Shown here one piece after another: positions 1-32,000 of a stretch of DNA of 32,000 nt. Origin of the DNA: Candidatus Saccharimonadota bacterium (lineage in GTDB: Archaea > Nanobdellota > Nanobdellia > Pacearchaeales > GW2011-AR1). Both the position numbers and the translations under genes were made by a program. The DNA lies in NCBI GenBank assembly GCA_017609205.1, contig JAFCEL010000001.1, positions 360,001 through 392,000 of the forward strand. Reading direction: 5' to 3'. Within the stretch, counting starts at the first letter, position 1. Each line of letters begins with the position of its first letter. The notes beneath the pieces were generated by a model. That model was not told where the DNA came from, did not search any database, and saw nothing but the letters and a program-made list of their open reading frames with translations.

Positions 1-2
1 GT

Positions 3-3000
3 TATAGTGAGAATGATTGTTTTGCTTCAACATTAGACTGCTTATGGGATACAACAGCTAAATTATGTAAGCCAAATAGCTTTTCAGGAGAAATTTGTTT
101 TGATGCAGTAGATAATGATAATGATGGGTTTACTGATTGTGCAGATCCTGATTGTTCTTTTGATAATGCATGTGGAGGAAATAATTTTGCTGATTGTATG
201 TCCATAACAAATGCCACGGTGTGTAATGCAACTGTTGCATTTGGAAATCTGAATTGTACATGGTATAATTTTACTTGGGAACCTGAAGGACATTGTGGAA
301 TGCCTGGAGAAGATTGTTGGCAGTATGACGGAGACCCTGCAACATGTGGAGCAACACCTGGTTGCACAAACGAGTCTTCATTTGGAGGGTCAAGTGGTTT
401 TTGTGATATTAATACTACACAAATGGATAATGCTCAGTGCTGGCAATATGGAGATAATGAAACTTATTGTTCTGCTCAGGCAAATTGTGGTTGGGTTAAT
501 GATTCATGGTGTACTGAGCATCCAGAGGATTCATGGTGTGCTACTGGACCAGGTGGATGGTGTGATTATAAACTATTTGCTGATTGTCGTGCACTTGATG
601 GAAACCAAACAGGGTGTGGGTTGAATCCCAATTGTACATGGCATCAAGACGAATGGATGGATACTGGTTTTTGTGATCCTGCTTGTTTTGATTGGACATT
701 GAATTCAACAACTTGTGTACAAGGAAATTTATCAGGAATTTGTGAGTGGAGGGATTCTTCTGATATGTGCATGCCTTCGACATTTGATATTATGGCAGGA
801 GGTTCTGGAGGTAAAATTGGTTGTCCTCAATATGATGGAAATATGACTGGATGTCAACTAAAGAATATTACATGTGTTTGGGTTAATGATTCAAATGTGG
901 ATAATAGAGTCACTACTAATGTTGCTGGGCAAAATATTTCTGGTTGGTGTAATGATAAGGGAACTTATGAAATGGTTGGGGATATGAAAGGAGAACCAAT
1001 AATGTTGGGAATGGATTCGGGAAATATGATGGGTGGTGCAGAATCAGGTGTTGTTGGATGGGCTGATATAAAGGGATTTGGATTAAGAGTAACAGACAAG
1101 TCTTATGGTTTTGGTGTTGGTATTTATAATCTGACTGATGGCGCTGTTTGTAATGGATACCAAATGAAGTTCGCTGAGCTGGGGGTTGATGGGGCTACTG
1201 GTGCAGGGCAGAATATTACAAAGATGAGGTGGTATTTGGATACTGATGGAGATTCTTCTTTTGGAAGCCATTGCGGAGCTACTGACTCAAATGGTGCTTC
1301 CTGTGATTCGAGCTCGTCCAATTTATGCAATTATGAATTTTATATAGATTATATGGTGAGAAACAATACAAATACAGGGAATATAGAAACGACAAAGAAA
1401 TTATATTATTGTGTTATGAATGGAAGTACAGGATGGCAATGGGCACCTACAAATGTTTTTGTTACAGATGATAAGAAATTTACATGCTGGGATTCTGGTA
1501 TGGGGGCTCTTCTTGTAAGCATTGAAAAAGAAGCTTTTGAAAATTTTGCTTTATTTGATATTACACAACCAATGAGGATTTTTGTGGTAAGCTTTGATGG
1601 ACCTGGAAGTGGAGATGGTGCAGATGAATTAGGACCTTCATATTATACTCCTGGAACAATTGATTTTGGATTTGTAGATTGCTCTGACCCGAATACAAAA
1701 GACCCTAAATGTAAAAATTTCCAGAAATTTGGAACACAGGTTTTTGAGGATTGCAAGAATGGATATGACGATGATTCAGATGGTTATGCTGATTGTGCTG
1801 ATGCTAAATGCACTTTTACTCCTGTTTGTGCGTCAGGAACAGCTTTTAACTGGACATCTCAGTGCTCGTCCGACTATAAAGCTCCTGTTGTTGTATTTAC
1901 AAATGTAGATAAAATGGCTGATTCTGCAATTATTCAATATGATACTGATGAGCCAGCAAATGGAAGTTTGATTTGGTATAATACAAGTTCGACATGTGAG
2001 ATTGCAAATGGGACAGTAGATGATATTGGAGATGTTAATTTTGGATTTGATGATTATAAACCATTTCACAGAGGAATTTTTGATTCAGATACTCTTGGAT
2101 ATTCTTTGATAAATAATACTAATTATTATTATAAAATGAAGGTGTGCGATCCTTGTGGAAATTGCGGGACTTCTGCTTGTTTAAACTTTACAACAAAAAA
2201 AGAAAATAAACCTTTTATTTTTAAGATGAAACTTCCAGAGGGTTATAGTGTTAATATAACTTCGTCAGATGGAACCAATATTTATTCTGGAAATTTCACA
2301 ACAACCATTGGAGGAACAACATATGATATTGGCGTAAAGACGAATTCTTCTGTTTCAAAGAATATGAATATTACTGTTCATTATGGGGATTTGAGTATGA
2401 AGTTCGTTGGTGCTGATTTATATAAGCCAAAGGTCCTTAATATGGAAAATGCATTTATTGCAGACACAACAAATAATGTATTAGGAATGAATTCTTCTAC
2501 AAAAGCATGGAATTTCTTGTTAAGTGATTTAGGGATGGGTGGTTCTGGGGATTCTCTTGAGCTTAATTTCCCTGTTGCTTACAGTGCAGGTAATACTCTT
2601 AAATGGACTGCTGATGACGGAACAAATGTATCTGATGTTACAAGCTATACGAGTTGTTCAGATGGAGGGAATTCAAATACTCTATGTAAGATTCCAACTT
2701 CATTAGGTTTTTCACAATATTACTTGCAAACAACTAGTAGTTCTCCAGATTCTTCACCGTCTTCTGGAGGTGGTAGTAGTGGAGGTGCTGCAGGAGGTGC
2801 GCTTTATATCATAAGTGATGCACAATTTGAGACAGGCTATACAAGATCTCTTTTTGTAAATGATAGAGTCCAATTCAATGTTGGAACAGAGGCACATACA
2901 ATCACAATTGATGAAATATCGAATGAAACAAATACCATTAAAATAACTGTTAATTCAGTTCCTCAGACTGCAACTTTGGCTGTTGGGGACATAAGAAGGT

Positions 3001-3377
3001 TTGAACTTAATGGGGATAGTTATTATGATGTATCTGTTACTCTTAATAGTATTACAGGAAATTTTGCAGACGTGATGATTAAGAAAATCAGTGAGGAAGT
3101 AACTTCTGAGACAGAGGAACAAGAGAAAGAAAAAGAAGAAAGAGCAAGAGAACAAGCAGAAGGAGGGTTTGGTTCAGAAAGGGGTATTAGTAAGGGTTAT
3201 ATTATTGCTGGAATCATTTTGATTACTATTGTGTTTTTAGTTTTTTTAGGAAAGAAGTTTAAAGAAATGCATGAAAAGAGATTTAATAGTAGGGTAAAAG
3301 TTCTTAAAAGGGGATTTGATTTAAGTAAACCTTTTTTGATTAAGAATAATAAAAAAGGTAGGAAAAAGAAGAAATAA
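3..3377 (+). CDS. Giant Cys-rich, N-glycosylation-sequon-rich surface protein with C-terminal TM anchor; 5' end lies left of the window
   Basis: The frame of ORF 198..3377 stays open back to nt 3 (YSENDCFASTLDCLWD...DNDNDGFTDCADPDC). Repeated CWQY..C..C modules. DxDxDG(F/Y)xDCAD(P/A)xC motif at ~111-155 and ~1761-1811. Very many N-x-S/T sequons. S/G-rich linker ~2740-2800, then an acidic stretch, hydrophobic IIAGIILITIVFLVFLG and a K-rich tail. Confidence 0.75.
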   Translation, partial: YSENDCFASTLDCLWDTTAKLCKPNSFSGEICFDAVDNDNDGFTDCADPDCSFDNACGGNNFADCMSITNATVCNATVAFGNLNCTWYNFTWEPEGHCGMPGEDCWQYDGDPATCGATPGCTNESSFGGSSGFCDINTTQMDNAQCWQYGDNETYCSAQANCGWVNDSWCTEHPEDSWCATGPGGWCDYKLFADCRALDGNQTGCGLNPNCTWHQDEWMDTGFCDPACFDWTLNSTTCVQGNLSGICEWRDSSDMCMPSTFDIMAGGSGGKIGCPQYDGNMTGCQLKNITCVWVNDSNVDNRVTTNVAGQNISGWCNDKGTYEMVGDMKGEPIMLGMDSGNMMGGAESGVVGWADIKGFGLRVTDKSYGFGVGIYNLTDGAVCNGYQMKFAELGVDGATGAGQNITKMRWYLDTDGDSSFGSHCGATDSNGASCDSSSSNLCNYEFYIDYMVRNNTNTGNIETTKKLYYCVMNGSTGWQWAPTNVFVTDDKKFTCWDSGMGALLVSIEKEAFENFALFDITQPMRIFVVSFDGPGSGDGADELGPSYYTPGTIDFGFVDCSDPNTKDPKCKNFQKFGTQVFEDCKNGYDDDSDGYADCADAKCTFTPVCASGTAFNWTSQCSSDYKAPVVVFTNVDKMADSAIIQYDTDEPANGSLIWYNTSSTCEIANGTVDDIGDVNFGFDDYKPFHRGIFDSDTLGYSLINNTNYYYKMKVCDPCGNCGTSACLNFTTKKENKPFIFKMKLPEGYSVNITSSDGTNIYSGNFTTTIGGTTYDIGVKTNSSVSKNMNITVHYGDLSMKFVGADLYKPKVLNMENAFIADTTNNVLGMNSSTKAWNFLLSDLGMGGSGDSLELNFPVAYSAGNTLKWTADDGTNVSDVTSYTSCSDGGNSNTLCKIPTSLGFSQYYLQTTSSSPDSSPSSGGGSSGGAAGGALYIISDAQFETGYTRSLFVNDRVQFNVGTEAHTITIDEISNETNTIKITVNSVPQTATLAVGDIRRFELNGDSYYDVSVTLNSITGNFADVMIKKISEEVTSETEEQEKEKEERAREQAEGGFGSERGISKGYIIAGIILITIVFLVFLGKKFKEMHEKRFNSRVKVLKRGFDLSKPFLIKNNKKGRKKKK

Positions 3378-3390
3378 AATTGTTAGATTA

Positions 3391-3400
3391 TATTTATAAA
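3391..3400 (+). promoter_or_regulatory. TATA-box-like element upstream of the endonuclease Q gene
   Basis: TATTTATAAA ends 20 nt before ATG 3421. The same spacing recurs at many genes in the window (leaderless-type layout). Confidence 0.4.
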
Positions 3401-3420
3401 TTATCTTTTTTATTCTATTC

Positions 3421-4635
3421 ATGGATAAAAATTGGATGATTGCTGATTTGCATATTCATTCTCGATTTTCAAGGGCTTGTAGTAGTCAAATTAATTTTGA
3501 GAATCTTGTGAAGTGGGCAAAAGTAAAGGGTTTGCATCTTTTAGGGACAGGAGATTTTACACATCCTGTTTGGTTTGATGAAATCAAAAAACTTCAGAGC
3601 AATGAGAAAGGATTTTATTATTATGGGGATTTTCCATTTATTATTTCTGGAGAGATTAGTTTAATATACACTGATGATAAAAAAGGTCGCAGAATCCACT
3701 TGGTTGTACTTGTTCCTTCAATTGAAATTGCAGAGAAGATTAATTCTTATTTTGATACCAAAGGTCGTCGGGATTATGACGGCAGACCTATTTTTGGCAT
3801 ATCTGGAGAAGATTTTGTTTATGATATGATGAAGATTTCTCAGGATATTGAAATAATTCCAGCGCATATTTGGACTCCTTGGTTTGGTTTATTTGGGAGT
3901 ATGTCTGGATTTGATAGTTTGAAGGAATGTTTCGGTGAACAAGTTGATAATGTCCATTCTATTGAAACAGGAATGTCATCCGACCCTGAGATGAATTGGA
4001 GAATTAAGGAATTGGAGAATAAGTCAATTGTAAGCTTTTCAGATGCACATAGTTTTTGGCCCTTTCGTTTGGGGAGAGAAGCTACTATTTTCCGACGCTG
4101 TGACTCTTATAAAGAGTTAATCCGACAAATTCGTGAAAATGATTTTATTGGGACAATAGAAACAGATCCTGCTTATGGAAAGTATCACTGGGATGGACAT
4201 AGGGTTTGTAATTTTTCATGTGAACCTTCAGAAACAAAAAAGCTTGGAGGGATTTGTCCTGTCTGTAAGAAAAATTTAACTATTGGAGTTGAATCACGTG
4301 TTGACGATTTGTCTAGTAAAGATAGTAATCCTAAGATTAAGAAGAAATTTTACAAGCTTTTGCCTTTGCATGAGGTAATCTCTTTGTATCTTGGAGGCTT
4401 AAGTATGCAGAGCAAGAAAGTCTGGAGTATTTATAATCATTTAATTAAGGAATTTAGGGATGAATTTAATATCCTGTTGCATGTATCTAAGGAGGAGATG
4501 ATGAGGGGAAATGTTGATGGTAAATTGATTGAATTAATATTAGAGAATCGTGAAGGAAAAATAAAAGTCAAACCAGGTTTTGATGGGGAATATGGCAAGG
4601 CTTTGTTAGGAGAAAAACAAAAAACCTTATTTTGA
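3421..4635 (+). CDS. Endonuclease Q (PHP-domain nuclease acting at deaminated bases)
   Basis: N-terminal DLHIHSRFSRA PHP motif, LGTGDFTHP, HLVVLVP, PAHIWTPW, SFSDAHS, LGRE. Zn-ribbon-like YGKYHWDGHRVC...CPVCKK. C-terminal KPGFDGEYGK. The order and spacing match my recollection of Pyrococcus EndoQ. Confidence 0.8.
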   Translation: MDKNWMIADLHIHSRFSRACSSQINFENLVKWAKVKGLHLLGTGDFTHPVWFDEIKKLQSNEKGFYYYGDFPFIISGEISLIYTDDKKGRRIHLVVLVPSIEIAEKINSYFDTKGRRDYDGRPIFGISGEDFVYDMMKISQDIEIIPAHIWTPWFGLFGSMSGFDSLKECFGEQVDNVHSIETGMSSDPEMNWRIKELENKSIVSFSDAHSFWPFRLGREATIFRRCDSYKELIRQIRENDFIGTIETDPAYGKYHWDGHRVCNFSCEPSETKKLGGICPVCKKNLTIGVESRVDDLSSKDSNPKIKKKFYKLLPLHEVISLYLGGLSMQSKKVWSIYNHLIKEFRDEFNILLHVSKEEMMRGNVDGKLIELILENREGKIKVKPGFDGEYGKALLGEKQKTLF

Positions 4636-4645
4636 GAAGATTAGA

Positions 4646-4783
4646 TTATTCCTCAATACGAACGCCTTTAATTTGGCCTTTTTTAATGAATTTATAATGG
4701 GCATTTATCGTCGGAGATTTGCATTTTGGACATTTTTCCTTTAATGTATAAATACTGCACTTTTTGCATTTGCGCAATTTCAT
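4646..4783 (-). CDS. nop10: H/ACA RNP protein Nop10 (45 aa, below the ORF-track size cut-off)
   Basis: Hand translation: MKLRKCKKCSIYTLKEKCPKCKSPTINAHYKFIKKGQIKGVRIEE*. CxxC...CxxC zinc ribbon with YTL and AH. The ATG lies 1 nt after the aIF2-alpha stop, and aIF2alpha-nop10 synteny is conserved in archaea. Confidence 0.7.
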   Translation of the reverse strand: MKLRKCKKCSIYTLKEKCPKCKSPTINAHYKFIKKGQIKGVRIEE

Positions 4784-4784
4784 T

Positions 4785-5489
4785 CTATTTAAAGCTAAAG
4801 TTCATATTCTCTTTTTTTGCTTGGTTTTCAATTTTTAGTAGGATTTCCTTTAATTTATTATCTGCTTGTTTGATGTTTTCTGCTTCTGTTTTAATTGAAT
4901 ATCTTCCTGCTGAGATATATCTTACTTCTGCATCTTTTATGTCTGCGAATATTTTTTTAATTTTATTAATTCCTTCAGAGTCTGTTGTGTTCAGGGAGAT
5001 CTCTTTTTTTGTTGTCGCTTTTTTTGGTTTTTGAGAAAGAATTATGTCAAGAATCTTTTGCGCATCTTTTTTTCCAACAAGAGATTCTAGTTTTTTTGGG
5101 TTATCTCTAATCTCTTCGAAAAAATCAAATAATCTCTCTTTTTCAGTTATCTTCTTTATAATTTCCTCGGATTTATCTTTTAATATGGTTTTTAAGATAC
5201 TTACGTAGCTTTTTTCTTGTTTATGTCTTTCTAGGACTTCTGCTTTTTCTTTTTGTGTAACTCTTCTCAGCGAAAGATTTATTTTGCCGTTTTGAATTCT
5301 TAGAACCTTGCATACAATTTTCTTTTTTGGGACGACATAATCTCTTAAGTTTCTTATTCTTCCTGGAGCAATCTCGCTCAAAATAATGCTCCCTTCACCA
5401 TCCCCTTCTATGTTTACAAATACTATTGTTCCAACTATTCTGTCGACAGTGCATAAAACAACATCTCCTTCTTCAAGGTCATATGCCAT
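4785..5489 (-). CDS. eif2a: Translation initiation factor aIF2 alpha subunit (short form)
   Basis: N-terminal S1 fold: EGDVVLCTVDRIVGTIVFVNI...GSIILSEIAPGRIRNLRDYV..KIVCKVLRI..GKINLSLRRV, followed by a helical domain. Adjacent to nop10. Confidence 0.8.
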   Translation of the reverse strand: MAYDLEEGDVVLCTVDRIVGTIVFVNIEGDGEGSIILSEIAPGRIRNLRDYVVPKKKIVCKVLRIQNGKINLSLRRVTQKEKAEVLERHKQEKSYVSILKTILKDKSEEIIKKITEKERLFDFFEEIRDNPKKLESLVGKKDAQKILDIILSQKPKKATTKKEISLNTTDSEGINKIKKIFADIKDAEVRYISAGRYSIKTEAENIKQADNKLKEILLKIENQAKKENMNFSFK

Positions 5490-5532
5490 GTTATAAATAG
5501 AAAGAATTATATTTTAAAGGTTGTGATGAGCC

Positions 5533-6870
5533 TTAAACCTTAATAACTTCGATTTCTAGATTTTTCTTTAGTAAATCAATGAATTCTTTTTCCTTTTCTT
5601 TTTTAATTATACAACCTGCAGCGTGCTCATGTCCTCCTACTTCTCCGCCAGTTATTTTTATTATTTCGCTTAGTATTTCCCTTACGTTTCTTCCGCAGTT
5701 TCCAACATTTCTTACAGATACTTTTATTTTGTCTTTGTAATAAGCCATTGCTGTTATTACTGTTCCTTTTTTGTAAATCCTTGAATGAGAAAGAATACTT
5801 GCTATTGTTCCTATGATGGTTTCCTGTATCTTCTCTCTTGCATTTATTATTACAAAATTTTTCCCATTTATCTTTTCCATATTTTCTGCGAATTTCAGGG
5901 AGGAGATTAGGTTCTGTTTGTATTTTGCATAAATTGCTTCTGATTTTTTCTTTGCTGAATTTATTTCCATACAGAATTGTATTGCTATTTCAGGATTTCC
6001 AGAACGAGAGCAAGCATTAATTATCGCACTTATTTCTCTTGCATCTTCAAGTTTATTGAACATCTTTATAAGAAAAATATCTCCTATTAGTTCTTTATTT
6101 TTTATCTTAGGATTTCTAAGGATTATTGCAGTTGTTAATTTCTTCATTTCATCCTCGTCTAATTCAATAAGACTTTTGTATTTCCCGTTTTGGAGTTTTA
6201 TACCTGTTTCTCTCAGCAGTTCTAAAACACCTTTTGTTTCTCCTGTTACTCCAGGGATGTATGGATTTGAACAAAATTCAAGGGTTCTGTTTAAAGGTCT
6301 GGTTGAGGGATAAATGAGTAGACCTCTTTTTCTCTTTATTTCGCTATCGTTTAGTATACCTTCATTTAGTTTATCTATCTCTTTTTCTAATTGGTCTCCT
6401 ATCATTCCGAGAACAGCAAGTTTTGCGAATTCTTTGTTTTTTTTGTCTAACTCTTTGCAGAATAAGTATGTCAGCCCAGAACTGCTTATTTTTTCATCAC
6501 CATTCAAATGAGGGTTTATTATTCTGAGTTCTTTTGGAATTTCTTGATTTATCTCATGGTGATCTATAATATAGCAGTTTTTAGATACATTATATTTTTC
6601 TAGATGATGTAAACTTCCTGATGCTAAATCTAGAAAGACTATTGTTTTGTCTTTTGGGAGTTTTGAGATTAATTCTTCTTCGAGATTTTTTACTATTTTT
6701 AGTGAAAATTTTCTATCAAGGTTTTTCAATGCCTGAATAAATATCGTGGCAGAACTTATTCCGTCAGTATCAAAATGACTTAAGATTATAATTTCTTTAT
6801 CTTTTGGTTCTTTTAAGAAGTTCTCTGCTAAAAGTCTAATTTCCTCTTTTAATGATTTTTTCTCTTGCAT
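5533..6870 (-). CDS. DHH/DHHA1 phosphoesterase, archaeal RecJ/GAN (Cdc45-like) family
   Basis: SHFDTDGISSA (DHH motif region), IIDHH, and C-terminal GGHEHAAG DHHA1 motif. Confidence 0.75.
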   Translation of the reverse strand: MQEKKSLKEEIRLLAENFLKEPKDKEIIILSHFDTDGISSATIFIQALKNLDRKFSLKIVKNLEEELISKLPKDKTIVFLDLASGSLHHLEKYNVSKNCYIIDHHEINQEIPKELRIINPHLNGDEKISSSGLTYLFCKELDKKNKEFAKLAVLGMIGDQLEKEIDKLNEGILNDSEIKRKRGLLIYPSTRPLNRTLEFCSNPYIPGVTGETKGVLELLRETGIKLQNGKYKSLIELDEDEMKKLTTAIILRNPKIKNKELIGDIFLIKMFNKLEDAREISAIINACSRSGNPEIAIQFCMEINSAKKKSEAIYAKYKQNLISSLKFAENMEKINGKNFVIINAREKIQETIIGTIASILSHSRIYKKGTVITAMAYYKDKIKVSVRNVGNCGRNVREILSEIIKITGGEVGGHEHAAGCIIKKEKEKEFIDLLKKNLEIEVIKV

Positions 6871-6905
6871 TTTCCTCTTTTAATAAAGCAATTCCTTAGA
6901 ATAAA

Positions 6906-7238
6906 CTATTTTAATGGAAGTTTTAGATACTTCTTTATCTTTCTTAATTGAGAGAAAACCCTATCTTTCTCTCTCATTGCTCTTTTATCTTGTTTGTTTT
7001 TCTCATAATGTTTTTTTATTCTCTCGAGTTTTGCTTCAATATTCTTTAAATCAGGATTAACGTAGAGTTCTTTTTCCTTGAGGATCTTTGAGATTTTCTT
7101 GGAATATTCTTTTGGATGAATTCCTTGTTGTTTTAATTTTTCTCCAATCTTTTCAGCAGTTAAGCCTGTTTTAGCTAATTCTATTACTTTTTTCTCAAAG
7201 TCGGTTTGTGATAATTTTCCTGTTTTTTCTTTTGACAT
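6906..7238 (-). CDS. rps15: 30S ribosomal protein uS15 (S15P/S13e type), short N-terminus
   Basis: VIELAKTGLTAEKIGEKLKQQGI, then KISKILKEKEL..PDLKNIEAKLERIKKHYEKNKQDKRAMREKDRVFSQLRKIKKY matches the archaeal S15 helical pattern. Confidence 0.75.
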   Translation of the reverse strand: MSKEKTGKLSQTDFEKKVIELAKTGLTAEKIGEKLKQQGIHPKEYSKKISKILKEKELYVNPDLKNIEAKLERIKKHYEKNKQDKRAMREKDRVFSQLRKIKKYLKLPLK

Positions 7239-7358
7239 TTTATTAAATTGTAAATTGGTTTTTTAAAGATTGCTATGTCAAGTTTTTTAAATTAATATAT
7301 CTTTATTTTTGATGATATTATTAAAGAGGGTGATTAGTCCAATATTTTGGAGGATAAA

Positions 7359-8150
7359 TTGAAGACAATTGGTGTTATTTCGCTTAAAGGAGGAGTTGGT
7401 AAAACCTCTAGTGTTATTTGTTTAGGTTCTGCACTTGCGAGTCTTGGAAAGAAGGTTCTTCTTGTCGACGGGAATTTTTCTGCTCCTAATCTTGGTTTGT
7501 ATCTTGACCTTTTTGATGTTGATAAAACACTTCATCATGTCCTTAAGAGAGAAATCAATCCGAGTGAAGCAGTTTATAATCTTGATAGTTTTGATGTTCT
7601 TCCTTGCTCTGTTTTTGGGAATTTTAATATAAGCCCGATGAGACTAAAGGAAAGATTGAGGCATCTTAAGAGAAGCTATGATTTGATTATTCTTGATTCT
7701 TCGCCTACATTGAATGAAGAAACTTTGGCAGTTATGAATGCATCTGATTGTTTAATTGTTGTGACAACGCCAGACCATGCCACATTAGGTATGACACTAA
7801 AAGCAATTAAGATAGCTAAGCAAAAGGGGGTTCCTATTATTGGGTTGATTATTAATAAATCATATAAAAAGAGATTTGAGCTCTCGCTTGATGACATAGA
7901 AAAGACATCTGAAGTTCCTGTACTCGCAGTTATTCCTTATGATATTGGTTTTTTAAAATCTCTTGCTGATTTTAAATCCTATACAGACTATAGTCCTCGT
8001 TCAGAGGGTGCTGAGGAATTTAAAAGATTAGCTGCTGTTTTAATTGGAGAAAAATATAAACCTGTTAAATTAAGAAGGTTTTTTAGATGGGTTAATCCTA
8101 GGAAGCAGGATATAAATAGGGAGATTTATTATCAAAGTGTGTTTGAATGA
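7359..8150 (+). CDS. MinD/ParA-family P-loop ATPase
   Basis: Deviant Walker A KTIGVISLKGGVGKTS, LLVDGN, IILDSSP. I prefer TTG 7359, preceded by GGAGG at 7349-7353, over the track start at 7347 (same frame). Confidence 0.8.
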   Translation: MKTIGVISLKGGVGKTSSVICLGSALASLGKKVLLVDGNFSAPNLGLYLDLFDVDKTLHHVLKREINPSEAVYNLDSFDVLPCSVFGNFNISPMRLKERLRHLKRSYDLIILDSSPTLNEETLAVMNASDCLIVVTTPDHATLGMTLKAIKIAKQKGVPIIGLIINKSYKKRFELSLDDIEKTSEVPVLAVIPYDIGFLKSLADFKSYTDYSPRSEGAEEFKRLAAVLIGEKYKPVKLRRFFRWVNPRKQDINREIYYQSVFE

Positions 8151-8225
8151 TTTATTTTAATATTTAATTTCTGTGATTTATTGAGTAAGTAACTTTTATA
8201 AATTAATTTAATCTTTTTGGAGTAA

Positions 8226-8298
8226 AGCCCCATAGTACAGTGGTCAAGTATGCTAGCCTTTGGAGCTAGAGACCCAGGTTCGAATCCTGGTGGGGCTA
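8226..8298 (+). tRNA. tRNA-Gln (anticodon UUG), no encoded CCA
   Basis: Hand-folded cloverleaf: acceptor AGCCCCA/TGGGGCT with A1-U72 and A73, D arm GTAC-AGTGGTCAA-GTAT, anticodon arm CTAGC-CTTTGGA-GCTAG, 4-nt variable loop, T arm CCAGG-TTCGAAT-CCTGG. Confidence 0.9.
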
Positions 8299-8299
8299 T

Positions 8300-8788
8300 T
8301 TAATGTTTATATCGTCCTCTTTTTTCTACTATTTTTAGTCTCTGAAGAACTTTTTCTGCTTCTTTGGATTCAATTGATTTATATCCTTTTTCGAATTCCT
8401 TGTATATTTCTTTCCAGTGCTTAAAGTGTTTTGCTTCTAATGCTTGTTTTAATAGATGAATATCTACAGCTTTGTCTTCGTATTTTCCATTAAAATAGCC
8501 AAGTCCGAAGTCGATGAAGTAGATTTGGTCTTTAATTAGAATCATATTTGAGGTTGTGAGGTCGCCGTGAATTATGTTCTTGTTGTGGAGTTTTGCAATA
8601 TCTTTTCCAATTTGGTTTAGAATCTGTTTTTGTTTTTTTAAGGATAATCTGTCTAGGGTTTCTGATAATTTTTTCCCATCAATAAATTGAATTTTTAATT
8701 TTGTTTCTTTTGCTTCTAAAACTTTTGGTGTATTGATTATCTTCCTTGCTTTTTCAAGAAGTTTGGCTTCTGCACGCGTTCGTCGCAT
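8300..8788 (-). CDS. bud32: Bud32/Kae1-associated (KEOPS) protein kinase; kinase-like coding continues upstream to 8902 with no canonical start
   Basis: IHGDLTTSNMIL catalytic loop, YFIDFGLG. The same frame upstream of ATG 8788 reads QNEIAQGAEARIILTNNLIIKDRIKKSYRIPELDKKIR, which is the Gly-rich loop region. Confidence 0.8.
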   Translation of the reverse strand: MRRTRAEAKLLEKARKIINTPKVLEAKETKLKIQFIDGKKLSETLDRLSLKKQKQILNQIGKDIAKLHNKNIIHGDLTTSNMILIKDQIYFIDFGLGYFNGKYEDKAVDIHLLKQALEAKHFKHWKEIYKEFEKGYKSIESKEAEKVLQRLKIVEKRGRYKH

Positions 8789-8902
8789 ACGGATTTTTTT
8801 GTCGAGTTCTGGAATACGATATGATTTTTTTATCCTATCTTTTATTATGAGATTGTTAGTTAGAATTATTCTTGCTTCTGCTCCTTGTGCGATTTCATTT
8901 TG

Positions 8903-9574
8903 TTATAGGTTAATTATCTCACCAATTTCATATTTTTTACTATCTTTTTCCTTGATGATTGTTATCGGTGCGAGACCTATTGTTTTGCATACTTCTCCAT
9001 CTATAAAAAGCGCTGATTCTTCAGGTATTGCAATAACATTTCTTTTTGTTTTTTTGATATACTCTTGATGTTCTTTAATTTGGTCGTCTTCAAAATGGCA
9101 CTGAATGTCAAAATTTTTCACAAGATTCATCCCCCTTGTATCGCTAATCTTAACTTTGTTTTTATCTTTTTCTTTACATATTAGTGCAATGGAGACATCT
9201 TTCCCAAAGATTATTGCTCCTGCAGAACCGCCATAAATTGTCCCCCCTTTTTTGTAATAATTAACTAATTTCTTATCAAAGCCACTTTCTTTAATGCTTT
9301 TTAACAATTTGAAGGTGTTCCCTCCTCCGATGTAAATAGCATCATAATTTTTTAAGTTAATTTTTCTATTACAATTAGTCAGAGTATCAAACTTAATATC
9401 TTTGTTATGTAATGTAAGCATTTTTGCAAACCATTTTTTACATTCTTTATAACTTTCTTCCTTCCATGCTAGAGGAATGTATAAGATCTTTTTGATCTCT
9501 TGTAGAAAGATTTTGTCTAAAGCATATGTTTTTATTTCATTTCCCCCTCCTGATAAATATAATTTCCCTTTCAT
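8903..9574 (-). CDS. Peptidase S51 / dipeptidase E-like (class I glutamine amidotransferase-like fold)
   Basis: LYLSGGGN, AIYIGGGNTFKLL, GGTIYGGSAGAIIFG (nucleophile Ser context). Confidence 0.65.
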   Translation of the reverse strand: MKGKLYLSGGGNEIKTYALDKIFLQEIKKILYIPLAWKEESYKECKKWFAKMLTLHNKDIKFDTLTNCNRKINLKNYDAIYIGGGNTFKLLKSIKESGFDKKLVNYYKKGGTIYGGSAGAIIFGKDVSIALICKEKDKNKVKISDTRGMNLVKNFDIQCHFEDDQIKEHQEYIKKTKRNVIAIPEESALFIDGEVCKTIGLAPITIIKEKDSKKYEIGEIINL

Positions 9575-9575
9575 C

Positions 9576-10943
9576 CTAGAATTTTAATTTCTTTCCTTTC
9601 ATAAATTTTCTTGCTAATTTCATCATTTGCTTTTGGGATATTGGTTTTTCAGGATCGAAGTTTGAAGAATCCTTGAGCATTGTGTTTAGCATTTTGTATT
9701 GTTTTAATAATGAGCGAATTTCTGAGTTGGTTACCCCTGCTCCATGTGCAACACGATTGAGGCGGGAAGTTCCTGTTTTTTTGTCGTCAAAAAGGGTTGG
9801 GTTTTGTCTTTCTTCTGGTGTCATTGATTTTATAATATGCTCCCATTTTTTGATTTTAGCTTCTTGAGTTCCTAAAAGCTCTTCTGGAATTTTTGCAGAG
9901 CTAAAGCCAGGAATCATTGATTTTATTTTATTAAAACCCCCGAGTGCGCTCATTGATTTGACTTGTTCTATAACATCTTCTAGTGTTAGTTTTCCTTCTT
10001 TGAGAATTTTTTGTGATTTTTTTTCATCAGTTACAGATTTTATTTTTTCAATTAAAGATTGCAAATCACCCATGCCGAGTAATCTTGATAGAAATCTTTC
10101 TGGAGCGAACTCTTCGATATCATTTATCTTTTCACCATTTGTTATAAAATAAACTGGTGCTTTTGTTTCTGCGCAAGCTGTTAAGGCACCCCCTCCTTTT
10201 GCAGTAGAATCCATTCTTGTAATAATAACACCTGAGATATTCACAGCATCCTTAAATTCTTGTGATTGCTTTTTTGCGGCTTGTCCAATATCTGCAGGCA
10301 TAACAAGAATTGTTTCTGTTGGTTGGATTTCTTTACTTAGATTTTTTATTTCTTTTATTAAGGCTTTGTCTAAGTTATGTCTTCCTGCTGTGTCTATTAA
10401 GACTAAATTATAGTCTTTTAATTCTTTCTTGAACTTCTTCCATGTTTTGACTGCATTATTTTCTTTTTCATCTATAAAATAGTCTAATTTGTTTTTTTCA
10501 GCGAGTTGTTTTAATTGTTCTTTTGCAGCAGGTCGATGAACATCTAAACCGACTAGAGCAACTTTTTTTCCTCGTTTTGCATAATAATTTCCTAGTTTTG
10601 CAATGGTGGTTGTTTTTCCAGCTCCATAGAGTCCCAGAAGCATAATCCTGTTTTGTTTTGACTGCAGTTTAAGTTGTTTGTATTCTCCGAGAATCTTCAC
10701 TAATTCGTCATGAAGGATCTTAATTAAATGCTCTTTTTTTTCAATTCCTTTTATTCTCTCATCAAGAGCAACTTTTTTTATTTTGTCTGATAGTTGTTTT
10801 ACTAGTAAGATATTCACATCAGCTTCAATTAGTGCTCTTTGCAAGTCTCTTATAATTGAATCAACGAGGTTTTTATCCAGAAATATGGCGTTTGTTATTC
10901 TATCAGTTGCTTTTCTTATTACTTCTCCGAGTCTTTCTAACAT
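9576..10943 (-). CDS. srp54: Signal recognition particle protein SRP54
   Basis: N domain, G domain GLYGAGKTTT / DTAGR / TRMD, and a Met-rich M domain. Confidence 0.95.
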   Translation of the reverse strand: MLERLGEVIRKATDRITNAIFLDKNLVDSIIRDLQRALIEADVNILLVKQLSDKIKKVALDERIKGIEKKEHLIKILHDELVKILGEYKQLKLQSKQNRIMLLGLYGAGKTTTIAKLGNYYAKRGKKVALVGLDVHRPAAKEQLKQLAEKNKLDYFIDEKENNAVKTWKKFKKELKDYNLVLIDTAGRHNLDKALIKEIKNLSKEIQPTETILVMPADIGQAAKKQSQEFKDAVNISGVIITRMDSTAKGGGALTACAETKAPVYFITNGEKINDIEEFAPERFLSRLLGMGDLQSLIEKIKSVTDEKKSQKILKEGKLTLEDVIEQVKSMSALGGFNKIKSMIPGFSSAKIPEELLGTQEAKIKKWEHIIKSMTPEERQNPTLFDDKKTGTSRLNRVAHGAGVTNSEIRSLLKQYKMLNTMLKDSSNFDPEKPISQKQMMKLARKFMKGKKLKF

Positions 10944-10944
10944 T

Positions 10945-11763
10945 TTATAGTATGTCTAAAGGGCTTTTTATATTTTCTATATCTGTGTTAGCAACATGGG
11001 TATAAACCTGAGTTGTTCTAAGATTTTTGTGCCCTAATAGTTTTTGTATTTTCCTTATATCCACTCCTTGCTCTAATAAATGGGTTGCGAAAGAATGCCT
11101 TAAAACATGGGGCCTTATTTTCCTTCCGAGAGCTTTTTTCGAGCTTTTTTCTAGGATTTTTTCTATACTTTTTGAAGAGTATTTTTTATTTCTGTTTGAT
11201 TCAAACAAGTGGTCTTTTGGAGTATATTGTAAAAGGTATTTAAGAAAATCGTTTTTAATTGATTCAGGGAAAAGGGTTATTCTGTCTTTTTTTCCTTTTC
11301 CTTGTCTAATATAAATTATCTTTCTTTCAATATCAATGTCCTTTGGTTTAAGGTTAGTTAACTCAGAGACTCTTAATCCTGCAGAATAAATTAGTTGCAC
11401 AATTAGCCTATGCTTCAAGTTTTTTATCTCTTTTATTATCTTGGAGATTTCTGTCTTGTTTAATATTTCGGGAATTTTTGATTCTGTTTTGTAATTTGGA
11501 AGTTTAAACTCACTTTGTTTTCCAATGATTTTAAATAATATTCTTAAGGCAGAATATTTTTGTTTTATGTAGCTTGTACTTTCTTTTTTCTCAATACTTT
11601 TTAATAAGTATTTCTTAACATCATCATTTGAGGGGTTATTAGAACTTTTTCTTATAAAATCTTCTATTATTCTTGAGTATGATTTTATAGTTTTCGAAGA
11701 CAAATTTCTTAATCTTAGGTAATTCTCATATTCTTGTTTAATCGAACTTATTTTTTTGTGCAT
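10945..11763 (-). CDS. xerA: Xer-type tyrosine recombinase (XerA-like), candidate integrase of the adjacent cassette array
   Basis: Catalytic series AGLRVSEL (R), GKGKKDR (K), HVLRHSFATH (H-x-x-R), LLGHKNLRTTQVYTHV (H, Y). Only 272 aa. The stop lies 1 nt from the srp54 start. The start faces the attI-like GTTAAAC box. Confidence 0.9.
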   Translation of the reverse strand: MHKKISSIKQEYENYLRLRNLSSKTIKSYSRIIEDFIRKSSNNPSNDDVKKYLLKSIEKKESTSYIKQKYSALRILFKIIGKQSEFKLPNYKTESKIPEILNKTEISKIIKEIKNLKHRLIVQLIYSAGLRVSELTNLKPKDIDIERKIIYIRQGKGKKDRITLFPESIKNDFLKYLLQYTPKDHLFESNRNKKYSSKSIEKILEKSSKKALGRKIRPHVLRHSFATHLLEQGVDIRKIQKLLGHKNLRTTQVYTHVANTDIENIKSPLDIL

Positions 11764-11799
11764 AATCTATTCCATAAAGAGGATTTTATATAATTTGTG

Positions 11800-11829
11800 A
11801 TAGAAGTTCGATTAAAAGGTGTTAAACGA
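11800..11829 (+). other. attI-like insertion point (G|TTAAACGA)
   Basis: GTTAAACGA at 11821-11829, 58 nt upstream of the recombinase start codon. It is the exact reverse complement of TCGTTTAAC (11983-11991) in the first attC-like site. Confidence 0.45.
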
Positions 11830-11984
11830 AATTTTTTGCCCCTATTTTTTTGGGTTTTCTTTTTTTTAGTCTGTCTTCGGCAGAATTGATTTGGGGCAAA
11901 AAACTCTGCGGAAAAATCAAAGATTTTTTCCTTGCCTCGCTGCGCTCTCACTCCACTTCGCTATCGCTTCGTTTCGTTCGGGTC

Positions 11985-12080
11985 GTTTAACAGCGATTAA
12001 GAGGTTCGCTTGTTGCACTTCGCTCTCCCAAATTTCTTCGGCTTCGCCTCAGAAACTTCTCTTAATCGCTCATGTTATCC
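11985..12080 (+). repeat. attC-like site 1
   Basis: R'' GTTTAAC; L'' CGATTAAGAG (11994-12003) is perfectly complementary to L' CTCTTAATCG (12059-12068); 5-nt spacer; G|TTATCC at 12074. Internal C(TTCG)G hairpins. Confidence 0.65.
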
Positions 12081-12104
12081 GAAATGCCGACGAAAACGCA
12101 AGCT

Positions 12105-12113
12105 TTTTAAATA
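12105..12113 (+). promoter_or_regulatory. TATA-box-like element of cassette 2
   Basis: TTTTAAATA ends 20 nt before ATG 12133. Confidence 0.45.
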
Positions 12114-12132
12114 ATCAAATTTTATTTAATTT

Positions 12133-12774
12133 ATGGTTAAAGAAAAATCAAAAAATCTTACGATTTTTATCGCGGTCGTTGTAATATTAGTTTTGGCCAC
12201 TGGTTTTTTAACATATTCTTATACATTAAATCAATTTTCATCCTCACAAGAAGAAACACTTAATTTTTTTAAAGAATATTCTATTGCATTAAATAATATT
12301 CATATCGCTTCTGGTTTTTTAGATATCGCATTATTGAATTTGAATGCAGGAAATTCGTATGTTGAGACTGGCGAATACTATTATGAATTTGCGATAGATT
12401 ATTATGATACTGGAAAAGAACAGGTTTTGGATGCTAAAGAATTACTTAATAAAGCTAAAACAAAATTACAAAACCTGCAAACTAATGCCCCAAATTCTTT
12501 TTTCCAAGAGGATGTCGAAAAGCGAATAGAACAAGCAGATTCTTTAATTTCTGTTAGTAATGATTTATATTCTCTTCTTGATTACCAGAAGCAACAACTT
12601 TACGAAATTAATTATGGTTCTGAATCAAAGGCAACAGAATATTATAATAAATATAATGCCCTTATCCCAGAATTTAATAATAAACTAAAAAAATTAAGTG
12701 AAATCCAAAACCAGATTGATTTAAATTGGGACCAAGATTGGTATCCTACTTTCCAAGAAACAGCGACCGCTTGA
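12133..12774 (+). CDS. Hypothetical membrane-anchored protein (N-terminal TM, helical ectodomain)
   Basis: AT-rich coding-like ORF with hydrophobic LTIFIAVVVILVLATGFL near the N-terminus. I recognise no family motif. Confidence 0.6.
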   Translation: MVKEKSKNLTIFIAVVVILVLATGFLTYSYTLNQFSSSQEETLNFFKEYSIALNNIHIASGFLDIALLNLNAGNSYVETGEYYYEFAIDYYDTGKEQVLDAKELLNKAKTKLQNLQTNAPNSFFQEDVEKRIEQADSLISVSNDLYSLLDYQKQQLYEINYGSESKATEYYNKYNALIPEFNNKLKKLSEIQNQIDLNWDQDWYPTFQETATA

Positions 12775-12859
12775 TTTTTCTTTTCGTCGGCACTCTGCGG
12801 ATTTTCTACGAAAATCCTTGCCCCATTGCATTCTCAAAATCCTTCGGATTTTTCGGGTC

Positions 12860-12954
12860 GGATAACAACGATTTAACGGAAAATCCCTTGCAGGAATTTT
12901 CCCAAATTTCTTCGGCTTCGCCTCAGAAACTTCTCTTAATCGCTCATGTTCGCC
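12860..12954 (+). repeat. attC-like site 2
   Basis: R'' GGATAAC is the reverse complement of the GTTATCC junction at 12074. The right half (12900-12950) is identical over 51 nt to site 1 (12026-12076). G|TTCGCC at 12948. Confidence 0.65.
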
Positions 12955-13080
12955 AAAATTTTCCCTTTGCCCTCCAGAGTCGGGTAAATCCTCACGCTGG
13001 TTTTGAGGTGCTTCCCTTAACGCTCCAATCCGAAATCGGAGGACATCGGATAATATCGCTGATTAAAGGAAATTTGAAAA

Positions 13081-13512
13081 ATGGATAAAGAAATAAAGTT
13101 TGAAGCATTTGACTTGAGAAAAGTAAGACCTCTCTTGTTGAAAATAGCAAAAGAGAAAGGTAAAACTTACGAAGAAGTTAAGAGAGTGTTTTACGAAAAG
13201 ATAGAAATTCCATACGCACCTCAAAGCGTATCGGACAAAGGAAAAACTCACGAGGGTGTTTTGAACACCACTCGTGCCGACTTCGTCGGTCGGCGAACAC
13301 CGAATAAACGGAAAAATGCTTTGGCTTCGCCAACCTGTTTTTTACAGGACGCATTTTTCTCAAATTCTTGCTCCGCAAGAACTTCGTTTATTCTATCCAT
13401 TAGTCGAAATTTAATTTGGTGCAAATTTGCCCGCCCCCTTAAGCGTGTGCTTAAACTCAATTATAATAATCTTTATATATATGAATCAATAACAGTCTTA
13501 TATGCCACTTAG
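13081..13512 (+). CDS. Small hypothetical protein; only the first ~55 codons look coding, the rest reads through attC-like site 3
   Basis: MDKEIKFEAFDLRKVRPLLLKIAKEKGKTYEEVKRVFYEKIEIPY is coding-like. From ~13245 the frame runs through the GC-rich repeat and across the 13399 junction without a stop. Confidence 0.35.
   Translation: MDKEIKFEAFDLRKVRPLLLKIAKEKGKTYEEVKRVFYEKIEIPYAPQSVSDKGKTHEGVLNTTRADFVGRRTPNKRKNALASPTCFLQDAFFSNSCSARTSFILSISRNLIWCKFARPLKRVLKLNYNNLYIYESITVLYAT
13292..13405 (+). repeat. attC-like site 3
   Basis: R'' GGCGAAC is the reverse complement of the GTTCGCC junction at 12948. L'' CGAATAAACG (13301-13310) pairs with L' CGTTTATTC (13385-13393). Inner stem GAAAAATGC/GCATTTTTC encloses two hairpins. 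Junction A|TTAGTC at 13399. Confidence 0.6.
13472..13479 (+). promoter_or_regulatory. TATA-box-like element of cassette 4
   Basis: TTTATATA ends 22 nt before ATG 13502. Confidence 0.45.
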
Positions 13513-13954
13513 ACAATATGCAGAATGGGTTGATGCACCCAGAACAAAAACTTATTTTCAAGAAGGTAGAGCAGGAATTTTAAGATTAGATGCTCATAAA
13601 GAGTTTTCTCCTGAGCATACATTAGATTTAGTTATTGCTAAAACAACTCTTTATGAAGATTGCAATATCTCCTCTAAACTCCTTCCTCTAGTTGTTGCAA
13701 TGTGGGAGAGGAAAGGAGATGAAAGACTTAATGACTTCTATTCTTTTGATAATAATGGCGTCTGCTTATCTCATGGTTATTCAAGAATGAAAAATGGTCA
13801 ACGAGTTGTAGATGAACAACACGATACAGATATAAGCAGACTTATTGAATATGGAGAAGTCATTAAAGATTTAATAGGAGATTATCCAATTCCTGCTCAA
13901 TTAGCAATGCACACGACAGTTATTGATTTAAGACAAAATACCTTAAGAGAATAA
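13502..13954 (+). CDS. Hypothetical protein
   Basis: 150-aa ORF that fills cassette 4 (13400-14177), with a TATA box at the standard distance. No motif recognised. Confidence 0.6.
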   Translation: MPLRQYAEWVDAPRTKTYFQEGRAGILRLDAHKEFSPEHTLDLVIAKTTLYEDCNISSKLLPLVVAMWERKGDERLNDFYSFDNNGVCLSHGYSRMKNGQRVVDEQHDTDISRLIEYGEVIKDLIGDYPIPAQLAMHTTVIDLRQNTLRE

Positions 13955-14058
13955 CGCACATGCTTTTTTCTTTTCCCACCCAATAAGCACCAAATTAAAC
14001 TCTTCGCCAGCCCTTCGGGACATTGCATTCTGGCTCGGTTTTTTCTACGAAAAAACTC

Positions 14059-14183
14059 TACTAACAGCGATTAAGACTCCACTCACTTGCAGTTCGCTAC
14101 GCCCTTCGGTTTTGTGGGTTGCCTCAAAACCTACGGGGAAATAAATCCTTCGGATTTACTTCTCTTAATCGCATATGTTGCTT
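14059..14183 (+). repeat. attC-like site 4
   Basis: R'' TACTAAC (5/7 complementary to the 13399 junction). L'' CGATTAAGAC pairs with L' CTCTTAATCG. Several C(TTCG)G / CTACG hairpins. G|TTGCTT at 14177. Confidence 0.55.
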
Positions 14184-14316
14184 GGCTTCGCCCAAATTTT
14201 TTCTTAATTATAACGGGCAGGGGCTTTTTAGTCCTTCGGACATATTTTTTATTCTAAAATAGAAATATTTAAATACTATTAAATTAATATTTTAATAATA
14301 TTCAGAAGATGATAAA

Positions 14317-14484
14317 ATGGTAAAAATTCAAAAAACAAATACGGGTCAATCAATAATAACCATCCCTCGAAGTATTATGAGGGCTACTGGCTGGGGAAGA
14401 GGGACCGAATTAATGCCTTATGTGGATGAAGAAGGAAAACTTATTCTGAAAGAGATAAAAATTAAAAAGAGGATGAGAAGATGA
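14317..14484 (+). CDS. AbrB/SpoVT/MazE-type swapped-hairpin DNA-binding protein (55 aa, below the ORF-track cut-off)
   Basis: Hand translation: MVKIQKTNTGQSIITIPRSIMRATGWGRGTELMPYVDEEGKLILKEIKIKKRMRR*. Its stop overlaps the dcm ATG (ATGA at 14481-14484). Confidence 0.6.
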   Translation: MVKIQKTNTGQSIITIPRSIMRATGWGRGTELMPYVDEEGKLILKEIKIKKRMRR

Positions 14485-15521
14485 ACAGTAAAAATCCAAT
14501 TGCAATAAGTTTATTCTCTGGCATGGGAGGACTTGACTTAGGACTAAAGAAAGCAGGCTATAAAATTGCTGTTCAACTTGATATAGATCACCATTGTATT
14601 GAAACGCTTAAAACCAATTGGCCAAGAGTCCCAAAAATACAAGAAGACATAGCATTTCTTACTGCAAGAAAGATTTTATCAAAAGCCAACCTTAGTAAAA
14701 GAAAAGTTGATCTTATCGCTGGAGGACCAAGTTGTCAACCATTCTCACGATCAAATGAAGGAAAACGAAAGGGGGTTAAAGATAGAAGAGGCAAACTTAT
14801 TTTTGAGTTTGCTAGGTTAGTAGACGAGATTCGACCCAAAGCATTTATTATGGAAAATGTTGCAGGACTGATATCTTCAAATAAAGGGAAAGATTTCAAG
14901 AAATTACTCAATTTTTATAATAAAATTAATTATCACATTCAATATCAAGTTCTAAATGCAGCTGAATATGGACTTCCACAGAAAAGAAAAAGATTATTTC
15001 TTGTCGGCTTTAGAAAGAAAACAAACTTTAATTTTCCAAATCCAACTCATGGCGAGGGAGATGGCTTAGCACCTTTCGTAACAAGCGGAGAAGTATTAAG
15101 AGATTTAGATGATGGTATAATCCATGATAGTACCGTTTCAATAGGTGGAAAACATGGTCATCTTATTAACGATATCCCCCCTGGAATGAATTATATTTAT
15201 TATACTGCAGAATATAACCCAAAAAATGCTATCTTTCGTAATAGATCAAAGTTCTGGACATTTTTATTAAAATTAGATCCTAAACAGCCCTCTACAACAA
15301 TCCAAGCAAGTCCTTGGAGTCATGTAGGTCCCTTCCACTGGAATAATAGACGACTAACTATTGCAGAAATTAAGCGGCTCCAAGGAATACCTGATAACTA
15401 CTTCGTATCGGGTGCCAGAGAAAAAGAATATACCTCACCAGCATGGAGACAGATAGGTGATGCTGTTCCTCCATTGCTTTCTTATGTTCTGGGGAAAGAA
15501 ATTAAAAAGATAATTTATTGA
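14481..15521 (+). CDS. dcm: DNA (cytosine-5)-methyltransferase
   Basis: Motif I FSGMGG, motif IV GGPSCQPFS, motif VI ENV, motif VIII QKRKRLF, motif X GDAVPP. Confidence 0.92.
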   Translation: MNSKNPIAISLFSGMGGLDLGLKKAGYKIAVQLDIDHHCIETLKTNWPRVPKIQEDIAFLTARKILSKANLSKRKVDLIAGGPSCQPFSRSNEGKRKGVKDRRGKLIFEFARLVDEIRPKAFIMENVAGLISSNKGKDFKKLLNFYNKINYHIQYQVLNAAEYGLPQKRKRLFLVGFRKKTNFNFPNPTHGEGDGLAPFVTSGEVLRDLDDGIIHDSTVSIGGKHGHLINDIPPGMNYIYYTAEYNPKNAIFRNRSKFWTFLLKLDPKQPSTTIQASPWSHVGPFHWNNRRLTIAEIKRLQGIPDNYFVSGAREKEYTSPAWRQIGDAVPPLLSYVLGKEIKKIIY

Positions 15522-17422
15522 TCACCATACTTATCCAAATATTCTTTAATTCTTTCATTTGCATTAGGAAATTTAACGGGCAGAGGGATATTCGTTAGTC
15601 CTGTAGCATCATAGCTAAACAGCATCCATTGTCCTTTTGTAAATGTTAGAGTTCTCTGTATCATCTCTTTAGATGCTCCGAAAGCTTTACCAATAGTGTC
15701 CCTATCATACTCTCTTGGTAATTTTGATAACAAGAAAGTATGAGGTTGAGCCAGTATAGACGTATCAAGATAGGCTACTCTTTGTGTTGCTAATGCAAGA
15801 CCTAGACCAAACTTTCTACCTCTTCTCGCAAGTAAAGTGCTCGCACTTCTTGATCGTTGGTAACTTTCGCCTCCTGATTGTGGTATGAATTCATCAGCTT
15901 CATCGTAAAGGAAGAGCACATGCGGATCAATTTCTCCACTTGTTCTTCTCCTTCTGAATGCATAGTTTACCATATGACTTGAAAAATCTCTCAAGTCATC
16001 GTCACGATTGCTCTGAACAATTATAAGTGCAGGTTTTGACTTATCGGTAAACGTTCGGTAGATTTGATCCATAGAAAGTATGGCCTTCTCAGGCAATGGT
16101 TCTTCTTTTGTTGCACTGAGATATCCTCGTACTACCTCTTGCATCCCGGAAAGTATTATTCTCCCTGTATCATTGAGTCTTACTGTCCGTTCAGTTGGTG
16201 CTCTGGGAGCAGTTCCCATTAAACTTTGCTGAACAGATTCTCCTCCTTCTTGTCTGGTATAGTCTACCAAGGCATTGTCTTGAAGTGCCTGGCCTATATC
16301 GGCATCTAATGCTTGAAGTTGTTGCTCAGAAACAGGATCAACACCTGAACCTCGCAGGTGTTCATCAATCATTCTACGAATATGAAACTCATTATTCCTT
16401 GAACCACTTTGTATTCTTTCACTGAGTTCACTCCTAAGATCACTAATTGTAGGGTTTGTAGAACCTGTACTGAATATTCTTATTTTATTTGCTTTCAGGA
16501 TTTCTTTGAAAAGTGGCAAATACTTGTCTTGATAAGGAATTAACTCTTTAGGTAGGAGGAGGGTTCTGACAATTGATTCAGCAGCTTCGTTTAACTTGGA
16601 TTCATCACCACGTATATAATCCTCTACTGCTTGTGAACCTGGCAAAGAGTCTTCTGTTACACATAAGATATATGCTTCATCAATCTTATGAATCAAATCA
16701 ATTAATAAGCCACTATACTCAGTCATAAGATCAAAGAGTACAACCTTATTTTCTTTAGCAACTGAAATAAGGTTACTTATAAGATTACTTAGCAGATTAG
16801 ATTTACCAGCTCCTGTGAAACCAAAGACTCCAAAGTGAGTTCTCAGTAAATCTTCTGTGCTTAGTTTGACACCAACTTTATCATTCAATATCAAAGTACA
16901 AGGTTCAATAGTCGGAACTTTTTCAGAGAGCAGCCCTTTATTAACAATTTGGTTTATTTGTTCATCTGTAAGTAAATGGGCGTCTTCACCTATCATAGGA
17001 AGACTCTCATCAACGTCAATAGATGCTTTATTATCTTGAGTAATAGTTAGTTGCAATCCTGTTGATATCGCTTCTGCCTTAATTTTAGTTGTTTGTTCAA
17101 TAGGTTCTTCTTGTTCCCAATCGACTTTAGCATTCTTTGCTGCTTCTATTACAAATCCTGGAAAGGCTCTTTCAGTGTCTCTTGATGAAACTCCGAGAGC
17201 ATAATGTTTAGGGAACACTGAAACAAGTTCAAGAATGCTGAAAGTGTTGTCCCCATTAACTCCACTATAATTTCTTACAGCGACAAAACTCCCTACTTTG
17301 ATTTCGCCGACAAACATTTTTGTATATGGAAACCATACAGCATAACTTAACTCCGCAGTACTTTCTGTGTCCATTGACACAACGACTCCTTTTGGACTAT
17401 CTTTAAAGTATTTCATTTTCAT
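15515..17422 (-). CDS. HerA/DUF87-like hexameric ATPase
   Basis: N-terminal barrel-like region (GEIKVGSFVAVRN), Walker A HFGVFGFTGAGKSNLL, Walker B VLFLYDEADEFIP. The 3' end overlaps the dcm 3' end by 7 nt. Confidence 0.7.
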   Translation of the reverse strand: MKMKYFKDSPKGVVVSMDTESTAELSYAVWFPYTKMFVGEIKVGSFVAVRNYSGVNGDNTFSILELVSVFPKHYALGVSSRDTERAFPGFVIEAAKNAKVDWEQEEPIEQTTKIKAEAISTGLQLTITQDNKASIDVDESLPMIGEDAHLLTDEQINQIVNKGLLSEKVPTIEPCTLILNDKVGVKLSTEDLLRTHFGVFGFTGAGKSNLLSNLISNLISVAKENKVVLFDLMTEYSGLLIDLIHKIDEAYILCVTEDSLPGSQAVEDYIRGDESKLNEAAESIVRTLLLPKELIPYQDKYLPLFKEILKANKIRIFSTGSTNPTISDLRSELSERIQSGSRNNEFHIRRMIDEHLRGSGVDPVSEQQLQALDADIGQALQDNALVDYTRQEGGESVQQSLMGTAPRAPTERTVRLNDTGRIILSGMQEVVRGYLSATKEEPLPEKAILSMDQIYRTFTDKSKPALIIVQSNRDDDLRDFSSHMVNYAFRRRRTSGEIDPHVLFLYDEADEFIPQSGGESYQRSRSASTLLARRGRKFGLGLALATQRVAYLDTSILAQPHTFLLSKLPREYDRDTIGKAFGASKEMIQRTLTFTKGQWMLFSYDATGLTNIPLPVKFPNANERIKEYLDKYGDQ

Positions 17423-17428
17423 ACCCTC

Positions 17429-19243
17429 CTATCGGAAACTATCACGTATTTCCCTGAATGTTTTTGACAACGGTCTTGATTTGAATGCCCATTCGCTTGA
17501 CTGTAATAAACCAATTACTCTTCTTTTAAGAGATTTTGCACCCCAGTCAGCTTGATGAAGTGGATCAGGGTATCCTAATGCTTCGGGGAAGTGATTACGA
17601 ACCAAAACAGCTAAAAGATACATTGTGAGTGTTTGCAGACGAGGTGTTCCAGTTGTTTCATCATATAGTAATGGTTGTATCTCACCGAACCAATCTGTCT
17701 TTATTTTAAAGTTTGCTGAATCCTTATCATCCCATCCAGGATATGCTAATCTATCTATAAAAAGTGCATGTGAAGAAATATTTCTATCTGGAGATAAGAA
17801 GAATTGAGCAAGTGATCTTAAAAATATACGTTCTGGCCTAGTGACTTCTCCTCTACTTGTATCGTAACCCTTACTTTTCCAAGTTTTAGATTTTTCATCA
17901 TATTCGCTGTGCATTGTCATAAAGCATGAATCAAAATCGTAGGTGCACCAAGGAGTATTAAGATTCAAATCTATATTTGGAAGAAGTTCGGCAATTGCTC
18001 TATCTGTAAGAGGTAATGAGAAATGTTTTATTTGATCGCCCCCTCTTACTTGATTTATTGAGCCTAAGAAGTTTCTATAAAAGAAGCGAGACATAGAATC
18101 TTTTACAATACCTATCAAAAGTATCTTTCTTTCCCAACATCTCTCGACCAAGGCTCTTAATCCAATGCCCGCGAGAAACATGATATCTCTAGGGGAAAAA
18201 TATTCTAATTCATCCGAATCACGTAACTTGTAACATACTCCGTGAGGGTCTTTCTTTTTGAATAAATTTTCGCAGATACTCTCAAATATTCTTTGTGACT
18301 TCTTCCACGAAGTCCTTGGGTCTACTGTGAACTCGAATGTTTCCGTTGAAGGATCATATTTCCCTGCTTTTTTGTCTTGTAAGAACTTTGCACCAGCCTT
18401 GAAATTTTCTAATGGGAATTTAGGGCAGTCTTTTGCAGAGATCTTCCTTCTCTGTTTCCATGTTGCTTCAGCAATTAATCTGAAGTGTGGCTGGAATTTT
18501 TTAGTTGATGGGATATCTAAAATTTCATTAAATGGATGTGCAAGAGAAACTTCCATGTCGGCTTCTGTTAAAAACTCACCTTGAAAATCTCCTCTACCTA
18601 GAGTTAGTGATGACGAACTGAAACTGGTATTTCCCATAACACCGCCTATACTGTTATCAATTAGAAGAACACGGGGGCATTCAACTGCGGAAGATTTTGC
18701 TAAATCATAAGCTAAATATATCTCTGCTAATTGCATTATTTTTGTGTGTAAAGATGAAACTTGAGCTATTTCAGAATCTGATCTAAATATTGGAGTTTCG
18801 TTTGCTTCGTCTTGTTCTGTAACGCCATGCATTACGTCTGGTGGGATTGGAACAAATGCAACCATTGATACATCTCTGTTGAGTTCCCATCTTTGGTATC
18901 TTATTTTTCCTCCTGGCTCTGAAAAGGAGATCGTTCCTTTAGAACCATAAGCTCCTCCGTAAAAAGAAATGAAGTTTGCCGATTCTTCTTTGTGACAACT
19001 TGCATCTATGGCTACAAAAGATATCTCGGACGTTTCAAAGAAATTCTCTGCCAAACGCTTAATTTCAAGTCTTTTAATTTGATCCTTGAAATCATCTGAG
19101 TATGATCTCACAAAGTGTTTAATTAATTCATCATACCTTTTCCTAAGTGATTTAGAGTGAAATTTAAGACGAGTCTCATACTCAGCTTGTGAACTTTCGA
19201 GACTTTTCCGGTATTGGTCATATACTTTTGAAATCTCTGACAT
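17429..19243 (-). CDS. NurA-like nuclease (large, 604 aa)
   Basis: Ordered motifs FVAIDAS, VLLIDNSIGG and LIGIVKDSMSR resemble the NurA series (xDGS, xDGSL, GxSKxS). It sits 6 nt upstream of the HerA-like gene. Confidence 0.5.
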   Translation of the reverse strand: MSEISKVYDQYRKSLESSQAEYETRLKFHSKSLRKRYDELIKHFVRSYSDDFKDQIKRLEIKRLAENFFETSEISFVAIDASCHKEESANFISFYGGAYGSKGTISFSEPGGKIRYQRWELNRDVSMVAFVPIPPDVMHGVTEQDEANETPIFRSDSEIAQVSSLHTKIMQLAEIYLAYDLAKSSAVECPRVLLIDNSIGGVMGNTSFSSSSLTLGRGDFQGEFLTEADMEVSLAHPFNEILDIPSTKKFQPHFRLIAEATWKQRRKISAKDCPKFPLENFKAGAKFLQDKKAGKYDPSTETFEFTVDPRTSWKKSQRIFESICENLFKKKDPHGVCYKLRDSDELEYFSPRDIMFLAGIGLRALVERCWERKILLIGIVKDSMSRFFYRNFLGSINQVRGGDQIKHFSLPLTDRAIAELLPNIDLNLNTPWCTYDFDSCFMTMHSEYDEKSKTWKSKGYDTSRGEVTRPERIFLRSLAQFFLSPDRNISSHALFIDRLAYPGWDDKDSANFKIKTDWFGEIQPLLYDETTGTPRLQTLTMYLLAVLVRNHFPEALGYPDPLHQADWGAKSLKRRVIGLLQSSEWAFKSRPLSKTFREIRDSFR

Positions 19244-19412
19244 CTTTAACCTCGCCCTCGGTTTTTATCTGATTTTTATTTAATTCCTCAACCATAAAAT
19301 TTTCAAACTGCTTTGACAGAATAATGCCTTTTTGCTCGCAGTATTTCCTGTATTCTTCGTAAACTTTTTCTTCCACACTAAGCGAAACAGTCTTTTTTGC
19401 CATATTCATCAA
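19218..19412 (-). CDS. Ribbon-helix-helix (CopG/Arc-like) small DNA-binding protein
   Basis: KKTVSLSVEEKVYEEYRKYCEQKGIILSKQFENFMVEEL has a beta-strand plus two-helix pattern. First gene of the RHH-NurA-HerA operon, overlapping the NurA-like start. Confidence 0.5.
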   Translation of the reverse strand: MMNMAKKTVSLSVEEKVYEEYRKYCEQKGIILSKQFENFMVEELNKNQIKTEGEVKDVRDFKSI

Positions 19413-19604
19413 CCCATTTATGTATATATAAGCTTAAATGTAATTCTTTATAAATTTAACGACTTTGTTCCTTAAATTTCTCACCCACACTTTGCTCCCG
19501 CCAGTTCTTTTTCAGAAAAAGAACCAAAAACAAAAGCCCCTGCCCTGTCCTTCGGACATATTGCCTGCCTTCGGCAGTAATTTATATCAATTAAGAAAAA
19601 ACTA

Positions 19605-19668
19605 CGGCAACAAAAAATTTTCGGCGCCCTCGCGACTTTGATTTTTTCGGCTTCGCCGAACGTTGCAC
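19605..19668 (+). repeat. Possible short attC-like site (weak)
   Basis: CGGCAAC ... TTCGGCG / CGCCGAA ... G|TTGCAC. GCAAC/GTTGC would pair, and it partly matches the TTGCTT cassette start at 14178. Confidence 0.3.
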
Positions 19669-19699
19669 TAAAAATCAATCCTTCCCTTCGGTCAGGAGA

Positions 19700-19826
19700 A
19701 ACTAACAGCGATTTAACGGTTCCGCTCCGTTGCACTCGCTCACCCATATTTTTTCCTACGGAAAAAACACTCGAGGTCACTTCGTTCCACTCGAGCCCTT
19801 CGGGTCGCTTAATGCGGATGTTAAGT
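19700..19826 (+). repeat. attC-like site 5
   Basis: R'' AACTAAC, AG spacer, CGATTTAACGG. Internal hairpins TTTTTTCC-TAC-GGAAAAAA and CTCGAG..CTCGAG. G|TTAAGT at 19820. The L arms are poorly complementary (mosaic). Confidence 0.5.
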
Positions 19827-20534
19827 TCAATTTGCCCCAGAGTCCTTAGGAAGTTGCGGTAATGCTTTAACATATCGTGATACAACATCACAAAAAGAAT
19901 TCTCATCACTTGAAGAATTAATACGATGGAAATGAATTTTAGGATCTTGAGTTATGCCAAAAACTTCATATTTTCTTTCTCCCGTGGGAGGAAAACCAAA
20001 AACTTGTAAAGGAATTCCTCTATATTTGGAATAAGCAAAACTTAGTGGACATTCATACCCTGATTGAACTAAAAGATCCTTAATTGGTTTCGCTGATACT
20101 GGAACTCTGTAGGGAATTATGTTGATATTCTCCCAAGCATGTGCAATATCTTTTCCTAATTCACCTGAAGTATTATGATTCAAATCGAATTCCAATAAGT
20201 ATACTAAATCTCTATTCACAGGATCAAGTTCCCGTGGAGATATTTTTCTTACACTATGATTTGGACCTTCTGATAAAAAATCAGGCACATGATAATCAGG
20301 AACTGCAATGATCCCATATCTTCCAGCAACATCTCCAGTAGTTTGAGGAAACTCTATTGCAATAATTCCTTCTTTTAATGGAATTTGACCAAAAAATGGA
20401 ACACTAACCATTGTTTGTATTATTGAAGTAGGAGTCATCAATTTATCCATAATCATCTTATCTGAATATGCAAAAAAATATCTTTGGTATTTTGGACCGC
20501 TTCTTTTGGTTCTACTTTTCTTCTTCTTTGGCAT
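19827..20534 (-). CDS. Hypothetical protein (start moved to MPKKKK)
   Basis: The first 25 codons of the track ORF lie in the repeat. ATG 20534 has a TATA box 20 nt upstream. No family recognised. Confidence 0.5.
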   Translation of the reverse strand: MPKKKKSRTKRSGPKYQRYFFAYSDKMIMDKLMTPTSIIQTMVSVPFFGQIPLKEGIIAIEFPQTTGDVAGRYGIIAVPDYHVPDFLSEGPNHSVRKISPRELDPVNRDLVYLLEFDLNHNTSGELGKDIAHAWENINIIPYRVPVSAKPIKDLLVQSGYECPLSFAYSKYRGIPLQVFGFPPTGERKYEVFGITQDPKIHFHRINSSSDENSFCDVVSRYVKALPQLPKDSGAN

Positions 20535-20554
20535 AAATGATGGGAATTCTACAA

Positions 20555-20564
20555 TATTTAAAAA
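20555..20564 (-). promoter_or_regulatory. TATA-box-like element for the reversed ORF
   Basis: The minus strand reads TTTTTAAATA, 20 nt before ATG 20534. Confidence 0.4.
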
Positions 20565-20625
20565 TGTACGGACTCTGGGGCAAACTCTGCGGACGCAGTT
20601 TTCCCACACTGCGTATGGGAAAAGA

Positions 20626-20745
20626 ACTTAACAGGGCTTAAAGGGTTCGAAACGACCGGCTTCGCCTATTTTGCCAAGCAAAATTCGTTTCTCTCCCAAA
20701 TTTTTTGTCTGCGACAAAAAACTTCCCTTAAGCCCGATGTTAAGT
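20626..20745 (+). repeat. attC-like site 6
   Basis: R'' ACTTAAC is the reverse complement of the GTTAAGT junction at 19820. L'' GGGCTTAAAGGG pairs with L' CCCTTAAGCCC (one bulged base). G|TTAAGT at 20739. Confidence 0.6.
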
Positions 20746-20805
20746 TCAATTGAGTTCTCGCTTAATATTAAGAAACGGGAAGGGGGCTTAGTCCCTGCGG
20801 GACAG

Positions 20806-20935
20806 ATAGTTTCGGCTTCGCCTCGCAGAAAAATTTCTCTTAACCGACCAACAAAAAAAGAAAACCAAATTTTCTTTCAGAAAATTCTGTCTAACATTGG
20901 TTAAGAAGTTCGCTTTCGCTCTCCCAAATTTTTCT
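20806..20935 (+). repeat. Degenerate right-half plus left-half attC-like modules
   Basis: TTTCGGCTTCGCCTC..CTCTTAACCGA (right-half-like, no GTT), then an A-rich 45 nt, then GTCTAAC-AT-TGGTTAAGAAG-TTCGCTTTCGCTCTCCCAAATTT (left-half-like). Homologous to 23040-23140. Confidence 0.4.
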
Positions 20936-20964
20936 AAGAGTTTGAGGCTGAAAAAAAGAAGTAT

Positions 20965-20973
20965 TTTTAAATA
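20965..20973 (+). promoter_or_regulatory. TATA-box-like element
   Basis: TTTTAAATA ends 22 nt before ATG 20996. Confidence 0.45.
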
Positions 20974-20995
20974 TTAGAACATATTTATATTTATT

Positions 20996-21907
20996 ATGGC
21001 GTTGTTCAAAATAAATAATTCAAAAGTTGAAAAGTTATCAATTACTGCAATTAGTAAAGAAAAAGACATTCAAAAATTATTTGAAGATAATTTATTGACT
21101 ATTCTTAATGTTGATTTCTTAGCTAGTGAATATAGTACAAGCTTTGGAGGAAGAATAGATACGCTTGGAATTGATAAAAATGGTTCTCCTGTTATTATTG
21201 AATATAAAAGAAACCAAAACGATAATGTAATCAACCAAGGATTATCATATCTAAGATGGCTTTTAGACCATAAAGCTGATTTTGAAATTTTATGTAGAAA
21301 TAGAAACATTAACATTGAGATTGATTGGAGTTCTCCAAGAGTTATATGCGTTGCAGAAAGCTATAATAAATTTGATTTAGATACAGTAGAAATCTTGCCA
21401 ATTAAAATTGAACTTTTGAAATATAGAATATATGAGAATAATATTTTATTGGTTGATTCAGAAACTCAAAGAGCTGTTAGAATTAGTACCTCTAAAATAT
21501 ATCAAAAAGGAAAGAAAGATAAAGAAACAATAAGATTACAAAAAGAATACACAATAGATATGCACCTAAAAATTGCCTCAAAACAAATAAAAGAATTATT
21601 TATGCGTTTAAAAGAAATGATTTCAGGTCTTGACGAGGCAATTATTGAAGAAGCAAAAGCAAAGTATATCGCTTATAAACTAACTACCAATTTTGTAGAT
21701 ATTGTAATCCAAAAGAATTCCATAAAAGCTTTCTTGAATGTTCCAAGTGGCAAATTAAATGACCCTTACGGCATTGCAAGGGACTTAACAAAACCAAAAC
21801 CTATCGGACATTGGGGTAACGGGGATTATGAAGTTATTGTAAAAAATGAAGATGAATTAAATAAATTATTTGAACTGATTAAACAATCTTATAATTATAA
21901 TAAATAA
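20996..21907 (+). CDS. PD-(D/E)xK nuclease-fold protein (DUF91/NucS-like N-terminus, DUF5655-like C-terminus)
   Basis: EKDIQKLFEDNL...GGRIDTLGIDKNGSPVIIEYKRN..VINQGLSYL gives a D...ExK layout. The C-terminal KYIAYK...FLNV region resembles DUF5655 as I recall it. Confidence 0.5.
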   Translation: MALFKINNSKVEKLSITAISKEKDIQKLFEDNLLTILNVDFLASEYSTSFGGRIDTLGIDKNGSPVIIEYKRNQNDNVINQGLSYLRWLLDHKADFEILCRNRNINIEIDWSSPRVICVAESYNKFDLDTVEILPIKIELLKYRIYENNILLVDSETQRAVRISTSKIYQKGKKDKETIRLQKEYTIDMHLKIASKQIKELFMRLKEMISGLDEAIIEEAKAKYIAYKLTTNFVDIVIQKNSIKAFLNVPSGKLNDPYGIARDLTKPKPIGHWGNGDYEVIVKNEDELNKLFELIKQSYNYNK

Positions 21908-21916
21908 GGTGTAAAG

Positions 21917-22678
21917 ATGTGTCGCCTCATAAAAAAATCATTGTTGCCTCTTGTTCTAATTATTTTCTTAATATCTTTTATAGTATTGTCTTTTAACTAT
22001 TCTACATTTCTAAATAAGAGTACTACATTTTTAAATAAGAATAATGGTGTTTTAATGATTATTTTTACAGGAGTTGTAGCTTTTGCAACAGTAGTTTATG
22101 CTCTTTTGACTTGGAAGTTGGTTAATGAAACAAAAGAGATGAGAAAAGCCCAAACAGAGCCAAATATATCCGTAACTATTGAACCCAGAGAAGAGTGGAT
22201 AAACTTTATTGATATGAAAATAATAAATATTGGCTCTGGTCCTGCTTATGATATTAAATTCAAAGTTGAACCTGATTTTGAATATTTTAAAGATAAGTTT
22301 TTATCTAAAATAAAAATAATGCAGGGAATAAAATATTTAGCACCAAATCAAAAAATACAATTTTTCTTAACAAGTTTAACTGAAAATTTTGAAGAGAAAA
22401 TTAAAAAACCATTTAAAATAAATGTAGCATATAAAAATAAAGTAGGAGATATATTTAGAGAAACTTTCATCATAGATTTCTCGCAATTTGAAGGAATGTC
22501 TCAATTAGGTGAGCCACCATTGTATAAAATTGCTAAAAGTTTAGATTCATTACAAAAAGATGTGGGACACTTATCTTCTGGATTTCACAGGCTTAAAACA
22601 ATTGTTTATACAAAAAAAGATATTGATCAAGAACATAAAAACTTAATGAAAAAGATAAATAAAAAAACAAAAAAATAA
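21917..22678 (+). CDS. Hypothetical two-TM membrane protein
   Basis: Two hydrophobic segments (LLPLVLIIFLISFIVL, VLMIIFTGVVAFATVVYALL). Starts 9 nt after the nuclease gene. Confidence 0.55.
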   Translation: MCRLIKKSLLPLVLIIFLISFIVLSFNYSTFLNKSTTFLNKNNGVLMIIFTGVVAFATVVYALLTWKLVNETKEMRKAQTEPNISVTIEPREEWINFIDMKIINIGSGPAYDIKFKVEPDFEYFKDKFLSKIKIMQGIKYLAPNQKIQFFLTSLTENFEEKIKKPFKINVAYKNKVGDIFRETFIIDFSQFEGMSQLGEPPLYKIAKSLDSLQKDVGHLSSGFHRLKTIVYTKKDIDQEHKNLMKKINKKTKK

Positions 22679-22842
22679 CAGCCCCCAACTCTAATTTTTA
22701 AAAGATACAACGGCACTCTCTCTTATTAATATATTTTCTGACGGCTTCCCGCCGTCCCAGAGTTCGTTTTAACTTCTCCGTTCGCTACGCTCACTCCGAC
22801 CACGCCTTGCAGGCTCTCACTCCATTTCATTCCGTTCGGGAC

Positions 22843-22929
22843 GCCTAACAGCCGTTAAAAGAGAAATTCCTGCGAAATTTCTCCAAATTTTTCCCTTCGG
22901 GAAAAACTTCTTTTAACGGCATATTAGTT
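22843..22929 (+). repeat. attC-like site 7
   Basis: R'' GCCTAAC (the classical inverse-core sequence). L'' GCCGTTAAAAG is perfectly complementary to L' CTTTTAACGGC. TTTCCC-TTCG-GGAAA hairpin. Junction A|TTAGTT at 22923. Confidence 0.55.
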
Positions 22930-23039
22930 TCAATTGCAAATTCTCTAAATTGTTGAGTTGAAAAATAGGAGAGGACACTTTAAAACCCCCGACCACCCGC
23001 CCCTAAATTGAGAGGGGTTGCTTATTAAAAAGAAAAATC

Positions 23040-23140
23040 CTTCGCTTAACCTCAACAAAACAAAAAAGAAAAAATAAAATTGCTTCGCAACTTTATCTAA
23101 CATTGGTTAAGCGGTTTCGCTTTGCTACACCCAAAGATTT
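23040..23140 (+). repeat. Degenerate right-half plus left-half attC-like modules (paralog of 20806-20935)
   Basis: CGCTTAACC (23043-23051), then an A-rich stretch, then ATCTAAC-AT-TGGTTAAGCG (GGTTAAGCG is the reverse complement of CGCTTAACC). Confidence 0.4.
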
Positions 23141-23160
23141 TTCTAACGGGCGGCTTTTAT

Positions 23161-24330
23161 TTAGTATCCTGCATAACTTTGTGTTAGAACTAAATTTCCA
23201 CTAGAATCTCTTAAAAATAAAGTATCTCCATTATTATTCCAAATTGCCGCATAATTCCCTGATGTTCTTCCCCAATATAATGCAGAATCTGTATTTGTTC
23301 CTGTTCCTGTATAAAGTGTGAATGTTGCTCCGCCTTCAAATACAAATGATAGAATTGTATAAATATGAGAAGCAGTTTCATCTTTAATTGTCCAACCAGT
23401 CATATCGATAGAATAAGAGCATCTGTTCCCGAAAGTAACATATTCATCATTTAAATTATAGTTATCATTTCCAGCCGCATTAAAATGGAAATTAATTATA
23501 TAGATACATTGATCTTGAATATAATTTATCTCTTCAGTTTTCCATAAACAACCTTCATTTTGCTTTGCCTCGTTTTCTGCTTGTTCAAAGAGAGATGAAT
23601 ATTTTGTATTTGAGCCATATTCATACTTATGGGCAAGTCCTAATCTTACCATTTCCAGATTTACAAATGTATCATCAACATAAACATATCTTAATAGTCT
23701 TCCATATTGGTCTTTATCATTGACATCTGACTCTAAAGTTACTTGTTTTCCTAATACCATATTTTGTAATTCTTCTTTTGATTCTTCATAACATTTTCCA
23801 TTAACCTCGGGGGCATTTATTCCAATCAACCTAACTTCTTCTCCATTAGACAATTGGATTGAATCGCCATCTAGAACATATGAAACAGTTAATGTAGTGG
23901 TTTGTGGTTCTGAATTACATGCACCATCAAAGCAACCATATGGACACTTGTAATTTAATGTTCCCGTTCCAGATGATGTACAATAATGTTCCCGTACATA
24001 ATCTTTGTAAGCACCTGTACTACATTCATCATATTCTTTTGTCCCATCACTATGAGTAATATAACCTTTTGTATAATAATCTTTACCGCCATCAGAATCT
24101 GTGCACTTTACAGTTGTAGTTTGAGATATTGTTGTGTCTTGTTCGTAATATTGTTGCTGATAATAATCTTCTTGTTGCTGTTGTTGTAGTTGGTCATAGT
24201 ATTGATCATTATACAAATCATCGTACATTGCATGGCGATAATAAGAATTTCTAATAGCACTTGTCATAATCATTAAAAATAGGATTATCCAAAACCAAGT
24301 CCACCAACTACTTCCTTTCTTATTCATCAT
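23161..24330 (-). CDS. Secreted/anchored thermonuclease (SNase) fused to a lamin-tail domain
   Basis: N-terminal TM WWTWFWIILFLMIMT, Q/Y-rich tract, Cys-rich module. SNase core VLDGDSI..VRLIGINAPE..YGRLLRYV..LGLA. C-terminal LTD-like NAAGND..NDEYV..WTIKD..GD.L.L.D..G. Confidence 0.85.
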   Translation of the reverse strand: MMNKKGSSWWTWFWIILFLMIMTSAIRNSYYRHAMYDDLYNDQYYDQLQQQQQEDYYQQQYYEQDTTISQTTTVKCTDSDGGKDYYTKGYITHSDGTKEYDECSTGAYKDYVREHYCTSSGTGTLNYKCPYGCFDGACNSEPQTTTLTVSYVLDGDSIQLSNGEEVRLIGINAPEVNGKCYEESKEELQNMVLGKQVTLESDVNDKDQYGRLLRYVYVDDTFVNLEMVRLGLAHKYEYGSNTKYSSLFEQAENEAKQNEGCLWKTEEINYIQDQCIYIINFHFNAAGNDNYNLNDEYVTFGNRCSYSIDMTGWTIKDETASHIYTILSFVFEGGATFTLYTGTGTNTDSALYWGRTSGNYAAIWNNNGDTLFLRDSSGNLVLTQSYAGY

Positions 24331-24352
24331 AATTGAAGTGATAAGTTTTAAA

Positions 24353-24364
24353 CTTATAAATATT
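24353..24364 (-). promoter_or_regulatory. TATA-box-like element for the SNase gene
   Basis: The minus strand reads AATATTTATAAG, ~22 nt before ATG 24330. Confidence 0.4.
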
Positions 24365-24501
24365 ATGTTCTAAAAGCCCGCCCTCAGTCCTTCGGACAAT
24401 TTGTGAAACTTCGTTTTAGATTTATTTAGAAATAATCTTTTTTCCGCCGCCCAAAAATGCAATATAGAAATCCTTAAAAACTTTGATTAATACAAAATTA
24501 T

Positions 24502-24720
24502 ATGGAAACATACAATACAAAAACTGCAATATATGATGTCTTCAGTGCAAATATGACTATGGATACAGATGCAGAAGTTTATCGTGGAAGCGAACTTTCT
24601 GCCTGTAAAAGTTGTCAATGTAATTGTAGATTATGCCTTGGAGGAAAAGCTCCAGAAGGAACAGAAGTTTTTTGTAAGGCAGATGCTGAAGGCGTTTTAG
24701 AAAAACTTTTAGCTGCTTAA
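24502..24720 (+). CDS. Candidate RiPP precursor peptide (six Cys, SCIFF/ranthipeptide-like core)
   Basis: 72 aa. Core SACKSCQCNCRLCLGG...FCK. Lies immediately upstream of the HExxH peptidase, rSAM/SPASM and PqqD-like genes. Confidence 0.5.
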   Translation: METYNTKTAIYDVFSANMTMDTDAEVYRGSELSACKSCQCNCRLCLGGKAPEGTEVFCKADAEGVLEKLLAA

Positions 24721-24899
24721 TCAAGTATCTTTTTACTTAATGAGTCATAATTAAAGCATATAATTTTAATAAAAATTTTGCAAAAATTGAAATCCCTAAA
24801 TTTGAGATAAAAATCGTTACTTCGCGAAAAGAATTTGAAGATATTTGGGGTTCTAAAACTTCAGATTATGTTTCTGCTTTTGCTAAAGATGACAATATT

Positions 24900-25334
24900 G
24901 TGATTTTTTCTTATGGGGTTTTTGAAAAAGAAACAAAGTGGCCTAAAGAAAAATTTGAGGAAGCCCTTGTTCATGAAATAAACCATTTATTTTACCAAGA
25001 ATTAAGAGATGATGAGTATGACCCTCTATGGCTATCAGAGGGGTTAGCTACTTTTATGCAACATAAAAAGAAAAAACATGAATATAAAAAACAACTAAAA
25101 AAAATAACAAAAAAAATTTTAAATCAATCTTTTGAAGAAATGTCGGAAGATAGTTATCAAGTTTTTACCTTATTTGTAGAATTTTTAATCTTAGTTTATG
25201 GGGAGAAAAAGATTTTACAATTTATTGAAGAATTAAAAAATGGAGAAAAAATTGATTTGGTTTTTAAGGAAATCTATAAAAAGTCTTTTGAGGAATTAAT
25301 TGAGGATGGAAACAGATACCACAAGATTACTTGA
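24900..25334 (+). CDS. Zinc metallopeptidase, Peptidase_MA-like (HExxH...E)
   Basis: LVHEINHLFY...PLWLSEGLATF. GTG 24900 is the first canonical start, but coding-like sequence continues upstream to 24744. Confidence 0.6.
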   Translation: MIFSYGVFEKETKWPKEKFEEALVHEINHLFYQELRDDEYDPLWLSEGLATFMQHKKKKHEYKKQLKKITKKILNQSFEEMSEDSYQVFTLFVEFLILVYGEKKILQFIEELKNGEKIDLVFKEIYKKSFEELIEDGNRYHKIT

Positions 25335-26415
25335 ACTTGAAGAATTTAAAAAAGCTTATAGCGATACAGAAATTCCCCATTGCAAATATCTTAAAATTAA
25401 ATCACCTTTGGCGGTTCAATTTGAATTAACTTCTGGTTGTAATCAAAGATGTATTTTTTGTTATAATGTTTGGAAAGGGCTTTGTTCAGAAAAAAAGGCA
25501 ATTAAAATGTCTAAAGAAAAACAACTCCAAGTAATAGACAAAATAATTGAAAATGAAATTTTTGACATTATTTTTTCAGGCGGAGAGCCCCTTTTAGTAG
25601 ATTGGTTGGAAGATTTAATAAAAAAGAGTAAGGGTGCAAAAATGTATACAACTTTAATCACAAATGCCCAATTAATGACTTTAGAAAGAGCGAAATCACT
25701 TAAAGATGCAGGATTAGACGATATGCAAATTTCTATTCATCATTACAATCCTGAAAAAAATGATAAACTTACTAAGGTGAATGGTTCTTTTAATAAAAGT
25801 ATTGAAGGTATAAAAAATGTAATTGAGGTTTTTGGTGCCGAAGCAATAAATATCAATATGGTTGCACTTCCAAAAACCTATAAAGAAGTTTATGAGATGG
25901 CGAAATTTTTACATTCAATTGGTGTTGGATGTTTTAGTGTAGGAACTCCATCTGCATCTGGAGAAATGGAAAAAGATAAAGACTTAGTTATAAACAAAAA
26001 AATGTTTCTGGAAGTTTACAATCAATTAATAAAAGCAAGAAAAGATTTTGGAATTAAGGTTGGATTTTCAGGAGGTTTTCCATTATGTTTATTACCAGAA
26101 TTAAATAAAGATACAATAGAGATGATAGGAAATTATTGTGATGTAGGTTTAAATCAACTTACAATAGATCCAGAAGGAAATTTGCGTCCTTGCGTTTGTC
26201 TTGGAGAACCTTTAGGGAACATCTTAAAAGATGATTTTAAAAAAATCTGGAAGGAAAACGATTTTTTAATTAATGCAAGAACTATGAAATTTGTTCCAGA
26301 GAGTTGTTGGAAGTGTCATTTAGTTTCTGTTTGTCGGGGAGGATGTAGGGCTTCAGCTTTAGGATATTTTGGAAAAATAAATTCAATAGACCCTTTAATG
26401 AAAGATGAAAAATAA
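25300..26415 (+). CDS. Radical SAM / SPASM-domain peptide maturase
   Basis: CNQRCIFCYN (CxxxCxxC), GGEPLL, and C-terminal SPASM CWKCHLVSVCRGGCRA (Cx2Cx5Cx3C). Confidence 0.9.
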   Translation: MRMETDTTRLLELEEFKKAYSDTEIPHCKYLKIKSPLAVQFELTSGCNQRCIFCYNVWKGLCSEKKAIKMSKEKQLQVIDKIIENEIFDIIFSGGEPLLVDWLEDLIKKSKGAKMYTTLITNAQLMTLERAKSLKDAGLDDMQISIHHYNPEKNDKLTKVNGSFNKSIEGIKNVIEVFGAEAININMVALPKTYKEVYEMAKFLHSIGVGCFSVGTPSASGEMEKDKDLVINKKMFLEVYNQLIKARKDFGIKVGFSGGFPLCLLPELNKDTIEMIGNYCDVGLNQLTIDPEGNLRPCVCLGEPLGNILKDDFKKIWKENDFLINARTMKFVPESCWKCHLVSVCRGGCRASALGYFGKINSIDPLMKDEK

Positions 26416-26662
26416 TTTTGTAATTTTTAAAAGTCCTTATTTAAGGTATAGAAAAGAAGAATTCGGAGGAATTGCTAAATTAAATCTAAAAACTTTTATT
26501 ATTAATAAAATTCAATACAATTTAATTAATAAAATTCAAAAAGTTTTAGTTTATGGAGAATTAAATCAAATAGAGCAAAAAGTCGCAGATAAACTGATTG
26601 AAAACAAACTTCTTCTAAAAGTAGACTTAGAAAGAGCAAAAGAACTTGGATTTAAAGAATAA
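26405..26662 (+). CDS. Possible PqqD-like RiPP recognition element protein
   Basis: 85 aa, overlaps the rSAM stop by 11 nt. Size and position are typical of PqqD/RRE partners. I see no strong motif. Confidence 0.35.
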   Translation: MKNNFVIFKSPYLRYRKEEFGGIAKLNLKTFIINKIQYNLINKIQKVLVYGELNQIEQKVADKLIENKLLLKVDLERAKELGFKE

Positions 26663-26779
26663 TCCCAACCAAAAAAGATTATTTCATCTTCTTTCTTAAA
26701 AAGAAAGAAGCAAAAAAGCGGGCGGGCAACCTCTCAAAATTAAATGGTCGTCGGAAACAATCATCTTCCTCCCCCACCC

Positions 26780-26858
26780 TGAAAGAAAAATTAAAACTCA
26801 CGAGGAAACTTTTTGTTTCAGCTCGTGCCCTATGGGTTGTTTAACAACAATGTTCCCA
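26780..26858 (+). repeat. Degenerate attC-like site carrying the CACGAG hairpin module
   Basis: AGAAAAATTAAAACTCACGAGG-GAAAC..GTTTC-AGCTCGTGCC, then GTTTAAC-AACAAT-G|TTCCCA. Paralog of 30007-30102. Confidence 0.35.
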
Positions 26859-27043
26859 GCATCGATAAATCCACCAAATTTAAAATTTCATTTTCCCCTC
26901 CTGAGACAGGAGAAAGCGCCTGAACGAGGGACTGATTATTTTATAGTGGCTTTGCCACATTTTGATCGCAAACATTCTTTGTTCGGATTAAATTAGGGGC
27001 TGACAACGAACAGGGCTGACTTTTGAAGACAAAAAGCAAATGC

Positions 27044-27052
27044 TTTTAAATA
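27044..27052 (+). promoter_or_regulatory. TATA-box-like element
   Basis: TTTTAAATA ends 22 nt before ATG 27075. Confidence 0.45.
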
Positions 27053-27074
27053 ACCATCTATTACTTTAAATAAA

Positions 27075-27968
27075 ATGGGGTTAAAAATAATTTTCCTATT
27101 ACTTCTTGTAATTTTTGTTGTATCTTATTCTGGAGTTTCTGCATTACAAGAGAATTATTGTGTAGAATCATCAATAACAGATATTAGGCCGAGTTCAATT
27201 GGGGTTGGAAAAGAATTCACAATTGGAGTTCAAATTGAAAATTGTGGTTCTAAAATTCCAGAATTTGTTTCTTTTGAATTATTAAATCCTCCAAAAGATA
27301 TTATAATTAAAGAGCCATTAGTAATTAATATTTCTAACCTATATTATGGAAATAGTGAAAGATTCATTACCTATCATATGAGAACAAATGATGATGCCAG
27401 TCCGGGAACTTATGTGATTAAAACAAGATTATCTTATGGAGATTCTCAATTTTCTATAATAAAAAATAATAATATTACATTTGAAGTTATTGGTGAGAAG
27501 GCAGAAATAAGCATTGCTTCTATCAAAACATCTCCGATTTTACCTTATGAAAAAGATACTGTTGAATTGACATTGAGGGTAGAGAATGTTGGAAAAGGTG
27601 CTGCAAAATCAATCAGAGTTGATGCAGAACATCCGTTCCAAGGAATTAAACAAACCTTTGTAGGGAAACTTGCTCCTGAAGAAGATGGGCCTGCAATCTT
27701 TACTTTTATTGCAGATAAATATGGAGAATTTGAATTTCCGGTAACTATTTCTTACTATGATGATTTTGGGGAGAATAAAGTTAGTTCAAATATAAATTTA
27801 ACTATTTTAAAAAAGAAAACAAATGTCAGGAGAATTATTCTTACAATATTGATTCTAGGAGTTATTGGTTGGATGATATTTTATTTTTTCAAAATTAAAA
27901 AATCAAAAGATAAAATTATCCATCAACTCCTTAAAGGAAACAACCAGAATGAGAAAGAGAAAAAATAA
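27075..27968 (+). CDS. Secreted CARDB/COG1361-like beta-sandwich repeat protein with C-terminal TM anchor
   Basis: Signal peptide, two similar ~110-aa modules (..V.IEN.G.. / ..LRVENVGKGAAK..), C-terminal ILTILILGVIGWMIFYFF. This type commonly precedes MacB-like ABC pairs in archaea, as far as I recall. Confidence 0.55.
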   Translation: MGLKIIFLLLLVIFVVSYSGVSALQENYCVESSITDIRPSSIGVGKEFTIGVQIENCGSKIPEFVSFELLNPPKDIIIKEPLVINISNLYYGNSERFITYHMRTNDDASPGTYVIKTRLSYGDSQFSIIKNNNITFEVIGEKAEISIASIKTSPILPYEKDTVELTLRVENVGKGAAKSIRVDAEHPFQGIKQTFVGKLAPEEDGPAIFTFIADKYGEFEFPVTISYYDDFGENKVSSNINLTILKKKTNVRRIILTILILGVIGWMIFYFFKIKKSKDKIIHQLLKGNNQNEKEKK

Positions 27969-27971
27969 TGA

Positions 27972-29192
27972 GTGAAAAATGAAAAAATGCTTAATGATAT
28001 TAAAGTTGGATTTGTTAGCGCAACAAGTTTTATAAAAAGAGGGAATAAAAAAACTTTAGGATTTATTATTTTTGTTTTAGCTCTTATTTTTATAAATTTG
28101 GTTTTTTTGCCTTCAATGATTGGGGGTGTTATGGGTATGATGACTGGTTTTATGCAATACCCTTATGGAGATATTGTTATTGAACCGAGTAGGGATAGTC
28201 CTTATATAAATAATGTAGATAATGTTTTACAGAAAGTAAGAACAGTTCCCGATGTTAAATCTGCAACAAAAAGATTAGATGCAGGAGCTTCTATCCAGTA
28301 TAAACAAAAAGTTGTTGGTTCAACAATAACAGGAGTATTACCCTCTGAAGAATATGATATTTCAAACTATCCTTATATTATAAGTGAAGGAGAATTTTTG
28401 GGTGACCTTTCACGAGGTGAGATTATAATTGGCGCGATGCTTGTAGAAGGTTATTTTGGTTCTGAGATTTATGATAATCTAGGTGGAGTAAGAGTTGGTT
28501 CTTTCGTTAATGTAACATACAGCAACCAAGTCACGAGAACTTATAAAGTCAAAGGAATAATGGAAGGTACATGGGAGCTTACTGATTTAAATGCTTTAGT
28601 TCATTATAAAGATCTTAGAGATGTTTTGGGTATTAATGAAAGCGAGGCAACTAGTGTTGTTGTAAGAGTAAAAAATATTGATGATGTAGCCAAAGTAAAA
28701 GAAAAAATAATTGCTTCAGGGGTTAAAGAGCCGGTTTTTACAAGAGATGAAAAATCAGATGCTGTCTTAAGACAAGCAATGCAAAGTATCGGGCTAGTAA
28801 ATGTTATTACAAAGTATGTTAGTTTAATCGTCGGAGCTGCGTTAATTTTAATTATTGTTTATATTAGTGTCTTAAATAGAAAAAGGGAAATAGGTATTTT
28901 AAAAGCAGTTGGCATCTCTCCTCGTTCAATTGTAATTTCTTACGCATTTATCAGCATGTTTTATGTGCTGATAGGAGTGGTTGCGGGCTTGGTTTTGTAT
29001 TTTGCACTCATGTTTTATTTTCAGGCAAATCCAGTAATATTTTATGAAACTATAGAAATTATTCCTGAAATACAAGTAGGATTAATAATTAAAAATATTT
29101 TTACAATGCTCGCTTTGTCAATTATTGCTGGAATAATTCCTGCATGGAGGGTTTCAAAACAAAGTATGTTAAAGATGATTTGGGGGCGATAA
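27972..29192 (+). CDS. ABC transporter permease, MacB/FtsX type
   Basis: N-terminal TM, large extracytoplasmic domain, C-terminal three TMs with the RKREIGILKAVG FtsX signature. The start may be ATG 27987. Confidence 0.8.
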   Translation: MKNEKMLNDIKVGFVSATSFIKRGNKKTLGFIIFVLALIFINLVFLPSMIGGVMGMMTGFMQYPYGDIVIEPSRDSPYINNVDNVLQKVRTVPDVKSATKRLDAGASIQYKQKVVGSTITGVLPSEEYDISNYPYIISEGEFLGDLSRGEIIIGAMLVEGYFGSEIYDNLGGVRVGSFVNVTYSNQVTRTYKVKGIMEGTWELTDLNALVHYKDLRDVLGINESEATSVVVRVKNIDDVAKVKEKIIASGVKEPVFTRDEKSDAVLRQAMQSIGLVNVITKYVSLIVGAALILIIVYISVLNRKREIGILKAVGISPRSIVISYAFISMFYVLIGVVAGLVLYFALMFYFQANPVIFYETIEIIPEIQVGLIIKNIFTMLALSIIAGIIPAWRVSKQSMLKMIWGR

Positions 29193-29953
29193 TGAAACAA
29201 GAAAAAACAATAATCAAAATAAGAAATTTGCAAAGATATTATAAAACAGGGCAAGTTACAGTTAAAGCGCTGAATGGTGTTTCATTTGAAATAAAGAAAG
29301 GAGAGTTTATTGCAATTATGGGTGCAAGTGGGAGCGGGAAAACCACATTATTAAGAATACTTGGTTTAATCGACAAACCAACCAAAGGAGAATACACTAT
29401 TAACAATCTTAATGTAGTTGATTTGCCAGAAGAAGAAAGAAATTGTTATCGATTAACGCAGTTGGGTTATGTATTTCAAGATTATGCATTGATTAATGAA
29501 ATGAGTGCTTCTGAAAATGTTTATATTTTATCACTTATGGAAGGGAGATCAAAAAAAGAATCTCTTATTACCGCCAAAGAAGCATTAGGAAAGGTGGGGT
29601 TAGGGGATAAGTTAGACAGAATTCCAGACCATCTTTCTGGAGGAGAAAAACAAAGAGTTGCTGTTGCCAGAGCCATAGCCAAGAAGCCAAAAATTTTGTT
29701 TGCAGATGAGCCATGCGCAAATCTTGATACCCGCACATCTGAACAAGTTTTAGAAGTTTTGAAGACGCTCAATAAAAAATTTGGGCAGACAATTGTAATG
29801 GTAACTCATGAACCGTGGCATACTAAATATGTTTCAAGAGTAATTGAATTAAATGACGGGTTAGTCATCAAAGATAAAAAATTGCGAGGATTAATAAAAG
29901 ATAAAAAGTCGGCCCCTAAAAAATCTTCTTTTAGAAAAAGAAGCAAAACTTAG
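29192..29953 (+). CDS. ABC transporter ATP-binding protein (MacB/LolD-like)
   Basis: GASGSGKTTLL, LSGGEKQRVAVARA, ILFADEP, VTHE. ATG 29192 overlaps the permease TAA (TAATG) and is preferred over the track start at 29144. Confidence 0.92.
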   Translation: MKQEKTIIKIRNLQRYYKTGQVTVKALNGVSFEIKKGEFIAIMGASGSGKTTLLRILGLIDKPTKGEYTINNLNVVDLPEEERNCYRLTQLGYVFQDYALINEMSASENVYILSLMEGRSKKESLITAKEALGKVGLGDKLDRIPDHLSGGEKQRVAVARAIAKKPKILFADEPCANLDTRTSEQVLEVLKTLNKKFGQTIVMVTHEPWHTKYVSRVIELNDGLVIKDKKLRGLIKDKKSAPKKSSFRKRSKT

Positions 29954-30006
29954 ATAGTCAGCCCCTCTACGAGAATAAAAACAAGTGTTTTCTCTTATAC
30001 GATCCT

Positions 30007-30102
30007 CTCTAACAGAAAATTTTAAACTCACGGGGGGCTTTTTTAGCCCAGCTCGTGCCTTCCGCTTCGCTTCGGAAACTTCGTTAAATTCCGATGTTAA
30101 GT
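30007..30102 (+). repeat. attC-like site 8 (with CACGAG hairpin module)
   Basis: CTCTAAC-AG-AAAATTTTAAAC ... CACGGG-GGGCT..AGCCC-AGCTCGTG ... CGTTAAATTCC-GAT-G|TTAAGT at 30096. Confidence 0.45.
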
Positions 30103-30131
30103 GAAATTCCGAACCCCTTAAAAACGAAATG

Positions 30132-30139
30132 TTTATATA
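30132..30139 (+). promoter_or_regulatory. TATA-box-like element
   Basis: TTTATATA ends 20 nt before ATG 30160. Confidence 0.45.
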
Positions 30140-30159
30140 TCAATTAATATTATTTTACT

Positions 30160-30717
30160 ATGGGCAAATTAGATTTTAAAACTGCGTTCAAATACCCTTT
30201 CAACAGGATGAAAGGATTATTAAACATATTATGGATTTTATTACCTATTTTTGGATGGTTTGCTTTAGGAGGATATGGCGTTAGAATTATCCAAGAATTT
30301 AGTAAAGGTAAATTTAAAAAATTACCTGTTCTTAAATTTGGTAGTGATATGAAATTAGGATTTTTTATGTTCCTAAAAAGTATTCCTTTTGTTCTTGCAT
30401 ATATTGTAATTCTTATCTTTGCCGAGAGAGTAGGAGGGCCTTGGACCGCAGGATTAACCAGGATTTTAGTAGAACTCTTTGTAATCCCAATATTGACTAT
30501 AAATTTTGTTAATAAAATGACTGTTGGTTCATTTTTTGAATTTGGAATACTAAAATCTGTTTTTAATAATTTAGGAGACTATATCATAACAATATTGAAA
30601 AGTATCTTGTTATTTTTAGTATATCTAGTTATGGTTATAATCTTAGTTGGTATCCCTGCTATGTCTTTTACTCAGAATATATTTTTAGCAGATTTTTACA
30701 GAAGAAGAATAAAATAA
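30160..30717 (+). CDS. Multi-pass membrane protein, DUF4013-like
   Basis: FKYPFNRMKGLLNILWILLPIFGWFALGGYGVRII resembles the DUF4013 N-terminal pattern. Four to five TM segments. Confidence 0.5.
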   Translation: MGKLDFKTAFKYPFNRMKGLLNILWILLPIFGWFALGGYGVRIIQEFSKGKFKKLPVLKFGSDMKLGFFMFLKSIPFVLAYIVILIFAERVGGPWTAGLTRILVELFVIPILTINFVNKMTVGSFFEFGILKSVFNNLGDYIITILKSILLFLVYLVMVIILVGIPAMSFTQNIFLADFYRRRIK

Positions 30718-30766
30718 TATTTTTCTTATAGGGGGTTCGGAACTCTGCGCTCACTTCGTTCGGGAC

Positions 30767-30885
30767 GCCTAACACGGCTTATGAGGTTCGCTTCGTTGCA
30801 CTTCGCTCTCCCAAATTGAGTTCTCAGCTCTGTTCCCTTTGGTCACGAGGAAAACTGAAACTTCGTTAAATCGCATATGTTTATT
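30767..30885 (+). repeat. attC-like site 9 (mosaic)
   Basis: R'' GCCTAAC. The left half resembles sites 1 and 7. The right half, ACTTCGTTAAATCGCATATGTT, is identical over 22 nt to site 10. G|TTTATT at 30879. Confidence 0.45.
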
Positions 30886-30958
30886 TCAATTGTTCGAAGT
30901 GCACCAATAATGTTAAAAACAAACATTTATTTACTTAAAATGATTTATATCAAATATA

Positions 30959-31288
30959 ATGAAAATAAATTTTATACCAAAAAGCAATCTAAGTAAATGG
31001 TCTGTTGGATTGATTATCATAACTCCAATATTATTCTACATGGGTATGTCGTTTGTAGGTTTTTATCAATCTGTTCCGGCTGGGAAAACAATACTCCATG
31101 ACATCATTGCCAGACCAGGATTAGCGCTATCAATGTTGGGGGGATTCTTTTCTGGTATTGCCGCTTTTTTTTGTGGTATAATTGGTATTATAAGAAAGAA
31201 AGATTATTCTGTTTTTGTATTTATATCCACACTTCTAGGTTTTTTTGTTTTGTTATGGGTTATTGCAGAGATTTTGTTCCCACACTAA
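30959..31288 (+). CDS. Small hypothetical membrane protein (3 TM)
   Basis: 109-aa hydrophobic ORF that fills one cassette. Confidence 0.5.
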   Translation: MKINFIPKSNLSKWSVGLIIITPILFYMGMSFVGFYQSVPAGKTILHDIIARPGLALSMLGGFFSGIAAFFCGIIGIIRKKDYSVFVFISTLLGFFVLLWVIAEILFPH

Positions 31289-31357
31289 ATGTGCCCATTG
31301 AAAAACTTCTTCGGCTCCGCCTAGACCACGCTGCGCTTTTGCCTATCGGCTCGGGGC

Positions 31358-31446
31358 GTATAACAGCGATTTAACTGTTTCGCTCGTTGCACTTCGCTCC
31401 ACCCAAATCGGCTAACGCCGACTTCGTTAAATCGCATATGTTCAAT
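31358..31446 (+). repeat. attC-like site 10
   Basis: R'' GTATAAC. L'' GCGATTTAAC pairs with L' GTTAAATCGC. G|TTCAAT at 31440. The 81-nt tail (31440-31520) is 78/81 identical to 20744-20824. Confidence 0.5.
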
Positions 31447-31540
31447 TGAGTTATCGCTTAATTTTAAGAAACGGGAAGGGGGCTTAGTCTCTGCGGGACA
31501 GATAGTTTCGGCTTCGCCTCAAAGTTTATAGGGGGCGTCT

Positions 31541-32000
31541 TTATTTTTTTACTAGAATTATTCTTCCATTTTGATTGCTCACTATATTTTCTTTTTCTAA
31601 ATATTTTATAGCTTCTTCTATCTTTGATTTAATTTTCCCACCAGTCCTATTGTTGTGAAAGATTCCTTTCGCAATATCTGCAACTAGTGTTTCTTTTGTT
31701 GCTCCAAAAGTATTTTTTAGAATATCCACAATAGCACCGCCAATCTCTTCTTTTGGAATTAATGTAAATGGTCGTTGTGTTTCTTTTGAAATCCTAATAG
31801 GACAAACACCATCAATCTTATCAATTGAAACAGTATTTCCATAGACATAAATATTCTTATATTCTCTTTTCATTTCATTGACTAAATCATCAAAATTTCT
31901 CTTTAATCTGGCACCTAATTTATTTATCCCAAACGAACTCAGAACTCTTTTGTATAATAATTCCTTTTCAATAGGCGATTCAACTTCTAGAACAGAGAGC
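31541..32000 (-). CDS. C-terminal part of a larger protein (DUF3320-like tail); 5' end lies right of the window
   Basis: The frame stays open from 31873 to 31999 (..LSVLEVESPIEKELLYKRVLSSFGINKLGARLKRNFDDLVNEM..). The EsPI..eLl.kRvl..fG pattern resembles the DUF3320 tails of helicase-like proteins. Confidence 0.4.
   Translation of the reverse strand, partial: LSVLEVESPIEKELLYKRVLSSFGINKLGARLKRNFDDLVNEMKREYKNIYVYGNTVSIDKIDGVCPIRISKETQRPFTLIPKEEIGGAIVDILKNTFGATKETLVADIAKGIFHNNRTGGKIKSKIEEAIKYLEKENIVSNQNGRIILVKK

Follow-up and report, generated by a model that had tools for sequence, protein, structure and literature searches.

A XerA-family recombinase without the IntI-specific domain beside an integron-like cassette array in a Pacearchaeales archaeon

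Described recombination systems and how the locus compares

In the IntI integrons of bacteria, and in the archaeal ones of Ghaly et al. 2022, the gene of a tyrosine recombinase reads away from an adjacent attI site, and mostly co-oriented cassettes follow, each ending in an R''-L''...L'-R' hairpin repeat, the attC, that is conserved in structure and variable in sequence. The crossover falls at G|TT and leaves a hybrid R' box whose outer bases come from the next cassette. In crystal structures, attC is docked by its extrahelical bases onto a helix of the IntI-specific I2 domain, which integron research regards as the innovation that permits single-strand recombination. The published archaeal survey counted six IntI against 539 attCs, with none of the IntI in Pacearchaeales (Ghaly et al. 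2022), and the attC arrays of this order have been classed as integrase-less clusters.

The present study concerns a stretch of 32,000 nucleotides from a Pacearchaeales genome, hereafter the window, in which such an array begins beside a recombinase gene. All of the features of gene direction, cassette layout, crossover, hybrid R' box and attC conservation given above recur at this locus. It differs from the IntI integrons in that its recombinase lacks the I2 domain and falls under the cut-offs of both IntI models, the core site that serves as its attI is dif-like and nearly symmetrical, its folded attC has a paired spacer where theirs is open, and the attC centre carries the nearly invariant motifs CCAAAT and ACTTC. 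The extrahelical bases also differ in place, lying on the same arm as AAC in the bottom strand, whereas the bacterial rule puts them on the opposite arm (Nivina et al. 2016). IntegronFinder-type searches class loci of this kind as integrase-less clusters.

With the XerA/dif systems of Pyrococcus abyssi and Thermoplasma acidophilum, the locus shares the protein family, length and fold, a pass on the NCBIfam XerA model, and a site in which two arms flank a 6-bp spacer that is cut at its borders. Unlike those dif sites, the site here adjoins the recombinase gene and then a cassette array, it has a variable right arm that comes from the cassette, and the same orders hold a second, more conserved XerA family. 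XerA in the functional sense of a chromosome dimer resolvase means one Xer per genome that acts at a unique dif site in the replication terminus. CTX phage and IMEX elements also depend on Xer enzymes without I2 and on a single strand that folds into a mimic of the dif site, of which the site mimicry alone is seen here, in the folds; they exchange one strand pair and leave completion to replication, which for the present locus is a proposal, and tandem stacking of elements at the site is possible in both. The units here are instead small cassettes without replication or phage genes, they bear integron-type attCs and the integron junction signature, and a single recombinase stands where those elements employ XerC plus XerD.

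A single Xer protein whose target site directly adjoins its gene, as here, is known from XerS/difSL and XerH/difH, but those sites serve dimer resolution and no hairpin cassette arrays follow them. Sites of the pdif type are double-stranded XerC/XerD sites of the ordinary kind and alternate in orientation; they are not co-oriented folding attCs beside a dedicated attI. The pdif modules of Acinetobacter plasmids are gene modules bounded by Xer-type sites, and mobility by Xer recombination has been proposed for them (PMC7399989). No prior report of an Xer-type integrase beside archaeal attC arrays was found in the literature searched, which lay outside subscription journals.

The recombinase, its site and the cassette array

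The initial annotation had described a protein of 272 aa with a full R-K-H-R-H-Y catalytic set, and this set was located at R131, K156/K159, H219, R222, H245 and Y254, all invariant in an alignment of 15 out of 15 homologues. GKGKKDR spans residues 155–161 and HVLRHS begins at 219, with exactly 57 residues between them, as in XerA and as had been estimated. Pfam assigned a Phage_integrase domain and a SAM-like N-domain, and the NCBIfam model recomb_XerA_Arch (NF040815) was matched at 234.5 bits against a cut-off of 220, over model positions 2–261 of 263. Other members of the protein's clade, designated clade A, scored 210–264 bits on this model, one of them (P0054) under the cut-off, and XerA was the best match by E-value for all 15 members of the clade-A alignment. 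Both integron integrase models returned scores below their cut-offs (TIGR02249, 179.5 vs 265; PRK15417, 110.3 vs 435), and among six clade-A proteins scored one by one the maximum on TIGR02249 was 208 bits.

The alignment to Vibrio cholerae IntI4 (2a3v) splits in two, skipping 70 IntI4 residues (173–242) opposite 28 residues of the query, and an AlphaFold model of the recombinase (pLDDT 82.7), whose top structural matches are XerA 4a8e and 5hxy, also the best matches by sequence, has only the XerA helices in the insertion region and no extra helix. Alignment gap, model and 57-residue spacing agree with the earlier remark that a segment of about 35 aa typical of IntI would not fit; the enzyme is of the Xer/XerA type and has no room for the IntI-specific I2 domain. 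Within the window, Pfam on the ORFs and tblastn with a panel of 36 proteins found no second tyrosine recombinase, in keeping with its description as the sole recombinase at the array. On sequence grounds the clade-A protein is the putative catalyst of cassette insertion.

Table 1. Coordinates of the recombinase gene, the insertion site and the attC sites in the window
Feature	Position	Strand	R'' box	R' box	Remarks
srp54 (context)	9576–10943	-			start codon 1 nt after recombinase stop
XerA-type tyrosine recombinase (clade A), 272 aa, without IntI-specific insertion	10945–11763	-			proposed array integrase
Archaeal TATA-like box TTTATATAA	11785–11793	.			between recombinase start and attI; position kept in related loci
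attI, dif-like core site	11804–11833	+			conserved left arm and spacer in nearest-subclade loci; unique in window
attI left arm AAGTTCGATTAA	11804–11815	+			12 bp
attI spacer AAGGTG	11816–11821	+			6 bp
attI right arm TTAAACGAAATT	11822–11833	+			12 bp
attC 1	11977–12086	+	GTTTAAC 11985–11991	G12074	covariance model 89.9 bits; fold
attC 2	12852–12960	+	GGATAAC 12860–12866	G12948	60.5 bits; fold
attC 3	13284–13411	+	GGCGAAC 13292–13298	ATT at 13399 for GTT	52.2 bits; fold z-score -6.2
attC 4	14051–14189	+	TACTAAC 14059–14065	G14177	covariance model; fold
attC 5	19692–19832	+	AACTAAC 19700–19706	G19820	43.7 bits; L boxes unpaired (chimeric)
attC 6	20618–20751	+	ACTTAAC 20626–20632	G20739	79.2 bits; fold z-score -7.1
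attC 7	22835–22935	+	GCCTAAC 22843–22849	ATT at 22923	75.9 bits; fold z-score -5.4
attC 8, weaker match	29999–30108	+	CTCTAAC 30007–30013	G30096	34.6 bits, E ~1e-4
attC 9	30759–30891	+	GCCTAAC 30767–30773	G30879	46.8 bits; L boxes unpaired (chimeric); no stable fold
attC 10	31350–31452	+	GTATAAC 31358–31364	G31440	62.5 bits; fold

A GTTAAAC box abutting the 5' end of the gene had been called attI-like, and this box (11821–11827) is part of a real attI (Table 1), the insertion point of a true cassette array. The site starts 40 nt upstream of the recombinase start codon, its arms form an inverted repeat at 10 of 12 positions, and its pattern occurs once in the window against 0.01 occurrences expected by chance. 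Left arm and spacer are kept between the window and independent loci of the nearest subclade, and divergence begins exactly after G|TT; the crossover point lies between G11821 and T11822, 58 nt upstream of the start codon. Across recombinase subclades the left arm reads AAGTTCGATTAA, CAAGTAGAyyTAAT or AGTTTATTTAA, so that site and enzyme change together. The attI layout, AGTTC-n3-TAA-n5-G|TTA, compares with ACTTC-n3-TAA-n7/8-G|TTA in the 3' half of attC, which has two to three extra bases. The attI pattern was also matched in metagenome contigs (n = 13, with L094 and L100 left out as likely chance hits), and some attI-like sites in such contigs have no adjacent recombinase. Both a promoter role for the TATA-like box at 11785–11793 and the direction of that promoter are putative, being read from sequence.

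Ten attC hairpins make up the array between 11977 and 31452, and the array continues to the end of the window. The sites keep the imperfect inverted-repeat hairpin form, R''-L''...L'-R', by which integron attCs are recognised. In an alignment of 22 sites, compensatory changes were seen at 10 of the 11 pairs of the L-box helix, and 93% of the helix cells were paired, a figure inflated by the pre-selection of these sites for pairing, against 30–43% when the partner was slid by one to three columns; the pair A25:T199 of the L box is unpaired in 5 of the 22. A covariance model built on these 22 sites then found 21 further ones, and its 43 hits at E<0.01, spread over eight loci, are all placed 5' of the recombinase and share a single orientation, with none in positions 1–11700 of the window. 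This model was used in place of a crude AAC...GTT hairpin scan, which gave 14 hits against 0–8 in shuffles. Rfam returned no family matching attC in the window, its sole hit being a tRNA. According to the folds and the alignment, the folded attC repeats the arm-spacer-arm layout of attI; in the bottom strand, its two to three unpaired bases come after AAC on one and the same arm.

In 20 of 42 junctions (eight loci) all five bases that follow G|TT are complementary to the R'' box of the attC that comes next, and in 28 no fewer than four are, against 4% perfect matches in random pairs, and the R'/R'' pair belonging to the same attC stays at background (mean 2.2 of 5); counts as high as those observed arose in none of 10,000 permutations. 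At the window's attI, TTAAACGA complements the R'' box of attC 1, and the junction from attI to the first attC is perfect in the window, L081, L085, L086 and L088, and by eye in L105. Such a pattern is what the insertion of circular cassettes at G|TT leaves behind. Because the remaining 14 of the 42 junctions, with complementarity below 4/5, break the rule, parts of the array may be decaying. A crossover in R'', which would set the attC ahead of its ORF, was considered and rejected, since the conservation of attI extends to the G of G|TT, no L'' box comes after it, and the order in L084 is attI, ORF, attC.

Individual sites vary in condition. The cassette closed by attC 1 is 253 bp long and without an ORF, attC 2 looks chimeric, its L''/L' boxes pairing only partly, and attC 4 is 97% identical to an attC in L088 and 94% to one in L086. 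Three of the ten window attCs have L boxes that do not pair, two have ATT instead of GTT, and multi-gene stretches of 5.6 and 7.2 kb lie between recognisable attCs. Such defects would suit an array that is a fossil, or one kept by other means such as clade-B XerA (see below) or homologous exchange at the attC centres, whose nearly invariant motif could support it, with a clade-A protein that has ceased to act on the array or never acted on it. We consider this very improbable, given that cassette content is entirely different between close relatives while attI is unchanged, that array length runs from a single cassette in L084 to over 20 kb in the window, and that attCs 94–97% identical occur in hosts whose recombinases are just 58–67% identical; the catalytic residues are all intact and invariant, and the junctions nearest attI, which are the most recent, follow the complementarity rule without a mismatch.

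Related loci and the role of the recombinase

Homologue searches returned hundreds of close clade-A relatives, and a scan of genome contigs with the ultra-conserved motif LRHSFATHL yielded mostly bacterial XerC/D loci and five useful archaeal ones. It had been proposed that orthologous recombinases be examined for adjoining repeat arrays: arrays with the same site on the 5' side are present at 11 of the 12 clade-A loci with enough upstream DNA (48–79% identity), L104 being the only adequately sampled member without one, and at none of four loci of a second XerA family, clade B. The window's protein thus does not group with single-copy XerA proteins of array-free relatives. No canonical IntI was found at the complete arrays of L084, L086 and L106, which are bounded by housekeeping genes.

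The initial annotation had left room for a coincidental adjacency, with the true integrase elsewhere. Sequence comparison argues that the adjacency is not coincidental, because the linkage holds in 11 of 12 loci despite differing 3' neighbours, because the left arm of attI changes with the recombinase subclade, because the complete arrays have no IntI at their far end, and because a published IntegronFinder screen reported no IntI in attC-bearing genomes of Pacearchaeales and Woesearchaeales. In principle the cassettes could still be moved by a canonical IntI whose gene lies at some other place in the genome, or by one that comes from a different cell or element, the Xer-type gene being an innocent neighbour of the insertion site: the window stops inside the array, whose far end lies beyond it, the genomes of the related loci are incomplete metagenome assemblies, some attI-like sites stand apart from any recombinase, and some of the archaeal attCs can be recombined in E. 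coli by bacterial IntI1 (Ghaly et al. 2022). Such an arrangement is unlikely in our view, since the linkage of gene, attI and array persists through changes of context over 48–79% protein identity, the attI arm follows the enzyme, the fully assembled arrays are free of IntI and the window holds no second recombinase. Nine Nanoarchaeota genomes with attCs (51–79% estimated completeness) likewise had zero IntI in the published screen (Ghaly et al. 2022), and the arm that holds the unpaired attC bases here is not the one on which IntI reads them.

Whether the enzyme is a housekeeping one is a separate matter. Its look of a housekeeping gene had been read from its packing, and the packing is real: the recombinase stop (10945–10947) and the srp54 start (10941–10943) are separated by 1 nt, as are srp54 and the S51 peptidase gene, and a kinase ORF of only 162 aa follows after 114 nt, head-to-tail on the same strand. 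The 1-nt spacing to srp54 recurs in L084, L085 and L086. The packing is nevertheless restricted to the nearest subclade (four independent related loci and the window), and across clade-A loci the 3' neighbours vary among srp54, RNase P p30, HerA-like, tRNA-modification and other genes.

Clade B, found in the same orders, forms a separate clade with a bootstrap of 100 in a neighbour-joining tree, in which, by this method only, clade A is monophyletic with 59% support. Proteins of clade B share 67% identity with each other and those of clade A 56%, whereas the figure across the two clades is 41%, and both clades span Pacearchaeota and Woesearchaeota. Clade-B genes are syntenic with the rpS9/rpL13 cluster in L003, L025 and L107, and lie near cdc6/orc1 in L107. 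As the two clades score alike on the XerA model, the grounds for the term paralogue are the tree, the taxon labels and synteny. No case of both clades in one genome was found by tblastn of clade B against the related loci or among neighbouring NCBI accessions, the assemblies being incomplete metagenomic ones. By its sequence and setting, clade B appears the better candidate for the housekeeping resolvase; because it is more conserved, keeps its ribosomal-cluster synteny and lacks arrays, the clade-A recombinase is more likely a dedicated Xer-derived integrase than a housekeeping resolvase.

The reverse assignment would make the clade-A enzyme the housekeeping dimer resolvase, the attI a chromosomal dif beside its gene, as with XerS/difSL and XerH/difH, and the cassettes hairpin parasites that accumulate at dif in the manner of IMEX elements such as CTX phage; catalyst and chemistry would be identical to those of our best explanation, and the enzyme's primary role alone would differ. 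Several observations lend themselves to it. The site has the build of described XerA/dif (arms, 6-bp spacer, cleavage at the spacer borders); the attI arms of the window are nearly symmetrical; the protein passes the XerA equivalog model; and essential genes are closely packed with the recombinase gene, srp54 being 1 nt away in the window and three related loci. CPR bacterial relatives grouping with clade A have dif-like boxes just upstream of the xer gene, and attI-like sites occur away from recombinase genes, as a chromosomal dif would. We find this assignment doubtful. Clade B, with its higher conservation and its synteny with genes of the ribosome and of replication, makes the more natural housekeeping enzyme; clade A has different 3' neighbours from one subclade to the next; and the dif of Thermococcales does not adjoin xerA. 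The initial proposal of a co-opted housekeeping dimer-resolution Xer is accordingly unsupported as stated, the srp54 packing being limited to one subclade and clade B being the better candidate for that task.

Proposed mechanism and significance

With moderate confidence, we favour the explanation that the locus is a chromosomal integron-like platform whose integrase is a clade-A recombinase of the XerA family without I2, most probably a specialised paralogue and not the dimer resolvase. The double-stranded attI presents an Xer core consisting of the arm AAGTTCGATTAA, the 6-bp spacer AAGGTG and the arm TTAnnnnnAAT. The attC at the end of each cassette, as single-stranded DNA, folds into a copy of this site, with an L arm ACTTCnnnTAA, a 6-bp paired spacer bearing two to three unpaired bases, and an R arm in which TTAnnnn pairs with nnnnTAA. 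The enzyme would bind the arms of both sites and cut the bottom strands at TAA|CA (TG|TTA in the top strand), that one strand pair would be exchanged, and the intermediate would be resolved by replication, as in bacterial integrons and in the integration of CTX phage at dif. The part of this protein as catalyst, the exchange of single strands, the choice of strand and the dedication of the protein to cassettes are the inferred parts of this scheme. As I2 docks the extrahelical attC bases in crystal structures, the use of an I2-less enzyme for the single-strand reaction is hypothetical.

The locus may, more tentatively, represent a living form of the "pre-I2" stage that Escudero et al. 2020 proposed for the origin of integrons, in which an Xer enzyme with a dif-like site adjacent to its gene captures hairpin cassettes; such a stage would be common in DPANN archaea and perhaps shared with CPR bacteria, whose related Xer genes have similar boxes upstream, at which their contigs break. 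If this possibility were borne out, integron-type gene capture would go back further, need less machinery and be spread far more widely than surveys based on IntI show.

The I2 domain is regarded as the innovation for recombination of folded single-stranded attCs, and detection software requires it. If the favoured explanation is true, I2 is dispensable or a second solution exists. It would also account for the scoring of nearly all archaeal attC arrays as integrase-less, and gene-capture platforms would extend further among DPANN archaea than is known so far. The published hypothesis of an origin of integrases from Xer enzymes hijacked by single-stranded elements becomes directly testable with a small protein and two short DNA sites, and the recombinase may offer a minimal tool for single-strand cassette insertion. 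An array next to a plain Xer-type recombinase in a tiny archaeon suggests that integrons can be built in a simpler way, one that has been overlooked.

The recombinase and its gene neighbourhood

All evidence is comparative, and the sequences are metagenome assemblies. The ORF beside the array encodes a 272-aa protein with a Phage_integrase catalytic domain and a SAM-like N-terminal domain, in which the catalytic set (R131, K156/K159, H219, R222, H245, Y254) is complete and is unchanged in 15 homologues, and in which exactly 57 residues separate GKGKKDR (residues 155-161) from HVLRHS (from 219). The closest solved structures by sequence were the XerA proteins of P. abyssi (4a8e, E 2e-48) and T. 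acidophilum (5hxy), and the match to V. cholerae IntI4 (2a3v) was broken in two, with 70 IntI4 residues jumped against 28 query residues. The protein passed the NCBIfam model recomb_XerA_Arch (234.5 bits vs a cut-off of 220) and fell far below the cut-offs of two integron-integrase models (179.5 vs 265 and 110 vs 435). The AlphaFold model (pLDDT 82.7) is predicted to hold only the usual two helices from the beta-hairpin to box II, its best structural matches were XerA structures, and no clade-specific insertion was seen in an alignment with XerA, clade-B (a second XerA family) and bacterial Xer proteins.

A gap of 1 nt separates the recombinase stop codon from the start of srp54, another of 1 nt separates srp54 from the S51 peptidase gene, and 114 nt further on comes a RIO/Bud32-type kinase ORF; no second tyrosine recombinase was detectable within the 32-kb window. 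The initial annotation had described a full R-K-H-R-H-Y set, a gap of about 57 residues leaving no room for the IntI segment, a 1-nt spacing to srp54 with the peptidase and kinase in series, and the only recombinase at the array, and this description is right because the ORF, catalytic set, spacing, profile models, packing and single recombinase all check out. The recombinase is not filed as an IntI; enzyme and attI are those of an Xer system. The kinase ORF, whose orthologues in relatives span 200-250 aa, may be truncated or have a mis-set start.

Features of the window and of loci used for comparison (L-numbers: relatives or metagenome contigs)
Locus	Feature	Coordinates	Details
Window	tRNA-Gln	8226-8298 (+)	directly downstream of kinase ORF
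Window	RIO/Bud32-type kinase ORF	8300-8788	162 aa, without N-terminal lobe
Window	recombinase ORF	10945-11763 (-)	clade A
Window	attI	11804-11833	AAGTTCGATTAA, AAGGTG, TTAAACGAAATT; two 12-bp arms, 6-bp spacer
Window	attC 1-10	11977-31452	all plus strand
Window	chimeric attCs	12852-12960, 19692-19832, 30759-30891	L'' and L' from different variants, unpaired
Window	143-aa ORF	13081-13512	runs through attC 3 (13284-13411)
Window	5.6 kb between two attCs	14178-19820	AbrB-like 55-aa ORF, C5 cytosine methylase, DUF87/HerA ATPase, 604-aa unknown protein
Window	flanking repeat	14216-14247	GGCAGGGGCTTTT...GTCCTTCGGACATATT
Window	flanking repeat, inverted	19532-19563	AAAAGCCCCTGCC...GTCCTTCGGACATATT
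Window	flanking repeat, third copy	24372-24403	
Window	84-nt segment, 95% identical	20741-20824, 31437-31520	begins exactly at R' of two attCs
Window	swapped half-site elements	20836-20915, 23094-23122	L'-like CTCTTAACCGAC, then R''-L'' TCTAACATTGGTTAAGAAG, no matching L'-R'
Window	multi-gene segment	24502-29953	Cys-rich 72-aa peptide, peptidase-MA protein, radical-SAM/SPASM enzyme, 85-aa ORF; then CARDB protein, FtsX/ABC transporter pair
L084	ftsY (SRP receptor)	7766-8899	far array end
L086	ftsY (SRP receptor)	32-1222	far array end
L088	3' neighbour of recombinase		RNase P p30
L089	3' neighbours of recombinase		small ORFs, ribosomal cluster
L089	ORF-less cassette, about 170 nt	7642-7813, 5695-5810, 3653-3824	three copies in one array, 96-97% identical
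L090	3' neighbour of recombinase		HerA-like gene
L105, L106	3' neighbour of recombinase		tRNA-modification gene
L106	swapped half-site elements	about 9700-9800	near array head

The attI site and the cassette array

The attI arms form an inverted repeat at 10 of 12 positions, and the pattern occurs once in the window against an expectation of 0.01. Independent loci of the nearest subclade keep the left arm and spacer (AAGTTCGATWAA-ARGKTG) and part ways exactly past the G of G|TT, that is, at the arm/spacer border, where the bottom strand reads TAA|CA and where XerA and other tyrosine recombinases cleave. The GTTAAAC box that had been called attI-like at the gene's 5' end is part of this conserved dif-like site, which is a real attI built as an Xer site. 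Its left arm differs by subclade (AAGTTCGATTAA, CAAGTAGAyyTAAT or AGTTTATTTAA), with TAA or TAAT at its end and G|TT about five bases further on. Exact attI-type sites with a TTAnnnnCAAT continuation also occur on four metagenome contigs with no adjoining recombinase gene (L095, L097, L099, L102), directly after rpl15e in L099 and with an attC downstream in L102 and L095.

Hairpin repeats of the window and of six related loci, 22 in all, were aligned and gave an attC layout of R'' (nnnnTAAC), L'' (about 11 nt) and a variable centre with a near-invariant CCAAAT, then ACTTC, L', 2-3 extra bases and R' (GTTAnnnnnAAT). Compensatory changes occur in 10 of 11 pairs of the L helix, and 93% of its cells are paired, a figure inflated by the choice of the set for pairing, vs 30-43% with the partner shifted by 1-3 columns; such selection accounts for neither the compensatory changes nor the slide control. 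The covariance model made from this alignment found ten attCs in the window, none of them left of attI, and 43 sites over 8 loci, all on the recombinase's 5' side in one relative orientation. Three of the ten window attCs have unpaired L boxes, and two carry ATT in place of GTT.

The test of the array rests on the premise that, if circles are inserted at G|TT, the bases past G|TT are part of the following cassette and have to pair with R'' in the attC of that following cassette. Consecutive junctions were complementary at 5/5 positions in 20 of 42 cases and at 4/5 or better in 28, vs 5/5 in 4% of random R'/R'' pairs; R' and R'' within one attC matched at background (mean 2.2 of 5), and none of 10,000 permutations equalled the observed counts. 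Between attI and the first attC the match is complete in the window, L081, L085, L086 and L088; inspection by eye showed the same for L105. We take this rule as decisive, and judged from the sequences the locus is a true cassette array, parts of which may be old or rearranged: the rule is broken in 14 of the 42 junctions, mostly distant from attI or beside long multi-gene segments. Crossover in R'' instead was ruled out by attI's conserved extent and by the order of attI, ORF and attC in L084.

The 3' half of attC reads ACTTC-n3-TAA-n7/8-G|TTA and attI reads AGTTC-n3-TAA-n5-G|TTA, with identical outer-to-inner arm motif spacing and with CA directly past the bottom-strand cleavage point in both. 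The attC spacer is 2-3 nt longer, the extra bases being those unpaired in the fold, and is otherwise base-paired. The two sites appear to be variants of a single binding site. Bacterial attCs carry their extrahelical bases on the arm opposite to that of the unpaired bases here, where a pocket of I2, the IntI-specific additional domain, reads them; the paired spacer here fits recognition of a duplex-like Xer site by the enzyme and not of extrahelical landmarks.

Across the attCs of the window and L081-L090, CCAAAT is near-invariant at the centre and ACTTC stands directly 5' of L', whereas bacterial attC centres are unconserved; these motifs may mark either the L arm's outer half or an additional site for protein binding. 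The chimeric attCs suggest exchange inside the conserved centre, and attC 2 and attC 1 share 95% identity over their 3' 60 nt. The 84-nt repeat starts at two R' boxes, so one cassette start is present twice in the array. Among the cargo, the 5.6-kb stretch looks like a defence island, the segment at 24502-29953 looks like a modified-peptide (RiPP-like) gene set, and the true cassette gene beneath the 143-aa ORF is probably about 60 aa long, or absent.

Conserved linkage and the identity of the integrase

We surveyed the surroundings of homologues that are 48-79% identical. Within the nearest subclade (L081, L084, L085, L086) srp54 follows the recombinase, with a 1-nt gap in three, and other genes follow elsewhere; these 3' neighbours notwithstanding, attCs lie on the recombinase's 5' side in 11 of the 12 loci whose upstream sequence is long enough, so that relatives' recombinases also adjoin arrays, the exception, L104, having a half-site only. 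Array length ranges from one cassette between attI and ftsY (L084) through about 3 kb (L106, within a 359-kb contig) and about 9 kb ending at ftsY (L086) to >20 kb in the window. With ftsY at the far end and srp54 beside the recombinase, the nearest-subclade array sits between two SRP GTPase genes. No cassette genes were common to different loci, but near-identical attCs recur between them: window attC 4 is 97% identical to an L088 attC although the recombinases are only 58% identical. For many clade-A genes the contig ends on the 5' side at a distance of several hundred to several thousand bases, which is what assembly breaks caused by repeats or strain variation would produce.

The initial annotation had also allowed that the true integrase is encoded elsewhere and that the Xer gene adjoins the array by coincidence. 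The array does run past the window's end and the relatives' genomes are incomplete, but the linkage of gene, attI and array is conserved, the attI arm changes with the recombinase subclade, and no IntI gene was found at any fully assembled array (L084, L086, L106). Data S1 of Ghaly et al. 2022 lists at least nine attC-bearing Nanoarchaeota genomes, and for nine of these (51-79% estimated completeness; four Pacearchaeales of family GW2011-AR1) it records no IntI; from these completeness values, the chance of missing one IntI per genome in all nine by incompleteness alone is about 4e-5. We consider coincidence very unlikely, and the recombinase most probably is the integrase of the array.

Three archaeal loci (L003, L025, L058) carry a different XerA-type protein, clade B, and a search with it returned a very large and highly conserved family, its members annotated as Pacearchaeota, Woesearchaeota or Nanoarchaeota. 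In a distance-based neighbour-joining tree, bootstrap support was 100% for clade B, 59% for clade A, 61% for clade A with two CPR bacterial Xer proteins, and 2% for A and B alone; mean identity was 67% among clade-B members, 56% among clade-A members and 41% across the two clades. Both clades pass or come near the XerA model, and neither comes near the IntI cut-off. Clade B lies by the rpS9-rpL13-rpL18e cluster in L003, L025 and L107 (with an MVCEKCGY-type protein in the first two) and, in L107, 5 kb from cdc6/orc1 and PolD; the covariance model found no significant attC near clade-B genes. Catalytic residues are lost in the L058 protein, which reads KKDG in place of KKDR and YTLRH in place of HTLRH. 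Each family spans these orders, which suggests that the two are paralogues and that clade B is the likely housekeeping resolvase; the search for a second Xer found one in the same orders, A and B together in one genome not being seen.

A co-opted housekeeping resolvase is kept alive by the CPR Xer proteins that group with clade A, which have dif-like boxes directly upstream of the gene: clade A may descend from an XerS/XerH-like module in which xer has a dif site beside it. Against the conserved, syntenic clade B, however, we hold co-option to be improbable. The annotation's co-opted Xer is borne out in that an Xer-type enzyme most probably serves the array, and a specialised XerA paralogue appears more likely than a sole housekeeping Xer. 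The CPR loci comprise Patescibacteria, Saccharibacteria and Peregrinibacteria (L002, L005, L011, L018, L029, L059; dif/attI-like upstream boxes, e.g., ATTATGCGTATAGGAAGGAG|TTGTACGACATAAT in L029), in five of which, and in L041, a contig end falls within about 600 nt upstream; the archaeal attC model had no matches there. CPR bacteria may have platforms of this kind.

Relation to known integrons

Ghaly et al. described archaeal attC arrays, most of them integrase-less clusters, and six IntIs, all with the IntI-specific domain. Escudero et al. 2020 state that IntIs reached single-strand recombination by acquiring I2, and proposed an origin of I2 in an Xer-like ancestor hijacked by single-stranded IMEX elements. 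Neither a search of the freely accessible literature nor the archaeal-integron preprint yielded an earlier description of the present arrangement. The locus resembles an integron in every sequence feature tested but two, namely where the unpaired bases lie and the IntI domain. We file the system as an integron variant that resembles a cross of an integron and CTX-type integration at dif, and it is of high interest for work on integrons and on site-specific recombination.

Follow-up and report, generated by a model that had tools for sequence, protein, structure and literature searches.

An integron-like cassette array beside a XerA-family recombinase in a Pacearchaeota-like archaeon

The window (the whole 32-kb stretch of DNA analysed, to which all positions refer) contains a 20-kb cassette array of a tiny DPANN, Pacearchaeota-like archaeon, and the locus is, in our view, probably a sedentary chromosomal integron-like cassette platform that is driven by a XerA recombinase rather than by IntI and uses folded single-stranded sites. 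Positions 11,805–31,520 contain ten strong attC-like sites and a further two to three that are degenerate, all in a single orientation pointing away from a 272-aa tyrosine recombinase (Table 1). A covariance model (R1) trained on the ten sites matches those ten and no others in the window above 66 bits, with two weak partial matches, and gives zero matches in 1.06 Mb of DNA around 80 unrelated Xer/IntI genes.

Table 1. Features of the recombinase and cassette array (bits are scores of covariance model R1)
Feature	Position	Strand	Basis
XerA-family tyrosine recombinase, 272 aa, candidate cassette integrase	10945..11763	-	NCBIfam, Pfam, PDB matches
attI, dif-like site	11805..11832	+	direct sequence reading; arms 9/11 symmetric
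attC-like site S1	11977..12088	+	107.3 bits
attC-like site S2, mosaic	12852..12962	+	84 bits
attC-like site S3	13284..13413	+	66.1 bits
attC-like site S4	14051..14191	+	66.8 bits
Composite 'cassette', 5.6-kb	14192..19691		Pfam
attC-like site S5, degenerate L stem, mosaic	19692..19834	+	70.7 bits
attC-like site S6	20618..20753	+	69.1 bits
Partial site, left half S1-homologous, without proper right half	20881..20987	+	19.9 bits
attC-like site S8	22835..22937	+	75.1 bits
Partial site, left half only	23087..23198	+	15.1 bits
attC-like site S11	29999..30110	+	66.4 bits
attC-like site S12, mosaic	30759..30893	+	87.7 bits
attC-like site S13, last of array	31350..31454	+	83.2 bits
84-nt element past last R'	31437..31520	+	direct repeat D3

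The recombinase and its dif-like site

The recombinase passes the NCBIfam model for archaeal XerA (NF040815 recomb_XerA_Arch; 234.5 bits, cutoff 220) and fails that for integron integrases (TIGR02249; 179.5, cutoff 265), to which its match is split in two stretches. Its Pfam domains are Phage_integrase and SAM_4, and its closest PDB match, P. abyssi XerA (4a8e, E 2e-48), aligns in one unbroken stretch, whereas VchIntIA (2a3v) aligns in two, with about 42 IntI residues skipped. As judged from its sequence, the protein is a member of the archaeal XerA family without the IntI-specific insert, and it has the look of an ordinary chromosome-resolution XerA. The original prediction had described a Xer-sized, non-IntI recombinase, at least ten structured repeats, some of them mosaic or degenerate, and a promoter in each cassette. 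The recombinase, its reading frame and the repeats are as it described, S2 and S5 are mosaic and other sites are only half present, and in at least five cassettes the first ORF is preceded by a TATA-like box at -27 to -31, which fits the promoter claim; every coordinate that it gave was re-read in the sequence and is correct.

The attI site has the dif-like layout of an 11-6-11 palindrome, with a left arm AGTTCGATTAA (11805-15), a 6-bp spacer AAGGTG (11816-21) and a right arm TTAAACGAAAT (11822-32), and G/TT (the slash marks the crossover) at one spacer border; the conserved attI sequence, AAGTTCGATTAAAAGGTG/TT, lies 58 nt from the recombinase start codon. XerA cleavage falls at spacer borders (PMC3646895), and we infer from the sequence a crossover between G11821 and T11822, at such a border, although catalysis there has not been shown. 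That attI is the host dif is likewise inferred and not shown. Dif-like sites also lie directly upstream of three CPR Xer genes (L002, L005 and L018; L numbers denote the loci compared).

Relatives with arrays encode recombinases 48–79% identical to that of the window, and identical 272-aa recombinases are present in L085/86/99, L087, L088/100 and L101. The DNA of L085–L088 is 99.9% identical, where compared, from about 70 nt upstream of the recombinase start codon onward, but the contigs with identical recombinases carry four unrelated sequences, each beginning exactly past GGTGTT, which is the variation at G/TT anticipated by the original prediction. The attI left arm and spacer are kept in L081 and L085–L092, with related forms in L094, L096, L176 and L001, and the sequences around attI part ways immediately past GTT. 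The array-recombinase arrangement recurs in L081, L087, L090, L091, L092, L094, L096, L162, L175 and L176, with the array invariably located upstream of the recombinase, diverging from it and keeping a single orientation. Two observations count against our interpretation: the recombinase of a sister assembly (L089) has a 40-nt deletion, and 28-bp attI-like sites are found without an adjoining recombinase at six loci (L104, L123, L124, L130, L137 and L150).

Complementarity across cassettes and folding of the sites

It had been proposed that cassette junctions obey a rule of complementarity expected of circles, and we scored this by comparing the 6 nt past G/TT at each cassette start with the 6 nt preceding AAC of its own 3' site. 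GTTAAACGA (11821-29) is the reverse complement of TCGTTTAAC (11983-91), as are GTTATCCGA (12074) of TCGGATAAC (12858-66), GTTCGCC (12948) of GGCGAAC (13292-98) and GTTAAGT (19820) of ACTTAAC (20626-32); ATTAGTC (13399) and TACTAAC (14059-65) are partially complementary. Scores are 6/6 for attI to S1, S1 to S2 and S5 to S6, 5/6 for S2 to S3 and S3 to S4, and 1–3/6 for the remaining window junctions (2/6 for the composite); thus 5 of 10–11 window cassettes reach at least 5/6 (permutation P=4e-5), and pairing within the same site is lower (sum 26, vs 38 across cassettes). Over 8 loci the rule holds for 16/28 cassettes (permutation mean 1.85, P<1e-5; 11/18 outside the window), in L175, L176 and L162 together for 14/18, and over 11 loci for 30/46, with a same-site control of 2/46; the first cassette matches attI at nearly all loci. 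These values bear out both the rule and the integron-type logic behind it, i.e. opening at G/TT with a 3' hairpin per cassette and insertion beside a divergent tyrosine recombinase, together with the caveat that distal junctions break it. Six window junctions fail the rule, which counts against our interpretation; since several sites are also mosaic or only half present, part of the array has therefore decayed or been rearranged by other means.

Folding was compared for both strands of each site, and the bottom strand outfolds the top in 9/10 (e.g. -16.3 vs -14.6 kcal/mol for S1). Bottom-strand folds are strong for S3 (z=-6.8), S6 (-34 kcal/mol, z=-7.8) and S8 (z=-5.7), and S12 folds poorly (z=+1.7). 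The L''/L' stem covaries, with 87% of cells paired and compensatory changes at 9/11 pairs; 0/500 shuffles attained the observed value, and slid controls were far lower. CTTCG outnumbers CGAAG by 42:1 in array intergenic DNA, so that the bottom strand forms GAA triloops; the triloop register accounts for 22/42 of these motifs and the RNA tetraloop register for 0/42. The extra unpaired bases form a one-sided 2–3 nt bulge between L' and R', whereas bacterial attC sites have an unpaired central spacer and extrahelical bases in L''; strand choice may therefore differ in mechanism from that of bacterial attC, a further point against our interpretation.

We propose that the recombinase would bind attI, a double-stranded, dif-like site close upstream of the recombinase gene, with an 11-bp left arm, 6-bp spacer ending in TG and right arm starting with TT. 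Each cassette would start with a right-arm half-site, TT-NNN-YSMAAT, and end with an 80–120-nt site made up of R'' (..AAC), L'', a variable hairpin region, L' and then G, with R' and R'' complementary within the excised circle. The bottom strand, once single-stranded, would fold into an attI mimic with two duplex arms, R'/R'' and L'/L'', spaced by 6 nt on one side and with an additional 2–3 extrahelical nt on the other. The recombinase would exchange only this strand, at AA/C (G/TT on the top strand), and replication would resolve the intermediate, as for integron attC x attI recombination and XerC-mediated CTXphi integration; an archaeal TATA-type promoter would be brought by each cassette. 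Catalysis by the recombinase, the single-stranded substrate, single-strand exchange and circular intermediates are inferences only, with no biochemical evidence and, for the circles, none from sequencing reads.

Alternative explanations and related systems

CTXphi-type IMEX elements reportedly integrate at dif through the host XerC/XerD. A housekeeping-type Xer uses a single strand folded into a dif-mimicking hairpin as its substrate, a single strand pair is exchanged, replication finishes integration, and elements pile up in tandem at the site. We infer that the archaeal system is alike in each of these respects; it differs in having gene cassettes without mobility genes instead of a replicating phage genome, one recombinase (XerA) instead of XerC plus XerD, and an attI not shown to be the host dif that CTXphi targets. 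It is possible, although we think it unlikely, that the array is simply a tandem accumulation of Xer-exploiting elements at a chromosomal dif, IMEX-like or similar to Acinetobacter pdif modules, with a double-stranded reaction and incidental hairpins. The 11-6-11 attI beside a XerA gene, the CPR Xer genes with sites similarly placed, the same 28-bp site alone on other contigs, and neighbouring junction spacers that are sometimes identical (S1 and S2 both CTCATG) are consistent with this, but if the cassette junctions are aligned as double-stranded sites, the 11 nt to the left of a 6-nt spacer fit the half-site poorly (2/9 for S1), and the match is restored to 7/9 without the 2–3 nt bulge. The R'/R'' complementarity, L-stem covariation and 42:1 loop bias would serve no purpose if the reaction were purely double-stranded, and the cassettes lack replication or transfer genes. 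The attI spacer AAGGTG is also unlike those of the attC-like sites (CTCATG, CCGATG and others), so full double-strand exchange is disfavoured. Acinetobacter pdif modules are alike in that Xer-type sites bound accessory-gene modules shuffled between replicons, but these are complete 28-bp double-stranded flanking sites in alternating orientation on plasmids, whereas the window has a chromosomal array of long, structured palindromic sites in direct orientation. Archaeal XerA/dif resolution (Cortez 2010, PMC2958812; Serre 2013, PMC3646895) shares the recombinase family, the 11-bp imperfect inverted repeat, the 6-bp spacer and spacer-border cleavage; the dif of Thermococcales lies apart from xerA and has no cassettes, whereas the window attI abuts the recombinase gene and gains a new right arm with every cassette that comes in.

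A still less likely explanation is an ordinary IntI-type integron seen as a CALIN, with its integrase acting in trans or lost and XerA a housekeeping bystander. The original prediction stated correctly that archaeal integrons with IntI-type integrases had been reported: attC arrays were reported from archaeal MAGs, Pacearchaeales included, and bacterial IntI1 recombines archaeal attCs (Ghaly et al. 2022, Sci Adv, PMC9668308). Two Pacearchaeales assemblies (GCA_001872325.1 and GCA_017609115.1) with 2–3 attCs and no IntI are listed there as CALINs, so at least some sites of this order are within reach of standard attC models, and from a 32-kb window we cannot exclude a separate IntI elsewhere in the genome. 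However, archaeal IntIs are very rare (6 in 6718 genomes; PMC9668308), attI has its crossover inside a dif-like palindrome, the half-site motif of which is found again in the L and R boxes of the attC-like sites, and the first cassette fits attI almost everywhere. Adjacency and orientation of recombinase, attI and array are moreover kept in at least 11 loci (recombinases 48–100% identical to that of the window) despite differing flanking core genes, and array length varies between conserved core genes, the distance from ftsY to xerA being 1.1 kb in L090 but 8.7 kb in L092. We regard it as very improbable that the sites are REP/MITE-like repeats or transcript 3'-end/terminator structures, immobile in intergenic DNA and next to the recombinase only by chance, since, although they lie at gene 3' ends, are rich in hairpins, often share conserved internal sequence and are in several cases degenerate, an RNA or terminator role cannot explain why the first 9 nt of a cassette complement a site 0.25–2.8 kb downstream, four attI alleles under one recombinase and sites on only one side of it are left unexplained, and the loops are in the DNA GAA-triloop and not the cUUCGg tetraloop register.

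The proposed XerA-driven platform resembles bacterial sedentary chromosomal integrons (Vibrio cholerae superintegron, VchIntIA, VCR-type attC) in its divergent tyrosine recombinase, adjoining attI, crossover at G/TT and same-orientation cassettes, each ended by an 80–120 nt R''-L''...L'-R' imperfect palindrome whose R'/R'' complementarity is regained only in the circular cassette. The mutual resemblance of sites in one genome, cargo rich in toxin-antitoxin, restriction/methylation and membrane proteins, and ORF-less and duplicated cassettes are also alike. It is unlike them in its DPANN archaeal host, a recombinase scoring as XerA without the IntI-specific additional domain, an 11-nt half-site at the cassette 5' end (just TTRRRY in bacteria), and cassettes with their own TATA-type promoters, so that no Pc is needed. 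The arrays of Ghaly 2022 (PMC9668308) are similar in cargo spectrum; only IntIs with the additional domain were accepted there (six in 75 MAGs, the rest being called integrase-less), and no Xer-type partner, dif-like attI or junction/polymorphism analysis of the arrays was described. We found no paper linking XerA to such cassette arrays; a XerA-run array may explain these "integrase-less" archaeal arrays, and hints at integron origins.

Individual sites and cassettes

The boxes of S1 are R'' TCGTTTAAC, L'' CGATTAAGAG, L' CTCTTAATCG and R' GTTATCCGA, and the cassette it ends (11822-12074) has no ORF. The right half of S2 is identical to that of S1 (60-nt repeat D9, 95%), and its cassette carries a 213-aa ORF (12133-12774). 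S3, whose R' reads ATT in place of GTT, ends a cassette with a small ORF starting at 13081; S4 has counterparts of 94–97% identity in L092 and L096 and ends one with a 150-aa ORF (13502-13954). The composite begins with a MazE/AbrB-like protein (55 aa) and a C5 DNA methylase (346 aa), and has minus-strand genes for a HerA/DUF87 ATPase (635 aa), a 604-aa and a 64-aa protein. The S6 cassette contains a 260-aa minus-strand ORF (19827-20609), and the segment ended by S8 a 303-aa DUF5655/NucS-like ORF and a 253-aa ORF.

The second partial site overlaps the 3' end of a minus-strand SNase-LTD gene, and the 7-kb composite ended by S11 contains, by Pfam, the SNase-LTD nuclease, a radical-SAM/SPASM peptide cluster, and CARDB, FtsX and ABC ATPase genes. 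The last two cassettes encode a DUF4013 membrane protein (S12) and a 109-aa membrane protein (S13). The 84-nt element past the last R' has a 95% copy at 20741-20824, downstream of S6; it may represent the right flank that attI had ancestrally, or else a leader at the 5' end of a cassette.

The recombinase and its genomic setting

The 272-aa tyrosine recombinase encoded beside the array satisfies the XerA equivalog criterion (NCBIfam NF040815 recomb_XerA_Arch, 234.5 bits against a cutoff of 220) and fails that for integron integrases (TIGR02249, 179.5 bits against a cutoff of 265), the latter match being split into two pieces that cover model positions 4-203 and the C-terminus only. Among solved structures it matches XerA of P. 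abyssi (E 2e-48, full length) and XerA of T. acidophilum best, each in one continuous alignment; the match to VchIntIA (2a3v) falls into two stretches, with query residues 168-195 opposite IntI residues 173-242 and about 42 IntI residues unmatched. As judged from these alignments, the unmatched residues are the IntI-specific additional domain, which the recombinase lacks, and the integron criterion of an additional domain around patch III is not met. Homologues of the recombinase are 268-277 aa long. An exact database look-up of its sequence returned no identical record, and a profile scan of genome contigs with the recombinase alignment gave, among the matches listed, only relatives of 47% identity or less; the motifs used in that scan (LRHSFATHL and IQKLLGHK) are generic, and it is usable only as a 1-Mb negative control.

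The surrounding DNA is archaeal and AT-rich (about 32% GC), and to the left of the array lie genes for aIF2-alpha, a DHH/RecJ-like protein, a ParA/MinD ATPase, tRNA-Gln, a RIO kinase and SRP54. Public records label close homologues of the recombinase as Candidatus Pacearchaeota or Nanoarchaeota, from which we infer a Pacearchaeota-type DPANN archaeon as host. The order xerA-SRP54-RIO-ParA-DHH-aIF2alpha is kept in the comparison loci L081, L090 and L091 as well as in the window, and in other relatives xerA is located elsewhere. GC skew, considered as a marker of the terminus, follows the coding strand and is uninformative on this point. A sister assembly of window positions 8779-20742 (L089, JGI 3300033141) is identical bar three changes: a 40-nt deletion in the recombinase gene (window 11138-11177), which leaves a truncated protein of 195 aa; the loss of 25 nt where ORF 13081 starts; and an extra 70 nt through which the ORF of the third cassette gains a proper stop before the attC-like site S3. 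This stop indicates that the readthrough of the site by window ORF 13081-13512 is artificial.

A family of attC-like sites with a predicted single-strand fold

The boxes from which the original prediction derived an integron-like cassette array are all present on reading the sequence, and its caveat that distal junctions break the complementarity rule and that several sites are mosaic or degenerate also stands, in that distal junctions fail and S2 and S5 are mosaics. From AAC to GTT, the ten sites are 81-119 nt long, and they share the full-length alignment TTCGGG-nCGnnnAAC-AG-CGATTAAnAG ... CCCAAATTT ... AAACTTC-nnTTAATCG-CATAT-GTT-nnn-TTCAATT. They meet the attC criterion of an imperfect inverted repeat, R''(..AAC)-L''...L'-R'(GTT..), of about 57-141 bp that folds as a single strand. 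Two further partial sites within the array, both of which look circularly permuted, are listed in the table.

Naive pattern scans for AAC, a stem and GTT give about 10 matches per 32 kb of shuffled sequence and are therefore useless alone, so a covariance model of 16 base pairs (R1), built on the ten window sites, was used instead. Only these ten sites score above 66 bits in the window, and 1.06 Mb of DNA around 80 unrelated Xer/IntI genes gave no R1 match. In relatives the sites lie solely upstream of the recombinase gene and in constant relative orientation, with two in L081, one each in L087, L090 and L094/95, five in L091, six in L092, two to three in L096-98, three in L162, seven in L175 and ten in L176; the recombinases of these relatives are 48-79% identical to that of the window. 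Rfam, which is without an attC family, gave tRNA-Gln as its sole match in the window. A possible additional site spotted by eye at 26838-26984 is unsupported by the covariance model. An attC-like site with its flank (270 nt) is 97.8% identical between L081 (1-268) and L091 (about 6653-6921), the recombinases of which are clearly different, and this resemblance suggests that cassette DNA may have been exchanged recently between lineages.

Folded as single-stranded DNA, the sites begin with a short R stem (TAACA/TGTTA plus variable bases), followed by a one-sided bulge of 2-3 nt, an L stem of 10-11 bp and a branched variable centre. DNA-fold z-scores among the ten sites reach -7.8, and nine of them fold more stably as bottom strand than as top strand. 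Across 28 sites from eight loci, 87% of cells pair and compensatory changes are present in 9 of the 11 pairs of the L stem (42 cells); the observed level of covariation was reached by none of 500 shuffles, and slid controls were much lower. By this pattern of substitutions, the sites are selected to pair. The integron criterion whereby extrahelical L'' bases and an unpaired central spacer set the choice of strand is not met; the asymmetry of the sites is instead the one-sided 2-3 nt bulge between L' and R', with the R''-L'' spacing fixed at 6 nt, and S6 alone also has an extra A in L''.

The intergenic DNA of the array (about 4 kb within window 11764-31540) has its own strand bias, with 42 occurrences of CTTCG and one of CGAAG. 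Hairpins of at least 3 bp hold 22 of the 42 in triloop register, with TTC looped on the top strand and GAA on the bottom, and none of the 42 is in the register of the cUUCGg RNA tetraloop. The bottom-strand C-GAA-G triloop is said, from work by Hirao and colleagues, to form the core of d(GCGAAGC), a mini-hairpin of very high stability. The loop bias points to a putative function of single-stranded bottom-strand DNA; a function of RNA or of duplex DNA does not fit.

Cassette junctions and insertion at attI

The attI site (AAGTTCGATTAAAAGGTGTT) lies 58 nt from the recombinase start codon and meets the archaeal dif layout, in which 11-bp imperfect inverted repeat arms (here 9 of 11 positions are symmetric) flank a 6-bp spacer cleaved at its borders, although cleavage at attI is inferred. 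XerA cuts dif at the spacer borders (PMC2958812, PMC3646895). We infer that the crossover point G|TT is the border between spacer and right arm of attI, or AA|C on the bottom strand. A conserved 20-nt attI is found in L081 and L085-L092, with related forms in L094, L096, L176 and L001. Scanning metagenomes with the attI pattern gave 73 matches, mostly chance ones, as expected of a 19-nt, AT-rich pattern, and only about 13 looked genuine. In L104, L123, L124, L130, L137 and L150 a 28-bp attI/dif-like site with a cassette-type right arm is present with no recombinase nearby; that of L150 directly follows a gene whose 189-aa product is read from sequence alone as ribosomal protein L15e, and in L130 a single weak attC-like site lies 420 nt downstream.

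Seven contigs from different samples (L085-L088 and L099-L101) encode an identical 272-aa recombinase, P0003, and among them four unrelated sequences directly follow GGTGTT (CATTTCAATTTCC..., ATATTCAATATTC..., ATACGCAATTAAA... and ATACGCAATTCAA...). Compared directly, L085-L088 are 99.9% identical over a stretch that opens about 70 nt before the start codon and runs through the gene into the DNA beyond it. The integron criterion of attI beside the integrase gene with insertion at G|TT is met. The L087 insert is a single cassette with a PTPS gene, in which R'' of the site (GATTATAAC) matches the cassette start (GTTATATTC); eIF-1A and further core genes come immediately after this cassette. In L090 and L092 ftsY bounds the far side of the array, which is 1.1 kb long in L090 and 8.7 kb in L092. 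In L176 an ORF-less mini-cassette of about 190 nt (start GTTGTACGAAATTTTTTGC, site R'' TCGCACAAC) occurs three times in one array, at array-oriented positions ~130-330, ~2130-2330 and ~4130-4330, one copy being at attI.

We then compared the 6 nt after GTT at each cassette start with the 6 nt before AAC of the site that ends the same cassette, taking the AAC and GTT triplets as site limits. Within the window the cassettes from attI to S1, S1 to S2 and S5 to S6 score 6/6 and those from S2 to S3 and S3 to S4 score 5/6, with other junctions at 1-3/6; the permutation P for five pairs of at least 5/6 is 4e-5, and a control pairing of R'' with R' of the same site scores lower. Over 28 cassettes from eight loci, 16 reach at least 5/6 (permutation mean 1.85, P<1e-5), including 11 of the 18 outside the window. 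The fraction is 14 of 18 in L175, L176 and L162, and 30 of 46 cassettes overall, against 2 of 46 in the same-site control. The integron cassette criterion (5' TTRRRY complementary to R'' of its own attC) is thus met by complementarity; no circles were observed. Breakage of the rule in the distal half of the window could possibly result from decay, missed sites or homologous recombination between similar sites.

Every cassette start provides a right arm of the form TT-NNN-YSMAAT. On the R''-L'' side exactly 6 nt separate AA| from the TTAA core, and on the L'-R' side there are 8-9 nt; with the 2-3 extra bases looped out, the conserved ACTTCnnTTAA before L' aligns with the attI left arm AGTTCGATTAA, which it does not in the plain duplex register. 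For S1, on our own reading, 7 of 9 specified positions match the left arm with the bulge removed and 2 of 9 in the duplex register. The spacers differ between attI (AAGGTG, AAGTTG) and the junctions (CTCATG, CCGATG, GCGATG), which argues against a full two-strand exchange and favours a single exchange of the bottom strand that replication would then complete, as it does in integrons and in CTXphi integration. The integron-like interpretation is supported and can be sharpened to that of a XerA-driven integron analogue, a reading in which catalysis and the single-strand steps remain inferred.

Cassette content and relation to known systems

The cassettes carry small unknown proteins, a MazE-like protein with a C5 methylase, a HerA-like ATPase block, NucS/DUF5655 and SNase-LTD nucleases, a CARDB-FtsX-ABC transporter and membrane proteins, and a candidate cluster for a RiPP-like modified peptide lies inside the array. 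At least five cassettes have a TATA-like box before the first ORF. The integron criterion of promoterless cassettes driven by the platform promoter Pc is not met, as far as motifs can tell without transcript data, and the boxes fit cassettes that would be leaderless and self-promoted. Two copies of an 84-nt element, 95% identical, lie directly after R', one at S6 and one at S13, the last site; this element may be an ancestral attI right flank, in which case two arrays would have been joined. A second conserved motif family usually sits between cassette start and promoter.

Features of the recombinase platform and cassette array, in window coordinates
Feature	Position	Details
Recombinase gene	10945-11763 (-)	
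attI	11805-11832	AGTTCGATTAA-AAGGTG-TTAAACGAAAT
TATA-like boxes	in cassettes starting at 12133, 13502, 20996, 27075, 30160	TTTAAATA/TTTATATA, at -27 to -31 of first ORF
Second motif family	14216-14247, 19532-19563, 24372-24403, 20780-20810, 31476-31506	G-rich box (GGGCAGGGGCTTTT or reverse complement), GTCCTTCGGAC hairpin, then A(T/G)ATA(G)T; also in L081, L085, L175, L176
84-nt element	20741-20824, 31437-31520	palindrome CTTAATATTAAG and G-rich box with hairpin
Partial sites	20881-20987, 23087-23198	left halves only
Apparent circular permutation of the same two partial sites	20834-20910, 23038-23116	L'-like box (CTCTTAACCGA / CTTAACCT), ~40-nt A-rich stretch, then normal R''-L'' half (TCTAACATTGGTTAAG)
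Candidate RiPP-like cluster	24502-26662	72-aa Cys-rich peptide (CKSCQCNCRLC), peptidase-MA-like protein, radical-SAM/SPASM enzyme, 85-aa protein

Integrons reportedly combine IntI, attI and attC, a definition attributed to Messier & Roy in 2001 and to IntegronFinder; it is the specialised integrase that defines them, and its extra domain is thought necessary for folded attC DNA. The locus shares with integrons the attC-like sites, an attI beside the recombinase, insertion at G|TT and cassette-wide complementarity, but differs in having no IntI additional domain, a bulge between L' and R', and TATA-like boxes in individual cassettes. With archaeal XerA/dif it shares a XerA family recombinase and an 11-6-11 site; that system has one site per chromosome, at the replication terminus, where it resolves dimers, and XerA is the sole Xer of the genome. 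That attI is the chromosome's own dif and XerA the cell's only Xer is a tentative proposal that we consider somewhat doubtful, and neither is established from 32 kb or from the accession numbers of cluster members.

IMEX of the CTXphi type are self-replicating or transmissible elements that enter dif via a folded single-stranded site and the host Xer. The folded site and the Xer fit such an element, but the window cassettes are without replication or morphogenesis genes. Scans of viral contigs with two attC cores and attI gave chance matches or none, with no covariance-model matches, and thus no evidence of viruses carrying cassettes. Acinetobacter pdif modules, which lie between complete 28-bp XerC/XerD sites that alternate in orientation, are not matched, since the window sites are all in direct orientation and duplex-register junctions match the half-site poorly.

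Archaeal integrons have been described in 75 MAGs with six IntIs only, all with the additional domain, and the tables of the same study include two MAGs of Pacearchaeales in which 2-3 attCs are present without an IntI (Ghaly et al. 2022, PMC9668308), so attC clusters in this order are not new. Our literature search found no paper that connects arrays of this kind with XerA, with a dif-like attI, or with junction and polymorphism evidence such as that above.

If a plain XerA runs the platform, the extra IntI domain would be no prerequisite for cassette capture, and the apparent lack of an integrase in nearly all archaeal attC arrays could be accounted for. Xer/dif, CTXphi-type ssDNA integration and integrons, though usually treated apart, would be linked, and the origin of integrons would become open to experiment. 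A major route of gene flux in minimal-genome DPANN archaea would also be revealed, for defence, nucleases, transporters and peptide-modification clusters, together with a compact recombinase and site pair for archaeal genetic tools. Were attI also dif and this XerA the only Xer, reduced archaea would capture and shuffle genes at their chromosome-dimer resolution site, each cassette donating a fresh right arm and dif staying functional. The step from Xer/dif to integron would then be preserved in a living system, one that is either an ancestor of IntI-type integrons or has reinvented them by convergence, and XerA would service many archaeal 'integrase-less' attC clusters.

Among the comparison loci, those of CPR/Patescibacteria (L002, L005 and L018) have a single Xer gene, and immediately upstream of it lies a dif-like sequence of the classical type, AATTCGTATAATATAC or AATTCGCATAATATGC; in L005 two dif-like copies lie about 45 nt apart.

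Follow-up and report, generated by a model that had tools for sequence, protein, structure and literature searches.

The window analyzed here, i.e., the whole stretch of 32,000 nucleotides from a DPANN archaeon, harbors a series of hairpin elements at positions 11985−14183, and the question is whether these elements operate as DNA, as RNA, or as both. A sequence-only reading had described covarying stems around a TTAA motif with an asymmetric spacer, and had proposed a single-stranded (ss) DNA site similar to the attC sites of integrons, a structured RNA, or a combination of the two. That observation is largely real and was confirmed in part: the attC-like, strand-specific ssDNA reading is supported and widens to a platform composed of a recombinase, an attI site and cassettes. 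We interpret the elements, with a probability of about 0.7, as attC-like sites that bound mobile cassettes in an integron-like array, for which a XerA-type recombinase and a dif-like attI form the basis.

At least ten complete sites of 95−134 nt with one common layout are found in the window, four of them within 11985−14183. This layout is R''(..TAAC)-A-L''-hairpin1-CCCAAAT-hairpin2-ACTT-L'-3/4 nt-G|TT. The 5' end of all sites is ..TAAC (or nAAC), the 3' end is GTT (ATT in 3 of 40), and the R box reaches 9 nt. In folding calculations the interior forms a three-way junction and the R helix extends to 9−10 bp once the proper tail is attached. All six pairs of L arms quoted in the sequence-only reading are found in their places, and the claim that these arms vary while staying complementary holds in two sets of sites, where L''/L' complementarity is far above chance. 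In covariance-model alignments of 41 sites from 11 loci, fitted to a structure that we imposed, the L helix consists of 11 pairs, of which 10 display changes on both sides, and pairing is seen in 82% of the cells; covariation scores 0.328, compared to 0.126 for shuffled sites (0 of 500 shuffles reach 0.328) and no more than 0.10 after sliding of the partner. For an independent metagenomic set (147 sites among the matches listed), chosen with a pattern that fixes CCCAAAT, AACTTC, TTAA and GATGTT, the corresponding values are 94% paired, a score of 0.431 compared to 0.118 for shuffled sites, and slid controls of at most 0.083.

Several details of the anatomy differ from the initial description. 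Because the G of the 5' AG usually pairs, the helix is 11 bp long and the 5' spacer is a single A instead of 2 nt; with a 3' spacer of 3−4 nt (GAT, ATAT or TCAT) rather than 3−5 nt, the asymmetry stands while both lengths change. The TTAA, previously considered invariant, occurs in only 16 of 40 sites, the others having TTTA, ATAA or TTAT, and the central T:A pair is the sole invariant part of this region (40/40). Eight different central 4-mers of L are seen, and many more full L arms. Most L helices are perfect over 11 bp, the only bulge seen being one A in site F, which is of type 2. In about one-quarter of the sites, referred to as hybrids, L'' does not match L'; in the window these are sites B, E, K and L. 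The suggested GC enrichment was borne out (0.43 in the sites and 0.33 in the remainder of the array). An upstream "extension", said to be conserved, is semi-conserved only, with motifs that recur at part of the sites: CTCTGCG is found at sites A, B, F and L and once at 31489, and TTCGGG(A/T/G)CG at sites A, B, H and L and once within site E.

The array, in which all of the following features lie on the + strand, starts with cassette 0 (11822−12074), which has no ORF and comprises the extension (11893−11982) and site A. The first 9 nt after the G (TTAAACGA..) complement the R'' of site A (TCGTTTAAC). Site A (11983−12085; 98.7 bits with the R1 covariance model) folds into a three-way junction with a perfect 11-bp L helix and is composed of R'' (11983−11991), A, L'' (11993−12003), the interior, ACTT (12055−12058), L' (12059−12069), TCAT, the G at 12074 and the right arm (12075−12085). 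Cassette 1 (12075−12948) consists of an ORF of 213 aa (12133−12774) and site B; the R' tail of site A (TTATCCGA) complements the R'' of site B (TCGGATAAC) at 6/6 positions. The 213-aa product has an N-terminal hydrophobic stretch, as judged by eye, and no Pfam, NCBIfam or PADLOC match. Site B (12858−12959; 70.3 bits) is a hybrid with non-matching L'' (ACGATTTAACG) and L' (CTCTTAATCGC), in which the arm part pairs at 4/7 positions; over 60 nt, its 3' half shares 95% identity with the 3' half of site A (repeat D9). Cassette 2 (12949−13399) is composed of a conserved 5' element of ∼130 nt (12949−13080), an ORF from 13081, and site C (13290−13410; 63.9 bits), the R'' of which is complementary to the tail of site B at 5/6 positions. 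The L'' (CCGAATAAACG) and L' (CGTTTATTCTA) of site C pair at 7/7 positions of the arm part, and the crossover nucleotide at 13399 is A, not G. Cassette 3 (13400−14177) carries an ORF of 150 aa (13502−13954), for which no family match was found, and site D (14057−14188; 61.9 bits), whose R'' complements the tail of site C at 5/6 positions.

Further along, the hybrid site E (19698−19831; 50.7 bits) closes a 5.6-kb cassette (14178−19820) with AbrB/MazE-like, Dcm, HerA-like and 604-aa genes, in which PADLOC identifies HerA and MTase_II. The R'' of site F (20624−20750; 64 bits), GAACTTAAC, is the exact reverse complement of the site E tail, GTTAAGTTC. A partial site G (20889−20930; 23.7 bits, E 0.004) is made up of the 5' half alone (R''-L''-...CCCAAAT) and has a related copy, 76% identical, at 23031−23146. 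These are followed by site H (22841−22934; 58.5 bits), where the L helix pairs at 4/4 and 7/7 positions, the hybrids K (30005−30107; 59.2 bits) and L (30765−30890; 75.7 bits), and site M (31356−31451; 59.6 bits). Putative TATA-like boxes were noted by eye ahead of several cassette ORFs, a feature in which the array differs from integrons.

Which strand, and which nucleic acid, is used can be approached from the loops and mismatches. Hairpins with TTCG and TAC loops do exist, as had been pointed out, but the proposed C(UUCG)G tetraloop register is found for only 1 of 78 TTCG sequences (stem of at least 3 bp), while 23 of the 78 are in a triloop register. In the latter register the bottom strand reads C-GAA-G, which is a stable DNA mini-hairpin. 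The triloops TTC, TGC or TAC, i.e., GNA on the bottom strand, account for 21 of 36, and a C-G pair closes 20 triloops; d(GNA) loops closed by C-G display exceptional stability in DNA (PMC3201870, PMC13037366). Mismatches in the L helix, read on the top strand, are A.C rather than G.T at ratios of 16:1 and 41:7 in the two sets (binomial p 3e-4 and 6e-7), in total 57 vs 8, and the strand favored by this wobble asymmetry is antisense to most cassette ORFs. The bottom strand is also the more stable one, in 36 of 38 sites when DNA parameters are used and in 37 of 38 when they are replaced by RNA parameters; about half of this energy advantage is due to base composition alone, and the advantage persists when composition is subtracted (Wilcoxon p 7e-5). 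Hairpin 2 has a conserved A.C mismatch at its third pair (G.T when read on the bottom strand), which was seen by eye and left uncounted. The mismatch asymmetry and folding energies point to the bottom DNA strand and not to a sense RNA.

These data bear directly on the suggestion that the elements are structured RNA, i.e., a new ncRNA family or a 3' stabilizer, terminator or insulator of cassette transcripts, instead of or besides a role as DNA. Conserved GC-rich hairpins within AT-rich DNA, covarying stems, the location of sites after most + strand ORFs, and five terminator-like stems with a T-run where 2.1 are expected (11700−14400) would all fit such a role. The sense strand, however, is the one that folds less well, its mismatches being A.C, and the cUUCGg register is virtually missing. 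No Rfam family matches at E ≤ 1 in 11700−14400 (at the gathering score, tRNA-Gln is the only match), and the strand of the sites is unchanged where the adjoining ORFs run in the opposite direction (15515−20609). An RNA function would also leave unexplained both the complementarity between R' and the next R'' and the fixed place beside xerA and attI, described below. We therefore consider an RNA role unlikely; rather than RNA genes, the elements most likely represent recombination sites in DNA that fold back on themselves and lie between mobile cassettes.

As in integrons, the crossover would lie at G|TT, which makes the R' tail part of the following cassette. When the 6 nt that follow GTT in one site are compared with the 6 nt ahead of AAC in its downstream neighbor, they are complementary at 5 or more of 6 positions in 17 of 31 adjacent pairs, compared to 79 of 1569 non-adjacent pairs and 2 of 40 comparisons within a site (Fisher p 5.5e-14). 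Among the matches listed for the independent metagenomic set, the numbers are 58 of 76 and 1967 of 21613, respectively (p 2e-44). In the distal half of the window this complementarity is absent at several junctions (D-E, F-G, J-K, K-L and L-M). One cassette start is joined to attI in locus L002 and to site B in the window, with homology beginning at TG|TT, in agreement with a cassette boundary at G|TT. Loci L001 and L019 share the flanking ftsY-like and xerA genes around arrays of 1.1 and 8.8 kb, respectively, and the cargo proteins are nearly all unrelated between genomes, with three weak-to-moderate matches among all array ORFs.

In nine archaeal loci with XerA orthologues that are 47−79% identical, every one of the 29 sites is located upstream of xerA, on the strand opposite to this gene, which is also the layout of the window, and the same is true for 16 of 16 sites in nine metagenomic loci (XerA 39−45% identical) among the matches listed. 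Thus, wherever sites accompany a XerA gene (18 of 18 loci), the array is upstream and divergent, and a conserved dif-like site is located between the two. All sites are on one strand in 38 of 38 multi-site loci among the matches listed, and at least 120 metagenome stretches match one narrow site pattern. This arrangement is difficult to reconcile with MITE- or REP-like non-autonomous repeats, spread by another mechanism and piling up by chance in a variable region. The many copies and subfamilies and the partial copies G and I are reminiscent of such repeats, as is the interior of site D (14062−14172), which is 97% identical to L021:8061−8171 and 94% identical to L019:5367−5477, despite recombinases in these loci that are just 58% and 67% identical to XerA of the window. 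Repeats of this type would not account for a single orientation on a single side of xerA or for the complementarity rule between neighboring sites; moreover, no target-site duplications were noticed in an unsystematic inspection, and the site model finds no matches in the core-gene parts of the loci, nor in 703 kb of unrelated viral contigs. This explanation is very improbable.

The recombinase gene (10945−11763, − strand) is divergent from the cassette array, is followed by SRP54, and encodes a XerA-type tyrosine recombinase of 272 aa. The protein scores 234.5 bits with the NCBIfam equivalog XerA_Arch (NF040815), above the curated cut-off of 220, and is collinear with solved XerA structures (P. 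abyssi XerA, PDB 4a8e, E 2e-48) over residues 10−262, without large gaps. In contrast, the integron-integrase model TIGR02249 yields 179.5, below its cut-off of 265, with the match split in two pieces. Because residues 167−196 span chain positions 172−243 of VchIntIA (2a3v), the protein lacks ∼42 aa of the IntI-specific domain; the additional domain around patch III is thus missing from XerA of the window. A TATA-like box, TTTTATATAA (11784−11793), is found between xerA and attI and is kept as TTTATATA upstream of xerA orthologues. The attI core, AGTTCGATTAA-AAGGTG-TTAAACGAAAT (11805−11832, + strand), has the form of a Xer/dif target, i.e., two 11-nt inverted arms (9/11 positions) around a 6-nt spacer, with a predicted crossover at 11821/11822 (G|TT). 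Its left arm and spacer are kept beside xerA in 10 loci, and conservation ends directly after the TT that follows the G. The consensus, AgTtCGaTTAA-AAG.TG-TTa..t.cAAT, is mirrored in the 3' arm of the sites, ACTTCtcTtAA-(8 or 9 nt)-TTA.at.cAAT, while the opposite arm has exactly 6 nt. The dif site of P. abyssi, ATTGGATATAA-TCGGCC-TTATATCTAAA, has the same 11-6-11 form (PMC2958812) and is cleaved by XerA at the spacer ends.

In archaea, XerA and dif are known from chromosome-dimer resolution (Cortez et al. 2010, PMC2958812; Serre et al. 2013, PMC3646895). A linked xerA/dif module is present in some archaea, and in Sulfolobales dif is found close to xerA. P. abyssi XerA also binds, more weakly, an unrelated att site, which was called stem-looped in a 2021 review. 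The recombinase family and the inverted arms and spacer of attI resemble these systems, and attI may also be the chromosomal dif; unlike the array in the window, known dif sites are single and without cassettes.

Integrons with attC, IntI and attI are bacterial and were reported in Archaea by Ghaly et al. 2022 (PMC9668308). The window shares with them a divergent recombinase gene, an adjoining attI, unrelated cassettes that each end in an imperfect palindromic site, a bottom-strand bias and a cargo with defense-type genes. The sites display the ends of canonical attC (R'' RYYYAAC, R' GTTRRRY) together with L''/L' boxes that are variable yet complementary, their pairing being kept by structure. 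One may therefore ask whether they are simply ordinary attC sites, i.e., a CALIN served by a canonical IntI elsewhere or in trans, with XerA as a coincidental neighbor. Attractive in this respect are the attC clusters without IntI that IntegronFinder reported in Pacearchaeales and Woesearchaeales MAGs, and the common ..TAAC-A start, GTT end, R/L box logic and G|TT boundary. However, a stand-in model R2, built from nine canonical attCs (aadA7 and eight archaeal), matches none of the sites, either with default filters over 10 sources or with filters off on the window. The sites have a 9-bp R box and a central spacer of 1 vs 3−4 nt rather than the ∼5 × 5 unpaired nt of canonical attC, lack single extrahelical bases, and contain a conserved three-way junction with CCCAAAT/ACTT; in addition, all of the 18 loci that show both have their arrays linked to xerA and to a dif-like attI. 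Ordinary attC sites are quite unlikely. With a XerA-type enzyme that is devoid of the IntI-specific domain and a dif-like 11-6-11 attI, the integron-like system would be a new, XerA/dif-based variant.

The CTX phage offers a second precedent: the attP(+) of this IMEX is ssDNA that folds into a mimic of dif, which the host XerCD integrates (PMC5357621). Common features would be the host Xer recombinase, the dif-type target, a ∼100−150 nt fold-back of one strand by which a dif-like duplex is restored, with unpaired bases in the spacer (integration by XerA being the presumed equivalent in the window), and tandem arrays from successive insertions. IMEXs encode no recombinase of their own; in the window, none turned up among the scanned cassette ORFs, i.e., those before 23161, and an rve-family integrase gene is present in the related array L019. 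In contrast to IMEXs, the units are cassettes of single-gene scale rather than phages, with many site variants side by side, and the array adjoins the xer gene of an archaeal host with one recombinase (XerA) instead of XerC and XerD. Xer-type sites that bound small movable gene modules are also found in the pdif modules of Acinetobacter plasmids, where genes are flanked by XerC/D sites. The pdif sites are simple duplexes of 28 bp whose orientation alternates, and they are not known to have a covarying fold-back partner or a single attI beside a xer gene.

The site most likely acts as self-folded ssDNA, with the bottom strand favored. In such a fold, the R''/R' and L''/L' pairing together with the base of hairpin 2 (ACTT/AAAT) would recreate the dif-like 11-6-11 site as a duplex, with a left arm ACTTCnnTTAA, a right arm TTAnnnnnAAT and the 6-nt spacer on one arm; on the other arm 2−3 extra nt would bulge out, so that the two strands become unequal. 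The L arms may covary because the recombinase reads the arm ends (A.TTC...TTAA), while the middle and the spacer need pairing only. The GC-rich triloop hairpins (C-GAA-G and T-GCA-A on the bottom strand) would stabilize the fold. XerA, presumably the enzyme acting on the sites, would exchange one strand only at G|TT, the partners being a folded site and attI or a pair of sites, and the product would be resolved by replication, as for integron attC × attI and for the CTX phage at dif.

A different use of the same enzyme would be recombination of L'-spacer-R' as double-stranded, pdif-like DNA, where the L''/R'' half is a second inverted site or a regulatory palindrome. The 3' arm of the sites is dif-like even as a duplex, with an 8−9 bp spacer, which makes a duplex reaction conceivable: ACTTCnnTTAA-N8/9-TTAnnnnnAAT contains both arms. 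Several L' boxes are chimeras with the junction precisely where arm and spacer meet (L019:3858, CTCTTAA|GCCC; L022:3667, CTCAAAA|CCCC), a point that is the second canonical Xer cleavage position, and hybrid sites exist that, at about one-quarter of all sites, are not predicted by a strict integron model. Yet complementarity between partners, which is needless for duplex binding, is kept by many L sequences in one genome with one adjacent recombinase. The wobbles are strand-biased, and the 6-nt spacer arises only in the fold; with 8−9 bp in the sites and 6 bp at attI, a full two-strand exchange with attI is unlikely. Overall, recombination of the sites as duplexes appears improbable compared to the folded-ssDNA mechanism.

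No description of such a cassette array beside XerA and a dif-like site in a DPANN archaeon was found in the literature. A broader proposal, to which we give slightly less than an even chance, is that in DPANN archaea of the Pacearchaeota/Woesearchaeota type XerA and the dif-like site next to it also serve as an integron, where cassettes with a fold-back ssDNA mimic of dif are captured at dif and stacked in arrays without the IntI-specific domain, and that this arrangement is widespread. If so, the integron logic, i.e., one recombinase, one insertion site and stacked cassettes recognized by shape, would work with a Xer-type enzyme at a dif-like site. Such an IntI-free integron, possibly a living model of integron origin from Xer/dif, would speak directly to the unsettled issue of integron evolution from Xer recombinases. 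A mechanism for attC-like clusters without IntI may also be provided in this way, if the clusters reported in DPANN MAGs are of the same type; should the real IntegronFinder model also miss these sites, present surveys would undercount the arrays. One small recombinase and oligonucleotide substrates would make a simple testable system. For the organisms themselves, the locus would constitute a hotspot of gene gain in very small DPANN genomes, here involving methylase/HerA and PDC-S18 defense-type genes.

The window is AT-rich archaeal DNA (GC 0.33), which carries genes for SRP54, a putative Bud32-type kinase and tRNA-Gln, as well as a DHH/RecJ-like gene and one for a putative aIF2-alpha; these last two names derive from sequence or from Pfam matches of syntenic orthologues in related loci. 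A 272-residue tyrosine recombinase is encoded on the minus strand at 10945-11763, and an array of unrelated ORFs and repeated elements, divergent from that gene, begins at 11.8 kb and reaches at least 31.5 kb. The recombinase scores 234.5 bits with the NCBIfam archaeal XerA equivalog (cut-off 220) and falls below the integron-integrase cut-off (179.5 vs 265, with the match split in two pieces). It is alignable end to end with P. abyssi XerA (4a8e, E 2e-48). Because its residues 167-196 face residues 172-243 of VchIntIA in a structure-chain alignment, the ~42-residue IntI-specific domain is absent. An exact look-up of the window recombinase gave no match.

Between xerA and the first cassette we find a conserved dif-like 11-6-11 site, referred to as attI (AGTTCGATTAA-AAGGTG-TTAAACGAAAT, 11805-11832), in which the inverted-repeat arms match at 9 of 11 positions. 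Conservation among genomes stops just past the TT following G. The site has the same form as the P. abyssi dif (ATTGGATATAA-TCGGCC-TTATATCTAAA; PMC2958812), where XerA cuts at the spacer ends, and the two sequences are alike in part. Linked xerA/dif modules are known from some archaea.

The repeated elements, sites A-M, share a common layout, nnnnnnAAC - A - L''(11) - hairpin 1 - C(C/T)CAAAT - hairpin 2 - (A)ACTT - L'(11) - 3/4 nt - G|TTnnnnnnAAT, in which R'' and R' are the outer and L'' and L' the inner arms. The window holds ten complete sites (A, B, C, D, E, F, H, K, L and M) and two partial copies; the region 11985-14183 comprises the first four elements of the array, i.e., the complete sites A (11983-12085), B (12858-12959), C (13290-13410) and D (14057-14188). 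The arm pairs quoted in an earlier sequence-only reading are all found in the window, and the sites are GC-richer than the surrounding DNA (0.43 vs 0.33), as that reading had noted. The spacer asymmetry that it described is retained (1 nt on the 5' side vs 3 or 4 nt on the 3' side), but the 5' spacer is not 2 nt because the G assigned to it pairs. A TTAA taken to be invariant is seen in 16 of 40 sites, with invariance only at the central T:A pair, and the extension upstream of R'' exists but is semi-conserved rather than conserved. A strict "TTAA-N6-TTAA" rule was dropped because ATAA, TAAA and TTAT are also used by attI and the sites.

Several related structures are found in the same array. 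One element, permuted or partial, is present twice, at 20827-20937 and 23031-23146 (76% identity); an L'-like box ~45 nt upstream of R''-AT-L''-...CCCAAAT pairs with that L'', and a proper 3' half is missing. The pair 23043/23105 of the sequence-only reading belongs to one of these copies. Site-like J (26839-26988; GTTTAAC-AA-CAATGTT ... AACATTC-TTT-GTTCGGA, by eye) has a long divergent interior and no match to the covariance model described below; it may be a degenerate site or one of a different class. The extension before site F (20577-20625) contains the overlapping helices ACGCAGT..ACTGCGT and TTTTCCCA..TGGGAAAA, which could form a pseudoknot, unlike the extensions of sites A and B (GGCA..CTCTGCGG-hairpin-..TGCC).

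Scanning for inverted repeats with AAC...GTT as anchors gave too much noise in AT-rich DNA, and sites were instead collected with a covariance model trained on the ten window sites, with the R and L helices as the sole structure supplied. This model identified 41 sites over the window and 10 related loci and none in 703 kb of unrelated viral contigs, where a pattern scan also gave chance matches only. A metagenome scan with a narrow pattern yielded at least 120 stretches, and in the 80 stretches listed the model found 187 sites. Among the 41 sites, double-sided changes are seen at 10 of 11 L-helix pairs and 82% of cells are paired; the covariation score is 0.328 vs 0.126 upon shuffling (reached in 0 of 500 trials), and at most 0.10 with a slid partner. 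The best 147 distinct metagenome sites, whose search pattern already fixes part of L', show an L helix that is 94% paired and a score of 0.431 vs 0.118 (slid controls at most 0.083). Both alignments were fitted to the imposed structure. Both comparisons bear out the earlier claim that the L arms vary yet stay complementary; the sites have eight different central 4-mers and a still larger number of full arms. We conclude that the elements are real, structured and covarying.

The position of the sites follows the recombinase gene. Nine loci have XerA orthologues (47-79% identical), and the xerA-SRP54 synteny is kept in five; all 29 sites in the nine loci are found upstream of xerA on the opposite strand, as are 16 of 16 in nine metagenomic loci with XerA 39-45% identical, and all sites share one strand in each of 38 multi-site loci. 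Among the loci with the more distant XerA (L163, L170, L193, L194, L197 and L200) the sequence before ..TG|TT by xerA is often a short palindrome (e.g., TTTAACGAA-ATGAG-TTCGTTAAA-TAGGTG|TT), i.e., the left side of attI varies with recombinase lineage. One good site with the same layout (TCTAAC-A-GAGCGTATCTG ... CCAAAAT..ACTT-CAGATACGCTC-AAAAC-GTTAGTCGCAAT) is also found at L004:4905-4993 (WFZA01000028, labelled Caldisericales bacterium), on the same strand as, and downstream of, a recombinase 41% identical to that of the window; the explanation could be mis-binning of the contig, a mobile element or a relative in bacteria.

The junctions between sites obey a boundary rule, in which the 6 nt after GTT of one site are complementary to the 6 nt before AAC of the next. 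When sites are adjacent, 17 of 31 pairs reach a complementarity of at least 5/6, compared with 79 of 1569 pairs that are not adjacent and 2 of 40 comparisons within a site (Fisher p 5.5e-14); the figures in an independent set are 58/76 vs 1967/21613 (p 2e-44). In the window the chain runs from attI through A, B and C to D, and from E to F; the rule is broken at several distal junctions. The match between adjacent sites covers 9 nt (GTTnnnnnn) and no further. This is the integron cassette rule, where the R' tail is part of the next cassette; in a circular cassette the tail would pair with its own R'', and reconstituted sites fold with an R helix of 9-10 bp. Direct comparative evidence for the cassette boundaries comes from a cassette start, TTCGCCAAAATTTTCCCTTTGCCCTCCAG.GTCGGGTAAATCCTCA, found after site B in the window (12949 onward) and after the conserved sequence adjoining xerA in the related locus L002: the two loci are homologous from TG|TT onward and unrelated upstream of that point. 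Cargo proteins from different genomes are, with few exceptions, unrelated (all array ORFs together gave three weak-to-moderate matches), and loci L001 and L019, which have flanking ftsY-like and xerA genes in common, differ in the length between them (1.1 kb vs 8.8 kb). The interior of site D recurs at 94-97% identity in two genomes with recombinases only 67% and 58% identical to that of the window. Population-level shuffling of cassettes is not visible because the look-up of a 150-residue cassette protein matched only a contig from the same organism.

Which strand folds is indicated by loops, mismatches and energies, all of which favour the bottom strand. The loops had been described as C(UUCG)G tetraloops; the 78 TTCG in 40 sites contradict this, since with a stem of at least 3 bp the tetraloop register occurs once and the triloop register 23 times. 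Perfect stems of at least 4 bp carry 36 triloops, among them TTC (15), TGC (5) and TAC (1), and the closing pair is C-G in 20 of the 36. Read on the bottom strand, these are C-GAA-G, T-GCA-A and C-GTA-G, i.e., d(GNA) loops, which, when closed by C-G, form exceptionally stable DNA mini-hairpins (PMC3201870, PMC13037366). In L helices with at least 8/11 Watson-Crick pairs, top-strand mismatches are A.C in 16 cases vs G.T in 1 (binomial p 3e-4), and 41 vs 7 in the independent metagenome set (p 6e-7), so the wobbles fall on the bottom strand; the third pair of hairpin 2 is likewise a conserved A.C (G.T on the bottom strand) in most sites, as judged by eye from printed interiors. Folding energies favour the bottom strand in 36 of 38 sites with DNA parameters, by a mean of 2.4 kcal/mol, of which about half is due to composition (remainder, Wilcoxon p 7e-5), and in 37 of 38 with RNA parameters. 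On this evidence, the cassettes' sense RNA is the strand that folds less well. The sequence-only reading had also allowed for a structured RNA, a view that is unlikely, as neither this strand preference nor a covariance search, which gave no Rfam match, supports it.

A folded site could mimic attI. The 3' arm of each site, ACTTCtcTtAA-(8 nt in 27 sites, 9 nt in 9)-TTA.at.cAAT, resembles the attI consensus, AgTtCGaTTAA-AAG.TG-TTa..t.cAAT, and the opposite arm has exactly 6 nt from TTAA to the crossover, with TG at the end as in attI. With these lengths, the folded form would be a dif-like duplex in which one strand has a 6-nt spacer and the other 2-3 bulged nt. The base of hairpin 2 would supply the outer 4 bp of the left arm, which would explain why CCCAAAT and ACTT are conserved, and pairing alone would be required at the covarying positions, i.e., the arm middle and spacer. 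G|TT would then be the spacer/right-arm boundary, the bottom-strand cut position of a Xer site. Equating the attI left arm with L'' in sequence was rejected, as it put the L box in the wrong orientation; a consistent mapping would place that arm on ACTT and the first 7 nt of L'. For L''/L', both arm and spacer match in 21 sites, the spacer only in 7, the arm only in 4 and neither in 6.

The cassette at 14178-19820 (5.6 kb) encodes an AbrB/MazE-like protein, a Dcm methylase (PADLOC MTase_II, 2.5e-84), a HerA-type ATPase (HerA, 2.4e-68) and a 604-residue protein without a match, and another encodes a 303-residue protein (20996-21907; PADLOC candidate PDC-S18, 4.7e-98); such cargo is suggestive of anti-phage defence. 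A non-coding element of ~130 nt is conserved at the starts of some cassettes (window 12949-13080, L002:11-143, L017:2311-2394, L019:5941-6026 and L003 near attI), directly behind attI in three genomes and behind an attC-like site in two; it has nested hairpins, a dif-like stretch (..ATAACATCGCTGATTAAACGAAATT in relatives) and no Rfam match. An 84-nt repeat (20741-20824 and 31437-31520, 95% identical) begins at, or 5 nt past, the crossovers of F and M and looks like a duplicated ORF-less cassette start, though the junctions are offset by 5 nt. A contig from the same organism (L024; JGI 3300033141, Ga0366833_1032160) ends at site F and matches 13213-20742 of the window at 100% identity. Relative to the window, it is missing 40 nt within xerA (11138-11177) and the 25 nt 13066-13090, where the cassette-2 ORF begins, and it has 70 additional nt at 13212/13213. 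Because these 70 nt hold the stop codon of the cassette-2 ORF, that ORF runs through site C in the window. The indels reflect either assembly error or population variation.

Archaeal integrons have been published, as have attC clusters without IntI in Pacearchaeales and Woesearchaeales MAGs; the six archaeal IntIs have the extra domain, and the attCs tested were of the bacterial type with a spacer of ~5 nt (PMC9668308). The window XerA differs from these IntIs in lacking the domain. A model built from nine canonical attCs, a stand-in for the IntegronFinder model, gave no match to the present sites, also with filters off, and a literature search of incomplete coverage gave no description of XerA tied to such cassette arrays. 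The proposed exchange between a folded site and attI would parallel both attC x attI in integrons and attP(+) x dif of CTX phage. A strict integron model leaves unexplained the failed distal boundaries and the hybrids with L'' and L' of different types, which account for about one-quarter of the sites (B, E, K and L in the window). In a few L' boxes, a chimeric join coincides exactly with the arm/spacer boundary, where a second exchange point or duplex reactions could be involved; the counts are too weak to claim a second crossover there. Among the options of the sequence-only reading, the single-stranded DNA site is the best supported. The elements most probably are fold-back DNA recombination sites, with the bottom strand as the one that folds, and belong to an integron-like cassette platform based on XerA and dif.

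What the first reader, a model, noticed from the sequence alone, without database searches (positions are those of the whole stretch)
14317..19412. Candidate defence cassette: AbrB-Dcm module convergent with an RHH / NurA-like / HerA-like operon
Plus-strand module:
- A 55-aa AbrB-type gene is translationally coupled (ATGA overlap) to a complete C5 cytosine methyltransferase.

Minus-strand operon, whose 3' end overlaps the dcm 3' end by 7 nt:
- A ribbon-helix-helix protein.
- A 604-aa protein with NurA-like motifs (VAIDAS, LLIDNS, LIGIVKDSMSR).
- A 635-aa HerA/DUF87-type ATPase (GFTGAGKSN, LFLYDEADEF).

Context:
- Canonical archaeal herA-nurA sits with mre11-rad50 for end resection. Here there is no mre11/rad50.
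- The pair is linked to a methyltransferase and two small regulators.
- The whole unit is one mobile cassette bracketed by inverted repeats.

That architecture resembles a restriction-modification-like system in which a HerA translocase and NurA nuclease form the effector, with methylation marking self. HerA-type ATPases paired with other effectors are known in anti-phage systems. I do not know of a described Dcm + NurA-HerA + AbrB/RHH module.
Basis: partly seen in the sequence, partly recalled or inferred. Interest (0 to 1): 0.8.

Follow-up and report, generated by a model that had tools for sequence, protein, structure and literature searches.

The report
NurA-HerA restriction-modification-like cassette
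A DNA methyltransferase gene sits next to a nuclease-motor pair (NurA-HerA) normally known for DNA repair, and this trio recurs across archaea while sister systems carry a 7-deazaguanine DNA-modifying enzyme instead, so it looks like an undescribed restriction-modification-type immune system, here carried as a mobile gene cassette.

Summary
All five ORFs, their overlaps and the quoted motifs are real. The 604-aa protein is a divergent NurA. Its AlphaFold model (pLDDT 86) matches only NurA structures at the top, and close homologues pass Pfam NurA. The 635-aa protein is a HerA-clade ATPase, and the methyltransferase is complete and resembles M.HaeIII.

In 80 non-redundant related loci from archaea and bacteria, NurA-like then HerA-like is a fixed pair.
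- 12 loci have an adjacent C5 methyltransferase. All are archaeal, and 11 of them form the clade that holds the window.
- 47 loci instead have a DpdA-type transglycosylase and/or a YaaA/DpdC-like DUF6884 protein.
- 21 loci show neither, roughly half on short or cut contigs.
- mre11 and rad50 never recur.

A constant nuclease-motor pair with interchangeable DNA-modification partners, patchy taxonomy and defence-rich surroundings points to a restriction-modification-like system, not a repair operon. No function was tested.

AbrB and RHH are lineage-specific additions, probably establishment regulators. The "bracketing inverted repeat" is a shared element upstream of both operons. The true cassette borders are attC-like hairpin sites in an integron-like array beside a XerA-type recombinase.

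I found no published description. Verdict: new variant of a known kind; interest 0.7.

The parts
10945..11763 (-). XerA-type tyrosine recombinase, divergent from the cassette array (context: candidate integrase of the integron-like array)
   Evidence: Pfam Phage_integrase 1.2e-40. NCBIfam NF040815 'site-specific tyrosine recombinase/integron integrase' 234.5 bits, above its 220 cut-off. TIGR02249 integron integrase 179.5 bits, below its 265 cut-off.
14061..14183 (+). attC-like hairpin site, left border of the cassette (CTAAC-AGCGATTAAGA ... TCTTAATCGC-ATA-TGTTGC)
   Evidence: Alignment of five copies with invariant TAACA...ATGTT. Single-strand fold pairs the two ends with a 3-nt bulge, z = -4.9 (top strand) and -6.8 (bottom strand). 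Strict scan finds 4 sites on the + strand against 0.24 expected.
14189..14226 (.). Shared upstream element, left copy (TTTTTTCTTAATT-n5-GGGCAGGGGCTTTT), about 100 nt upstream of the AbrB start
   Evidence: Alignment with the reverse complement of 19515-19665: blocks of 13/13 and 14/14 identical bases; inverted-repeat pair I5.
14317..14484 (+). 55-aa AbrB/MazE (SpoVT-AbrB) fold DNA-binding protein, translationally coupled to dcm; probable controller of methyltransferase expression
   Evidence: PF04014 5.2e-05; TIGR01439 0.005; ATGA overlap. Homologues found only in L001/L002.
14481..15521 (+). Complete C5 cytosine DNA methyltransferase (modification component)
   Evidence: PF00145 2.4e-67 over profile 4-324/324. 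PADLOC MTase_II 2.5e-84. Best solved relative is M.HaeIII over the full length, 8.2e-36. Motifs FSGMGG, PSCQ, ENV, QKRKR and GDAVPP are in the translation.
15515..17422 (-). 635-aa HerA-clade (FtsK-HerA superfamily) ATPase, predicted DNA translocase of the effector
   Evidence: DUF87 1.2e-13. PADLOC PDLC01055 HerA 2.4e-68 and mad8 1.3e-14. NCBIfam HerA models 5e-18 to 6e-17, far below equivalog cut-offs. PDB HerA chains 1.9e-13 to 2.1e-07. Walker A GFTGAGKSN and Walker B LFLYDEADE. Directly follows the NurA-like gene in all 80 related loci that carry both genes.
17429..19243 (-). 604-aa divergent NurA nuclease with a ~170-aa family-specific insertion (about residues 200-350); predicted nuclease of the effector
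   Evidence: No direct HMM hit. 35 of 46 homologues hit PF09376, and 8 tested pass its gathering score. AF2 model pLDDT 85.9, pTM 0.88. The ten best Foldseek PDB hits are all NurA, E 3.5e-10 to 1.3e-06. Family-invariant D80, E174, D196, K381-D382, H563, D566.
19218..19412 (-). 64-aa putative ribbon-helix-helix protein overlapping the NurA start by 26 nt; probable controller of the nuclease operon
   Evidence: Weak hits only: DUF6364 0.0066, CcdA 0.062. The strand-helix-helix pattern is read from the sequence. Homologues essentially only in L001/L002 (2e-38); one marginal, non-adjacent hit in L036 (1e-04).
19523..19610 (.). Shared upstream element, right copy (same two blocks, 44 nt apart), about 115 nt upstream of the RHH start
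19701..19826 (+). attC-like site, right border of the cassette (ACTAAC-AGCGATTTAACGG ... GCTTAATGCGGAT-GTTAAGT)
   Evidence: The MFE fold does not pair the two ends of this copy, so it is assigned by sequence homology to the other copies. It lies inside the spurious ORF 19481-19909.

Best explanation
The locus is a compact restriction-modification-like defence system carried as one gene cassette.

Shown:
- It encodes a complete C5 cytosine methyltransferase.
- It encodes a NurA-fold protein whose metal-binding acidic residues are invariant across the family.
- It encodes a HerA-clade ATPase with intact Walker motifs.
- The NurA-like and HerA-like genes are a fixed adjacent pair in 80 non-redundant loci from distant archaea and bacteria.
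- That pair is linked either to a Dcm (the archaeal clade that includes this window) or to DpdA plus a YaaA/DpdC-like DUF6884 protein (most other clades).

Inferred mechanism:
- Dcm marks host DNA with 5-methylcytosine at short sites.
- A NurA dimer docked on a HerA hexamer, as in the solved HerA-NurA complexes, loads on DNA ends or nicks and translocates with ATP.
- The complex degrades DNA that lacks the mark, and the mark halts or excludes it.
- Because the modification chemistry is interchangeable, the effector probably senses modified bases as the DNA passes through it, rather than cleaving at a specific sequence. The family-specific ~170-aa insertion in NurA is the best candidate reader.

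In this lineage only, dcm has been inverted and given its own small AbrB-type regulator, and the nuclease operon has an RHH-type regulator. Both operons carry the same upstream element. I read this as controller-protein-like timing, so that methylation is set up before restriction when the cassette enters a new cell.

The cassette is bounded by attC-like hairpin sites in an integron-like array next to a XerA-type recombinase, which would make the whole system mobile.
For: - NurA fold: AF2 pLDDT 85.9; the ten best Foldseek PDB hits are all NurA, including the T. kodakarensis HerA-NurA complex 9x1m at 3.5e-10; Pfam NurA above gathering in 8 homologues.
- Catalytic-type residues are invariant.
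- HerA identity.
- NurA-then-HerA adjacency in every locus that carries both genes.
- Dcm adjacent in 12 of 80 loci, all archaeal, spanning Woesearchaeota, Methanocalculus, Bathyarchaeia, Hodarchaeales, Nitrosopumilaceae and Lokiarchaeia.
- Dcm identity tracks NurA and HerA identity, so the three genes are inherited together.
- DpdA and/or DUF6884 is linked in 47 of 80 loci. Four tested DUF6884-TGT fusions pass the NCBIfam DpdA equivalog cut-off, 333-360 bits against 200.
- Partner type follows the NurA tree.
- Four Dcm-type loci add an HhH-GPD glycosylase, as expected next to an active 5mC methyltransferase.
- No Mre11- or Rad50-sized family recurs among neighbours.
- The family is small and patchy: 381 clusters in 1.84 billion representatives. 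It is absent from viral, phage and plasmid collections.
- Neighbouring cassettes encode defence candidates: PDC-S18 at 4.7e-98 and an SNase-like nuclease.
- Archaeal integron cassettes are reported to be enriched in R-M and TA genes (PMC9668308).
Against: - No experiment or methylome supports restriction or methylation.
- 21 of 80 loci show no linked modification gene. About ten of these have at least 3 kb of flank on both sides, mostly Armatimonadota. The pair may therefore work without a linked modifier.
- No recognisable modified-base reader domain was found. Beyond NurA, the whole-model Foldseek search gave only weak RNase H-like hits.
- The insertion diverges only a little more between partner types than the core does: ratio 0.69-0.73 against 0.88-0.89.
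- Canonical HerA-NurA needs DNA ends, so a circular host genome is protected without any mark. That leaves the role of methylation unexplained.
- Palindrome avoidance in the window is general, not specific to GGCC.
- The RHH assignment is weak.
Confidence: 0.6

Rival explanations
1. Selfish addiction module. The same R-M-like biochemistry exists, but its selected role is post-segregational killing. Loss of the cassette dilutes methylation, NurA-HerA then attacks the host chromosome, and this stabilises the cassette and the integron-like array, as toxin-antitoxin cassettes do.
For: The unit is a cassette in an attC-like array. TA and R-M cassettes are the commonest annotated functions in archaeal integrons (PMC9668308). 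The regulators are of antitoxin-type folds, AbrB/MazE and RHH/CcdA-like.
Against: Most relatives are chromosomal with no array evident. The trio is maintained across phyla in varied contexts. This reading is not exclusive of defence; classical R-M systems do both.
Confidence: 0.12
2. Modification-associated DNA repair. NurA-HerA processes breaks, nicks or abasic sites that the linked modification enzymes create (base exchange by DpdA, deamination mismatches after Dcm). It has no role in discriminating foreign DNA.
For: The canonical role of HerA-NurA is end resection (PMC12977600, listed). HhH-GPD glycosylases sit in four Dcm-type loci. DUF6884/YaaA relatives are linked to DNA-lesion binding (PMC11701544). 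UvrD plus a PD-(D/E)XK nuclease follow the pair in Latescibacteria.
Against: Ordinary Dcm enzymes need no dedicated end-resection machine. The patchy, horizontally transferred distribution and the cassette or defence-island settings are atypical of repair genes. mre11 and rad50 are never linked.
Confidence: 0.12
3. NurA-HerA is an accessory of the modification step. HerA supplies the ATPase that opens or scans DNA for the modifying enzyme, as DpdB does for DpdA, and NurA is a structural or nicking partner. The locus would then be a modification-only module.
For: DpdA-type loci here lack a DpdB homologue among the recurrent neighbours, and DpdA needs an ATPase in the Salmonella system (PMC12839542 text).
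Against: C5 methyltransferases act alone, yet the pair is retained in the Dcm clade. The nuclease-type residues of NurA are invariant family-wide. About ten loci keep the pair with no modifier nearby.
Confidence: 0.08
4. Ordinary archaeal herA-nurA double-strand-break repair operon that merely happens to lie beside an orphan methyltransferase.
For: NurA fold and HerA family membership.
Against: The window protein misses Pfam NurA and NCBIfam entirely, and HerA scores sit far below the repair-HerA equivalog cut-offs (64.8 against 970 bits). No mre11/rad50 in 80 loci. The family is present in many bacterial phyla. Linkage to Dcm or DpdA is recurrent, in 59 of 80 loci.
Confidence: 0.03

Closest known systems
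Canonical archaeal HerA-NurA end-resection complex (with Mre11-Rad50); solved structures 2ygk, 3tal, 4d2i, 9x1l-9x1n
   Same: Same two folds in the same operonic pairing. The NurA model's best structural matches are these proteins. HerA matches them by sequence.
   Different: There is no mre11/rad50 linkage. NurA is about 200 aa longer, with a ~170-aa insertion, and is too divergent for Pfam or PDB profile searches to detect directly. The family is spread patchily over bacteria and archaea and is linked to DNA-modification genes.
Dpd 7-deazaguanine restriction-modification system (dpdA-K)
   Same: Sister clades of this family carry a bona fide DpdA (NCBIfam equivalog passed) and a YaaA-fold protein analogous to DpdC. 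The logic is the same: base modification plus an ATP-driven nuclease machine.
   Different: The DpdD-K restriction genes are replaced by NurA-HerA. No DpdB is present. The window itself has Dcm, not DpdA.
DndFGH and the 'HerA/FtsK capture systems' / BREX-related capture systems of Aravind and co-workers (PMC10853773, PMC12839542)
   Same: A HerA/FtsK-type motor is recruited into modification-linked anti-invader systems. Some BRC systems also carry TGT. PADLOC gives weak DndH hits for the ATPase.
   Different: Those papers never mention NurA (0 occurrences). Their effectors are REase, HKD or PglZ domains, and their systems have many more components.
Sir2-HerA and DUF4297-HerA anti-phage systems
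   Same: Two-gene logic of a HerA hexamer plus an effector. Their HerA chains are the best PDB sequence matches, 1.9e-13 to 1.4e-10.
   Different: The effector here is NurA, not Sir2 or DUF4297. Those systems are not linked to a DNA modification enzyme. The NCBIfam anti-phage HerA equivalog cut-offs are not reached (61-63 bits against 800-850).
Type III CRISPR-associated HerA/NurA accessory pair (clusters 57 and 58 of Shah et al., PMC6546367)
   Same: The window's HerA best matches the PADLOC model built from that cluster, PDLC01055 at 2.4e-68. This is a second defence context for a HerA-NurA pair.
   Different: No cas genes appear in the window or in the neighbourhoods inspected. The window's NurA-like protein hits no PADLOC model.
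Archaeal integron gene cassettes (Ghaly et al. 2022, PMC9668308)
   Same: An array of same-orientation hairpin sites with RYYYAAC...GTTRRRY-type ends lies next to a divergent tyrosine recombinase. The cassette content is rich in R-M and defence genes.
   Different: The recombinase is XerA-type and scores below the integron-integrase threshold. The sites were not scored with the IntegronFinder attC model. At 5.6 kb and five genes, the cassette is unusually large.
MADS (methylation-associated defence system)
   Same: A methyltransferase-linked multi-gene defence system containing a HerA/FtsK-like ATPase. The PADLOC mad8 model hits the window's ATPase at 1.3e-14.
   Different: None of the other mad components is found. 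My knowledge of MADS composition comes from memory, not from a paper read here.

Membership tests
NurA nuclease family (PF09376) | RNase H-like NurA fold | tested here: met
   AF2 model pLDDT 85.9, pTM 0.88. Foldseek PDB ranks 1-10 are all NurA, E 3.5e-10 to 1.3e-06, TM 0.64 to S. solfataricus NurA.
NurA nuclease family (PF09376) | Sequence match to the Pfam NurA model above its gathering score | tested here: inconclusive
   The window protein has no hit. 35 of 46 aligned homologues hit at E <= 1, and 8 of 8 tested pass 21 bits with 24-32.5 bits. A profile of the family finds no PDB NurA by sequence.
NurA nuclease family (PF09376) | Conserved acidic/His metal-binding residues | tested here: met
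   D80 (strand 73-87), E174 (helix 165-183), D196 (end of strand 192-195), K381-D382, H563 and D566 are invariant in at least 97% of the 75 aligned family members. Equivalence to the P. furiosus catalytic residues is inferred, not superposed.
Canonical archaeal DSB-repair operon (herA-mre11-rad50-nurA) | Linkage of herA/nurA to mre11 and rad50 | tested here: not met
   No such genes in the window. No recurrent Mre11- or Rad50-like neighbour family in 80 loci or in the Pfam-annotated neighbourhoods.
HerA clade of the FtsK-HerA ATPases | DUF87/HerA central domain with Walker A and B | tested here: met
   PF01935 52.1 bits against a 23.2 cut-off; GFTGAGKSN and LFLYDEADE; PDB HerA chains to 1.9e-13.
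HerA clade of the FtsK-HerA ATPases | Equivalog-level identity to repair HerA or to anti-phage HerA (NCBIfam) | tested here: not met
   NF040819 64.8 bits against 970; NF042944 63.5 against 850; NF042943 61.4 against 800. It is a separate subfamily.
HerA clade of the FtsK-HerA ATPases | HAS-barrel N-domain, hexameric ring, docking of a NurA dimer | not tested
   No structure of the ATPase or of the complex was predicted.
C5 cytosine DNA methyltransferase (Type II-like) | Full set of conserved motifs and full-length match to PF00145 | tested here: met
   228 bits over profile 4-324/324; motifs I, IV (PSCQ), VI (ENV), VIII and X seen; M.HaeIII full-length match 8.2e-36.
Restriction-modification-type system | Nuclease and modification enzyme genetically linked, and the linkage conserved across taxa | tested here: met
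   12 Dcm-linked and 47 DpdA/DUF6884-linked loci among 80; co-divergence of Dcm with NurA and HerA; partner type follows the NurA tree.
Restriction-modification-type system | Nuclease attacks unmodified DNA and is blocked by the cognate modification | not testable with these tools
   Needs biochemistry or genetics.
Dpd system | DpdA transglycosylase present | tested here: not met
   None in the window. It is met in sister loci (L042, L056, L070, L078: 333-360 bits against 200), so the window is a Dcm-substituted relative, not a Dpd system.
Sir2-HerA / DUF4297-HerA | Sir2 or DUF4297 effector next to HerA | tested here: not met
   The neighbour is NurA-like. No PADLOC hit other than HerA-type, mad8, QatA and DndH models for the ATPase.
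Integron | Array of attC sites (imperfect hairpins with RYYYAAC / GTTRRRY ends), all in one orientation | tested here: met
   At least 8 sites between 11986 and 31445, all on the + strand. End-to-end hairpins form in three of the five copies folded (a1, a3, a5), z -2.9 to -6.8. Strict scan gives 4 against 0.24 expected. The sites were not scored with the IntegronFinder covariance model.
Integron | IntI-type integrase with the IntI-specific additional domain | tested here: inconclusive
   TIGR02249 gives 179.5 bits against a 265 cut-off, in two stretches. The best model is archaeal XerA (NF040815, 234.5 against 220), which NCBI names 'tyrosine recombinase/integron integrase'. At 272 aa, the protein probably lacks the extra domain.

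The most novel reading that the evidence does not exclude
This is one member of an undescribed family of two- to four-gene immune systems. In them a NurA-HerA end-processing machine has been turned into a processive, sequence-independent restriction engine. Its progress is gated by base modifications of two unrelated chemistries: 5-methylcytosine from Dcm in an archaeal clade, and 7-deazaguanine from DpdA/DpdC-like enzymes elsewhere. The modification would act like a dense 'self' signal, analogous to Chi sites for RecBCD, rather than as protection of a cleavage site. In DPANN archaea the system travels as a self-regulated integron cassette.
Probability: 0.3. Interest if true: 0.85.

Novelty: new variant of a known kind. 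Interest (0 to 1): 0.7.

Why it matters
It would add a new effector class, NurA-HerA, to restriction-modification-like immunity. It would give the long-puzzling non-repair NurA/HerA paralogues in bacteria and archaea a function. It also offers a minimal three- or four-gene relative of the eleven-gene Dpd system that should be easy to reconstitute.

The same nuclease-motor pair is found with two chemically different DNA marks. That makes it a natural experiment on how a translocating nuclease reads base modifications.

The integron-like setting would be an example of a complete, self-regulated immune system moving as a single cassette in DPANN archaea, organisms with tiny genomes and few known defences.

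Tried and rejected
- Direct HMM scans of the 604-aa protein against Pfam, PADLOC and NCBIfam gave nothing. A family profile against PDB sequences also gave nothing. Only homologue-level Pfam scans and fold comparison revealed NurA.
- tblastn of the NurA-like protein against plasmid and phage collections, and a pattern scan of IMG/VR, found no relatives. A viral or plasmid origin was dropped.
- I asked whether the M.HaeIII-like methyltransferase leaves a GGCC avoidance signal. GGCC observed/expected is 0.49, but CCGG, CGCG and GATC are as low or lower, so this is uninformative.
- I looked for sites that distinguish Dcm-type from DpdA-type NurA proteins. Only one position (G201/S) separates them, and the insertion is only mildly more divergent. 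No reader motif emerged.
- I looked for AbrB and RHH homologues beside other family members and found none outside the same population. Small ORFs upstream in L004 and L005 have no Pfam hit.
- I compared L001 and L002 with the window for presence or absence of whole cassettes. Only small indels differ, although both contigs stop at an attC-like site.
- Ten literature searches found no description of NurA-HerA linked to Dcm or DpdA. Iyer et al. 2004 could not be opened.
- The ORFs 19481-19909 and 13081-13512 were rejected as probably spurious, because they run through repeat elements.

Full report
**1. The observation**

- A 55-aa AbrB/MazE-fold gene lies at 14317-14484(+). PF04014 scores 5.2e-05, just under its cut-off.
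- Its stop overlaps the start of a complete C5 methyltransferase at 14481-15521(+) in an ATGA. The methyltransferase scores PF00145 2.4e-67 over the full profile, and all catalytic motifs are visible.
- On the other strand, a 64-aa weakly RHH-like gene at 19218-19412 (DUF6364 0.007, CcdA 0.06) overlaps the start of a 604-aa gene (17429-19243) by 26 nt.
- Six nucleotides after that gene comes a 635-aa ATPase gene (15515-17422). Its stop overlaps the dcm stop by 7 nt.

**2. Identity of the two large proteins**

The ATPase is a HerA-clade member of the FtsK-HerA superfamily.
- DUF87 scores 52 bits against a 23-bit cut-off.
- PADLOC HerA model PDLC01055 scores 2.4e-68. That model derives from the type III CRISPR-associated HerA cluster of Shah et al..
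- By sequence it matches solved HerA chains from the Sir2-HerA, DUF4297-HerA, T. kodakarensis and Sulfolobus complexes, at 1.9e-13 to 2.1e-07.
- It falls far short of the NCBIfam equivalog thresholds for repair HerA and for anti-phage HerA, so it is its own subfamily.

The 604-aa protein hits nothing directly in Pfam, PADLOC or NCBIfam. A family profile finds no PDB sequence either. It is nevertheless a NurA.
- Its family was found by one homology search (303 proteins).
- 35 of 46 aligned homologues touch PF09376. Eight that were tested individually pass the gathering score.
- An AlphaFold2 model built on the alignment is confident: pLDDT 85.9, pTM 0.88.
- The ten best Foldseek matches in the PDB are all NurA, E 3.5e-10 to 1.3e-06. 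They include the NurA chain of the new HerA-NurA-DNA cryo-EM complex.
- Pfam profile positions 3-168 stretch over about 340 residues of the protein. The family therefore carries an insertion of about 170 aa, roughly residues 200-350, inside the nuclease domain.
- D80, E174, D196, K381-D382, H563 and D566 are invariant in the family. The first four sit on the strands and helix where an RNase H-like nuclease keeps its metal ligands. The nuclease is probably active.

**3. Is the gene set a unit elsewhere?**

I collected neighbourhoods two ways.
- Exact-protein look-ups with precomputed Pfam annotation.
- A scan of one genome per GTDB species, which returned 80 loci.

After removing duplicates, and dropping four loci that held only NurA fragments, 80 loci carry the pair. 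In all of them the HerA-like gene directly follows the NurA-like gene on the same strand.

I clustered the flanking ORFs and iterated HMMs for the two recurrent neighbour families. The result:
- 12 loci have a C5 methyltransferase within about 1 kb.
- 47 have a TGT-family transglycosylase and/or a DUF6884 protein, as separate genes or fused. 43 of these are directly adjacent; 4 lie 3-7 kb away.
- 21 have neither. About half of those are on short contigs or have the pair at a contig end. About ten have good flanks, mostly one Armatimonadota clade.

The TGT proteins are DpdA. Four fused examples score 333-360 bits against the NCBIfam DpdA equivalog cut-off of 200. DUF6884 is a distant relative of YaaA/DUF328, the family to which DpdC belongs (text of PMC12839542).

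No neighbour family resembling Mre11 or Rad50 recurs. The other recurrent neighbours are:
- UvrD plus a PD-(D/E)XK nuclease in Latescibacteria;
- DEAD/SWIM or RecQ helicases;
- an Eco57I-type N6 methyltransferase in Nitrosopumilaceae;
- HhH-GPD glycosylases in four Dcm-type loci.

**4. Evolutionary pattern**
- In a neighbour-joining tree of the NurA-like proteins, 11 Dcm-linked sequences (ten loci plus the window) form one contiguous, entirely archaeal clade. It spans Woesearchaeota, Methanocalculus, Methanobacteriota, Bathyarchaeia, Hodarchaeales and Nitrosopumilaceae.
- A Lokiarchaeial locus acquired a Dcm independently, and L074 carries only a NurA fragment and so was left out of the tree. 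The rest of the tree is DpdA-linked.
- Within the Dcm clade, methyltransferase identity to the window falls in step with NurA and HerA identity. Examples for Dcm/HerA/NurA: 66/63/74% in L003, 44/42/48% in L005, 28/34/40% in L022. The exception is L010, where the methyltransferase has been replaced.
- The family is rare: 381 clusters at 50% identity among 1.84 billion representatives.
- It is taxonomically patchy.
- It is absent from the phage, plasmid and IMG/VR collections.

**5. Interpretation**

The pattern has four parts:
- a constant nuclease-motor pair;
- interchangeable DNA-modification partners of two unrelated chemistries;
- horizontal spread;
- defence-rich neighbourhoods. L006 has TnpB, SNase and further methyltransferases. 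The window has a PDC-S18 candidate and an SNase-like protein in adjacent cassettes.

This is the signature of a restriction-modification-like system, not a housekeeping repair operon.

What is shown is the folds, the conserved catalytic-type residues and the conserved linkage. The mechanism is inferred.
- A NurA dimer on a HerA hexamer, as in the solved complexes, threads DNA from ends or nicks and degrades it.
- 5mC here, or 7-deazaguanine in sister systems, stops or excludes the machine.
- The NurA insertion is the best candidate sensor.

Weak points:
- The clade has members without a linked modifier.
- No recognisable reader domain was found.
- An end-dependent nuclease does not obviously need a self mark in a cell with a circular chromosome.

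Rivals, scored separately, are an addiction role, modification-associated repair, and a helper role in modification. The ordinary repair-operon reading is essentially excluded.

**6. What is special to this window**
- In close relatives (L003, L004, L011, L074), dcm follows herA on the same strand. Here it is inverted, convergent, and preceded by the AbrB-type gene. The nuclease operon is preceded by the RHH-type gene.
- Neither small gene has homologues beside other family members.
- The "bracketing inverted repeat" is real. TTTTTTCTTAATT and GGGCAGGGGCTTTT occur at 14189-14226 and, as the reverse complement, at 19523-19610.
- Because the two operons converge, the repeat has the same orientation and a similar distance (about 100-120 nt) relative to each first gene. 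I read it as a shared operator or promoter element for co-regulation, comparable to controller-protein circuits of classical R-M systems. I do not read it as transposon ends. This is inference.

**7. Context: an integron-like array**

The intergenic regions from 11.9 to 31.4 kb contain at least eight copies of an 85-130-nt element, all on the + strand.
- The ends are TAAC-AGCGATTAAG ... CTTAATCGC-nnn-GTT.
- The ends pair into a hairpin with a small bulge in three of the five copies folded (z -2.9 to -6.8), and conform to the attC R''/R' consensus to varying degrees.
- A strict ungapped scan finds four on the + strand against 0.24 expected.
- The array starts 220 nt from a divergently oriented tyrosine recombinase at 10945-11763. 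That protein passes the archaeal XerA model, which NCBI names "tyrosine recombinase/integron integrase", but not the integron-integrase subfamily model.

The five-gene unit occupies exactly one inter-site interval, 14184-19826. Two contigs of the same population from other samples both end at window position 20742, inside the R' end of the next site.

Integrons with R-M-rich cassettes are already documented in Archaea, including DPANN (PMC9668308). I put about 0.7 on this.

**8. Novelty**

Ten full-text searches found no paper that links NurA-HerA to Dcm or DpdA.
- The closest literature describes HerA/FtsK "capture" systems and a BREX-related system with TGT, but never mentions NurA.
- It also covers Sir2-HerA and DUF4297-HerA, and the type III CRISPR-associated HerA/NurA pair.

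The library lacks most subscription journals, so prior description cannot be excluded. I rate the finding a new variant of a known kind (R-M-like defence), with interest 0.7.

Noticed in passing
window 11764-31445: An integron-like array. At least 8 attC-like hairpin repeats lie on the + strand, at about 11986-12080, 12863-12955, 14061-14183, 19701-19826, 20626-20746, 22844-22935, 30768-30885 and 31359-31445. The array starts 220 nt from a divergent XerA-type recombinase that lacks an IntI-level score. Many sites are followed by a conserved TTCAATTG and preceded by a conserved ...TTCGTTCGGG(A/T)CG... stretch, so the repeat unit is longer than a minimal attC.
   Followed up: partly
window 20996-21907 (+) and 21917-22678 (+): A neighbouring cassette encodes a NucS-like/DUF5655 protein that matches the PADLOC phage-defence candidate PDC-S18 (4.7e-98). 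It is followed by a 253-aa, probably membrane, protein with no family hit.
   Followed up: no
window 23161-24330 (-): A 389-aa protein with a staphylococcal-nuclease (thermonuclease) domain (NucI model 8.6e-21), inside the array. It is another possible defence or nuclease cassette.
   Followed up: no
window 24502-24720 (+), 25300-26415 (+), 27972-29953 (+): A 72-aa Cys-rich peptide (SACKSCQCNCRLCLGG) lies upstream of a radical SAM/SPASM maturase and an ABC permease plus ATPase pair. This looks like a small RiPP (sacti- or ranthipeptide-type) cluster within the same region.
   Followed up: no
window 11137-11178 and 13212/13213, compared with L001 and L002: There is population heterogeneity. L001 lacks about 41 nt inside the recombinase gene (called as 195 aa there, 272 aa here) and has 70 extra nt at 13212/13213. 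Both L001 and L002 end at window position 20742, inside an attC-like site.
   Followed up: partly
window intergenic regions, e.g. 14231-14241, 19549-19559, 11872-11882, 22894-22903: Very frequent short GC stems closed by a CTTCGG (UUCG-type) loop are scattered through the intergenic and repeat sequences. Examples are GTCCTTCGGAC and GCCTTCGGC. Their role is unknown; they could be terminators or part of the repeat family.
   Followed up: no
window 198-3377 (+) and 3421-4635 (+): Two large ORFs (1059 aa and 404 aa) have no Pfam hit at all. They lie upstream of housekeeping genes (aIF2-alpha-like, a DHH phosphoesterase, SRP54).
   Followed up: no
L042, L050-L052, L057, L059 (Latescibacteria), positions about 8290-17300: An extended architecture: DUF6884-DpdA fusion, NurA-like, HerA-like, UvrD-family helicase, PD-(D/E)XK nuclease. 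This suggests an AddAB-like back-up or accessory module in the DpdA-type systems.
   Followed up: partly
L016, L022, L030 (Nitrosopumilaceae / Cenarchaeum): Dcm, NurA-like and HerA-like are followed by an Eco57I-type N6-adenine methyltransferase. These systems therefore carry two different methyltransferases.
   Followed up: partly
L020, L028, L029, L031, L032, L034, L039, L054 (Armatimonadota and relatives): One clade of the NurA-HerA pair has no linked modification gene and sits in conserved housekeeping synteny (mutS upstream, an HpcH-type aldolase downstream). It may be a domesticated or modifier-independent version.
   Followed up: partly
L018, L058, L085, L086: The NurA-like gene is split into several ORFs (frameshifts or pseudogenes) in some genomes. 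In L018 a Dcm fragment is still adjacent. This is consistent with the decay typical of defence genes.
   Followed up: no
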